A stretch of DNA of 64,000 nt, from contig JAYWIR010000039.1 of NCBI GenBank assembly GCA_036172245.1, positions 496,001-560,000 on the forward strand, read 5' to 3'. The DNA comes from Raillietiella orientalis. Its lineage: Eukaryota. The notes below the pieces were generated by a model. That model saw nothing but the letters and a program-made list of their open reading frames with translations, was not told where the DNA came from and did not search any database. Of the stretch, positions 1 through 64,000 are shown one piece after another (the stretch's first letter is position 1; each line of letters opens with the position of its first letter). The position numbers and the translations under genes were made by a program.

Positions 1-3000
1 GACCGCACCCCTCCCATGTCCACCTTTCGCTTACTGTCCCGCTCGGGGGGTTCGTGTCCCGCCACGTGCTTCTCGGTGTGCCGGGGTTTCCCGCGGTAGA
101 ATGAGGCGTCCGTTTCGCTAGCGTCGGCAGCTCCGTTGACCAGATGGAAAAGGTGTTGGCTATGCGTTAATGGTTCTGGGTACTTACGACTCTTGCGGCT
201 TCCTGGCAGCAGGCAGCAGCGCGTCGTCGGACCTCAACCATCCCGTGATTTGCACGCTTACCGATAAAAGTTGACATCCCTGAATGAAATTCGAAGAACG
301 CTGAATGTTGGCACTTTGGAAGTTTTCCGAGGTCCGTTTTTTTTTTTTGTTTTTCGAATTCCCGGGGCTGCGAGCCTCCACGGACAACCACGAGTGCCCT
401 CAAGCGAAGCGCGATAGGTGACAGGCATTTCCTCCTGCCGGTAGCCTTTTCCCACCTGGTGGCGGAACGTCTTGTCTGGGTGACACTGGAGCCTCAGGAC
501 ACGCGGTTACAGACTTGCAATCGTTCCATACTGCTCCTCGGGGCAGCTTGCGATTGGTCTACAGCATCCCCTGTTCGGAAGGGGAAATCCAGCACGCAAA
601 GAGGAGGACCTACGGAGCATCCGGAGTCTCAGGCAGGTTTTCCTGCCTACGACTGGAAGTGTCCCCCACGGGGTGGAACTCTTTCTCACGGGCGTCCGTT
701 GCCGTGCTCCTGACATCAAGTCGGTCAGGCAGCAGAGAAAGAAGGAAGGAAGCGACGAGCGTTGCGGAACATCCGTCCAGAAGAAGACGTTCTTGAAGGG
801 CAGCCAGGTTTTCTGTCTGGTCTTCCATATCCGGCAAACTACCGGTCTTCCATGCCGCCGATTTGTTTTTCGAGGGTCACCTCGGCTGACGTCTTCATTC
901 CTGCCACCCTTCAGATTCATACTGCTGCTGCAGGACAGGTGGTCATCACCCTCCCCCTCCCCCGTTTCCAGGCAGGGATGCCACTTGGGTGCCGTTTGCA
1001 TTTCCTCTCAAGGAGTTCTCTTTCCTGCTCCTCTTCCATTCCCTTTCACTTGGGAGCAATAAAAGACGAAGGGGAATTCTTCATTGGTAAAAAAAAAAAA
1101 GAAAAAAAAAAAGATGATCTCCTGCTCCAGGAACTGGCGTGAAGATCACCATCGCCGCCATGCTAGGAGAATATGACGCTAACGCCCGCGCTCTCTCATT
1201 TCGTTCCTTCTCAGTCCCTGTGGAATATTGGGATGATTGTTGCCACTTTGCGGATGCGTTCGCCTGGCAACGGCCATCGCAACGTTCTCTGACCTCGGGA
1301 GTTTCGAAGATTCAGTCAGCGGGTGCAGACAGACGCTCCCGGCTGGGCTGCAAGGGACTCGGGCCGGACCTTCCAAAAGCTCCCTCATCTGCAGTTGTCA
1401 TTCCTGACGTCATCATTCGGTTTTCCATCTCCCCCAGCTACAGAAAAAGTCTACCTCCTGCGGATGAGAGGATTAAAGCGATTCGCCCCAGTGCTTCGAA
1501 TGAGCTGGTGGTCTCTTTTACTTCATGCCATAGCCTTCCGCGTTATCTCGGAAACACGGGTACACGTGTGACAAACCAGGCGTTCCCTAAAGAAGATGGA
1601 AAATGCAGGCGTTGCGACAATGGTCATGAACTCGCACGACAGCACTGCACCCTGACCCGCTGCGCAAGATCATCGTCAATGGGCTCGTCTGGGCGCGATG
1701 CTGCCATAATCCGCACAATCCCATCCAGAAATCTCTCTTCCTGCTTCCTATCTCGAAATCAGAGTTCCCATGCGCTGCGACACGCCTCACGTCCACTTCG
1801 CTGCCATCATCGCTGGACCTAACCATTCCGAACCGCTTGCGGTTCGATGCTCCCCTCGCACTTCCGTCGAACCAAAGGGGTGTCCTACTCCCCTGGTTGG
1901 GTCATTCGTTCCGTTCTGCTGGCTTGTCTCGCCAAATTAACCGCACCATTTCGCGAGGCGGACCCGAACACGCCGAATGAAAAGCGCGCGGCGCGTACGA
2001 CCACTGCCGCGGTAGCACTCGTGTGGACGGATTTCTTGCGGAGGACCAGATAATTCCAAACAACCACGAGGATGCTGGATGGAGCGGACGAAAAACAAAC
2101 ACAAATGAATAAATGAAAGGAAATTAAAAATCTCTTTCGGAAACCCGAAGAAGTGGTCGGGGAATACGGGATAGCGTGGCGATGAGTGACCGGATGACTT
2201 CAGACACGCGAACACCAGGGCAAAAATGCAACAAAATCAGGCTGGTGAAATTTGCCATCTGGCGGGAAAAAAAAGAATTCTCCTTGCAGATGCGAAGGTG
2301 CGCGCTCGGGAGCTCACGAGTGTCCGTTGCAAATACTTCTCGAGTGCATCCCTCTCACTCATCAATCCAATGCACCCATCCAAAAGGTTAAGGAGGATAA
2401 GAGGAAGCAGATAAGAGAGGGGGAGAACGAGCAGGTCGAAAAGAAATTATGCTTGGTCAATGAAGCCATCACTGCTTCCTTTGTCACAGTTTGTCACACC
2501 CTTAACGAGATCATGACATTCTAAGGAGCAATAAGCTGATGACTCACTGCGACTCGTGTGAGCTCAATTATGAAAGGAGAGGGACCACGGGGGGATCGCT
2601 GGGTGCTATCCCACTCCCAAACGAAGGAACGCCGAAATTGATTTATCTCCAGATGAATCGTTAGAGTCTTTTACCGTGACGCGGAGCTCGTTTAGGGCGG
2701 CGTTTCCCAACAACAAACCGGCAGAAGTAAACATATGGTCGAATCAAGCGTCTCATCCGTCATGAGCGGTTTCCATCCATCCTTCTTTATGCGGGAAAGC
2801 TTCCTTGCTAAGGTTCCTGGAAAACCACTACGCATTTCGGCCTCCTAAGAGAGTGAGCAGCACGACCGCAACCCGCACCTTTGTAGGTGAGACGGGTGCG
2901 GTAGTTGTTGCCATGGGAACGCTCCCAGCGAGGAGGTGGGATGCATTTTCTGCTGGCCCCCTTGCTTCGTGGGGAGCTGTTCGATCGCTTCCGATCACCT

Positions 3001-5336
3001 ACTGCATTAGCCTTCCTCTCTGTGCATTTCCAAGAGCAGGTCTCCCTCTACACGAGGACATTTCCCGCGTGGGCCTCTCAATTGTTGCGGCCGGTTCATT
3101 CTTGCGACCTCTCCATTGTTGCGGATGTTCGCGGGCATCGCACCCGAGTGCGGATATGAGAAAAAAAACTGCAAGTGGGGACTCAGCACGCTGAAGTGGA
3201 GACGGTGTACGCAACATCAGTCTGCCGCTTATGAATGCTGATGCCTTCGTCCGTGTTTCGAGAACACATCGCGATGGGGGGAAGAAGAAAAAAAAAAAAA
3301 ATCCCGAGGGCATTTTCATCCAAGGGTGCAAATTCAAGTTGAAATTTTCATTGGACGCGCGACTGCCACGCAAGCTTAATCTTGTGATGAACTGGTTCGG
3401 GATCAGCCACGCAGGGATGAAATATGTTCCGGAGAATGGCAGGCAAATTTGTGCAAACATGCGTTTCCTCTCTCCAGAAAGTGCCTCACGTTGCACGGAA
3501 AGTGATTCGAAGAAACTGCGGCACACTTCCGAAGATTGTTTCTGAAATACTCGGATGATCAATGAATTCGAAGATCACTCGCTTCATCGAGTATGTAGCG
3601 TCTCTTATTATCCCCGACGTCGGACACGCGGGAGAGGCAGACCCAAGCATGCGTCACGCCTTGATCTCTCTCCTCTTTGGAAGGCGCCACCGGTCGCGAG
3701 GCGCGTTTGTTTCCCGAGTTCCACTTTGTTCTCCTTCCGATTCGATTGTTCCCGCAGCCTCGTGCGCCATGCCGTGATCCCGAAAAGGTTCGGACCGGTC
3801 GCGCATTGGAAGGCAACGCGGCCATCGAGTCCGGAAACGTCCGCTCGAATTCGGCACCGAAAGAAGTCGCCGCCGAAGTTGCGGATAGAGGACATCGGAA
3901 CTTGGGAACATGTTCCGGAGATGTCTATGGGAATGTCGAATCTCGAGGTCAGCGTTGAAGACGTCGCTGAGGAGGAACTCGGGTTCTTAGGAGTCGCCCT
4001 TGCGAGGGCGGATGCGTTCGTGGAGGCCACTTCATAGTGTCCCTCAGTCACCCACTTTAGCCCGGAGTGGCGAAAACACGCGCTCACTCGCCCTTTCGTC
4101 CTTGGTCCGTGTCGCACTCCTAGAGGTTGCATACTTGCGCGAATTTTCGGGCGATCTTTCCGGTCACTCCATCAACGGACTCTGCATCTGGATTCCCGGT
4201 CCTTGCAAAACAGATTGCCGTTGCTGGGCTCCCGTGCTGTTGGCATGCAGAGATGAGTCCCCGTGCTTGCGCGATGATTTTCCAACGGGACAGGAGGGGG
4301 AGGCACTTTCTGAGAATCTTCCGCGCGGAGCTGAAAAGAAGGAAAACACCCTCGAGGAAGGGAATAAGAAAGTGCTGCCTCTCGAGAGAACCACCGTTGC
4401 AGTGGGATCTGCTTTCTGGAGCGCTGCTCCTGCCAAGTCTGCGTCCCGTTCTAACAAGTTACGCACATGTGAACCTGGAGATAAAACGAAATGGAAAAAG
4501 GGAAAGGCTCGGTGGAAAGCAGAAGGAAAATATAAATAAAGCGTATCTGTGGCTGGGGAAGGGGGACACGAAGAGTGCGCTGCACTGGGAAGCTACCGAC
4601 GGGAGGGGCTTTCCACTCGAGCCGCGCGGAGCCCTCGGTCTGCAGGGCAGATCGGCACTCCCCGAGAAAACTGAGATGCTGGGTGCGGAGCCATCCTGAC
4701 CGAACGGATCCTAATCTCCGCCGGAGCATTTCGATCAAATGGCCCATGAGATCACTGGCGCGTCTTCAGCGTGGCTGTCGCGATCGACGATGCCGATCCA
4801 CCGGCGTGTCGGCAAGAAGCCGCCCCGCAATCAGCCTGAAAACTCTCGATCCGCAGCTGTGAGGATCCATTTCGTGCTGCGCGTAAAGGGGCGTTTTCCG
4901 AAAAGAAGGGGTGAAGACGCTTGAGTGGCCGCGAGCAGAAATAGCTTAACCATTAAATTGGTTTAGCAACTCGCGCGACCTCCAGCATCCGCCACGCAGC
5001 ATAGCCGATTTCTCACTAAGCAACGTGCGTGCATACTTACTGTGCTCCGCCTTGAGAGAACCCGGTCGGTACATGAAACACCAATGCTGTATTCTTTTCA
5101 GAGCGTGTACTTCTATGCGGATGGCTGTCGATGTACATGTGATGAAAACGGTACTCTTTGACAGCTAATCTTAGACAATTATACTCTTTAATTGCAGACT
5201 GATGAGAAATCACTTTTTTTTTCTCGGCGGGGGGGGGGGAGGTCAGCAAGTGAATCGACCGGGCGTCTTCCTTTTCGTAGCATTTCATCACGGGTTCCGT
5301 CGGTTTCCCTGTGCACTCGCATAGTGCGTAAATTAA

Positions 5337-6275
5337 CCCTAGAAGGGTAACGTGACGTCATATGCGATACACAGGAAATAGAATGTGCAGACTCACAGCC
5401 ATGGTCAGCGTTGCAGCGTTGCGAGGATACCGTTCCATCGACCTCTTACTAAGCCTTCAGTGTGCCTATCAGTCGCAATTGCGTGCTCATCGGATGGCTT
5501 TGCTTCCTTTTGTGCACGATTGTGTCCAATACGACACCGCGTCACCTTTCACGTTAGATACAAAAATTTGTACCCATGACCTCTCATAATAGAATTTTCA
5601 AACAAAATGAATTGGAAGAGCTGACTGGAAGCTATGGGAGAGGAGAAACTAATTTGGAAGAGTTTTCATCTGATGAGGACCAAGATCTAGATTACGGAAA
5701 TTCGGAAGCAGGGAGCGTACAAGACGACGAATTTTCAGCTGATGAAGGTGGCCATTGAGAGTTTTTTATGGAATGTTAGACGGGGCTGGGATAGATTCGT
5801 ATGTGGTGTTCATTGCCAACATCCTTGGAAATCCAAATTATAAAGTTGTTTCCAGAAGAATGCTCCTTCAAAATTTAGGATACACCTTGCTTGTATCACC
5901 TCACATGGAACTCCGGTTACAGTGCCAAAATTTGTCCCGTTCTTTGCGAAATTTGATTTTATTTGTAGTGAATAAAGAAGATCTGAGGTTCCAAGATGTT
6001 CCACAAGAACCTTTAGCCGTCCATAAGCACTGCGAAATGCGCCCACGTTCCGCCAACCGGAAAGGAAGGGAAAAGTGTGCGTGTTGCAAAAAGTCAATGA
6101 GCCCAGCACCGACAATGTGAATGAGCTTGTAAAATAATTTGTAAAGATAATTGTGATTCATTAACAAAATAAAATGTTTATGAAAAATTATTGAATTTTT
6201 TATAATTTTAATTGGTGTCCCATATGACATCACGTAAACAGTTATGCACAAAATCATCAAGTTACCCTTCTAGGG
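5337..6275 (+). mobile_element. Non-autonomous, internally deleted piggyBac DNA transposon (939 bp)
   Basis: Perfect 15-bp TIRs CCCTAGAAGGGTAAC (5337-5351 / 6261-6275), each flanked by TTAA (5333-5336, 6276-6279). Asymmetric subterminal inverted repeat ACGTGA[C/T]GTCATATG (5350-5364 vs 6221-6235). Transposase remnants inside. Confidence 0.95.
5576..6120 (+). pseudogene. piggyBac transposase remnant (acidic N-terminus joined to C-terminal region; catalytic core deleted)
   Basis: 5576-5758 encodes an acidic N-terminal stretch (EEFSSDEDQDLD). From ~5747 another frame reads RWPLRVFYGMLDGAGIDSYVVF (cf. piggyBac RWPMALLYGMINIACINSFII) and ends in a degenerate Cys-rich domain (HCEMRP...KCACCKKSM). 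Confidence 0.85.
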
Positions 6276-7699
6276 TTAAAACCACAAATCGCAGCCACTG
6301 CTCCTTTCTCATTTGACCTTGACGGTCACGAACAAGTTCGTGGCTGCTCCTGAATCAAACCACATCCCAACTTCCCTCGCGAACGCCATCAGGTATGATG
6401 CGGCGATGCTATCAAACGTATCTGAGAAACAGTTAATGACCCACGTGCATTTGTTGTGCGAAGCGCTGACCACACTGACCATCTGAGACCGAGCTGAATG
6501 CCTGGAGTTCGCTACACATAATGCCCCGGCACCTGCGAGGGGAGTTGCTGATCGATGACCGAGTAATCACTGATTCATTTGCACCGTTACTCCACGCGTT
6601 AATGGCGCCATAGGCGGGTCTCCACTGCACCCGTGGAAGAAAACCGTGTCCCCTCCTAACGATCAGCTGGCGCGCGCGCGCGCAGGGCATAAAATGGCTG
6701 GTGTTCCCTACTATAAATTACACTTAAGTGTTCACGACGCCGAGGGACGGTATTTACATAGAGGTGGATGCTGCTTATCTATCCGTCAGCTATTCCGGTC
6801 TCCGGGACTTAAAAATGTCATGGAGATTTGGATTATCCCTTCCGAGGTTTGGATGGCCCCAAGAGTAAATCACTAGGAAGCAACTGTTGCATGACACGAA
6901 GTGGGACCAAGATTACAACACACACAAAGAAGAAATGGCGGGGCTCTGATGGAGATGGGAATGCGCAGGGGCAGACGAAGGTCACGGAAAGGACCCCTCC
7001 GTGCTCGGCCGTCGTCGTACCGGTACCTACGAGGCAGGCCAGAGATCAAGCACGGCAACGGCAAGGGTTCAAGGTGCACCACTCTGTCACGAGGCACTGC
7101 GGCGGCCACCCCTGGTGACCAACTCGACGACGGGCCGTCAGCTTCCTCGCCTCAGACCTAGCGATCGGCGATGCACGGAAGTGCCTCGAGAAAAGTGATA
7201 GTCCCGGAGCATCCCGGAGGCTGGTAAATGGGCCACGGCTCCCCGCTTACGGGTAAAATTGAAATCGGTTGCCAGTGGATACTGCCGGCAGCTCCTGAAT
7301 TTTATTTTAATGAAGGGAGCCAAACACGCAGTCTGTAATGGCCCCGCCGGTAGTGGAAGGAGTGATGGAGAGATTCGGGAAGGGAATCAGTACCAAAGTG
7401 CAAGAAGGAATGCCATGTTCTCGGGGGCACCTTTCAGTTTTCCGCCTTTGGAGACAGAGGACACACCTCTGCTATCCGTCCGGATGGCTGGAGGGGACGT
7501 CAGGAAAATGCGCATTGGTCAGATCTGGGTTGGCATCTGTCGACGTCACGAGGCCTTTTCACCTCCTCAATCCTGGATTTCTTGTTCAGGAGGCGACTTC
7601 GTTTTCTCTTCCTTCTAGTTAGACGAGGGGACGAGGGGGTTTCATAATTCCAACGGCAGGAAAGAAGAGTTGTACCGCATCCGCAGCAGACCGGCGAAC

Positions 7700-10600
7700 G
7701 GCTCGTTTCCAGGGGCTTCCGCTCGATCCTCAACATCCCCTTTGACGCGTGCACCCTTGGCGGCCTCCAGCAGATGCGAGCAAAACGCAGCATTGCACTT
7801 TTTCCTCTGCCTCGAACCCGCAGTGATCCGGCGGCTACTTTCTCAGCAGCCCGCTGTCACCTGGTCGCCCCAGGGTGTTTGTTCGCCTACGAACATGGAA
7901 GGTGGGAGCTGTGTTCGTCCCGGATCCTGCAAGCGAGCGATTCATCTCTGCATGCCCTAAGGCAGCACTGTGTGGGAGAAAGGGGCACGTGGGGTTATGG
8001 GGGATGGGTGGACAAAGACACTCATGCTTGTTGAGGAGACGAAAGGTCCAGCGGCGCAGGCGGTACTGCGCGCAATGCTGGAAACATCTCCATACGCATT
8101 TGGTGAACCACATGGGGTGTCTCTGAGAGACTGTGAGAGTCAAGGTCAAAGTGGACCCACCCCTCTGGAGGTGAGGTGCTCCACCGCGCCGCTGCGGACG
8201 TGTGCGCAAAACTGCAGTCGCCACGGACTTAGTCACCCGCACCTCTCCCGTCCTTGATGAGCCACGCGGTGGTCGAACAGCCGGTTTCCAAGCAACGAGA
8301 ATGCCTGCGAGCGGACGGGATGGAAGGTATGCGCTTTGTAGATTTTACGGCTCCCCGTTTCTACATTTTCTCCTCGCAGTCCTGATCGAAATTTGCACGT
8401 CTTCCCACAACCAAAGCAGAAACCACCCAGGGTCCGAGGTCTCTGACGAAGGCGAACGCGGTGATGACCTGGTGGCTGGATGAGACGAGGGGTAAAGGGA
8501 GAAGAAGAGGAAAAGTCCTTGGGGCTCCCCCTCAGAGTTGCACTTCCACTCCTGCAGTTCTCGATCAGAGGCCCTCCAGGGGAAGAACCCGAAGCGGAAG
8601 GCCGGCCATAAGACTGCCGCATCGGAGCCACCCGTGGCTCATCAGCTCCATCAGCTCGGGAGGGAGCGCAGGCAGGTAGTCTGCAGCTCCCGGCATGGCT
8701 GCCCAGCTCCGAGGCCCGACGATCCGTCCGTGGTGCGTCTGACTCCGGGGAAAATGCACCTCATCCTTCAGTCGGACCGTTTGCGGCTTTGGCGTGCCGC
8801 TCCCTCGGCCTCCTCCGCTCACTTTCACACCTCTCCTGCAAGTCTTCCCTCCCGCGGGTGGAGGAAAAACGAGAGAAAGAGGGGGCGGGAAGCCTCAGCG
8901 CTTCCTCCTCGAATCCGACGCGGTTCGCCTCGGAGGAAGGACCCTGCGGGATGTCATACGATCCTCATCGGACACATCTCCTGCAGCGATGACCGCCGGG
9001 AGGAAGGTGGGGTGGACCTCTGCTGCACTCGGGGATCGAGAGACCTTTCCTTGAGCGCACCAGGAGTCAGCCGGCTGCCGTCGGAAAAAGCGGGATGGGC
9101 AGGCGACTTCTTCGGCTCCGATCGGAGGAAGCCCGGGAGGTGGCTCCCGTTCGAGACGGCAGCAGAACGGAAGCGGAACAGGAGCGGCTCCCGTGGATCC
9201 ATCCTTGAAAGATCCATCGTCGTCCCGCGTTCCGGGATGCTCCCGGCTCGCCCGCAAACGTCACACGTGGATTCGTCTCGAGCTGCAGGATGCCCGAACC
9301 GAAGAGGACACGCGCGAGGTCATGGCGGAGAGAGGGCGAGAGGCGACGGAAAGCGACGAACCTCCGCGTTTCGCTCGGTCGGTCGCGTGGGCAGACCCTG
9401 CAGGGTCCAGTCGCCTTCCCATCGCCACGAAAGATTCGGATCGTGGGTGTCGCGGCTTAAGAAGAAAAGAAGCAGGGCGGACGATGCTGCTGGGCGGAGA
9501 CCGGGGAGCGCTCCGGGGACCCTCGGAAGTCGATTCGTCCAGAAGGCGGCTGTCGGTTGGTTCTCCCCCTGGGCCTTGCCTCCAGCCTCGACATCCTCCT
9601 AGTCGGTGTTCGCGGGAGCGAAGGGCCCGGGTGGAAGGAGGGCGCCCCACCCACCTCGCGGCGAGGCCAGAACGGAGCGGCAGGAAAAGCATCTCGAGGG
9701 ACCCTTGGCCTCCGTCCGCGCCTGGAGCATGGCGGGCCTCTTCGATCCTCTTCCGGGTAGGGGACGTACGGGACGTTCGGCAGGCTGCTCCCGAACGTTG
9801 GCTCCTCGCGTGCCGTACTCGGGCACGCCGAAGCGCTGCGCTTGCGGCTCCGCGCTTTCCCGTGCGGTGCTCCGCCGGACGGGCGGGAAGCCGCCTGCCG
9901 CCCACTTCCCGTCCGGCCAGCCTAAAGCATCCTCCGTTTCATTCCTCCCGTCCTTCGCCTTCCGTCCGGTGGAAGCGAACTGCGCGCCGGCCCTGAAGCC
10001 GTGAGTGGACGCAGAGACCGGAGGGATGGGAAGCAGCGCGAGGACTCCCTCGGCTTGGACACCCGCCGTCCGTCTCTGTGAGAAGCCACGTCGGAAGAGC
10101 TCCCTACCAAGAGGAAGAATGGCTAGACCGCACCCTCAACAGGGGCTCCAGAAACCGGACCGAGGTCACGAGGAGGCACGACGGCGGGGGTCAGGGGACG
10201 TCGTTCGCCTCAGAGAGCTGGGAGCTGTTGCTGCTGACCTCGAACCAGTTCCGTTCCGGGAGCACATCCCGAGCCGCGAGAAAAGAAAAGGAGGAGGGGA
10301 CGCCTCGCCGGACGCCGACCGCCCCTTCGCATGCTCGTCAGCGGCTCTGCACGAGGTCGAGGACTTCTCGCCTCGGCAGCGGTGCTGTCACTACTGCTAC
10401 TCCTGCGACTGCTGCGGTCGGCGTCGGCACCCGGAGAAGGAGGACTCCCGCTGAGTGCGCTGTCGAAAGGAGGCCGGATGTTCTCGAGATGCGTACTGGA
10501 GCATCGGATGAGCCACCTCAGAAAGCGATTGGTGAAAGAGCCTCCGAAACTACAATAGAAGGAGATTATGGGTAGACTGGAGTGTCTCTGTGATCGAAGC

Positions 10601-13600
10601 GATCGATCCCGGTCGAAGCAGCGGATCTTTGTTGCCTGGGTCGGCAGCCCGGTCCAATGGGAGGGGTTCAGCGAGGGGTGCGCCATGACGACCCGTCCAT
10701 TCCTCATGGCAGGACCGGGAGGTGAGCAAGGCACTGGATTTTTTTTTCTCCTTTCCCGACAGCAGTATCCCAGTGTCTTCTGGACCTCTCCGCGCCCTTC
10801 GCGACTCCCTCCAGGGGCACGACCGCCGCTCCGCGCGGGGAGGCAGGCCGACTTCGAGCTGCTGCGGAGCATCCAAGGAGACGAGGAGAGGTGGAGGCTC
10901 CTCTGCAGTAGCCAACAAGCGGAGGGGAGTCTGCAAGACCCGGGGTGCGGGTCGCTTTCGGTTCCCGGCGGTCCGTCGGGGGAACGATGGGAGAGGGATC
11001 TGCGACCGGACGACCCTGCCTGGAGTGGATGAGTACCCCCAGCTGACCCTGTCTCGCTTCGGTGGCCGATAGAGTAGTGCTGAAGGGCCGCCTGCCAGGG
11101 TCTCCTGCTGTGCCGCCTTCCCCGCACGCCGGAGCTTTGGCCCAGCGTCCGCTTCTCGTGCTGCGGGCGCTGATGCTGATGGCGCCGGCACCGGCTGCTG
11201 CTCGCGAAAGAGAGGGGACCAGCCGAGGGGGTTTCCAGACGGTCCTCTCGGCGCGAGCCAACATGCTCGGTTCGGGGGCCTTCTCATGCAAGAACGCAAG
11301 CCGGGAGCAGCCCCCGGAAAGAGGGTCTGCCCCTTTGTCCTCTTCATGGTCCACGTGGTGCCCTGAGGGCGGCGGCAGCAGCAGCAGGACTTCCGGGAAC
11401 GTTCTAGGGAGCTCGGCCTCAGAGGCTTCGGCTTCCTACTCGCAGGGGGCCACGGGAATGCCCTCAGGACCTTTTAGCATGCTCCGGTCCGAATTCGCTT
11501 CCACAAGCCCCATCGCCGCCGGGGGAGGGAGGGGGCAAGACGTCGGTGGACCAGATGGGAAGTGGGGCGCCTTCGCCCACGCGGTAGAGTCCGTGGACCA
11601 GAAGAGGCGCTGCTGCTACGCTGGCGATCCAGGAGAGGAGACTCTTTCACCTCCTCCCCGACTCAGCGCTCCCAGTGGCTCTGCAGCGCGTCGTTCCCTA
11701 GGGAACGCTGCAAGCAAGTGCCCAGAGGGCCGTCTGGCCTCCAGAGACCCTTTTTCCCATCAGTCCCTCCGCTTGAGCTTTCCTGGTGCACGCTGCCGCC
11801 CTTACTTGCCCGCCCGAGTTTTCCCGGGGCCGGTTGCCGGAGGAGCTTCGTCCCGTGCCGTGCGCCTCCCATCCCGTCCCTGGTGGGTGGGGTGGACGGA
11901 CCGGAGGCCCCGGGATCCACTCATCTATTCTTTCCGATAAGGAGAGAGGTGCCTCAGGTCCCGCCACCACCGTTGAACACGGCTTGCACCCCGCTTGCGT
12001 TGGGACGGAGCGCCGCCGCGACGGTTAGATTGCGCACGCGCGTCCGGAGCTGAGGGGAGGCTGCAGTCCCCGTCGGGCTCCCGAGGCCCGAGGGGACCTC
12101 AGATCGTTCTTACTCGCAAGCTTACTTTCTGAAATGGCAGGAGGATAGGGTCCTTCTCGGACGCTGCAGAGGGGGCTCGGAAGTGAAGGGGCCACTCCAC
12201 ATGAGGGTTAGATCCGCATCAGCTTTCCCGGAGCTCCTTAGTCGCACGTAGAGTCCTCGGGCAAGTGACGCGCACAGAAGAGTTCCCAGGAGAGCCCGTC
12301 TCGTCATGGGAGGTGACGGAGTGCTTCGCCGATCCACCGCCAGGCGCCGCGCTTGGCGCAGCCCGATGGATGAGCAGCTTCGTCCACCGATAGGACCGCC
12401 GACGTGGACGGATTTCCTGTGGAGGGACGTTTCCGGATTACCGCGACTTTCCTCTTTCCCACGCATACCATCCATGGGACCCAGAAAGTTTCTCTCAGCA
12501 AGAGGATCACACCCGGGGAGGGAAGAAGGAAGAGGAGGGATGGGAGGAAGACGAGGATGGGAAGACTATCTCCCCCCCCTCCAGCCTCATTGGGGCTCAC
12601 CGGGGAGCAGGAATAGTGGGATGATGGTTCCTCCCTCCTCCCTTGGGATCCCCACCGCCTGTGAGGAGGAACTGGGACGGAGGTAATCCGGAAGGCTTTC
12701 GCAAGAGGCCAGGAGATGCTAATGACGTTTTTTCATACCCCCTCCTCCATCCCCTTCGCTTTCCCAGACGCGCACTTGGGCACTCCCTCCTCTCCCAGCT
12801 GGGAACCCTCTGCCGCACGAGATGATAGATGAAGATGAATCGGACCGAGCTCCTCCGCCCTCCCGTCCTTAGCAGCACTCCATGGAAACCAAGCGGAACT
12901 TTCGGCGTGGGGTCACCATGCGTCCTCGGCTACCCTTTTCTCTCTCCTTCTCCATCCAGGTCTTTTCCCCACCAACCTTTCTCCCCGCCCTCTGGGGTCA
13001 TTCAGAACCGCCCAATCACCATCCTCCCAAGGGTCCTTTGGTTTCTGTTTCCCCGCCTTCTCTGGTGGACCACGGGAGGGCCTAGGCGTGTCAGGAGGAG
13101 CCCTCTTTCGACTTCCGCCCGCCCTTCGAGGAAGCGACCCTCCGAGATCGGGTCGCCGGGTCACGCCTTCTCCTCCCCAGAGCCCAGGGTCGAAGGTGTT
13201 ACCATCCTTCAAGTCCTGCCGCGAAACTCCAGACGCGATTCCAGGATTCTGGAGGAGGTAGGAACTTAAATATCACCCGCAGAGGGCCTCCCTCCCCATT
13301 CTTCCCCTTTTCAGGTTCGATCGTACCCTACATTTCCCACAGAAGCGCCCATGCCTAGATCACTACCATCCCCATCTTTTTTCGGCCTCCCGATTCTTTC
13401 CAGTTCCCGCTACCTCCTCCCCTCATTGGAGCGCACCCACCCTCTTTAGGAACCCTCTCCTCAGGGCCAGGGCAAGGAGGAAGTCCGCAGCTTCCATGGG
13501 CCGTGAGAATGAAAAGCAGGATCGGAGACGCTGTCGTCAGCCGCCACTTTCGGCTGCAGCCTCGTCACGAGAGGAATCTGAGTGAGCCACAGGGCATGAC

Positions 13601-14450
13601 CTCCAGAAACAACCTCTCAGGAGCTTCCCGTTCCTTACCCCTCCTTCCCCTGCCACCGTCCCGTCTGGAGGAACGATCCCGCACTCCTTTCCGAGAGCTC
13701 CCTGAAGATGAGTTCTCCCGAAGATCAGGCATCCTTTGCCACCAGGACGTCACCTACTGTCATCAGGCCCGTGCTTCCCGACCTTCCTTAAACGAGAGCT
13801 GGCGACTCTTCTCCTACTCTTCTGCTCCCCTTCTGCTCCTGTTGACCAGCGTGCTCTTTCCAGAGGGGCACCTCATTCTTTCTTGCCTTCTGGCACCTTC
13901 CTTGGAACATTAGTCGTCCCCTTCCTGACGTTCCCGATGCAGATTCTTCCCCTGAGGGATCTCCACACTTTGAACCTGCTCCGGATGGCTCTCGGTCTAC
14001 CGCTAGCTCCCTCCCACGATGGGCTTCCCTTTGAATGGGCCATGAAGATTTCTCCCCACGGCACGAACCGACCCGTACGGAGATGGCGGCAAGCCAAATT
14101 CGAACCGGGGGATGCGGGATTCTTAGCATCCTCAGGAGATAGACCTTCTGCTGCATGATTCTTGAAATACACTGGGGACTTCCCGCAGCTGTGAGGCTTC
14201 TCCCTCATCTTGGAATTGACGAGGGGGAGGGCATGAAGATTTCGCTCAGCAAGGAACAAGCCGGAACTTTTGCAAAGAAACTGGGAATCTTGATCTGTCA
14301 ACTTGGCAATAGCTTTTGTGGGAAGCTCTTGCCAAGTTGCGCGAGCGCCCTCTCGGGGAGGAGATCCGAACGATGCCTCAGAAATCCGATTCTCTGGACG
14401 GAAAATTCGATGCGGAAGCATTTTCGAACTGAAGTCACACCAGCAGTTCC
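7700..14450 (-). mobile_element. Highly decayed, near full-length non-LTR retrotransposon (Tx1/L1-like); boundaries approximate
   Basis: Collinear degenerate motifs on the - strand across frameshifts: endonuclease start-like LCASLARGL..RSSGK (~12230-12290); APGADG (cf. SPGPDG, ~9710-9730); PFAPANTD* (cf. RPISLLNTDY, ~9600-9625); PGFLRSEPKKS (cf. SGLxINxxKS, ~9110-9140); GGRGSGTP (cf. GGLG, ~8790-8815); C-terminal zf-RVT-like WFTKCVW..LRRWTFRLLNKH..HNPTCPF (~7980-8115). Confidence 0.6.
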
Positions 14451-16159
14451 GATGCAACAGACAGCTGACACCCGCATTCGTCCAATATCGCATCATTTTT
14501 TATTAAGTTCGTGTTTCTTTAGATTTTGTCCGCGTAGTGTCAGTTGACAGATTCAGGGAATTAAAGTGCAACTAAACATTTTGACATTGGACGTTTGTTT
14601 ATCGTCAATAGACAAACAGAAGTTTCGAGCTCATGGTCGTGCTTGTTATCTGTTTCCTTCTCGGCATACAGGAAGCTCTCTTACTGCTGATGGCTCATTT
14701 TCGTCTCAAATGGGACCACATTCAATTTGTTTCCATTCGTTACAATTCCTTAAAAACGCAAATACCCACGTTTCCAGAGACTAGTTTCATCAAATCGCTT
14801 AAAGAAAACGCTGAGCAGCCGACTATTGGAAAACAGTTGGATACCGCATAGTTTTAAAGATTTCTGCTGATCCACAAGAACAAAAATCAACACGATTGTT
14901 ATAGCAATCTCGCTTGTATATTCTATTTAATAAGTAAGGTATGAGATCAGGCTGCAACAATTGTCACTAAACATTTCTATTGTATTCTGGCACTGATGTA
15001 GCCATTAATAATTTAATATTTTCATTCTGTATGTCTACCTTATAAATTTGTAACTTCTCATTACTTTTCTTAAACTTATATGTGTTTTCTTCTTTTTAAC
15101 TGAAGCTGAAAGTTTTTCAAACTTTTTGTTTTCACTTAATTTTCTTTCGAGCTCTTACCATATTCATGAGATTCCCTAAAACATTCAATTCGAGTCTCTT
15201 TAAAATATTGAAAAATCCACTGATTAGTAGTCCCATAACTTTTTTCTTCTTTACCCATGCCTTGTTTGCATGCTAATTGCCATTTTAGGTCTGAAGTTAG
15301 GTCTGTAAATTTTTATCTGTTTTACTGTTGTTTCTGCAACTGTTATTTCCAGTATGATGTATTCCTTGGATAGTTTGGATTTATTGTATGTTAATAATAT
15401 AATATTACAAGTTTGTGAGGAAAAAAAAAGATGCACATTTCAGAAAAATCATAGCTACTTTGATAACTGATTTTCCTGATAGAAGTCAGAAGTATAAAAT
15501 TTAATAAAAGATTTGAAGGGAATACATAAAAGAATGAAGTACTTTTTTTAGAAAAGAGGAGTTCATCAGAAAAAGAGTTTTAACTTGAGGAGAAATTTAC
15601 ATACATGTAATCCGTACATATTATCAACAACGTCTGATCAGAGATTCAATCAATACTCTTGAAAAATTATTGAGATTACTAAATTCCTAATTTATAATTT
15701 TTGTAATTTGATTTCTTTCAATACTCGTTTTTTTCTCCTGTATACATGGAGACCGGAGCTCTAAACGACTCTTTGAACTTCTGATCAAAGTAATTTTCTT
15801 CACGAATTCACGATCCAATTTAAACTTGGGTACACTGAATTCACCATAATTCGTAGTAGGTACGTCTCGGGTAAATATGCACAATGTTCAGTCAAAAAAC
15901 ATGAAAACAGTTGTATAAATCATTTTACACTTTTAATAAGTTAGTTCCATGTGTTATGACAAAAATTACAAAAATTCCATAGTTCACCCATGGGAAGTTT
16001 TAATTCTCAATAACCTTTTGTGCTTTCTCTCTTTCAACGTTTGACTAATTTACTCCACAAGGTTGGATTTACAAGTAAATGACTTAAGTAATTTTGGTGG
16101 ATTTGTCAACAATATATTGAGGAAAAGTAATCTTTGGACTGTCAAGAAAACCTTATTAG

Positions 16160-16220
16160 ATGGAGGCATTAGAAAAACGGTTGCATTCGAAAGTTGATGA
16201 TTACAAGAATCTTCAAAAAG
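16160..16220 (+). CDS. PFDN6: PFDN6 coding exon 1
   Basis: ATG at 16160; MEALEKRLHSKVDDYKNLQK; donor AG|GTAATT at 16221 (phase 1). Confidence 0.88.
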
Positions 16221-18286
16221 GTAATTTCTTCAAATTAATTGACGCTGTTGAAAGATTCTAATTTTTGAGAACTTAAAAGTCATTTGTGAAGCAGCTAATA
16301 ACAAAAATGCTTTGGAAAGAATATCGCAGTGGTCTCTGTGTAACTGATTGGGTTCTTTTTGATGCTTAAGACCAGTTAGTTTTGTGTTCATGTGATCGAT
16401 TATGTTCCTGTCTTCAGATAGAATGAGGTTCCCATTTGATTCTCAGCAAATTAAAAATTTATATTGATGCGCCATATATATATTGATGCGGCATATTTTA
16501 TTTTCACCTGGTTTCCATAGCTTGGAATTAAAGATATGGAAGTCAAACTCACTGAAACAGTTCTTGGAAACAAAGCACATAGCCAATTCCGATTTTAATC
16601 ATGTCTCTGCTACTCCAGTACTTGATAGTACCAAGTATTTTCTTATGGTTCTCATTTTCATGTGATCCCTGCATATGTGTTTCTTCAAAGTAATGGTATG
16701 TGTGACAGTCCTGTCAATATTGTGTTAACTTTCAAGATATCGTGTTAACTGCTTGCTTATTAAATTTATTATAGTAGTCAAAAAATGATTTCTCCATAAG
16801 AATGGGATTTCTATTTATGTGGTAAAAAACTAATACATTAAAAACTAAAACATTACATATATTCTGTTTTTACTTCAATTGACTCCCAAAACTTTTTAAA
16901 AAATAAAATGATAACAGATATTTTCCCTTTCATGTAATGTAGTATTTGCTTTACCTTGGTGTGTGTGCAGAGTAAATGATCCATATTGTGTATGCATGCA
17001 CTTAGGTGAGTCATATAACTTCAAAGTTTGCATTCTCTATTAATTTGTAGATCAGTAATGAATAGATTATTATCTAGCGTACTTAAATTATCAGAAGTAT
17101 GAGGAACAAATTCCAAGTGCCCTTAAAAATGTTAAAAGATCAAATACAAGTGAACAAACATAGCAAAAGAAAATACTGTTTAGGAAGCCTTTGAAACTTT
17201 TTTTTCCAACTATTTGTTCATGCAAGTTCCAATGAATTCTTGTATGGAAAGGGGATTTTTCATAAATTGTTTGTGGAAAACCCACATGTGGTCTCATAAA
17301 TTGTAAAACATTAAGGATTAACCATTATAAATTTTGAACAAATTCAAGAAATGGAGATTTTAAGTAATGCAATATAAACTGTAAGATTCACGTTTCCTCA
17401 TTTGATTCTTGTGCAAATTATTAACACCTGCATGATACTGTGTCTTTAATTCTTTTCAAATATTTAAGGGCACTTGAGTTTCCTTTCAAATCTTAATCAT
17501 TTTCATTACCTCTTTGAGTACAGTTATAAAATATAGTAATTATCAGCAAACAGTTTCTGTTCTGAAAAATTGTATGTTGCTAAAGGTAATTGTTGCATGC
17601 TTTTATGTGAGATCATGCATGACTTTTTTGTGTGAACTCTCATGCTACCTATTTGCAACTTAGCAGATCTGTTAAATACCTTTCTCAACAGATTTTCAGA
17701 AAATGGTCCAAGTTCGGCAGAAATTGGATGCTCAGTTAAATGAAAATACTTTGGTGAAACAGGTAAATGTACATCTTGTGATTGGGTAATTTGAAAAGTC
17801 ATTTTGCAGGAACTAGATATTCTTGATGATTCTGCAACTGTGTACAAATTAATTGGGCCTGCCTTGATAAAACAGCCATTAGAGGATGCTAAGGAAACAG
17901 TTAGCAAGAGGATTGAGTACATTACAGGTGAAATGTAAGAATCAGAATGATTTCTTTGTTTGCAAATTGTGACATGTTTTCTTTTTGTTCATTTTGCATG
18001 ATGATTCAATCTTTGTAAATATTATTTTGAAATGTATTTTTTAAATCAGTTTTTATCTACTTGTCATTATACATTCTAATGATTTAACAAGAGATAGTGT
18101 GATTAGATGAAGAAATATAAGTGAAAAATTTTCTTTCCTTACCCAATTAATTTAATTGAACTTTTTAATAGTGACAGATATGAAAAGACAATCAAAGACA
18201 TGAATGATAAACTTAACAAAACTCGAGATGAATTGAATGTGCTGCAGCAGCAGTATCAGCAGACACAACTTAAGAGTCATTCTTAA
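16160..18286 (+). CDS. PFDN6: Prefoldin subunit 6, 4 coding exons: join(16160-16220,17692-17762,17810-17934,18172-18286), 123 aa
   Basis: Spliced translation MEALEKRLHSKVDDYKNLQKDFQKMVQVRQKLDAQLNENTLVKQELDILDDSATVYKLIGPALIKQPLEDAKETVSKRIEYITGEIDRYEKTIKDMNDKLNKTRDELNVLQQQYQQTQLKSHS* matches prefoldin-6 (human RQKLEAQLTENNIVKEEL..VFKLLGPVLVKQ..ATVGKRLDYITAEI). All introns are GT-AG with consistent phases (1,0,2). Confidence 0.96.
17692..17762 (+). CDS. PFDN6: PFDN6 coding exon 2
   Basis: Acceptor tttctcaacAG; DFQKMVQVRQKLDAQLNENTLVKQ; donor CAG|GTAAAT. Confidence 0.95.
17810..17934 (+). CDS. PFDN6: PFDN6 coding exon 3
   Basis: Acceptor attttgcAG; ELDILDDSATVYKLIGPALIKQPLEDAKETVSKRIEYITGE; donor AT|GTAAGA. 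Confidence 0.96.
18172..18286 (+). CDS. PFDN6: PFDN6 coding exon 4 (with stop)
   Basis: Acceptor ctttttaatAG; DRYEKTIKDMNDKLNKTRDELNVLQQQYQQTQLKSHS; TAA at 18284-18286. ATTAAA hexamers near 18445-18466 are candidate poly(A) signals. Confidence 0.93.
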
Positions 18287-18799
18287 ATTCCAATAACAAG
18301 AAATCAAAATAAGAAGTCATCAGATGATATAGAAAATGTTTTTTTTTTTTTTTCTTCTCTTTCCATGTCCTGTCCCTCTTTTGTTTTTGTTTTTGGATGC
18401 TTGAATATTTAATAGTGATTATCTAATCACATCCAGCTCAACAGATTAAAACCAATTGAAATTAAAGTATTGTTTATTATTTGTGGCAGTGACTTTTTAT
18501 TTTTCCATCAGTTCAATCAAGTAGGTAAACAAGTAATTACAACTCATTTAATACTGTTGACTGAAGAAAGAATTGTTTCGTTTTTCAGTTTGTCATGTTC
18601 CAAACTTTCTACCTGGAAAATTGTCGGATTCCAATAACATTAGAAAATCTGTATTACTACCAGGGAAGTGTGTCAACTTACATGTAATCTTGTTTTACGT
18701 CAGAGTAAATACAGACTTAAAAATCAGTTGTGGATTTCCAAGTTTGGAGAATTGACAAATCACAATTTTTCTAAATAGCAGTTTAGCGTATCGGATTCT

Positions 18800-20350
18800 G
18801 CCTTTCACCATATTTTGAGTCAACCATGTTTTGATGTTTTCGACACCATGTGTTCACGACTATGTTAAGGAACACCTTCCTGGAAGTGTACTAAAGGTTT
18901 CTGAAGTATGCGTAATTAGTATGGAACATGAAAATCTGCACCACGAAATTGTGGGTTGAGTTCTAAAGTGGATATAAACTCAAGTCGTTTAGTGGAATCC
19001 ATCCTGCAAATATGGATGGATGCTAGGCACTTTTCTCACTGTAGTATCCCTATTAAAAGTGTATGTAATGCCCTGCACAGCCTTCAGTTCTGTTAACCCC
19101 TATTTCTTTGCCTTTATCCTTGCTGATGGAATTTCTTGCCTTCTTCTTTTGGGCACCGAAAAAGAATGCTGCCGACATCATTCCTTCATTTTTTGGTGTT
19201 TACTGTGTACTGCCCATCGATAAACCAGTTCACAGTTCATGAGAATTTCGAAAAATGTGTGTTACAACGTTGTTTGAATCAAAGCGCATCCACAAAACGT
19301 GGCCGAGGATAAATTCGGGTGGTCGGTGGCAGTAACTCTTGAAGTTGCCGGAGCGCACGGTGCATTCGAGGCGGCAAGGGACACACAAACATCGCAAACA
19401 GCTGTCCTTTAAACGGCGAAGAGCCATTGGGTCAGGCCTGGAAGTGGTGTGCCGGAATCCAGCGCATCCCAGAAGAAGTGTTAAAACACCGAAGAACGAG
19501 GCCGATGTGCGAGCAGAAGAGGCTTGGGTTTGGGAACATCAGGCTGCCCAGGAATCAGCGAATAAAGCAAAACCTGGCCTGATTTTGGCATCGATCTCGA
19601 CACCGTGTTTGACCCCTTTTACTTGGCCTTTCGTTTCGGAGGGGAGCTGCAATTCAACCGCAGCAGCTGCGTTAAGCTTGAAAACATTTTGACGGAACAC
19701 ATCAATCGAAGCTAACGGTTTGGCTGATGTGAGCCCTTTCTCAGCGTAAAAGGTGCTTTTCGAGGTTTTGGTGTGAGTTTGAAAAAGGCAGTAACGGCGT
19801 TTGTGTCGAGCCACCGCTGGCGGTGGTACCTTTGCGGTCATCATCATCATGCTTTATCAGCAGATGGCTGATAAAGCTGGAACTGCTTCGGATGCCCCAC
19901 TGCTGTTCTGCGATCCCAGCGAAAACAAATGTTCGAAAACGGATCCTTTTATGGAATCGAAGTTCCCATATCACGTCGATAAAAAATACCAAACGTGTTA
20001 GCACTTTTTGGCACAATCTGCGTAGGCAGAAATCGAAAGCAAACACGGCCGGTACGAAGTGTCGTATCAGAAATCCGCAGAAGCGAGTCTTTGGGGAGGA
20101 GGAAGAATCACGTCGGTATGGAATTTCAGTGCTCCGAAAGCTCTTTACGTGGGATCGCTCTGCAATGAGCGGTTGAGAAAGGTCGCTTTTCAAAGTGAAA
20201 ACAATAAATGTAATGCATACGGTGAGAAAAGAGGCTGTTCCGAAGGCCCGCTCCGGAAGCAGGGAAGGAACCGCACGTTCTGCCGAATTTTCCTTGAAGC
20301 AGTTTTCAGGGAATGCCACGCAAGTCCCGCTTTGCTTTGACCCTTTCTGT
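18800..20350 (-). mobile_element. Decayed non-LTR retrotransposon fragment, RT plus RNase H (I/R1/Tad1-like architecture); boundaries approximate
   Basis: In order on the - strand: AVFAFDF (cf. AVFLDFxKAFD); WGIRSSSSFISHLL (cf. GVPQGSxLSPxL); KHDDD (YADD position); QVKGVKHGVEIDAKI (cf. VKYLGVxIDxKL); then RNase H-like WFIDG (19227-19213), TELKAV, HICRMDS and HGVEN..MVDS. Confidence 0.6.
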
Positions 20351-21199
20351 CCGTAATTACTGACCGGCAGAAGCAGCTGTCTGTGCTCGCGGAGGCCGAG
20401 GTGAGGACTATGGCTGTTGGCAGCGTTCGGTTTCCTACAGCGGGGATCTACAATCTCCTATCTCGTTCTATTCAATTTACAAAAGTCCTCGTACCCTTCC
20501 TCGAACCACGTAAACCAAACCTTTCGCTCCTTCCCATCACCGCCTTTCTGCTCTAACGATCGTTAATGATGGGAGCTCTCTTGAGCTCGAGGCCCTACAT
20601 GTCTGTGGTCTGAAATATCGACAGAACATTAGGTTGATGGACCGTGAGTGGATTTCATGGTTTCCACTTCCAAGGTTGGGGCGCAGCTTGCACGCACGCA
20701 CATACCCCACGCGTTCTCATTAGTGGTTTTCGGCGGTTTTGATTCCCGGATGCCAAGTCCACAGCATCCGTGCATCGAACGTCTCGGGAATTCTTGGGTT
20801 TGTTTCACCACGCCGCTTCACCTCGCAGCGCCACAGCTGTGAAGTGACACATGAGCAGCATCCGAAGATCGAGTCGTCGGCTGTTCCCTCTTAAACGCCT
20901 CTTACGCGGATGTGAGTTCATTTTAACAAACTGCATCTCGTTGCCTTCAGAAGCTTCGAGAGAGAAGAAGTGTCGAATCGGTCATGCTCCACCCGGGGCG
21001 CCGCCGGATGAAGAGGTGCGCTGCCCCCCGCTTTCCGTCCGCTTTAACGGCATTCGTTGTGCCAAGAGTTTGCTCTTCCGCCTGGGCGCAAGACCGGGTA
21101 CGGATAATCAATGGTTGGGGTCATCCATGCGTTTTTGCTTCCGATGTACTGTTTTGGTAGTTCTTCGCATCCGCTTGTCAGGGTCGCAATTTCCTAATG

Positions 21200-21900
21200 A
21201 CAAGAACGCGCAGTTTCCCTAAATTTCAGCAAATTGAACTTGAAGCCATTCCGGAGTTTTTGCTCCCGGACCAAGAGGTACTTTTTTTTTTTTTTAATAC
21301 GCTTTCGTGTAATTTGTCCTTCCCTCGCGGAACATTGTGCCCTTGCTTGAATCATCTCCTTCCGGAAATTAGGAAATGAATTCAACAACACATCTGCTTC
21401 TTTTCCTGCTTGTCATACACAGACGTACGACCTCTTGCACGAGGCCTTTTCCCTCTCGATAACCAGTCAACCGTTCACTCGGAGCTACCCTTCCCCGAGG
21501 ATTTTGCAACCCAGTTTTCTTTCTTTTTTTTTTTTTTTTCCTGGCTTTGTGCGATGTCTGCAGTAATCTGTCTTCATAATGAAATATTTGTTCAAGCCCC
21601 AATTGCAGGGCATCATCCTGTTCGTTCACACACTCGGCATCTTTGGGCGCTGCTGTTTTCATCACGGAACTTTTGTTGCTCCAATTTAATTAGCAGCCTT
21701 AGAATTTCCGTATACCTGAAGGGATCCGGAATTAGGGTCAACTTCCATCCATTTCTTTTAGGCAACTCATCATCTTTCCTTTGTGGAGTTGTTTTCATCT
21801 TTTATACTGCACGTGTGCACAAGGAGGAATCATCTCTGAGGAGAGTCGGCTGCATTGCACCAGGTGTTTCTTTCAGTCCTTTTCTTCTTCTTCTTCCCCA
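21200..21900 (-). mobile_element. Possible decayed LINE reverse transcriptase fragment
   Basis: Weak collinear motifs: GWKLTLIP (cf. WKxAxIxPIPK), EQQKFRDENSSAQ (cf. EQxGFRxxxST), LGLEQIF (cf. LDLEKAF), NVPRG (cf. GVPQG). Interrupted by poly-T runs. Confidence 0.3.
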
Positions 21901-22349
21901 AAGCTGCAAAATACTAAGGCCATCCTTAGGGTACGGAAAAAATAAATAAATGCGAAACACTGCGAGATACCGCAGTGTGACTTTCGATCACACAGACTGC
22001 AGGTTTGACTGAACGATTCGGATTTGCCAGTCTGTTTGGTCTCTGGAGAGGAAAGAGCTTTGCAGTCGGCGGGGCGGTTCCTCGCCAGGAAACCGAACTC
22101 GGATGCATCTCTTCAGCTTTCGGTCATGGAAACCGGTGGACTCGTTGTGTTCCCCCACTGCGTTCGTTGTCAGGACCAGTCCGCCTGGTGGCGGTGCCTC
22201 GCCTTGCTTCCGCGCAAAGTGTTCTGCAAGGGTGGGATGGTGTGGTCGCTGGTTCCCAAAAAGGAACTTTTCGGGAGCAAACTTTTTTCGAGAACGAACG
22301 CTTCAGTGACTTCATGGATTCTTTTCCCTCATCCATTGCCATGACGAAG

Positions 22350-23950
22350 TTCGTGTTTCTAGGCGTATTCCCGATCCCGAATTCCACCGGCAAGAACAGG
22401 AAATTCCCCTTCCACTCACCACAGATATCGTTAATGAGATTGAGCCACGAAAGGATGATGATCAAACCGCAAAAGGAGCTCATTAGGCACTGAGGCATTC
22501 AACTAACGAAGGCAAAGGACTGCACCAACGGCAAATGGGAAACTGCGCGCTCGAGCAGGAAGAATAAGAAATCAATTAACAGCAAGTCGAAGAGTGGCAA
22601 CGATTTCTCATTCTCATTACTTTTCGATGCGCTTCCCATCGATCTGTAAAGTGGTTGCATTATTTTTGTTGCATCTCGATCCACCCCCACAAAGACCGAT
22701 TGAAATTCCCCATCGTGAAACCGGAAACTGTGCTGCAGAGCTCGTTCCAAGGAATTCGGAGTAGGACCACAGACGTGCTTTGATCTCCAGGCTCGGCGTG
22801 TCTTTTCCCCTTTTGTCGGACTTGCATCTAGAGCGTTTCAAAAATCTGTTGACCGGGTCGAATCCGAGATACATGTGCGTCTGGAGACCTGGAAGGAAAC
22901 TTCCGCGTTGGATTTCGCAGGTTAAAGCGGCCGACTTCGTTGCAGCCCACGCGACAGCGGCAGAAAGTTTTCGTCCGATTGACCGCGAGCGAGGTTTCCA
23001 GCTCGCGTGCGAAGCAGCTGGCATGTCGGCAGCAGCAGTGCACCCCCGCGGCGTACGTCTCGTTATCTATTTAGGTGGAGCCCCTTTGGGCAAGGGGCCC
23101 AGGAGGAGGAGGAAGAGTTGATTCGCAGGAACGGAAAGTTCGAGCGAGGAACCCGCATGAACGCCAGGCTCGCCGACTTGTCCTCTTCGGAACTCTGCGA
23201 TTTAGTCGGGAGGCTACCGAAGTCCAGTTCTGGGACCCAAGACGCTCCCCTCCCCTTTATCTGCGTTGGTCTCTTCACGTGCGAGAACACCTTCTTCACC
23301 GGCTCGACGCTGCGGTTCCCGGAAACCGGATTCCATCTCAGGCGCGCGGCCAGAGGTGGACCCCTGCTTGCTTCCGGCGAAACCGGGATCCGCTACGCAT
23401 CCCCGGAACGTCTAAATCCCGAAGCACCAGAGTGACCTGGGAAAAAGTCGAAAAGATGGTTTCAGGATGTACGTTTTCCAAAACTGGGATGCTAGAGCCT
23501 CGTCTCTGGAGGGGAGAGGCAGCGTCCCAAAGTCACCACCGTGCCTTCCCAATCTGCCTGCCGCTCCCTCGCGCCTTCACCCTGCCGGTGGCAGCACCCG
23601 GCGTTCGCTGAGACAAAAAAAAGGGAAGGACAAGTGGGTCTTGCATTTGCTGGTCCAGTGAATCCAGTGAATCTCACTGTCTCCTGCGCTGGTCCAGTCG
23701 TGAGGACTGGCACCGCAGGGAGACGGCGGGACGGGGCTGACGAAACCCAGCCAGGATCGAAGCATCGGCATCTGGACCAGCGCAGGAGACAGCGAGAGAG
23801 TGTCCCAAATAGAGGAGGCAAGGACGTCATCCTCCCGCCCCGGGAACGGACGGCCATGAGGTGCTCTGCCGGGGCTCAGAGTCGAGACGGGGAGCGCGCG
23901 CGTCGGAGGCAGCCCTGAGTGGTCTCACCGGGTCGCAGCCGGTGGGCGTC
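22350..23950 (+). mobile_element. Decayed Penelope-like retroelement (RT, possible GIY-YIG remnant); boundaries approximate
   Basis: Collinear PLE-type motifs: SLLFDALPIDL (cf. SLFTNVP); SFQG..TD; GVSFPLLSDLHLERF (cf. MGSPLSPxLAxxxMExFE); EVQF..APLPFICVGL..FFTGSTLRFPETG (cf. IQFTxE..LPFLDV..FxTxVYRKPT); then VSCAG..DETQPGSKHR, weakly like the GIY-YIG region. Confidence 0.55.
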
Positions 23951-26704
23951 AGGACCTCCGACCGACTGGAGGAGGGCACACGTCCTCCGATCCCCGCGCC
24001 ATTCCAGCCATCCCAGTGGCGAGTTTGTCGCACTTCTGTCGCAGGCTCTCGCACGCGAGAGCAGGCCCCGCCTCTGAACCCACGAAGGCGTCGCTGCCAA
24101 GGGGATGTCATCGGGTGGCAAATGGCAAACCTACGCCACGCCAATCAGGTGGTGACGCTGACCACGGGGCACCAGCTGGTTACTCTGCTCCCGCTTCCAG
24201 CTCTTAGGGTTCTGCCGAGAACAGGAGTGAGGGCTAGGCATCGATCGCTCTCTCTTGCGTTCGAGAGTTCGTTCATTAACGGGATTCAGGAACGCCTGCA
24301 AAGACAGGAGGGCAGTAGCAGCGTGTTGGCTTCTCGTAGCCGGAAGACCAGCTTTTTGGACTCTTGGCGCGAGCGAAAGACCCGGGGAGAGACTCCTTCT
24401 GGGAGGTCTGTACGGCTTGCCGGATCCGCTCCCACCCTCCCCAGGTCGCGATGTCAGTGGGAGAAGGTGCAGCTCTGCGTAGTGCTAACCCTCTCTGTGT
24501 CCCTTTCGTCTCAGGTCACCGTGCTCTTCCAGAATCGAAAAACAGATCCTTCCTTTGGAAAGCCACGGAAACGCTGATTCCCAAAATTCTGAGTGGGAGG
24601 AGGAAGGAGAGCGGGATGCGGGATGGAGCTGCAGCTGGGAAAGGTCGCGCTGAACCTCACCAGCCAACCGTCGCGAGATGGCAGTTTGTTCCTCTGTTTC
24701 CGGTTGCCGCCGCTAGAGGGGAGGAGGCGCGTCTTCGGATAGGCATCTCCAGTCTCAAGGGGGGGGGGAGGTAAGAACGAGGAGGGGAAGGGAGGGAGGA
24801 AGAGGGCCACCCCCGTCTCCCTTCCCGACCACGAAACTCCTGCCTCGAAGAAGGGGTGCCCAGAAACCGGGTGCGGAACAGGGTGGTGGGTGCTGGGCGT
24901 GCGCTTCCGCCTGCCATGGGAGGAGGAGGAGGAGAGGAACAGAACGAAAAAAGGAAAAAAGGGAAGGCTGCGGGATGCGCGTAATTTCGCGAGGATCTAG
25001 TAGCCCCTGGGTGGAGCCTGGGAGATGGCATCTTCGAGAGGAGAGAGCGTTCCTGCCAGCAGCGCGAGGAAGAAGCATACGGCCAAGAGCAAGAGAACAG
25101 GGGGTTCCAAAGGAGGAAGATCAGCAGCGGTCAGCAGTCAGGTGTGTTGCTCAGGAACACCCGGGGCATGCCCGAAGCAGCACCGCCTTGGCGAGCGGCG
25201 TCTTTCCCGGAGTAGGGAAGGCTTTCATGAACTCGCGTTGCCAGCAGCAACGGGGGATCCTGGAAGTACACTGCTGCTCCCGCCAAGCGTGGCCCTCCCA
25301 GAGCCGGAAGGAGGAGCGCTGCACTGCGCATTCTGGGGGGCACCATGTGCTTCGGAGGAAGTTGGGCCAGCAGCTGCCTTTCCTCCGAGGTCGTTTGCGG
25401 TCTGCGGCACGGGAGCCCCATGCGGGAGAGAAGATGCGGCAGATGAGGAGAAAGGGAAGCGATCCGCCTTGCTTTCCCGGGATGCAGGCAGCCCTCCTCC
25501 CCCCGTGGTCTTTCCGCTTCCGGGGACGTCCCAATCTGCGCGCGTCCTCCTCCTTGCTCTTCAGGCGAATGATGGATGAGCTGCCTCGCATCCCACAGGG
25601 CCTGCCCCTTCCTTTTGTCCCGGCGAGCGCGCAGCCTCCGCCAGTGGCGGCGTGCAGCGCCCTCTCCCCCGCTGTCCCCGGAAGGGACGAAAGTTGGCAG
25701 GGAAACATCGAGGCAGGGGGAACCCAACCCGTTTCTCCCGCAGACCCTCGGGGGGAGCGGCTCAGTCCAGCCGTCTGATTTTCGCGCCAGGAGTCACCGA
25801 CGCCACGCAATGGTGCCACCCGGACTGGAGACACGAAGGCGAGCGAGCGCTTCCTCGCCGCTTCGAACGGCACGTGGTCCACGGTGAAGATGGGCGGCAA
25901 GAGGGAGGGCGCTTTCCCACACAGATGGTTTCTTCCGGGAGTTGCAGCCCCTGCCGGAACTACATCTGGCGCTGCGGTCTTCGGCCGCAGGAGGGTCGGG
26001 AGGTGGGTCAAGCCGCGAGCCGAAGCCCTTCCTCTGCGTAGGGGACGCGCTAGGCGAGCTGCTGCTCGGGTGAAGGAGAGGGCGCTCCCTGAACAGGTCT
26101 GCGAGGGTGCCGTCTTCTCGACAGCGCGTGCGGGCCTCCACGAGGGCGCAGCAGCAGCAAGGAGCCGCGGCCGCCGTTCCTCCTCTCCTTCCTGGTCATT
26201 ACGCGTTGTCCTTGGACAATGCAGGCGGCCGCCACCGCCACATTGGCTACGAGGGGGGTCGCGGAAAGTCTCTGCAAAGGGCCAGAAGGACTAGAAGGGC
26301 GCCTGCCTACGGTGTTGCGCCGTGACCCATCGGCGCACTCGTACCTGCCGTTTCCATGGCAAACCCTTTCCCGCGTCCGCCGCTGCGCGCGCTCGGTGGG
26401 GTGGACCTGCAGCAGAAGCTAGGCGCGACCACCAGTGACCACCGACCACTTTCCCCCCAGAGCACGCCTCAGTACTCTGTGGCCCCAGACGGCGAGCGAC
26501 ACGCTAGGAAAAGTAGTAGCCTCTATTGCCGGTTGACCGCTGTCCGGCGAATACCCGTAGACTGCTGACACGCGGTGGTTTTCTTTCTTTCTTTCTTTCC
26601 CTGAGGCGGCGTCGCGTCGCCATGGCCGGATCGGGGTGGGGGGGGCGAGAGGTCAGGTACGAGGAGGAGACCGGTGATGGTGGCGCGGGCGGCTGTGGCG
26701 GTCG

Positions 26705-26766
26705 TCAGGCAACCGGCTGCGGCGGGATTGCTGGGACGGCCGAGCGGGCGTGCCTGCGGCGCGGAT
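26705..26766 (-). CDS. TGFBR3: TGFBR3-like last coding exon (cytoplasmic tail)
   Basis: Acceptor ttcctgttcttccAG; (D)PRRRHARSAVPAIPPQPVA then TGA. Depends on a 44-nt intron being spliced. Confidence 0.6.
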
Positions 26767-29700
26767 CTGGAAGAACAGGAACTGCGCCCTGACCGGGTGT
26801 CCCTCGCTACCTGTCCTGCGCCTGATGAACCAGATGAGGGCGGAGAAGGCGGTGCCCAGGAGGAAGGCGGCGAGGGCCACGGCGACGAAGAGGTCGAGGG
26901 AGGGGCTGGCGGCGGGCTTGTGGCGAAGGGCGGCGACCCAGGCGGGGCCGGCCACGAGGTAGTCCACGGCGGAGAGATTCGTCCTGCGGCGCTCCCCGGA
27001 GCACCCGGGGCAGCTTCCCAGTCCGCTCCTTGAGGCGCAAATGCCCAGGCGGCACTGCACGTACAGGGGCCACACGGAAGGCCATCGGTCGGGGACCTGG
27101 GAGGAGCAGATGAGTGAGCCAGTGAGCAGATGCCACCTGCTGCTGCAGACCCCTCCCCCGGTCCCGGGACGCGCCGGGGAGGGGGATCGATTGAGAGGAG
27201 ACTCACCCGGAAGCCGAAATGGTTGGCAGCGGAGCCGGGGGAAGCGAAGACGTGGACGGGCCGCAGGGGGCAGCCCCCGGAGAAGAGGCGCCAGCTGCGG
27301 TCGCGGGGCACCTCGTCACTGGTCGAGTTGCTGATCCAGCAGTCGTCGATGCCGATATGCACGCCGGGGGCTGGATCTGGGGGTTGCGGCGGGCCGGCGG
27401 TCCACGGGCACCCCGAGGGCGGCTCACCTGGCTCCGTGGAGACCTTGACGAAGACGGGGTCGCCCGGAAGCAGCGGGACGCGCTCCGAGAGGCGTTCCGT
27501 GTGACGCTCGTTGACGGATAGCTCCATGGAGTAGAGCGAGGTCTTCCGGCGGGGCGTCAGGAAGGCGTGGTCGCTGCCATCCGGTCCAGGGTCCCTCCGG
27601 CCTTCGCAGCGGAAGGCCACGGCCACGTCCGTGCAGTCGCCGGAGCGCAGCCACAGCTCCTGGCTGAAGACCGTGGCGAGGCGTCCCACCCGGGCGCCGC
27701 AGCGGTGCAGGTCGCTGGCGACGACGGCGTGGGTGCCGTTTGAACGCGCCCGGCATCGCGGGTCACGCAGGGTCAGGAGCTCCGGGCGCAGGCGCAGCCG
27801 CTGCAGCAGCTCCAGGCGGACGGACACCTCGACTGACTGCTCTCCGCAGAGCACGACCACGCCGTCCACCAAGTCGAGCTTCCGTCGAGACGCGGAAGAC
27901 GGAGGAGGGGGTCTCTTCCTCCTGCGGAAGGGGTCGCCCCCCGTCGCCAGGGCCGCCTCCGCGGCGGGGGCACCGGCCCGTAGAACCACCCGGTTGGCAC
28001 CCGCAAGCTTGGCGTACACCGTGGGCGCCCCATAGTCCGATGTGACCTGCACCATCAGCGGCCCGAAATCCTCTGGCAGGAGCAGCAGCTGCACCTCCCT
28101 CCGCCCGGGCAGTGCCTCCGCGCGGGCGTCCGTCGACAGCTCGCTCCCGCGGTCCGCCTGCAACCGGGAATGACGAGAAATGATAGGAGGAGGACTCCAG
28201 TGCGAAGAGCGGAGGCGGGCAGGGCGGGATGCCGCTTCCACCCGCTGTCGCCTTAGAAACCGGGGAAGCGATGGCAGATGCCGTTTCCTCTTTCCCCTCC
28301 CTCTCTTGCCCCAGTCACCCTACTTCCTAGTGGAGGAGGCGGGCAGGCAGCTGCAGGGCGGAGACTGCACTCGACGCCCGAGGCGTGCCCACCGGGACGG
28401 TCATGCGAAAGAGGAGGAGGTAGGTGAGAGCGCACCCACAGGAGACTGCGAAGTCTACGCCCGTGGCCGCAGCTCCCCGACTAGCCCCGACAGGGGAGCT
28501 AGGGTCCAGCTCTGAGAGGCTGCCCTCGGGGGAAGCGTCCCGCCCTTCCTTGCAGCCGCTCGGATGCTGGAGGCAACCGGCGTCCCCTTGGAAACGGGCG
28601 GACGTCCTTCGGGAGATCTTTGCTCACTGGACGCTGTAGGAAGGGAGAGTGGGCAAGGGAAGTCCTGTCTGGGAGACGCCAGAGGGCGGGCGGGCGGGTA
28701 TGTGCAAGTGACCCAGAACAAGGGGTCTTGGGTCACCTGCACATACTCAGGGGAGGGTGATCCCGGGCCCTTCCGGGGGAGAGGGGACGGCTTACCAGGA
28801 CCAGGAGATGGCCGCTGATGTTATCGGTGAGCACCTTCCACAGCATCTTGCGGTGGGACTTCAGCACCAGCGTGATGTTTCTGGACCGAGGCACCGGGGA
28901 CTCGATGAGCACCGTCGACACCGCGTCCCAGGGTTCGGAGGGGGGCTGGAGCAGCTCCAGCACGTACACGTCGCTGGAAGCGCAGCTCAGGTCACCATCC
29001 CTGATCAGCACCATTCGCGCGCCTCGAAGGGGGTCTTGACTGCCCACGAGCAGGTCATCCCCTCTAGGTCTCGCCAGCCACGCACTGACGGCTCCACCGC
29101 GTTCCTGCAACTCTAGGCGGTCGGTGGCACCTTCTCCACTTTCCCGCAGGAAGACTTTGGGGTCGCGCACCCTTCTCCGTGGGTTCCGGACGATACTCGG
29201 CAAGGATTGACCCTTCCCTCTACGTGCGCCCCCTCGCGCGCGCGACCGCTTCTCCCCGGGACCTTTCTCTGCTTTCGCGCACGCTCCACAGAGGGGAGAG
29301 TTTGCGCACCGCGACCCGGCAACTACGGAGAGACCGGCAGAGGACACTTGCGTTCCGCGGAGCGAAGCCGCGATCGGGGAGGTCTTCCAGTCGCCCTCCT
29401 AAGGCATCTCGGGCTGAAGAGGAAGTTCATGGATTTGCACGGAGCTGCGCGAGCGGAAGGGCCGGTTTTTCCGGTTTGTTTCTGACCACCCTCCGAGCGC
29501 TTCACCCTTCTTGGAACCCTCCCCGACGGTCAGCTCCGGTTGTGTTTTCCGGGGTCACAGCTTCCTGCGAAAATCCCACCCTGCCCTCTTCGAGGCGCTG
29601 CCCCTTGACCTATCCTGTCCACTCCGGGGATCGGCGGCCACGCACTTCATCGTCTTCTTCCCTCCGGGAGGGATGCGCAGACAAAGACACGATGACCTTT

Positions 29701-32700
29701 CCACCCGACAGGAAGAAAGTGGAAGAAGGGAGAATCGCCAACACAGGGGGAAGCCTCTCTATCCCCATCGGCGAGCAGGAGGAGGGGAGTGACGAATCGG
29801 AGCTCGCCGCGGCATCCCACGAGAGAGCAGCACCAGGCAACGCCCAACAGGCGGAGGACCCGCATGCGTTCTGCCGTCAGCGACATGCGTTGCGGGGTAG
29901 CAGACACGATCCCGAAAATTCGGCTGCCAGGGCATCCGGCGTCCCGTGACCCAGGAATGCACCCGCGAGGGCGGGGACCCAGATGACTCCCTGAGCGCGT
30001 CCTCCAGTAGAGACGTTGGGTTCGACCCGTTTGGCGCTGACCTCCGATGCGTTCGAGGTGGCATCCGCTGACACGGGAGCCACCTCTTCGTGCTCCCTCC
30101 GCGTGCGCGCGCCCGGCCCTCGGACGCGCGAGGACGAGCTCCCCCCTCCCCCCCAGCAGCAGTTCGGAGACGGGTCTTCCAGACCCGTTTCCAAACCGGA
30201 GTCTTCCACCGCGCCCCTAGTTGGAATCCCGCTGGGGTGTTTTACCTGCTTCCGACGTCCATCCGGTTCGGGTAGACGCAGCCCTCGATGGGTCTTTCCG
30301 AGATGATCTGCGGCACCACCAGAGGCGTGCGCGCAAGGTTTTTCAAATCGCATTTTTTAGGCATGTCGCTGTCTAGACGGGAGGAGGCAAAAAATAAAAA
30401 AAAGGGGGTGAACAGGTGAGAAATGTTAGCCACAGTGGTCGAAAAAACAACAAGCAAATAAAGGGAAAGCTCAAAGAAGAAGAGCACCACCACTTACTTG
30501 TGCCCACGTGGAGGACAAGAGAATTGGCCTCGTCGACCACTGTGTAAGACGTGATGGCTCCGAACCTGTGCAGGACCTCCGAGGAAGACAGAGACTTCCT
30601 GTGCTTGACGGAAAAGTTCTTCCAGATGCTGTCCTCAGACAGCTCGACGTGGGTATTGTGCTAGGGAAGAGCATCAGCCCTCAAAACCCGAAACGACGGT
30701 GCACCCCAAGCTGCGCGCGAGCAACCACCGCCTGGAGCTGCCGAGAGCCACGGAAATCGTGCGCGGGGGCGCGTGCCGCCAGAAAGACCGCGCGGTGCAG
30801 ATCGTGTGCAGTCCGTGGGCCCGTCGGCGAGACAGCCGAACAACCAGGTTCCCGCGGGAATGCCAGGCGCGGAAAGAACGAGGGTCCGAAAGCCTCCGGT
30901 TTGCCTGAGGGGTTCCCCCTCCTCCCTCCTCATCGCGCTCTGGTTCGCGCCTCAGCGTTGCTGATCGAGGACCAGCATGCTTGAGGGAGGGTGGAGTGGT
31001 TCGCAAGACCGGCGCGAGACGGGTCAGCTCCTTGTCGCTTTCGGACGGTGCCGCAAGAACTCTCCCCTCCGCGGGACAGGCCGCGGGTGCCCGGGTCGCG
31101 TGGAGCCTCGCTCCTTCCTCGCCGGAACTGCTGCGGGTCAGCTCCGTGCTCACGCCTCCGGTTCCCCATGGAAACTCGCGCTCACGCTTCTGCGATGGGC
31201 CTCGACCGGCGGGCTGGGAAGTTAAGGTGGCTATCTCCGGAAGGGAGAAAGGACTGCGCGAGTGGAATACGGGCCAGCTCGCCGAGGCTGCGATCCCGAG
31301 TACACGATCCCATGGACTCTTCTCATGTGGCAAGCTGCTGAATGTTCCGTCGGAACACCTGAAGTGGCCGCCGGTTCTCATGGACACCCGCATCCTCCCC
31401 TTGAAGTGGCAGGAGTCGGGGCTGTTGCTGCTGCACTAGGGTCTCCCGCGCAACGCCCGCCGTCATCACTGGATGCGGGTGTGTGTGGATCCCAACTGTG
31501 CCACATGCGAGGAGCGTGAATCCCTCCCCCACCTGCTAGTGGACTGTCTTGCCCTCCAGTCTCTCCAGGAACGCTTTGCCGCGGCCCTGAGAACCCCCGG
31601 TGGCAACTCCAGGGACGCTCTCAAACTCCTCTTCGTTCGCGACGCTCTTCGGCCAGAGGCTTCCCTGTGCTGCCTACGCGGGATCGTCGCTGCATGGAGC
31701 AAGGCAACAGGAGGACCCAGCGATGAGGATGACATCCACTTCACCGTTCAATTCATCAGGAGGGCGACGCAATGGCCCCACCTGGACAGGAATATCCAGC
31801 AAGGCCTTGCCAGCATCCTGCAGAAGATGCATAGGACCGCCACCAGCAGAACATGACCCCTTCCCACACCCTCCCAAAGTGTATTTATTTTTATTTTATT
31901 TATTTCTTTTTATTTGTCTCCTCCTCTCTGCTGCCGTGGTGAACCGCGCCGGTCTGCGAACCGATGATCCGAAAGGTCCCCATAAAATTGTGCGTGGCTG
32001 GACCAGCGGTTCGACCACAGTTGTCACGAAATGTTTATTTTGGATTATAAACGCCCCTAGCGCACCCGGGTGGGAATCGACCGGCGGGGTCGTCTCCTGA
32101 GCGGACCTAGCAGTGCAGCTTCCGACCGCTCCGTCCTTCCTTCCTTCGCTCCCCGCCTCCGACCCTCTCGACGGCGACGTCCGCTCCGAAGAGATTCGCG
32201 GCGCCTGCGAGGGAAGGATGGCTGCGCGCGGCCTGAATGCTCGCAGAGGCCAGGCGACGTGACTCTGTGGCGATTCCTCGACCTCGGAGCCGGAGCTCCC
32301 TACTAGGTTTCCACGACGTGATCCCTCCTCCCACCCAGTCGGAAAGGTCCAGGAGTCCGCATATCGACCCACCCACGCACGCACACACGAGGAGAGGAAA
32401 GAGGCCACATCCGCAGGAAATCCGTACGGTAAAAGTCCCGCCCACGTGTCGACACCTACCGTCGAAGAAAGAAACAAAGCGATGCGAAGAAGAAGAAAAA
32501 AAAAAAGGGACACAAACAGAGCAGCAGCGAGAACGGGGTAGTGGACATCTACGGAGATGAGCCGGAACGCAAACATGCCGATGGCCACTTTCCTTCATCA
32601 GAAGACGCCTGAGCAACCTGCTTCCGGTTTCCTCAGTTCACTACAGCACGACCCCCAGCCGCTGCAGACCCTTTTTACATAGTGACGGGCAACGAACACT

Positions 32701-35700
32701 GCCACCCAGGATGGATACTGGCCAACGGATAAAGATGGAATGCTGATTACTTAAGGTCAGTGGTAAGCCTTGCGCAACTCTCGCTATCTGCTAGCCCAAG
32801 GAGCCCCTTTTCTATCGAATCTTCCCTCCGCGTTCTGGACGCTGCGCCTTCGTGCATCCCCTTCATAAATCTTCCCTTCCGTCGTCCTTCAACCCATCTG
32901 TGAGAACGAAGATTTCGGGTCCCGAGCTGCTTCCTCATAGTGCACGTCTCTCCACCGCTCAGAAATCTCATGACGTCACGCGACTTGCGGATGTCAGGAT
33001 CGGCTTGGGAGATTCATTTAGTTGCAGGAACGGCAGATGCGTTCCGTGATAAAATGCTGACGCCACACACTCTGTAGTAAAATGCTGGATCCATAGTGAT
33101 GGCTAACGTTATTAAAACCGATGAACAAACGATGCTGAGTGAAATCAAACGCTTCGCAGGAAAGTTCGACGCACTTCCTCAGGGTTATCAGTAATGTGTG
33201 CTCGCTCGATGCAGTTTACTCGAGCATTTACCTGCCTCGTTGAAACTTTAATAAAATCGCATAGGAAACTGCCGAGAGAACAGAAACGAAGAAATCGCAA
33301 GCACGCGGGGCAGCAACGCGCTGAGTTCTTCGTCCGTAATCGGCCATTATGTAATTCTTCATTGCTCCCAGCTGGTGTGAGTCGCTTGGCTTCATTACTA
33401 CCTTTTTCTTTTTAAATTCTGTCTTCCCCTAAAACATCATCCAACCTCCGCCACCACAACGCTTAAGACGTGGTTAGGAAGCTCCCTCCTAATTGCCGGC
33501 CTAAGAAGGCCAGAGGACTTGTCGAGAAGACTGCAGCTGCTAGAATGGTCCCTCAAGAAGGATCACTATGCGTGAGAGAGAGCACCCGACACCAAAGGAA
33601 ACACCAAAAGACGAAAGAACGGCGCACAATGACATCGTATCCATCCTTTTTTCGAAGCATACAAAAAGGCAGCAACTGATTTCTCATTGGCAACGAAAAC
33701 ACCACTCCCATCGAGTTTTTCATTTGTTTTTTTTTTTTGCATGCTAATGTCAGCCTTCTTCCGTCATGAAGACAGCGACATTAGAACACACTGCTACTCT
33801 CAAGAGAACAGTTACGTCGACGAAATCCCCCATTAAAAAACCATCCAACCGAAGCTCCTGACAAATTCCGGCTTGGATGAAATGGGAAGGTCCTCTAGGA
33901 GGAGACGTTCGGATCACTAGTGGCGCGGGACGCCACACAGGGGCCGGCGAATAGCCAGGGAAAAGCACCTTTCCTGGAGAAACCTTTCTGCTCCGCAAGC
34001 GAGGACATCCGATCCGAGGTATTCCTACGTCCACGCTTGCTCAGCCGCTGGCCAGGATGCTGGGAATCCTGCACTTTGCCACGGGAGCTCCGCCTCTGCT
34101 CGGAATTCGGTGCTTCCAAAACCGTTCTGGCGCGAAAAAAACAAAAACAAAAAAAAAAAAACATGAGGCAATGCGGCGCAGCTTCTGGTCTCGGGACAGC
34201 ATACTTTCGTTTCTGCGGTCATCCTCATCCATTCTGCGCGCTGGACCTTGTATAGGTCAAAGTTCATCGTCAGCGAGTCAAAAAAAAAAGTGCGTGCTCG
34301 CGTCCCGTCTCCGGCCATTCGCAGAACGTCACAAAAGAACCACAGAAGGCAGCGGCGGAATTTCCGGAAACGATTGCTTTCCGGGAAACGGGAAATTGGC
34401 ACAGCCGGAGGTGGAGATCGCGAAGAGCTCGCTGCAGAGCTGCTTTACACGCAGCTCGGGGGCACGACTTGGCCGATGAAGGCCGTATGGGCAACGACGC
34501 CAAGGTCGGCGCGTTCCGACCACGCCCGGTCAGCTCTCCGACTCGTAATCTTCCTGTTCGCCGCAGAAGCCGTTACAAGAAAACCACTGCCTGCGCTGCA
34601 AGTGCCCCACCAGTCCGAGGTCTCGCAACCGTCCGACTCGTTCCCAGAGAGCAACGCGGCAGCAGCACTGACGTCACGGCTCCGAGGATCCAAGTGCGAG
34701 GCGAGGGAAGAGCGGGGCACCCCAAATCGGAAGCCGCTTCTTCGAGAAATCGGAGAAGCGGATTTTGGTGGCCATCGGGCGGCTCGGGAGGATGTGACCG
34801 GCAGGAGTGCGCGAGAGATGAACGCGACCCCGAATTCTGCTGCGAACTCTGATCGCCTAGTGCGCTGCAGCAAGGGGAGAGAGATGAGAGGTCGCAGTCG
34901 CAGTCTTGGAAGTCGCGAAGCCATCCACCTCGGAGCGGTGATACTCACGACTGAAGGATCCTTCCACGTTCCCGATGACGGACGTTCCAGATCGAAAGAG
35001 CGAGCAAAGGGCCCCGATTCCCGACTGACTGCGAAAGGCACGGCACAGCTGATGGTCGTCACTTCGAAGTGGCATGACCAGTGACTTCGGCTAGCCGGGA
35101 GCCATTGGCAGGGGGGAGGGTGCGCCGGGGAGGCTGCGTTCCGCATCTCTGAACGCATCCTCCCGATGACTCACACGCGCCCGGGGAAATCTTCTCCGAG
35201 GGCGCTGGCCCGGAAGCTTCCCGAGTCGCTCGGGCGCCTCCTCTTCCGGCCAGCAACCCTTCTAGGGATGCCGGGAGACTGCAGCGGGCTTCGGCAGTGA
35301 ACCAAGTTCGCGACCTTGCGCTTCGGTTCGGCGCTTCGCCGGAATCCTACGCGCCCACTCGGGAGGGGACCTCTCGAACTCGCTCGCCGGAGGGTCAAAG
35401 GGGCTCGCCCCTTGGGAAGAACGGAAGCGCCGCCCTGCTGCTGCTGCTGCTGCGCTTGTCTCTGCGCGCTGCATGAGCGGGCAGCGCGCCAGCGGGAGGG
35501 AGCCCGGCCGATCCTCGGCTTCTCCTCGCGACGCCGACCGTCCCCACCTGGATGGCGGAACATGCGGAAAGGAGAGGTCTGCCCACGCATCCACCTGCGC
35601 TAGGGCAGGCCCAGAACCTGAGCTAGGGAAATTCACGAAGCTCCTGCCCGTCGCCGTTCGTCTTCTCGCCTGCCGGCGATTCCGACGCCCCACGCTTACC

Positions 35701-38700
35701 CCTCACCGTTTGACCTCAGGGATCCCAGCTGTCCGCATTCGAGGAGCGGGCAAATGGCGACGACCGTCCGCAGATCCCTCTGCATTCTGAAGGATGACTT
35801 TTAATGACGGGCGCCAACGGGGCAGCCGGCCTGCTTTCGCTTTTCGGCTCCGTCCTGCAGGTTTGGAACGCGTCCTTCCGCTTAGGTCTGGCTCCGAACG
35901 CTGCTGTTACCTGGGTGACGAACTCTGCGTCGGCTAGAGTCCACGGGCGACCGGGTTGCGAAGGTGCCCAAGAAAGAGCCGCCGAAGCGTGAAAGCGACC
36001 CCGTCATCGGACGATGGGGAGCGCGGGGACTCGAACGCGTCCATGGGGCCGCTGAAGGCGCCGGAACACCTGGTGCGCTCCTCCTCGCTGTCGAGCCAAC
36101 TGCGGCTTTACACCGCAGATTTGCCTGCGAGAGAACGCACACCCACACAGAAGTCCCTGGTCTTGGCGATCGGGGCTGCGAGCGACGCGTGCAACCTTGG
36201 AAGTGATAGAATAGGCGGTTCAAGCAAGTGTGCTCAAGCAAGAATCCACTTTAACGCCAAATCATGCAGGCAAGTGGTAGCAAATGAAGATGTACGAGGT
36301 TTCGCAACCCTCAGGAGCCAATCTGTTTCTCACGCTCCCCATTTCTGGGGGCGCGTCCCCGTTCTCGTGATCCCCCCGCACGGGGGATCTCCGAGGCAAA
36401 AGACCTCCCTTGAATTTCTGGTCATTTGCTCCTACAGGGAGGAGTCTGACGTCATCGCCACCACACCATCAGCGAATTCCTCGGGCTTGGAGCACCCGTA
36501 AGGGCGATGCCACGCACGCACAAATAGCACACGCACGCACGCACACACACGTATGTACACACCCGTGCGTGCGTGAGAAGGTAATACATACATACGTATG
36601 CGCGTACACATATTCATGCGTGCCAGTACCGTTACATAATACGATACGGAAAGACAGACCCGTAGGCATAACGGTACACAGCCACTCAAGACTGGCCCTC
36701 CTGACCGCCTCGCTACTCTTCGCGGGGAGGCCTGAATCCAAATGGGGCCGGTTGCAAGTGGCCCACCCTGTGTTTATAGGCTGCATTGTTGGGCGCCATG
36801 CTCTGACGTCACGCGGGGAAGTCGGACTTTTAGGCGGGCCGATTTGAAGCTGCTCGCCCCTGTATTGGAACGGCAGCTCGGCTAATCGACAGATCGTCAG
36901 GAAAATCGCCCGTCCAATGGAACGAAAAGATAAGTCCAAAGGGATCTCTTGCGGGTATTCACGAATGGGTCTTGCAGCTTCTTTCCGGCTTCCGCACCGT
37001 CAGACCGAAGCGACGGGACCGGGCGACACCCCAGTCAGCACCCGCGCTGAGAACGAGAGAGACGGTTGGCATGGTTTCCATACAAGCCTGTGAGAAAAAT
37101 CGAACACGGAGGAAGGAGCGAAGCCATGTCTACGAGGCGCCACCGGCGGAGCGTGAATGGATCTCTGGAAAACAGAAGCATCGCATGCGAGCGTACTCTG
37201 TTTTTTTTTTTGTTTTGTTTTTTTGTTTTTTTTTTTTGCGGTGACCACGATGGCCGCAGGAGCAGCGGCACACGCGGAGATGCGCATGCGGGATTTTTAT
37301 GGAGGCATTCGCGCGATGCGCTGTCCGAATCAACGAGATGACGGAGCAAAAAAACTGTTTGCTTAAAAAAGACATCCCATTGGTTTGGTCCAGCGGCATG
37401 GGGAAGAAAGGGGGGGGGAATAGAAAAAGCGAAGATCTACGCATCTTACACAGAGAAATCCGGAGAGCAGTTACTAAAAGATGCTTGGAGTATTTTCGGA
37501 TGATTCAGCGGAACGCCCGTCTAATTACAAAGCAAGAGTTCTTCCTGGAAGTCAAAGACTTTTTTTCCTTCGGGAGCAGAAAGGAAGCGCACAGATGGCG
37601 CAAGAGTAGAAAAATCACGAGGTGCCAGCAGCGGGCCCGGCACACGCAGCTGACGCGCGGCCCGCGTGAGGCGGGCCGATTTGAAGCTGCGCCGAACAGC
37701 CACCCCTCAGGAGGCACGCCGCCTGCCTGCCTCCCAGCAGCAGCAGCGGAAGTGAGAAAATAGGGAAACTGCCCCGCTCCCCCAAGCAATCGGCATCCCC
37801 GCGTGTGCTCGCTCGAAAGATGCCCGCTTTCTGCCACTACTGCGTCGCTCTGAGAGGAACGTCCACGGACAGCCTGCGCTTGGTGGGCGGGCCCCGAGCT
37901 CCCGCAGGACCACGGTCGCTCGGTCACTCCTGCAGGGTGCATTCCGCGCATCCACGAGCCGCGTGCGCTGCGACACATCGTGTACATTACATGAGCGCGA
38001 CGAGCGCTCGCGGAAGGATTCGTCCGCCGGCACGACCTAGCCTGGAACGCGCACATTCGCTCTGCTGACCTGGCTTCACGGTGGGGAGCAGACGATGCGG
38101 AGAACCGTGAGAAGGGGCAACACGCACCGCGGGCGCTGGCAAGGGGTCTCGGAGCGGCTCTGGCCGCGGGGACACCGCGATCCGAAAGCCAAGTGCGCTC
38201 GCTGGCGGCGAGGAGAGGGCATCACTGGAGTGCCGTCCGCCGGAGGGGGCGCGTTCTCAGAAAGAGTGGGCGATGCCAACGCCGACCGCGGCGCATCCCG
38301 AGCAACGCGGCCTCGGATCATAGGGGGGGTGCGAGGAACCACCTGACGACCCGCTTCTCCCTCTCATCTTCCTCCTCCTCGACCCCTCATCCGCGCCATC
38401 TTCTTCTCCCTCCTCCCCTCGTGGTTTTGCCTTGATTTTCATCATCGATGATGACCATGATGAAAATCAGGACATCATCGTCACCTCGTCATCATCATCG
38501 ATTACGATGACAAAATCGTCGTTATCTCGTCGGCGTCGGTATCAATCGTTGGTTCCATCCTCACGCATCCGAAGACAACGGGCGTTCCACGAAAACAAGG
38601 CGTATCCGGTAAAGCCAATGAGGAGAAAGACCTTGGGGTCGAGATGACCTCGACCTGCCCTCGGAACAGGTGGAAAGTTCGGCTTGCTGGGACGCCGGAG

Positions 38701-41700
38701 CCCAGACCGTCGGACTCGATGGGCGAAACCCATCGGGGTGTGGGCTCGCCCCAGAGAAGGTGCCGCTGGACGGCAGGGTCATGCGCGACGGTAAGCGGGC
38801 GCGGTCGAGCTTTTCTGCCTGAAGCCGCCGCTGCCTGTCCTGGTGGTGGCTGCGAGTGCTCCGGCGAGGCCTCAGAGTCTGGGGCGTGGAGGAGGACGCC
38901 AAGGGAACGGTCTCTGGGCGCGGACCAGCGATTCCGCATTCCCGAAGGTTGGGAGCGACTTCCGGAAACGCGGAATCTCCAGGCAAGTCTGCCTGCGCTC
39001 TTCCGCCCACTTTCCCCGATTGCGCCCCATCTTCCCCGTCGCCCTCCTCTCGATTCCAGGTTGCGCTCTCCTCACGACGCCTGGGGGCATCTCGTCCTGG
39101 TCCCGCCGGCTACGCGGAAGTATCTGCTGAAGATCGGCGCGGGATCTCCGGCACGGCTGGATACGAAAAGTGGCGCGAACGGGAGCGGGACCGGTATGGG
39201 AGGCATGGCTGCGTGGGTGACATCCGCGCGCGGTGCTTGGTCGGCCAAGCGCCGGCGCCGCTGCAGTGCAAGGGGCGTCAGCTAACGGAGAGCTCCGGGG
39301 ATACTGCGGCGTCGGCGGCGCCCAGCCGGGAGAGCACCGGGAGCAGCGCGTGAGTTGGCGCGCATGGAGGACCACGGAATTGTCTTGAGTCTCCGGGACG
39401 GGACTCGAAGAATCGGTCCACGATGGTTTGTTTATCCGCATCCGTATTGGGAAACTTGGCGGGATCCACATTCCGGTCTGGAGTGCACACAGATGCGGGA
39501 AAGGGAAACCCGGGAATACCCTTTCGCGCCCGCCGACCGTCGCGGTCCTGGGCCTCCTCCTCGCCGAGATCCGTGGGAAAGCCGCCGTCCGGTGGTCGTC
39601 CGGTGGCTGGGGACGGTGGATGGCCTGAGCGGCGTCCGCCTCCGGTGGACGGTTGCTTCGGCTGGCGACTAGCCCGCCGCATCCGTCGTTGGAGGATTCC
39701 GCCTCGTGCGGCCGCAGTCCTGCTGCTGCCGCGTTCCAACAAACGGCACGTTCCCTGCGATCTGAGGCCGCGTTGCACGAGACGCGCCGCAGTCCGACTT
39801 TGGCTTCATCCACCCTTCCAGGAACAAGGGAGAGCAAACGGGATTCGACAGGGATTCCAACCGGACAGGGGGAGCGCAACAGATGTGCAGGCGACCTGGC
39901 CCCCAGCGATGTTAGTAACGATTGCTGTGACGCCCCGCAGGACGAGAACAGGACATCCGGATTCGGGACGGAGAGCGGGCGAGCGTGGGGATGAAGTGTA
40001 AACTGAGAGCCGAACGTTCCAGAGGCTAAACGTAGCAGGAGGGGTTGTTGGCGGAAATCCGAGAAAAAAATCTAGGATACGAGAGAACGCTCCAGGAGGG
40101 CTCACCCGGAGCGAGGGAAGAGGCGGTCCTAATATTCCGGAGGACGTCGTCCGGAAAGGCTCCTGCAAAAGGAGCAAGCGCGCGCCCCGCACAGCATGCG
40201 AGGCGGCAGAGCCAGCTGCAGCTTCGGGAGGACTTCGGAACTTGGCGTTGCTTCGCGTGCAACGGGGTCGGCGGGGGGCACCGGCTTCTTCATGGGAGTA
40301 GAGGAGAGCAAGTGCACGAGAGCCGATTCCGAGGTCAACAGGGCACTGAGCCCAGGAGCGCCCTGGCAGTGCCCAGGGGCGCATGAGCGCCGAGGACGGG
40401 CTGGGCTTTGGCGGGGCACGCTTTTCGAGCACAGGCGGACCACCACGTTCTTGTTCGGGTAACGAGCAGCGCAGCACGAAGCGGCACGACCACGACCAAA
40501 CCGCCTCCAGAATCTGCGAAGGTGATCTCGCCAAGAAAAAAGACGACGGTGAGATGAGATTCATGATCCATCATCAACAACACTACAGAGGTCTGCCTTC
40601 TCCAGATTCGCGGCAAGTGGGTCACCTGGACCTCTTCGGCAGCACGAAGCGCTTCCTTTCGAATCCCATCCTACCCGGACTTTCCCCTTCTTCAAGTCGG
40701 TGGCGCATTCCAGCAGCAGCCTTTCCGAAGAAGGAACGCGCGCTGATCGCCCTGCGGATGAGCACACACTCGTCGCCCAGCAGCTCGAAGAACGCTGAAG
40801 AGCAGCGAGCAGATGTTGGGGGAAAACGTGCGCGCAACTCGCTCGCGGGCCATCACTCTCACAAAAAATCGCCTCCAAGCTTGTGGGAAGCTCTCCCGAG
40901 CGCTGAAGGATACGGGGAGAGAGCGATGGAGCAGGCATAGGAAATGCGGCAGAGTACAGAGGGCTTTCGTGGCGCCGGGAGAGGAGTCGGACTTTTAGCC
41001 AAAGGCCGTGGACAGTTCATGACGGTCGGAACCTCGAGACGACGAAAAGCAGGTGAAGGGTTAAAGGAAGCAGAGTTGAATCAAGAATCAGATCCATGTC
41101 ACGCATAAAAGGAGCCTCGTGCGAGTTCCCGAGTGAACGACTGATGCGAGGTAAAAAGTCACCGTTGACAGATTTACGAGAAGCGACGCTCGCTCCTCCT
41201 GAAATAAAATTTAGGAGGAAAGACCGTGAGGGGAAAGTGGAATTCTGTCCAGCTGGCACCCTTTGGGCAACTCAACAAGCCCGGGACATACCAGAGTCGC
41301 ACGCACAAAGGAGGAGGCTCAATGAAAGAACAAGGAAGCCCCCCAAGTCTACTCACAATCAGCTTGTGGCCGAATGGCTGTACCCGCTGGCTCCTAAGTT
41401 TCAGCTTGATCTTCTCCTGAAACGCAGGACCAGCATATTCCAGCACGAGTATCAGCCTCCCGCTGTACACGCTGTTGTCAATCAGTGGCTTCACGAAGAT
41501 GCTCAGTACGGGCTTAGATCCACGCAGAGACTAAAATGAAAACGGTGGCTGAGCGCATGGGGATTTCTGCAGGGTAGATCGAAGAGAGTTTTTGCTGCGG
41601 AGCACCAGGAACCAATGAGAGATAACGAGAGTTTTCTGGAGCATCGTCAAGGGTTCCTGCTGCACTTCACCGTGAGCTCCGGAAAGGGGGCATTCGCGAT

Positions 41701-44700
41701 GTCCGAATGATCGCGCTGCCCTTGGATCCCAGGGTAGGCGAATAACGGCACGGAAATCCTCCCAAAGCCTCGCTCAGTTCCAATAAATGCATTTGGTGCA
41801 TTTGGTGAACGGGACGGGACGTTAGAGAAGCAACTTTATCCCTTGTCTCCTAACGCGCACTGACATGCTCCTCTAGGAAGCGCTCTTCTATCAACAAGGG
41901 ATCACTTCTTCCAGCAGCAGTGTAGCGCTCTTTCGCTACAGTTGCCAAAACAGAGCAATCGATTTCCACGTTTCCTTCCATTCACCGCTCGATCGGCTGA
42001 GCCTAATGTATCAATCACAGCGCAAGAGCTCCGTACGGAATTCGTCCAATGTCTCTGGCCAAGAAACCGAATCCTCCTGCTGCCGTGGGACTGAACCGTC
42101 CCTCCGACACGTTTATCCGCGAGCACGTTGACACCTCATCTACGCATTTGAAATGCCGGAACACGTCGTTCCTGCGTCCAAGGACCTTGGCACGTTTTTG
42201 TCATCGCACATTAGCGATGCCGCACATCGCACCAAGCAACGGAACTGCACAGCAATGCCACACGTTTTTTTTTTTTTTTTCATCCCCCCCCCTGCCCCGA
42301 GGACGAAGCGGGTGATCTACTTCCCGTAACTTCCGGCTTACCCGTCGGCAGGCCTCCGTCGAGATCTTGCAACTTTTTCGGGAGGGCATCTTCACGTTCG
42401 GATGAACAGATAGAGCCCGCAGAGGACCGCTCTTCAATTAGCTTAACAGATCTGTATGAGTAATCCGGTTTTTGTACTCTTCTGGCAAATCTTCTCCCGT
42501 GGAGCAGACGCGGTTCGGTTCCTTAGGGCTTGGCGCGATCCCATGTGCCCCTTCTTTCAAGGGAGCCGCAGACAATGGCCCACGTTTCCTTTCGAATTGA
42601 GAGGAGGCTCATTGGCCCTGATTGTGCAAGTCACTCGCAGATGAAAAGCGGAAATCACTGAGACTACGATCGCAGCAGCTTCGTAGATGGTCCATTACGC
42701 GAAGCGTGGATTCCTTCACGTCTGCATGCGCAACACGTGAGCGCGCGGACGAGTTTGCTTGTCGCGAGGTAACGGCTGGAGCAGCGGGGAAAAGTAGTCA
42801 AAGGAGAAGACATGCCGGGGTGGGGGGGTGGAACCCCTGCAGGTTGAAGGAGTCTGGGATGCGGCTGCTAGCAAGGCACCCGACCGATGCCAGGTGATAC
42901 CTACGCACATGATCATCCAAACTGGGGGGCCAGCAACGTCGGGTCAACCGTTTCCTTCAGAAACGCCCCCAAAAAGCAGGCGACTTGCCAGCAAATAGGA
43001 AGGCAAAGCTATCACCGGAGCACACAGGGAAACGAACAACTTCAAAGAGCGGGATGAAGTGGGGGCGGGAGGGGGTAATAACGATTGCGCGAAATTGACT
43101 TCTTGCCTGCTGCGACGGCGATGGGAGGTTCGATTCTCACGATCCGCGCTCTCCGCATGTGCAGATGGAACGCACGAGTTCAAACAAGCAACCAGACAGG
43201 TGAAGACGACGAACCATGACAACAGCTATCATTGAAGTGGAAGAACGAACGGAAAGTGTTACAGATCCGCAGTTTCGCACAGCCGGAGAACGAAGTCCAG
43301 CTCAACCTCGGAATGCCAAGCAAGGTGGACCAACCTGAGCAGGGAGTGAGGCGAGCGGAACTTATCTTCAGCACCTCCCGAGGGCCGTGTCCGACCTTTC
43401 CCAGACGAGCATGCCTCGATAGCCGAGCAGAGCATGCGCGCTGAACAGCATGTCCCGGGTGGAAGGCACCGCGCAAAGAGCTGCTGATGGCTGAGGGAAC
43501 TCCTCGTTCGCAGAATGGCCGCAGAGGGACCGTCGGTGCAACGGTCCCTCTCGGGTTCGAGGGAGGGCAGCTGCTCGGCGCGGACGACGACGACGACGGA
43601 AGGCAGGGAACACGCCGGACTCGCCTCGATTTGGGGCGATCGGGAACGCCCGGTCTTTCCTGCGCTTCCAAACGGTCGCGGGAGCGCCTCCAGAGCCAAA
43701 GAGCCTGTGCTCCGCCCACAAGGTCTCTCTGACTCTCGATCGAACCCACCACGTCCGTGTTTCATCGACGGGCTTCGGGAGGCAGCAGGAAGCCAGGCAG
43801 GGCAACGTGGTTGGCAGCTGGTTCACCTACGTGCATTCTTCCTCGGGAACCCTGCCTATCCCAGATACTTCACTTGAGCAAGGAAAAAGATCTGGCAACG
43901 CACGATCTTCCAGCTCAAAGAATTGAAAATTTCGGGGAAGTTGGAACGTAACAAGCACGAAAGGACTGTGAAACCACAAACGCCGGTGACCTATTATGCG
44001 CCCGTGGGAGGGGATGGGAGGGGGGAGGGAGGGGAGGCAAAATTCGACGGAAGTTTGCGAGTCGATAGCAGAAGGAAGGAAGAGGGAATTCGAGGCGTTT
44101 CGCGAGGCTTCTCCGTTTCCTTCCGCGAAAGCGACTCCCAGTCGTTGAATCGCTCGCTGGAGTACCGGACAATTAACAGAAATGACGTCACAAAGATAGC
44201 GATGCTGCCCCTCATTGGTCGACTGAAAGCTCAAGGAAAACAACAACAAAAAAAAACTTAGGAATACCAGATACAGGGGTGCCAACACACACACACACAC
44301 ACATTCATATTTGTTAATAATATGGGCGGAAGATACGCAAGCGTAGTGTCTTTTCATCTGGAATACAGACAATGGGGAGCCGAGCAGTTGCAGTTCGGCA
44401 GATGGCAAAGTTGCAGAGGCAATCGAACAGGCAGGGCGGCGAGCCGGAATGAGCGATCTGCGAGAGGAAGCTGTGGAAACCGAGCGCCAGGGGACGAAGC
44501 CGAAAGCCACCTCGTTGGAGACAGGGGTTGAATAGAATGACCCCAACGTTCCGAAAGAGCACGTGCCAATCACCCCTCGGCAGACCCGAATTTCGTCGGA
44601 CTTGCCGGCGGTGGCACATGCTGCAACGCCGCCGACCACCACGTGAACCCGACTATGGCACACCGACGCGGCCGAAAAGGAAACAACAACCAGCACCACT

Positions 44701-47700
44701 ACCACCACGGGTGCAGGTGCTCTTCCGGTGCGACTAGCCGGGAGCGCGCGCGGCACGGCTGCACATCCCGTGTCACGCGGAAGCAGAAAACCGCCGTGTC
44801 CCATCCGCCCTCGTGGGCCACTCACCCGCCAAAGGCCGCGTCATCCGCCGGTGCGTTTAACACGGACGGAAGCCCAGAGCTAACGACGCCGGGGGAGAAA
44901 CAGGGCAAAAACCCCGTTCCGTGGCGACGGGAGTGCGCGCGAGTGCCCTTCGCGTCGGAGCGCTGCTGCTGGGGAGGAAGCTGGAAAATCTCCAGGATCA
45001 GTTCCTCCGTCGAAGAGCAGCCTTCCTCCTCCCCCGGACGAAAGCGAGAAAGCGGGATGCTGCGCTTCCCCGGACGTCGAAGGCCCCTTCCACTTCGGAC
45101 CAGCTGCGTAAACGCGCGTTACCGCCACCGCGTCACGCCGGAGGTGCAACCGCGCGCCTAGTCACCATCCCGACCATCGCAAGGCGCGCGACCCAAGCGT
45201 GCTGGGACTGCCCGCGGCATCCCCCTGTCTCCCAGGAAACCGGCGCGAACGGAGACCGCGTCCCGCGAGGCTCCTTGGATGGTGGAAGGGGGAGCTCCCG
45301 CAAGCCTCACCAGAGGTCCAACCGCATTTCTCCCCGCGCCCTCTTCGAGCTCATCGGACAATTTTTTTTTTTTAATCCACAACCGCTCCCGGCAAGACTG
45401 CTGCTCTGGATTTCCCTCCCCGGGCGCACGTGCGCGTCTCCCGTGAGGAAACGCCCCCGCAAGTTTCCCGAGATCGACGCAAACCTCCGAGCGTGATGCA
45501 CGTGCGGGTGTTTCCCTCGATACGAGGTCACTTCCGAGATCGCCTTCTCCGGAGCCTCCCTGAAAGTGCCTGCTGCTGCAACCGACGTCGTCCACCTCCG
45601 GGCGAGGAGGGCGCGCGGATCCTCTTTCTCCGTCCCTCGGCGAGCTGGAATCGCCCCGGGCATGAGGAGCCGGGGTTAAGGTGGTGTCACGACCGCCTCT
45701 GCTTCTCTTTCCGGCGGTAGGGTTCGCAGGGCCGGTTCTTCGCGACCCGGATGTGCCGTTTCCGGGCTGGGGCATGGCTGAGAGAGTGCAAGGACTCCTT
45801 CCGCCTTTCCTTCTTCCTCCTCCTCCCCCTCCAGAAATGGCCACCAACCTCCCAGCGGTGATCGTTCACATCAGAGATCGACGCTGCGACCCCTTTTTGA
45901 TTGCCGTCTCAGAAGATTTACCGGCTCTCGTTCTTCGGCGGGTGCTGCTCGTCGCCGGTGCACTGCTGCCCACCAAGCCGCTTCAGTGGCGACCTTTGTT
46001 TTGTTTGTCGAAAACCCCGATGGCCTGCACAAATAACACGCCCGCCGCCAAATTACATCAGCGGCCTCCGGGTCACGTGTTCTTCGGCAGGACGGCAGGG
46101 GAGAGAGAGAGGGGGGGGGGGTGAGGCAAACAAACAAAAAGAAGAGAAGGCCATGCGCTGCTGCCACCGACTCCTCACGCGGCGGCGGCGGCGGCGGAAT
46201 CGCGAAGAGACCGCCGCCGCCGAACCTGGAGGAAGGATGAGGCGCCGGTTCATCGACAGAGGCGGAACGAATTTCGCGGAAGCTACGGGGGAGCCGGCGC
46301 GCGGGACCTGAAAAAAGGGAAGCGGGAGCAGAGGACTCGATCTTCGGCGAGATGTGCGAGGCGAGTCGTGCGCGCGCCGCGTCAAGGCCAGCGGGTGCAA
46401 AGGCGCTCCTTCTCTGTCCTCCTGCATCCCCCGCCCGCGCTGCAAGCTCGGGGTCTCGCGAGCGAGACCCCAGCGCACGCCATCACCGCCACCACCACCC
46501 GGGGGGGGGGGGGAGGGAAGCGCGTGGAACCGTTCGGCAACGGACGCGACGAGCGCGCAGTCACGCGCGCGTTTCTCCAGGAGAGCGTTCCACGCATGCG
46601 GCGTTGGCGCCACCGGAACGCGCTCGCACGACGCGGTGCTCGCGCCACTTCCCAGGGGCTTCAGCTCGAAGAGCCCAAGAACCACGAGAGGGGCGCGCGG
46701 ACCGGCGACCAACGGACCCCGCGCCCCCAAAAGGGAGCGTTCATCGATTCGAGCGACGACGCATCTCGGGAATTTTTCGCACGTTGCCGGAAATCCGCGC
46801 CATCAGCCGAATGTCCTTGGGATCCGCGTAGCATTTTATTCGGATTCTCTGATACTCACAGATGTTTCCTCCTCCCCAAGACGCCGCAGCAGCCCCCACC
46901 ATTACCATACCAATGGCAGAGCATTTCTTCTGTTTTTTTTTGTTTTGATCGAAAAGCACTTCTTCGCTGGCGCTTCTTGTCGTTGTTGTTGTTTTGTTGT
47001 TGCTTCTTCTTTTTTAATTTACGGCATGCAGCAAGAGATTGTGTGTCACGTGCTGCACACTGCAAGCCACTGGCAGAAGTCGTGCTTGATCGATCGATTC
47101 ACGGAGCACGAAGTTTCGGAATCTGGGAAGCCCAGCGGCACGCGGCGGCGGCGCGGCTACCCGCAAGGCTCCCTTGCGCGAGATGCTGGGTTGCCAAGGT
47201 AGCGGACTACCCCTCCCGTCCGTCTTTCCCACTGGCCTTCCGTACCCGCTCGGAAAGGCGAGCAGGAGACTCCTCGACACGACCTGAACCCCCCCCCCCC
47301 TTCCCGTGCGTGCACGTTCGAGAGTTCGCGCGAGGCCAGAGAGAGCCGGAAGGGGGACCGTCGCGGGAAGAAGGACGGAAACATCATCAGCTGGCTGATG
47401 GAGGCGAAAAGCGCGCCTCGCGGAAAGACGGGTGGGCGGTGGAGGAACTTTCTGGAACGCGCTCCACCTATCTGCCGACGAGGCTCGGAGTCACTCCATC
47501 ACGTTGCTACCGGCAACCGGGGGGCTTTTCGTTTTCTTCGCCAAACATCGTGTGCGCCCTTTACCGACGCGCTGTTAGCTCCGGTGACATCCGATCCGCG
47601 CCCGACGCTTTCGGCAGGCAGGGGCTGAGGCGCGTACGTCATACCCCGGACAACTCGGCTACGTCAGCGACGAGCGGTCCAGCCTTTCTTTTCCACCCTC

Positions 47701-50700
47701 CACCGCCTCTCGCCTTTCTGCCGGAGCAGAGGAGGCTCCAGCTGTCCCGAAGATGGCCGCTTCTCATCTTCGGGCGGCAGGACAAAGTTTTTTCCAACTT
47801 GTCCGGCGGCGCGCTGAAGAGCGGTGAGGAGGCACTGCGTCGTCTCCCCCTACCGGACCCCCCGTTCCGGGGAACGTGGGGAGAGGGGAGGAGAGGGAGA
47901 GAACGCGAGGAGAGGCGGGAAAACGAACAGGAGGTGGGCGATCTTTGCAGCCCCTCGAAGGGAACGCGAACCCCGCCTGGCTTCCTCCGCGCAGGAAGGA
48001 AGTCCCTGAGACCCGCACAGAAGTGGAAGAGCACCATTGCTCCTCCGTGCTTCCCGAGCCTGGGACTATGAAGGGAGTGCGTCCCGAGGAGGGATGCTCG
48101 TCTGCATTCCTCTCTCCGCTCTCGAAGACGGTAAGAGTGCGGCTTCCCGTTCGCCCCCGCCGCGCGCCCGCCTCCCCTTCCTCCCTCTGCGGCTTTACCG
48201 ATCCCGTATCTCCCCTACCGCCAGGATCGCATTTGCATGAAAGTTCGATTGAAACGGGAACGGAGACGGGGCGCATGCCTCTCTGTTGTACGCTGGGAGA
48301 CTTCCGGGACTGTGGACCATGCATCGCTGCATCCGAAAACGGGCGAGGGAGCCACGCGATCTTCGCTCGTGAAGCAGCCGCGGGCGAAGTCGCAGCTCTG
48401 GGCGCGCCCGTGGGAACCTCAGAAAAAGATCTGCTCAAAGTGCGGGCGCTGCGTACGTGCCCCCGGGACACCGCTCCGGCAAATCTCTCCGCCTCGGAGC
48501 GCAGCACTCCCTGTTTTTCCGGGAACGGCGGCGCGACTTTCCGGCCGCGAGGGGGCGCAGCAGCGAAGTCACGGACCAATCCGGGGCAACCTTTCCGATC
48601 TTCCTCCCGTTGTCGGGGGCAGCAGAGCTTTCCGCTTCCTTCGAGGCGCTTCGGGAATCGCTGCTCCCGGAAAGGACCGCCGCTCAACGTGGACCGCGGA
48701 AGCGCGCGCGGAAACGAGGCCTGTGCGAACCTGCCAGCCGCCACTTCGCCACCAAGCAAGTGGCCGGTTCCCTGCTCATGCCTCGGGGGAGGTCAAGGTC
48801 AAGAAGACGCTGCTGCACGGCGTTCTGGAGTGGAGCGGATGCCCCCGCGCCCACGGTGCGTCTCCTCCCCTCCGCCTTCCCACGACGCCTGCTTGCAGGA
48901 GGCGCACTGAAAGGGGACGATCGGTGGCTCAGTGTTCATGCGTTGACGCAACCATTCCCACCCCCTGCGATGGGCGCCACACCTGCGCGGATCCACGTCC
49001 TCTCAGCTATGAGAAAACCCCACCATCGGTCTCCTGGGCACTCCCCCATCATCGTATCCCCATTCCCTCATGAAAACCAGTAGCCACCTTCGGCCCACCC
49101 GCCTATGTCACCAGCTGTCCCACGGCGACCACCAAGGCGGCGGCTTTCCGCTTGTCGGTGAAAGGGAAGAACGAAGAGGCTGTCTGCCTCCCGTCCGCCG
49201 GAAGGAGAGGCCGACCGTTCCCACTGTCCGCGGGGACGGTTTCCGACGTGACCTGAGGAGACGACACGTCGGTCTTGAGGGCGCGTCGCCCGTTCGCACG
49301 CTCCCGCGACCTGATGCTCTCCACAGCAAACGACGAGCAGGGGACGTCCGATCCTTCCGGCTGCACCGCGGTTCCCCTACAGTCTCTCCCAGGCCCCACG
49401 GAGCTGCTGCAAGGCGCTGATCGGGCACGCGCAAGCCCGGAGCGGTTCCAGAAGCGGACGCACATGTGCAGGGCTGATCCGCGGTCGCAGCGCGACAGGG
49501 AGGGATGCCGGAAAGGGGGCAACGGGGAGGAGGACGAGCCTCCCGAGGGTTCAAGGAAGGTGGGGGGAAAGAGGAGAGGGCAGTTCAAGGAGCGGGGAGA
49601 ACCCGCAATGGGAGACGGGAGAAGCGCAGTCGGGAGAGCGGGGGCGACCGCTGCTGTTGAGCACCCGTGATCTGCACACAGAGCGCCCGTGGCGCGGGAT
49701 TTCTGGCGAGCACGGGAGCCATTTCGCCGCCCGCACCTTCGGCAGGATAGCGGGGGGCTCAAGGGGTCACCACCAGGAAAGGGGACGCGTGGCAACCCTG
49801 CTGGCCCCAAAGGGTGCCGACCGGAAGCGACGAGCTCGCCAACGGAAGGGCGGTCCGGACATTGGAAAGCCCCCTACCAGGCGCGATGGGAGGGTCCCGC
49901 CGGGACTGAGGCATCGCCTACGCGGGAGAGGTCATCGTGTAGGAAGTGGAGAGTAAGGAGGTTCGGCAGGGTGACCCCTTCCGCCGAGACACAATCTGCA
50001 CTTCATCCGGGGCTTTACCGAGCGCGTCTGGCAACCCGCCCTGCAGGGAGACGATGCGCGTTCTGCTACGCGGTGAGTCACCACTTCCGGCACGATCGCC
50101 CCTCTCCCAAAGCATGAGAGGAGGGGGTGCGGGCGCAACGGGCCGCGCCCCGCTGCTGACCCCGCCGCGATCCCGCGGGGGTCAACGACTTCCCAGGGGC
50201 CAGCGGGTGCGATAGATTGCCTGACGATCAGCGTAACGAAATCAATAAATATCTGGCGATTCTCGAAAATGACTCCGGATGGTCCAAGGAATCATCTTTT
50301 CCCCCTCCATTCCCTGGGGAGGTTCTTCCCCACAGCCTGCGTGGCATGCCCAACCCTGCCGCAGGCGAATAACTCCAAAGACCCGGACCCAACCGTGTAG
50401 AAGTGCAAAGGGGAAGAGCTCTGTCGCAGCGAAACGGCAGCTTTTTTCAGCCTGAAGCAGCCGGATGTGGCCCCGGCAGCGAAGGATGCGATCCTTCAGC
50501 CGGGCACGCTGGGATCCTCGGCGTCCCGGAAGGGCGGGTACGTAGCGTTCTGGACGACGCATGGTGCGCAGAGCCACCGGTTGGTTTCGGCGGCCGGAGG
50601 CGACCCGGAGCGACGCGTTCGCCACCCTGCCTCTTCCTCTTCCCTGCCCTCCATACCGCGTTTCGCCTCTACCCACTTGGAACAATACAGCAGCGGGGAA

Positions 50701-53700
50701 AAGGGGCATGCCGAAGAAGCCCTGGAAGGCGGCGCAGGCACGAGTGCCTACTTGCCCTGGCGCCAGAACGGCAGGACGAGTGCTCCCTCCCCCCTTCCGC
50801 CTTTATTGGCCCTTGACGCGTACCTCCTCCCCGTGCGTGCCGCCCACGCTGTTGATCCGGATGTGATGGACTTCCTGAGATCGCTTGGTGACGGCGGCGC
50901 TGAAGCAGCCGGAGGCGTTGAGCGTAATCACGTGTTGCGCAGACACCAGGGGGCTGCTCAGGTTGGTCTGGGTGATGCACAGCACTCCATCTAGAAGAAA
51001 GGGAGGGGTCGATCAGGGGAGAGGACGTAGACACGCGCCGGTGCAGGGAGGAGGAGGAGGAGGGGGGATGGAAGACGGTGGAGATGCAGATCGACGAGGA
51101 ACAGAAAAGAATGGATGGTGGTGACGGAGCTCGTGGTGAAGGAAACGAGGAGGAGGGGAGGAAGAGGAAAGGAAGAAGAGAAGCTCGCTGACCCACATGA
51201 TCGCGGTTACATAAGGGGAAGATCTCGACGACTCGCCCGAGGGAGGTGGCCCCAGGAGGACCGGGAGAGAGCACAAGGGAGAGGTGCGTTCTCTCGAAGC
51301 GACAAGAGCAGTCCCGGGGACGGTTCACAGATCTGAGGCGTTCCCAGTCTCGAGTCCGGCGAGCTGACGAAGTCCCGGAACTTCACCTCGGGCGGAGTGC
51401 ATGTCCCGCTGACAACTAGCGGGAAGGAGGAGCAGAAGTCACCACGTTCTTCATCTCCGCGTCCGCCCCTGAGGAGACTCCGGATGGCGCTGACCCCGAG
51501 GGCTCCTCAAGTGGCTCGCGTCCTCTCGTATCATGGAGTCGTACGCAGGTAGGAAGAGGGGTTTGCGCCCACCTCTAGGACCCCCGTAGGACTCTCCGAG
51601 CGGACTTTGGTCCCACCCGCGCGGCACACGCCAGACTGCGGGGAGTTTCTGGACAGCGTCATCGGGCGCGAAGGGAAGGAACTGGCTGAGGACCAGTGCC
51701 GAAGGGCATTCCAAGTGAGAGACCGGGGTCGTTTCCCGTCTGAAAGAGTACTAAGAGCTACCTGGAAGCGGGTGTAGGTTCGTTTCGAAGCGTCCCTATT
51801 TCGCCTGGCGGCCGAGAGCCACGACGCGTCTCCCCCGCGCGCGAAAATGCCCTCGGCGAATCAGCGGCAACCAATAGGGCTGTGGGGAGGAGGCAGCCAT
51901 ATGAACCTTTTCCTCCCGCGGTCTGTTGGACGCAGAAGCAGGCGCGCGGGGAGGCTGCAAAAGCGAACCCGCGGGCGAGCCACAAGAATCGCGAAAGACG
52001 CCGTCGCGCATGGGCGGCTGCTGGGGGGAGTGGGGGGGACCCCCGCTGACGTGACGGTTAGCAAGGCTCCCCCACGGCGGAAGGAATGGGGCGCTGCGCC
52101 GTCCGAGTGACCGAAAAGATTGATCCGTTCCTGCTCCCAGGAAGAACCTCGCCCTTTGGCTCGCGGAGCGAACCCCCACTCAAGAACAAAAGGGACCTGC
52201 AACAATCCGGGTGAACGCGTCCGGAAGTCTCGACACGTCTGCGCGCTGGGGCACGAAGGGAACCCACGCCGCACCCTCCCCAGTGACGCGGGGGAGTAAC
52301 TGCACAGCAGGGTTGTGTACCCCGCGCTGGCGGCATGACGTCACGGTTGGAGGGCGGCAGGGCTCCTTCCCGTGGAACCGTTCCAAGAAGTCCCACATGA
52401 CAGCTCCGAGCTCCCAACGCCTCTGGCAACATCTCCTCCCGCGCGCGTTCGGGAGCGAACCCCGAGAGACATTCCATCTGGCTGCCTCCCAGGGTCGAGC
52501 GAATTCCCGAAAGAGCCACCTACGAAGGGGGTGAAACGAAGAATAGCAGAGAGATCGACGGGCGCGCGAACGAGTCCCGGTGGAAAAAAGGAGATGCCAT
52601 GGATGACGCAGGCGGCCGCATCTCCCTGGACCGGGGGAGTTTCGGACGACTACCGACGAACGGAGATCAAGGGCAGCCCCGAGGAACGTCGGAAGCGCCG
52701 GAGCACTCTTCGCCGGTCACGTGACCACGCGGGTAGCGACGGAGACGCCGCCGGCCGCGTGCCGCCGCTCCGTGCGAGAACGACACCTCGGGCGAGCGGC
52801 CGCCGCATCCCTCCCAAAGAAGAAGAATCTCAAAAGGCGAGTGCGACGGCGAGCCAATCCTCAAGAGAAAAACAAACGGGTGGGGGGATCGGAAAATAAA
52901 AATCTTTCCCGCAACCCCCCTTCCCGTTTCGCTTTTCCCACTCCGGTGAAGGGCACGCGTCCTTCTGCGCTCGTCGCGTGCGCGCGGAGAGGCTTCTTCA
53001 CCCGCCGCCGTCGCCTTCCCCGGGGGTTCACTTCTCCCCTCCCCCCCCCTCCCCAAAGCGCTGTCGGGCCCTCATCCAGCAGCACGTCATGCGTGCTGCG
53101 TGAGCCATGAAGCAGCCCCAGCGACATTCTCGGCTGGCAAACGCCGCCCGGGAAGCTGTGGCTCATCTCCTCCGCCATCCGTCTTCGTGTCCGCGGGCTC
53201 CACCTTCCGCCGCAGAAACCCTGCGCGCTGAAATGCCCCAGCCTGTGCGCCTCGAAGATGCGAAAACGCCCCAACCGGCTTCGCCCGAAGCCTCTCCCCT
53301 TGCCGTTCGCGCTTCGTCCTTCCCTTCCTGTTCTTTCCACCGGGCGCCTTTCCGGCGCCATGGGTCGCCCGCACCCCCCGTTCTGAAACGAGTGAGCAGT
53401 TTCGAACCGTCCTTCCTGGGAACAGGAGGCCCGCACCCTCCCCATCCGTGGTCTCCAGGAGGCGTGCGGTCGGACATCACGATATGAGGCCGCCCGCCCG
53501 CCTTCGCCACGCCGGCAAAGCGGCGGCCTAGGGCACAGAAAGCTGGAAGACGCGCGCGGGGTCGCACGTCACTCCAAGGGACCCTCTCTTCAGCCCTTCT
53601 CCGGCCCCGAAGCCCGTGTGCGGCGCTCAGCGGGGGGGGGGGCTAACCTTTCTGCAGTACCGGTTACTGGTTGCCACGGACGAAATGGAACCTCCCACAC

Positions 53701-55383
53701 GCCCGCGCCCGCACGAGGCGGACGCCGCACGCAGAAACCCGCGCTGCTTTTCCTTTCTTTTTCTCCTCCTTTCTTGCGGGCTCCATTTGGCAGTCACTCC
53801 GGACTCTGCGCCGGTCGCAGCTTCTGGTGCTGCTTTCACCCGAAGGGCAGGATGCGGGGGACGATGGCAGCACCCCTCAGCTGCCTCCGTCAGGGAGGAC
53901 CCTGGGATGTCCTTCGTTCCCGGAGGACCACTGACCTCGGCGGCAAACGAAGCGCGGGTCGTGCGGAGGCGGTCCCACGTGTCCGAAGTCACAACTGACT
54001 CGACTCTCCTTCAGCCGAGAAGGACGTTCCAGCCGCATCCTGGACCGCAACGTGCCCCGCTGGCATCCTGAAAGCCACTCTTCTTCCACGGCGCACGAGC
54101 GTCGCGGACGACCGCTCCATTCCGAGGAGCCACAGCCCGGGTGCGCCTGCGTCCACTTGCAGGCGGCGAGAGCTGCTGAGCCCAGGTCGGAGACGCCCGC
54201 GGAGCTTCCCTGGCGTCTCGTCCCCACGGCAAGTCCCGCAGCCACCGCGCACGTTCCAACAGAGCGCGCAAGAGGACCGCCGTCCGCCCATTGTGCCGGG
54301 AGAGGATGAAGAACGGTACAGTGGCTGTACCGTTTTGTTCCGCTTCGCCTCGGACCCCGCAGTGAGTCGGGATGAGGAAGCTGTGCGAAGGGAAGGCGTC
54401 CCTTCCTCCCCTCCCTTCACCCTCAAGGGAAGCGGCGAACGCCACCGACCCATGGGGGGGAAACTGCTCGTGTGATCCTCGCAGCTCCGGCGCAACCCGT
54501 GCTTCCATGATCAGACCGGAAGCGGCTCGTAGAAACGGCTGCCCAAAAAATAGGAAGTAGAGAGTAGGAACGTTGCCGGACGACGCGGTGGACCACCTTT
54601 TGTAGCGCGTGGAGAAGGGAGTGCCTTAGCGATCTTCCCAATCTCTGGGAAACTATCGATCAGCCCTTCCAGCAGGGCATTTGCCCCCTCTTCCTTGGAC
54701 CGAGTTCCGGGGACGTTGGTCACTCCGGAGAGAAGACTCTGAGAGGAAGAGGGGTGTTTGTTCCGCGTGCCAAGGAGCGGGCGAGTTTCCAGGAGCGGAC
54801 CCGTCGCCGATCGTGGCCTGGGGATTCCTCCCGAATAAGAAGGGCTGGAGCGCTCAGGGAAGCGAAGCAGAGGAGGAGGAGGAGGATGGTGGGCCGGACG
54901 GCTCCGCACTAAGCTGCGCCGAGGCTGGCGCGTTCCGGAGCGCAGCGCAGGGGTCCCCAAGAAGAGGAGAAGCACGCCCGTAGCCGCGAGCCCTCGCGAA
55001 CCAGAGCGCGGAAACCTGGCAGCCGCGCTGGAGATCCCGGGAGCGCGCCTGCGAGGGCGGCGGGGGGCGGCTCGGATCAGAGCGGGAACCTCCGCCCCGA
55101 CCAGCGATGGAAGGAGGCGCGCGCGCGGCAGCGGCACGAAAGAGCCGCGGCGCCAAGAGTGGCCGGGGGAGGGCATGGCGATGCAGCGGCCCTGAGGGAC
55201 AGCCACGCACCGCCCGTCCGGCAATCCCCGGGATGCCGCCCCAAACAAGCAGAGCTTGTTGCTGCTGTTGTCGCCGTCGTCGTCGCTGCTGTTGTTTTTA
55301 CCTGCATTGCTCTCGGCTTGGAGTGCGGATGCTGACGCAACCGACAGGACGAACGCTATGTAACCGACCCAGATGGCAACCAT
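26705..55383 (-). CDS. TGFBR3: Betaglycan/endoglin-family TGF-beta type III receptor-like protein, ~716 aa: complement(join(55383-55302,50990-50824,41530-41357,30660-30498,29112-28796,28157-27428,27376-27207,27096-26811,26766-26705))
   Basis: Signal peptide; orphan-domain motifs SGCFSAAVTKRSQEVHHIRI (human SGCASRGTTGLPQEVHVLNL), RFGAITSYTVVDEANSLVLHVG (EYGAVTSFTELKIARNIYIKVG), DVYVLEL..RNITLVLKSHRKMLWKV (EVHIIEL..KNLILILKCKKSVNWVI), DYGAPTVYAKLAGANRVVLR; ZP module (LTLRDPRCRARSNGTH..HRCG; IDDCWISN; GGCP; LYVQCRLGIC); TM VAVALAAFLLGTAFSALIWFI (human GIAFAAFVIGALLTGALWYI). GT-AG junctions; exon lengths sum to 2151 nt. The exon-5 acceptor is uncertain. The symbol means 'TGFBR3-like'; orthology versus endoglin is untested. 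Confidence 0.85.
26811..27096 (-). CDS. TGFBR3: TGFBR3-like coding exon 8 (ZP-C end, external hydrophobic patch, transmembrane helix)
   Basis: Acceptor ctcctcccAG; VPDRWPSVWPLYVQCRLGICASRSGLGSCPGC..YLVAGPAWV..LFVAVALAAFLLGTAFSALIWFIRRRT; donor CAG|GTAGCG. Confidence 0.9.
27207..27376 (-). CDS. TGFBR3: TGFBR3-like coding exon 7 (ZP-C)
   Basis: Acceptor aacccccAG; DPAPGVHIGIDDCWISNSTSDEVPRDRSWRLFSGGCPLRPVHVFASPGSAANHFGFR; donor CGG|GTGAGT. Confidence 0.85.
27428..28157 (-). CDS. TGFBR3: TGFBR3-like coding exon 6 (end of orphan domain, linker, ZP-N)
   Basis: Acceptor ttcccggttgcAG; ADRGSEL..DYGAPTVYAKLAGANRVVLR..VVVLCGEQSVEVSV..LRDPRCRARSNGTHAVVASDLHRCG..AFRC..PVFVKVSTEP; donor CAG|GTGAGC. Confidence 0.88.
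28698..28746. repeat. Inverted repeat / stem-loop (18-bp arms, one mismatch, 13-nt spacer)
   Basis: GTATGTGCAAGTGACCCA (28698-28715) versus TGGGTCACCTGCACATAC (28729-28746). Confidence 0.9.
28796..29112 (-). CDS. TGFBR3: TGFBR3-like coding exon 5 (5' boundary and frame uncertain)
   Basis: 3' part is clear: SDVYVLELLQPPSEPWDAVSTVLIESPVPRSRNITLVLKSHRKMLWKVLTDNISGHLLVL, donor CTG|GTAAGC. The frame-preserving acceptor is cctAG (29113-29114); the alternative ttgcAG (29105-29106) is out of phase. Confidence 0.75.
30498..30660 (-). CDS. TGFBR3: TGFBR3-like coding exon 4
   Basis: Acceptor ctcttccctAG; HNTHVELSEDSIWKNFSVKHRKSLSSSEVLHRFGAITSYTVVDEANSLVLHVGT; donor A|GTAAGT, phase 1. Confidence 0.9.
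30980..31915 (+). mobile_element. 5'-truncated non-LTR retrotransposon 3' end (Tx1/L1-like ORF2 C-terminus with zf-RVT), antisense within a TGFBR3-like intron
   Basis: One frame with a single internal stop: ..HLKWPPVLMDTRILPLKWQESGLLLLH*GLPRNARRHHWMRVCVDPNCATCEERESLPHLLVDC.. (CxxC..E..HL..C zinc-binding motif); ORF ends at 31856 and is followed by a T-rich tract. 5' boundary approximate. Confidence 0.75.
36505..36630. repeat. Alternating purine-pyrimidine (CA/CG/TA) simple repeat
   Basis: gcacgcacgcac..cacacacacgtatgtacacacccgtgcgtgcgtg..catacatacgtatgcgcgtacacatat. Confidence 0.8.
41357..41530 (-). CDS. TGFBR3: TGFBR3-like coding exon 3
   Basis: Acceptor tcattttAG; SLRGSKPVLSIFVKPLIDNSVYSGRLILVLEYAGPAFQEKIKLKLRSQRVQPFGHKLI; donor ATT|GTGAGT; 174 nt, phase 0-0. 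Confidence 0.82.
50824..50990 (-). CDS. TGFBR3: TGFBR3-like coding exon 2 (orphan domain N-terminus)
   Basis: Acceptor tttcttctAG; GVLCITQTNLSSPLVSAQHVITLNASGCFSAAVTKRSQEVHHIRINSVGGTHGEE; donor GAG|GTACGC, phase 0. Confidence 0.9.
55302..55383 (-). CDS. TGFBR3: TGFBR3-like coding exon 1 (signal peptide)
   Basis: aagATGg strong start; MVAIWVGYIAFVLSVASASALQAESNA; donor CAG|GTAAAA, phase 1, compatible with the next exon. An upstream acceptor gctttccAG at 55440-55441 implies a further 5' UTR exon. Confidence 0.8.
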
Positions 55384-55959
55384 CTTAGAGTCATCGCTGC
55401 CATAAATGATGCGAGTTCCAGATGAACAAAATCAACGGCCTGGAAAGCATCAACAACAATTGTGAGCGAACCGGTATGATTTCCAGAGGACGTCGGTGGG
55501 GGAGGGGAAGAAAGGGGAAGCGGGGGAAGGGGCAGGAGGGAACCCCTCCAATCAACTCTCACACTCAACAGCGCGAGAGAGTAATCTCCCTCCAGGACAT
55601 CTCCTCCTGCACCTCGACGCTGCCACGGCAACCGCGCGCGTGCAGCAGGAACCGCCCATCCTCCTCCTCGAGTTCGTCTGGGTGCGAGCTGGCGCCAAGG
55701 GCGCGCGACCAGGGCGCGCACTCACTCACCCACTCGCAAAAGCGGAAGCAAGGAAAGTAGGGGGGAGGAGGGCGACGGAAGGGAACAGCCGCGGAGATGC
55801 GCGGCCGCACGCCGATGTCCGCCGCTCTCGGCGAGAGGAAGCAGCACCGCGTGCGATTCGGAGGATCCGCTGGACGCGACCGGGAACGAGTCCGCGCTCA
55901 GGAAAGTGGGGAAGGGGCGACCTTGAATTTGTGAGACGGTTGGCGATAACGGAGCAGCT

Positions 55960-56115
55960 GACATTTCCAGGTGCAGAGGGCGAAGACGGGGAGGAAGGGG
56001 GAGGTAGAGGAAGGGAGAAGAAAAAGAGGAGGGAAAAAAAAAGGAGAAAGAAAAAGGAGGAGGAGGACGTGGGGGAGGAGGTAGGAAGGAGGGAGGAGAA
56101 GAGGAGGAAGGTTCC
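55960..56115 (+). repeat. Polypurine (GA-rich) low-complexity tract
   Basis: About 150 nt almost entirely G/A (ggaggaaggggggaggtagaggaagggagaagaaaaagagg...). Confidence 0.8.
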
Positions 56116-59100
56116 GAAAGGCGGAATTGGGAGACCTCGGAACGCGAACGCGGTCCTCCCCAGCCACCGCCCATTTAGGCGTCGCCTTGCAGATGTGGGG
56201 TCCCGACGGCAGCACCTGTCGGGCAGCATCTTCAACCGATCTTTCTCTCGCTAAGAAGCGCATCGCCCCGCGGCGCAAAAGTGGACTCCGCGGTGCAAGC
56301 CCAACGGACGGACGAAAAGAGGAGACGGCGGCGGCGTGCTTTCGGGCGGCCGACGGGCAGGAAGCGCTTCCGCCGGCTTCCAACTTCTGCTTGCCGAGGT
56401 CCGCCTTCCGCACGCCGGCGCTTGGCAACGCGGTGGCGAGAGGCTCCCGAAATCCTTCCTCCGAGCGCCAGAGGGCAAACGGCGGCGTCCCCACGCTACG
56501 AAACGACTCTCCACCACGGGAGCGGCCGAGTTCTAACCGAAAAGGTGACCGGCGGTCAACTTCATGGGCCGCGCCACGCCGCTACCGGGAAACGCGAGAA
56601 TGAGCGCCGCGAAGACTGTAGCGCACCTCTCATTTCCTCGGAGGCGGACAGAACGAAAGGAATGCAGGAGTAGCAGCAATCTCTTTTCCTCCTTTTCTTC
56701 TTCTTCCTCTCCTGCTCCTCTTTTCGTTTTCCGAGCGCCCCACGGATTTCTCCAAACACCCACGGATGGTGGCGCGCGGCGACAGCGGCACGGGCGCTCG
56801 GCGCCGATAGTGGCGACGACAAAGGCGCGCAGGGCAACTTCCACCGGGAGCAGCGAGTGGGAAAGGTGCGCGACTCCCGACGGACGCGGCTACGGCCGAG
56901 GGGAGGATTTCGGGAGGAGGACTTTTTTCGAATCCCCACGCGCCAGCGGCGGAGCGTGTAAACAGAGCGCAGAGCCAACCAGCGGCCCAACGGCGCGCGC
57001 GGCAGCGGCCTCTTCGGGCCGAGGCGCACAGAGAGGCTGCCGGCCACGCGCTTCGCGCGGCAGCTCGTGCTCTCCCGGTGAGAGCCGCCGCCCGGATGAA
57101 TCAAACGAGGCAGGAGGAGAGGGAGAGGAGGTGGTGGATCGCCCCACCCTCCCCGCGCACACGCCGGTCCCCGCTGGGGAACAAAGGGATTCCGGAAGAT
57201 TTCCCGCTGGGGATTCCCCGAACCCGAAAACGAAGGTGCCAAGGTTGCCGGCGGGCGGCGTGGGCGGGGAGGGGGGGGAGGAAGAGTCGTTCCCGAGTTC
57301 CTCCTCGCTTCCCCCCCCCCCCGCCAGCGCGGAGCGGTCGCCACCATCCCGAGGACCCCCGCCGCCCTGCGAAAGCACCACACCGCTCCTGCGTGTCCGA
57401 TTCTTCCGCGCTCCCGAGGACATCGCGTCCCGATACATATTCGGAATCAACCGCAGGGACGCTTCAGACCGGGGAGAGAGTGCCACTGCACACCTTGCGC
57501 CAACCCGGCGTGCTCTTTCCGTTCCGAAACGGGTCCAGGAAACGGGTAGTCTCAGCAACCAAGATCGGACGCGGAAAGATCAATTGCCGAGCGAAATAAT
57601 TATGCCACGGAGAGAAAGAAGAAAAAAAAAAAAAAAAGCTGGAGAAAAAAAAAAAAAAAAAAACACACGCGGAATCGAGATCTCGAAACAGCCGGGAGAG
57701 ATGAAGCGACGCGATTCATTCATCATCGGACTGGAACACGGACAAAAAAATTACTACAGTGTATCCAGGAAACATACGAGTCTGTTTACTTTAAGGAATT
57801 TGCGATAACAGCTATTTATCGCGATGAAGAGTTTGCAACATGTCCCGCTGTTTGATCTTCCTGTGATACGCTTCAAGGTGTCACTTTTCGGGGCATGAGC
57901 GTTCACGAAAAGTGCAATTGAACGGGAGGGGGGGGGAGGAAACGAAAATGAAAACCTGGAATTACCACGATTTCACATTTCGGAAAACGCTGCAAAAAAT
58001 AAAAAATAAAAAGTAAAAACAAGCAGGAGGTGGGGGTGGGGTGGGTGGGTGGCGGCTGCGGCGGCGGCAGGGGAAGGGAAACCAAAGCAAAGGAAGAAAG
58101 AAAAACAAAAGGAAACACACGAACCACTCGACGGGATGACGACGAGGCTTCCCCGCTCGGGAGGAGAACGCACTTGGGAACCCGAGCGGCACACGATGGG
58201 GAGAAGCGGTTCCGCGAATGGGCTGATCGAAATGGCTCGCCGGGGGTGAGGAACGTGTGGATTCGGCAACCGACGGGGAAGGAGCAAAAGTCGCACGGGG
58301 GGGGATGGGGGACCTGGGGGAAGCCGAAGGACGGCGCAGGGAGATGTATGCACCGGGGGCGTCCGGCTGGACGGGAACGGACAGCAGCAGCGCAAGGAAG
58401 AACGACTTTGGGCAGACGACGATGGTTGACTTGACGACGGAGCGAGCCCTGGCACGCCTGGAACTAGCGTTCGTTCCGGCGCACGCGAAGCACCCCACTG
58501 AACACACGCGTGCTGGAAAACGGGACTTACTTCTTCCCCTCGTGTGCTGGTTCGGAGGAGGAACGACAACACTTTCCGACCAGGCGGTCGCACTGTAACA
58601 AATGCCTTCCCGCTCGCACGCACGCTCACGCTTCCCCTCACGCGAAATTCGCTCCGGTATCACTGGCGAGCGCGTTTGAAGACTTGCGCGAAAAACGCTC
58701 CCGACCGCCCCGCCATCTATGAACGGGCGGTCGAGGTCCGGCCGCGCTCCCGGCTGCGGAAATCGCGTGACCATCGCGAACGTGAACTTTCCGGAAGATT
58801 CAGCGTTTATCTTGGACACTCCGGCGCGCTTCGGGTTGATTCCCGTTCCGTTGAGTTGGTCGGGAGCATCCCGCATGCTCGCGTCCTTTCCTTCTGGAAC
58901 ATTCCAGGCGGTCGAAATATTTGGGAACACACTTTCAGCATCGTTTGTAGAACCTCGAAAACACGCATATACGTAATCAAGATCACCCTTCCTGTTCCAT
59001 CTGAATGAACCTCCATGTGCGAATTGCGAAATCATGAATTTCTGATGCTGTGTCCTTTGCGATTATCCCATTCATTCGTATTCATGGTCTGATGGTGAAT

Positions 59101-59499
59101 TTGAGAGGGAACATCAGCATTCCACCAAAGATTTTTTGGACCAGATCTTCCGGACGCTGAGCCTGCACGCCGGACACGCAAAATAAGCACCTCCGACGTG
59201 AGGGAAGGTCCATCGCAAGGAAGACCTCTCCGTGCAACCAAACGTGTCGGAGGGACAGCTTCAGCGACCATCGGGAGGACTTGACAAGCACCGTCGAAAG
59301 GACGGAGCTTGTGGTGAGGGAACGCTCCGCCGTGCTGCCGCTAGAGAGGTCTTCAGCGGGGATGGTCCGGCGGCGTTCTTTCCCCCTTCTTGACTACTCA
59401 CTTGGCCGCGTGGGAGGAAGCGGTCCGCTCCGCCCCGGTAGCGACGCCCATGCGCCGCGAGACAAGAGAAAACCACCTCGCTCCGTGACGCGGCGGAAA

Positions 59500-62400
59500 G
59501 AACGGGGCCGGGGAGAGGGAAGGAGGAGGAAATCATCCGCAGAAACGACGCATCCGCAAAAATCCGTACAGAGGACCCTGGGCGTCGCCCTCCCGACCGC
59601 GGAGGAAACTTTCCCGAGCGGACTAGCAGCGCGCAGAGAGGTGCAAAGGGATCCTTCACGGGAGCGCGAGAGGTCTCCACGGTCGCAGGTGACCCCGTTC
59701 GCACCTGTCCCCTGGAAACAGAGGGAGCTTCGCTTCTCCTTCTTTTTGCCGAGGAGGGGGGGGGAGACCTTTCTTCTGGAGGCATCTCTTCAGTCCCATG
59801 GTTCCGCATCGTAATGACGCTGCTCCCGCCATGTCAAAGTAGGTGGAGGAAGGCCACAGGCAAGCGAACTTCCCTCATGGCCACCCTGGTCTCGCTTGCT
59901 CATCCACGTGCTGGAAGTCCGCCCGCCGCCACCCACCTTCCTCCTGGCATTCCCCTGGATCCCTCCCGAAGGTTCGACCCTCTTCGACCACCTCACTTGG
60001 AAGCTGATGAGGGAGCTCACCTTCGGCAATGAGGTCGGAACTTCCGGACGAACCGGCGTCTACCGAAGCCGCCGCCCAGAAGTGCCTCACATCGAACAAT
60101 ACGGCGAAATGGCAAGCCATTTCTCTGAGGCTTCCACGCCCTCTTGACGCCGAGCACCCAGGCGGTCACCCGTCACCAACGGCGACGGCCTCGCTTCGGA
60201 ACGCGGCTCGGGAGGCGACTCGGAGCACCTCCAGGAGGCTTGCCGCTGAAGGAACCCGGAATGTTCCTCATCGGTTTCCATCCCGCTGGAACCGAAAGAG
60301 TGCCCTGGCGGCTATGCCAAAAGACTCCGTCCGACCAACACCCACGATGAAGCGCTCCAGCCAAAGAAAGGGGGGGGAGAGAAGCAGCGGGGGGAGACTG
60401 GAGACTGCGGCGGTCGTAGCCACCTGAAGAAGCGGTGGAGCTGAGGAAGTTTTGTACGCATCCCCTAGAGCCGGAGGGGAGAATGGCATGTCCCTCCCCC
60501 CCATCATTAAAAGATGAAGACGCCTCCTTCCCGGAGAGCACCCCTCCAGCCGCCCAATCGGACTTCGTAAATTCCTCGTAAATTCCTCCCGGTAAATTCC
60601 TCGTCCCACGACTACGGAGCGAATTTTCCTCCCTTGCAGAAGCGGCTTCCAGAAACGGGTGGAGGAAGAACCGCCTCGGTCCCGGCGAAGGGTTACACCG
60701 CCGGCCGGGACCGATGCTCAAGAGGAGCGCGGAGCTACGGGCACATCGCCGCGCGCGTGCGCGAGCCGCGCGGAACGGCGAAGCATCGTGCCGGAGAATG
60801 AGGTCCCGTTCGGGCTCCCCGTCCGCTCGCGGGGGGACTTCCGCCGGAAGCTTCGGGGCTCCCCGAAAACCACCGCGGGAGGCCAAGGCGGCGCCCTGCA
60901 GCGCTCTGGAAAAGAAGCGCCTTGTGTTGGCTCCTCTTTCGCGAAGAGCGCGCCTTCGAGGAAGACGGACCTGGAGACGTGGCTCCGAACCAGCAAGCCG
61001 CCATCCCTCCTCCGGTCCGCGCGCCGCCCGGCGCGATGGCGCGCGCATCCCTCCCCTTCGACCGAAGGGAGACCGAAGTCGCGCTAGGGACTGCATCGTG
61101 CGCACGCGCAGCTCCTGCTCGAAAGCACCTCTCTCCAGGTGCAGATTCCCCCACGCGCCGCGGCTCCACTCGCTGCCTGTGCGGCCAGCGGCCACCAGGG
61201 AACGGCGCCAGCTGGAGTCCTGGGCGCTCCCTCGACCCACCGAACCACCCCCGAGAGGCACGACGAACAAGAGGGACGGCTACCTTCAGTCAAGTGACCC
61301 GCGCTCCTCCCGGAACAGAAGCGAACCCGCGACCTCTCCGGGGACGCGGGAGGTCGGCAGCAAGGGAGGACGCCTCCGGACCACACAGAGAATCGTCCGC
61401 TGCAGAGCCGGGGTGGGCAGGACGACGGCAGGGAGGCCGGCGCTTCCCTGCTTCGCCGCTAGGGGCTCACCCGCGCCGGCGTGGACGACGGTCGCAGGGT
61501 GTCACCTCGCATCGCTGGCGAACGGTGCACTCTTCAGGAGAGGCGAAGATCGCTGAGCGCCGGACGGGGTGAGAAGGCAGGTAGGCCCAGCATGGGCTGC
61601 TGCGGGGAAGACCCGTTGGGTCCTGGACGTGAGGCAGCTGGTTCTTTGTTCGGCGAGGCCTCGGCGTCGCGCAGGTGAAGAGGCGGAAATGACTGGAAGA
61701 CGGAGTACCCATGGAGGGCAGCGACCTTCGCGCCTTTCCGCCTCCGCCCACTGCCCTCTAGGGTCAAACTGCACAGCGAAACTTTAATGAGCCCCGTGGC
61801 TGTGAGAGCACCGGTGCCAGCCGGGCGAAGGTATGGGGATCTGTTCGTCTCCAGATGCTGAACCTCAACCTCGGCTCCAAGCACGATGGGAGAGCTCCCG
61901 CATGAGGCGCGTGCGTTGTGGGCCGGGCAGGGGGCCACATGCCCGGATGCTTCCGCCACGAGTGCCGCACGCGAGAAGGAGTAACCGGCTGGGGAACACC
62001 ACTCGTCCGTGCCCACGCGAGCGAGGGAGGGAGGATTTTTCTGGAAGTGAACCGACCGATGGGGGCGCGCCTTGGGAGCATTGGGAATTTGCTGCCCCTC
62101 GAGTGCCCGCGTTGGCGGCCCCGTGACTACGGCCCCCTCCTTGCTTGTGGCACCGAGCGTCTCGGGCTCGAATCCCGCCCGTGGGAGGATCATCGACGCC
62201 AAAAACGGGGGTTGCGTGGTTGAGTTTCGAATCCCCCCCGAAGGATGGCGCTGGCTGGCACGAGAGCTCCAGTTGCGGCACTGTTGGAATCCGGAAACCC
62301 CTGGATGTCCCGGTTGACTGCCCGGGGCTCGAAGTTGACCCTCAAGGTCCTCCCAAAAATCAAACAGTGCCCGGGTTCCCTTCGGGGGTCTCCTCCAGTT

Positions 62401-63150
62401 AGGAAAATAGAACCTTCCTCTCTTCCGAGGGGGGACCCAATCGCGTACCATGGAGCTGATACCGCCCTCGGAGGTGGGGGGCTTCGCTTCTCCAGAGTGT
62501 CGGAAGCGCTCTTCGGAGAGAAATCGGAAAGCGCCCTTTCCGGGGTTCTCTTCAGAGGAGGAAACAAGGAAGGAGAAGTCCTTTGCAGGGTCCCTCCGGA
62601 GAAGAAATTCAGGAGCAGATCCGGCCCTGTGGTCCCACCCGGCCCGGAGCAGATTCCACCTCGCGTGCACACGAACCCAGAATCAGGGGTTTTGCTGGCC
62701 GTGGTCACCAAGAGCATCTCTGTCCGCCAGATGTCACCGGCGTCTTTCGCCCCCACTTCCGGCACTGCGGTGAAAGGCGCCCTCGGCCGCCGGTGGCGCT
62801 CATTGGCTGGGGAGCGAGGCGTTTCCACGTGGCGCGAGAAAGTTCCGGCCATCTTCGATCCATCCCTTTCCGCGGCGAGTGCCCTCCGCTCGCAGCTGCC
62901 CACAGGCTCTTTCGAAAAAGGGGGAGGAAGCGGAAAAGATGCCACCCCATAAATCCTCGAGGCACTTCCCGGGCAGAAGCGGGTGGCTCTGTGGATCCCT
63001 TCCTGTGTCCCGGAAAGCATACCTTGGGCCAGGAGCTGTGGAGGACCTCCAGGGCTCGCGGCGGAGCATGCAGGTGGGGGACTGATACAGGGGAAGGTCA
63101 GCTCCTCGACCAAAGGGGCACGGTGGAACGGCATGACGGATACGAAGGCG
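59500..63150 (-). mobile_element. Highly decayed non-LTR retrotransposon ORF2 (Tx1/L1-like); boundaries approximate
   Basis: Collinear weak motifs on the - strand: ALFDFWEDLEGQL (cf. EFYxxFWxxL), GGDSKLNHATPVFGVDD (cf. KGDxxxLxNWRPISLLNVD), SVHFQK..ARVG (cf. SLDFxKAFDRV), and further 3' VRWSK..RKVGGGG (cf. FxW..GGLG). Confidence 0.4.
60567..60602 (+). repeat. Short direct repeat GTAAATTCCTC x3
   Basis: Copies at 60567-60577, 60578-60588 and 60592-60602. Confidence 0.85.
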
Positions 63151-63202
63151 CAGTCTTCTAACACAACGAACGACCTCTGCATGGATTTTTTTTTTTTTTC
63201 TT

Positions 63203-63233
<31 letters not shown>

Positions 63234-64000
63234 CGAAAGGAAAAAAAAACACAGTCCTTCGGGCCGCTCGGACGGAATTTCGAGTCTTCTGGATGCAGCG
63301 AGGTTTCGGAGGCGTTCCAAGGAGATTCTTCATCCTCTTACCCGCCATCTCACGCGCCGCGAGCGCGGGCAATCCTTTCTGCTCGCTCCGTTCTGCTGCG
63401 GACTTGCGCGCCTTCCGTCGTTTGGAATTCCTCAACAGTTCGACGCGAGCGACGCCCTCGCTTACCCGCGACGGCGGTCCCGACGGGCCTCCCAGACGAG
63501 CCTCGTCCTCCGAGGTGAAACCCCCTGAGCAGCGAGGAGGAGAGCACACCAAGCTGCACATTTTATCGTTGCTTCCTATCTTTCCTTTTTCCTTTTTTTT
63601 TTTTTAAATACCGCATTGCATTTTCACGAGCCGTTCGTCAGAAATCAAATAGGCGCCATTACTTTTGGGGTGACATTCACGTTCTCCTCGTTGCTGCCTT
63701 CGAATACCTCGGACTGGCTTTCCGAAGAATTCGCAAAGCACGCGGGTTAAGGACGAGAACCGGAGAGAGAAAGAGGAGAAATAAATCCACGGCGGTCGGG
63801 GAGGAGAGTGCACCCCTCGGCTCGGAACGGCAGCGGAGCGAGTAGCCAAGCGCCTGGCCAGCCGCCGACGGCGAACAAAGGAAGCGGAAGGGGAAGGGAG
63901 GGGGGGGGGACGAGGGCTTTCGTACGAGACCTCCGCGTTCCAGAACCACGTTCTCTCCCTCCCGGTCCGCTCGCTCCTCCGTTCGGGACTGATCCGCTCC

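Follow-up and report, generated by a model that had tools for sequence, protein, structure and literature searches.

Betaglycan (TGFBR3) is commonly presented as a vertebrate co-receptor, and the vertebrate protein carries a C-terminal PDZ-type ending with a Ser or Thr at position -2. Its structures (7lbg, 6mzn, 9b9f, 9fdy, 3qw9, 4ajv) follow an order of parts identical to that of the protein described here, and endoglin (5hzv, 5i04, 5hzw) likewise combines an orphan region with a ZP module. The mammalian paralogue TGFBR3L contains one ZP domain and no orphan domain, as described in PMC8673766. Outside vertebrates, the Paracentrotus lividus (sea urchin) genome is described in PMC11239237 as having a single betaglycan, TBR3; the authors cloned it and, by co-immunoprecipitation, recovered it together with Panda, a TGF-beta ligand. 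Echinoderms are reviewed as carrying one TGFBR3 each, according to PMC10381214; TBR3 and the echinoderm TGFBR3 proteins are betaglycans outside vertebrates too, and are likened here to our protein by description. NCBI also holds two millipede proteins named TGFBR3. Given the betaglycan from sea urchin and these millipede proteins, an orphan+ZP co-receptor that predates vertebrates had already been documented, and the novelty premise of a first-pass annotation of this DNA is outdated: the gene is an added member of a known family. No description of a protostome or non-bilaterian betaglycan was found among the papers listed in the literature searches, though one may exist, and the accessible parts of PMC2832003, PMC13187141, and PMC11865472 do not mention an invertebrate betaglycan.

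The window analyzed here, a stretch of 64 kb, carries on its minus strand a gene that is probably intact, encodes a highly divergent co-receptor of the betaglycan (TGFBR3) family, and belongs to an animal other than a vertebrate. It runs from the ATG at 55383 to the stop codon at 26707-26705 and comprises nine coding exons devoid of in-frame stops (Table 1). All nine are bounded by GT donors and pyrimidine-rich AG acceptors with consistent phases, and they provide 2190 nt of open coding sequence for a spliced product of 729 residues. The introns measure, in order, 4311, 9293, 10696, 125, 1272, 638, 110, and 44 nt. Exon 1 ends in CAG ahead of a gtaaaa donor, exon 3 lies between a ttttag acceptor and a gtgagt donor, and exon 5 between a ctag acceptor and another gtaaaa donor. 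The nine exons apparently form one intact gene. The first-pass annotation had proposed a nine-exon coding gene reaching from a signal peptide to a transmembrane helix, which the open exons, the GT-AG borders, and the profile scores given below bear out. All six of its junction descriptors are also recovered in the spliced model (phase 1 after the signal peptide, phase 0 after E, phase 0 after LI, phase 1 within the codon that follows VG, phase 0 between LVL and A, and phase 1 after T-G). That annotation also proposed that these junctions correspond in position and phase to those of human TGFBR3, a putative match. Its product length of 716 residues has to be corrected, the re-derived model being 13 residues longer.

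Table 1. Exons and mapped domains of the betaglycan-type gene (positions are those of the window; aa, residues of the spliced protein).
Feature	Positions	Strand	Description
Exon 1	55302..55383	-	aa 1-27; first ATG of the ORF and hydrophobic putative signal peptide; ends in phase 1
Exon 2	50824..50990	-	aa 28-83; start of orphan repeat 1; two conserved Cys, QEVH motif
Exon 3	41357..41530	-	aa 84-141; middle of orphan repeat 1; weakest exon; phases 0/0
Exon 4	30498..30660	-	aa 142-195; end of orphan repeat 1; ends in phase 1
Exon 5	30246..30372	-	aa 196-237; 127-nt mini-exon; phases 1 to 2
Exon 6	28796..28973	-	aa 238-297; core of orphan repeat 2
Exon 7	27207..28157	-	aa 298-614; last part of orphan repeat 2, then the linker, ZP-N, most of ZP-C
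ZP-N domain	27651..27848	-	Pfam match, residues 158-223 of ORF 26526-28319
Exon 8	26811..27096	-	final strands of ZP-C (four Cys), stalk, TM helix
TM helix	26892-26824	-	aa 683-705, within exon 8
Exon 9	26705..26766	-	short basic cytoplasmic tail and stop TGA 26707-26705

Several other splicing patterns were considered. An eight-exon model with a longer exon 6 (733 residues, 227.8 bits against the family profile) was rejected because it lacks the first Cys of the second orphan repeat. Exon 5 opens this repeat and holds both of its conserved Cys, and its insertion raises the profile score from 227.8 to 263.7 bits. Three acceptors of exon 6 fit the reading frame; the one retained adds no extra Cys, and the two others (738 and 733 residues) were rejected because each adds an unpaired Cys. 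Read-through of the 44-nt intron was also rejected, since splicing restores a conserved T-D-P-R-R motif.

The family profile was built from nine homologues and includes no sequence of the window. The spliced protein scores 263.7 bits against it, and one alignment spans profile positions 13-484 and protein residues 2-453. The 376 residues preceding ZP-N reach 143.2 bits on their own, as compared with 7.6 bits for the best of 500 shuffles; the match to the family exceeds chance. The score drops whichever exon is left out, the loss ranging from 6.9 to 121 bits (6.9 for exon 1, 42 for exon 2, 22.6 for exon 3, 38 for exon 4, and 15.6 for exon 9). The profile was also run against all 1589 stop-to-stop ORFs of at least 20 residues in the six frames of the whole window, where the best ORFs are those of exon 7 (E 5e-25), exon 2 (3.7e-8), exon 8 (2.5e-6), exon 4 (3.2e-4), exon 6 (4.6e-4), and exon 5 (0.028, the match through which this mini-exon was located), all on the minus strand and ordered as in the profile. 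The exon 3 ORF alone is not significant against the profile (E 3.9) and nonetheless falls at the right profile position. Exon 2 is matched in tblastn by the homologues P0002, P0004, and P0007. In BLASTP analysis, the best end-to-end alignment is the one with the millipede TGFBR3 protein P0002, in which residues 2-713 are paired with 23-844 of the latter, and identity to every relative found is only ~22-26%. Taken at the sequence level, these matches support a gene that is complete and of the betaglycan/endoglin type, with orphan region, ZP module, and transmembrane segment.

The first ~376 residues qualify, as judged from profiles, as a betaglycan-type orphan region made up of two related repeats. 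Each repeat would contain one Cys pair, and the two pairs (32/56 and 203/227) have identical spacing. A combined profile, in which seven invertebrate-type or unnamed homologues dominate over the added window exons, reports human TGFBR3 (7lbg_D) at 2.5e-87; among orphan-domain structures, those of TGFBR3 (6mzn, 9b9f, 9fdy) range from 2.9e-49 to 2.6e-47, and that of endoglin (5i04) is reached at 2.9e-8. The 135-residue ORF of exon 6 returns four PDB matches, all four of them TGFBR3, the best being 9fdy_C (E 0.0049) over orphan residues 206-281. Exons 2, 3, 4, and 8, taken singly, return no PDB match at E<=10, and exon 5 alone returns only NDUFS6 at E 0.11, which is chance level. The predicted orphan fold of the spliced protein rests on sequence profiles.

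Pfam identifies ZP-N with the PF23344 family at 29.5 bits (cut-off 24.7), and no match to the ZP-C family PF00100 is found at E<=1 on the ORFs carrying exons 7 and 8. The ZP-C part of the family profile aligns over the exon 7/exon 8 junction at 40.6 bits, and the C-W and G-C-P motifs are kept. In the AlphaFold2 model of exon 7, pLDDT values are 77-94 for the ZP-N portion and 40-78 for the ZP-C portion, the final strands of which are not encoded by this exon. Foldseek analysis of this model reports 17 matches at E<=0.001, those listed being ZP modules, so that a ZP fold is predicted for exon 7; the endoglin ZP module comes first (4.9e-8), followed by uromodulin and egg-coat proteins. This is the sole comparison that ranks endoglin first. 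A closer relationship to endoglin than to TGFBR3 was not found: in the PDB search with exon 7, TGFBR3 (7lbg_D) is first at E 6.6e-4 and endoglin next at 0.019, TGFBR3 also leads by a wide range in the profile search (2.9e-49 vs 2.9e-8 over the orphan domains), and endoglin is absent from the exon 6 matches. In every sequence comparison, endoglin is much the more distant of the two.

TGFBR3 is thus the top PDB match of both the exon 7 and the exon 6 ORFs, although these single-sequence matches are weak. The protein is also somewhat shorter than the solved human TGFBR3 chain (729 vs 787 residues), as is, in the profile alignment, the linker preceding its ZP-N, and the gene differs from vertebrate TGFBR3 in that one 951-nt exon holds most of the ZP module. 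Further differences concern the C-terminal end, which in our protein displays a basic tail, a juxtamembrane T-D-P-R-R-R motif, and a P-V-A end. Kyte-Doolittle windows exceed 1.6 solely at residues 1-4 and 675-688, corresponding to the predicted signal peptide and TM helix, and the TM segment aligns to that of the homologues at 26.8 bits. Exon 8 ends with RRRT plus one base, i.e. in phase 1: an RRR stretch directly follows the TM helix, and the tail is a basic segment of 24 residues with no catalytic domain. The T-D-P-R-R-R motif is created by the exon 8/exon 9 splice and also follows the TM helix in P0007, while T-D-P occupies this place in four arthropod-type homologues; the homology of this motif supports the 44-nt intron. 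The vertebrate-type C-terminal PDZ ending is absent, as the tail has no Ser or Thr at -2. The C-termini of the arthropod-type homologues also differ among themselves, and the PDZ ending is a vertebrate trait that does not necessarily define the family. The spliced protein contains 16 Cys, eight N-glycosylation sequons, and eight Ser-Gly dipeptides, which are candidate GAG sites at most; one of them (residue 469) lies in the ZP-N/ZP-C linker.

Divergence of this order and a long branch would also fit an unexpressed or decaying copy with frames open by chance. Such a pseudogene might likewise account for the absence from exon 3 of the conserved Trp of its orphan repeat and for the lack of a second recognizable gene in the 64 kb, where none of the 128 ORFs of at least 115 residues outside the gene matches Pfam at E<=0.001. 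We consider a pseudogene very unlikely, given that the frame stays open throughout all nine exons, whose splice sites are canonical and whose phases agree, that the orphan repeats and the ZP module retain their conserved Cys, that each exon raises the profile score, and that codon periodicity is strong: GC content is 0.65/0.50/0.83 at the three codon positions, the third-position value contrasting with 0.61 in the introns.

Regarding the relatives of this intact gene, a search of a library of 1.84 billion representatives with exon 7 returned nine matches, none above 43.5 bits. The best is a turtle TGFBR3L (43.5 bits, 41% identity across 62 residues), and proteins of coelacanth, cobra, and caecilian are among the nine; TGFBR3L-type proteins of reptile, caecilian, and coelacanth thus provide the best ZP-N matches to this exon. 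No echinoderm protein is among them, which makes a host close to an annotated echinoderm improbable. Among the 8000 candidates of a word-based search with exon 7, no longer protein was found, and such a search with a sequence alignment returned four proteins, all of the millipede group. The turtle match would fit a vertebrate gene, e.g. of a cyclostome or from a GC-rich sauropsid microchromosome, encoding a fast-evolving TGFBR3L- or TGFBR3-type paralogue. GC-rich DNA and proteins rich in G, A, R, and P recall GC-biased vertebrate genes, and here the DNA is GC-rich and the fraction of these residues is 0.33, vs 0.38 in the turtle protein. However, bulk vertebrate DNA is strongly depleted in CpG, whereas the observed/expected CpG ratio is 1.00 over the 64 kb and 0.62-1.13 across all 16 four-kb bins. 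The homology-supported 44-nt intron is moreover shorter than usual vertebrate introns, and together these two features argue against a vertebrate host. The first-pass annotation had spoken of an apparently invertebrate genome, which agrees with this non-vertebrate character of the DNA. Full-length scores point the same way, with 105-117 bits for arthropod-type proteins vs 55-57 bits for turtle TGFBR3L, as does the fact that the 43.5 bits of the library search are exceeded by no annotated vertebrate protein. Lastly, in a tree built with vertebrate TGFBR3L, millipede, and unnamed sequences, the protein is placed outside the clade of vertebrate TGFBR3L (support 99/98). A vertebrate origin is, on balance, highly improbable.

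The same tree joins the millipede proteins to two unnamed transcripts (support 100/100), and our protein lies outside that group. Its branch is 1.77 long, and its grouping with unnamed sequences (87/91) is flagged as a long-branch join that is not robust. Both millipede proteins comprise PF26060 (TGFBR3_N), ZP-N, and ZP-C and have T-D-P after the TM helix, while their identity to our protein is 21.5-22.4%.

The product is predicted to be a type I membrane glycoprotein, the signal peptide of which would be cleaved. The mature chain starts with the orphan region, comprising two related repeats with one conserved Cys pair each, continues with ZP-N and a predicted ZP-C, and finishes with one TM helix ahead of a basic tail of 24 residues that has no enzymatic domain. 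Its ectodomain would bind a dimeric ligand of the TGF-beta family via the orphan and/or ZP-C domains, and the ligand would then be passed to the type II/type I receptor kinases, or the type II receptor might be sequestered; the co-receptor itself would be non-signalling. While the architecture and the homology are read from the sequence, TGF-beta ligand binding is what we infer from the analogy to vertebrate betaglycan and to TBR3 of sea urchin, which is reported in PMC11239237 to bind Panda. The first-pass annotation had suggested activin/BMP-type ligands, which the protein may serve. A member of the family by descent might instead act outside TGF-beta signalling, for instance as a structural or adhesive ZP surface protein: extracellular-matrix proteins commonly carry ZP modules, uromodulin and egg-coat proteins follow endoglin in the Foldseek analysis, and the tail motifs of vertebrate betaglycan are not conserved here. 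To our knowledge, though, the combination of orphan region, ZP module, TM helix, and short tail is known solely from TGF-beta co-receptors. Among invertebrate members, binding has been examined for TBR3 of sea urchin alone, and that protein does bind a ligand of this family (PMC11239237). A role outside this pathway is hence unlikely, and a ligand-capturing co-receptor is the reading retained.

As a betaglycan, the gene would extend the range of the family by one lineage, beside the echinoderm and millipede genes, and it is a candidate for addressing the question of the ancestral ligand, e.g. an antagonist of the activin-like or inhibin-like kind, of which Panda of sea urchin is an instance. 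The host may belong to a protostome or non-bilaterian lineage with no described betaglycan, a tentative assignment that we hold to be possible but somewhat short of probable. If it were true, this gene, together with the millipede paralogues and the unnamed transcripts, would place the orphan+ZP co-receptor in the bilaterian ancestor at least, with a loss in flies and nematodes. A juxtamembrane T-D-P-(R/L)-R motif would then be common to the invertebrate forms, replacing the PDZ-type ending of vertebrates, and would point to a different intracellular partner. The locus also represents an instructive annotation case: since its nine exons, one of them a mini-exon of 127 nt, extend over 29 kb and its introns vary between 44 nt and 10.7 kb, the gene may easily be split or missed. 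Elsewhere in the window, no Rfam family and no tandem repeat scoring at least 80 were found. One ORF of the window is piggyBac-like; out of 86 candidates, three unnamed transposases are 47-53% identical to it.

The betaglycan (TGFBR3)-type gene lies on the minus strand and comprises nine exons (table), bounded by GT donors and pyrimidine-rich AG acceptors with consistent phases, as read from the DNA at the ORF ends. Its introns measure, in gene order, 4311, 9293, 10696, 125, 1272, 638, 110, and 44 nt. The spliced product has 729 residues, 16 cysteines, and 8 N-glycosylation sequons. It is a type I membrane glycoprotein whose orphan region is followed by a ZP module, a single transmembrane (TM) helix, and a short non-catalytic tail. 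The first-pass annotation had proposed such an orphan, ZP, and TM gene from the sequence alone, and this observation is borne out by the nine-exon model, which scores 263.7 bits against a family profile in a single alignment spanning residues 2 to 453. All six junctions and phases that it named are reproduced, and its length of 716 residues differs by 13 from the present one. An eight-exon model (733 residues), in which orphan repeat 2 lacked its first cysteine, was dropped; the mini-exon E5, traced through a weak profile match, provides that residue. GC content by codon position is 0.65/0.50/0.83 in the spliced exons versus 0.61 in the introns. With a GC content of 52-70% in 2-kb bins, the region abounds in stop-to-stop ORFs on both strands, and these have little meaning alone.

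Exons of the betaglycan-type gene, with the family-profile E-value of the ORF holding each exon
Exon	Window positions	Strand	Family-profile E	Remark
E1	55383-55302	minus		
E2	50990-50824	minus	3.7e-8	
E3	41530-41357	minus	3.9	not significant; profile position correct
E4	30660-30498	minus	3.2e-4	
E5	30372-30246	minus	0.028	127-nt mini-exon
E6	28973-28796	minus	4.6e-4	
E7	28157-27207	minus	5e-25	
E8	27096-26811	minus	2.5e-6	
E9	26766-26705	minus		

The 598-residue minus-strand ORF 26526-28319 returns the Pfam ZP-N family (PF23344) at 29.5 bits versus a curated cut-off of 24.7. When its coding part alone is searched against PDB sequences, human TGFBR3 (7lbg_D, E 6.6e-4) ranks at the top, ahead of endoglin (E 0.019), and the third hit is an unrelated chance match. 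All four PDB matches of ORF 28736-29398 are TGFBR3, the best (9fdy_C, E 0.0049) covering orphan-domain residues 206-281. An exhaustive phmmer search of 1.84 billion representative proteins with E7 (E<=0.001) reports only nine matches, the best at 43.5 bits: turtle and caecilian TGFBR3-like proteins, a coelacanth ZP-domain protein, a cobra hypothetical protein, one millipede "TGFBR3", and four unnamed transcripts. Since these homologues were picked through E7 alone, their N-terminal parts test the upstream exons independently. With tblastn they match E2, E6, E7, and E8 in colinear order, and the family profile, built from nine such homologues and run on all 1589 six-frame window ORFs of at least 20 residues, places seven exon-bearing ORFs (that of E3 without significance), all on the minus strand and all in profile order. 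The 376 residues preceding ZP-N score 143.2 bits, while 500 shuffles reach at most 7.6. Deleting any single exon lowers the score, by 6.9 bits for E1, 15.6 for E9, 22.6 for E3, and 38-121 for the others.

The 44-nt intron (26767-26810, minus strand) possesses a good acceptor (ttcctgttcttccag) in a gene whose introns reach 10.7 kb. Splicing it out creates an Asp codon and places the motif T-D-P-R-R-R right behind the TM helix; all six residues also follow the TM helix in an unnamed homologue (P0007), and T-D-P does so in both millipede proteins and two related transcripts. Read-through would not yield this motif. Homology thereby supports the intron, whose shortness would otherwise raise doubt.

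Searched against the PDB, a profile dominated by seven homologues (invertebrate-type or unnamed), with the window exons as separate rows, reports human TGFBR3 (7lbg_D, E 2.5e-87), the orphan-domain structures 6mzn, 9b9f, and 9fdy (E 2.9e-49 to 2.6e-47), and the endoglin orphan domain 5i04 (E 2.9e-8). The window's own tie to these homologues consists of the 143-bit N-terminal match and the direct TGFBR3 match of ORF 28736-29398. According to the precomputed Pfam list, the homologues contain PF26060, a family named TGFBR3_N in the Atlas. Sequence profiles thus suggest that the N-terminus of the spliced protein is an orphan domain; counting against this reading, none of E2, E3, E4, and E8 alone has a PDB match at E<=10, while E5 alone matches only NDUFS6 (E 0.11). 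The cysteine pairs 32/56 and 203/227 are equally spaced, and blastp aligns the second repeat with the first repeat of the homologue P0025, which fits an orphan region made up of two related repeats.

Regarding the ZP module, the AlphaFold2 model of E7 alone (12-row alignment) has a mean pLDDT of 59, with 77-94 for ZP-N, 40-78 for the truncated ZP-C, and low values for the linkers. Foldseek reports 17 PDB matches at E<=0.001, and those listed are ZP modules, the endoglin one ranking first (4.9e-8), followed by uromodulin and egg-coat proteins, with low TM-scores (0.20-0.26). The Pfam ZP-C model matches none of the window ORFs, and the ZP-C part of the family profile aligns across the E7/E8 junction at 40.6 bits.

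By analogy, the product would act as a non-signalling co-receptor capturing a dimeric TGF-beta-family ligand, and would then either pass it to receptor kinases or lock up a type II receptor; roles of this kind have been proposed for vertebrate betaglycan and sea urchin TBR3. Its tail is basic, carries T-D-P-R-R-R, ends with P-V-A, and is presumably unlike that of vertebrate betaglycan.

Vertebrate bulk DNA is strongly depleted in CpG. The window has a GC content of 0.576, a CpG observed/expected ratio of 1.00 (0.62-1.13 over all 16 four-kb bins), and a TpA value of 0.47, and the 44-nt intron is below the usual vertebrate size. Full-length scores are 94-117 bits for arthropod-type proteins versus 55-57 bits for turtle TGFBR3L. 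In a 13-row tree built without vertebrate TGFBR3, endoglin, and echinoderm sequences, the window protein falls outside the vertebrate TGFBR3L-type clade (99/98). CpG content, intron size, full-length scores, and tree all argue against a vertebrate origin. The protein's branch is long (1.77), and its weak grouping with three unnamed sequences (87/91) is possibly a long-branch join. No annotated protein of any species is near E7, hence the 1.84 billion representatives include neither the host nor its close relatives.

The first-pass annotation had regarded betaglycan as characterised in vertebrates, a novelty premise that is outdated: passages of PMC11239237 describe the cloning of sea urchin betaglycan (tbr3) and its co-immunoprecipitation with the maternal TGF-beta ligand Panda, its authors proposing an inhibin-like sequestration of ACVRII, and two millipede proteins bear the name TGFBR3 in NCBI. 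PMC11239237 gives a single betaglycan for the sea urchin genome, and PMC10381214 credits echinoderms with one TGFBR3 each. Among the papers listed by our literature searches, none describes a protostome or non-bilaterian betaglycan, which is no proof of absence. The earlier interpretation is partly supported. The gene is a highly divergent new addition to an established family rather than a novel type of gene, and its value rests mainly on the animal of origin. The two paralogues of the millipede Chamberlinius hualienensis (P0002 and P0024) share 54% identity and lie on different contigs. Two turtle TGFBR3-like proteins (P0001 and P0015, 822-827 residues) align with the orphan region (model 52-452 versus 47-439). 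Mammalian TGFBR3L is presented in part of PMC8673766 as having one ZP domain only; sauropsid TGFBR3L may have retained the orphan region.

Across 1-26500 and 55500-64000, none of 128 ORFs of at least 115 residues matches Pfam (E<=0.001), and no Rfam family, tandem repeat, or other recognisable gene was found, in a search blind to multi-exon genes with small exons. An AT-rich island (14000-20000; GC 0.31-0.39 versus 0.5-0.7 elsewhere), with a lower CpG ratio (0.62 in bin 16001-20000), holds no ORF of a recognisable family. An internally deleted piggyBac-type transposon remnant occupies 5558-6117 on the plus strand. Its 124-residue ORF (5746-6117), for which the local Pfam scan is empty, shares 47-53% identity with three unnamed transposases of 584-588 residues with PF13843, and an acidic ORF (5558-5755) lies just upstream.
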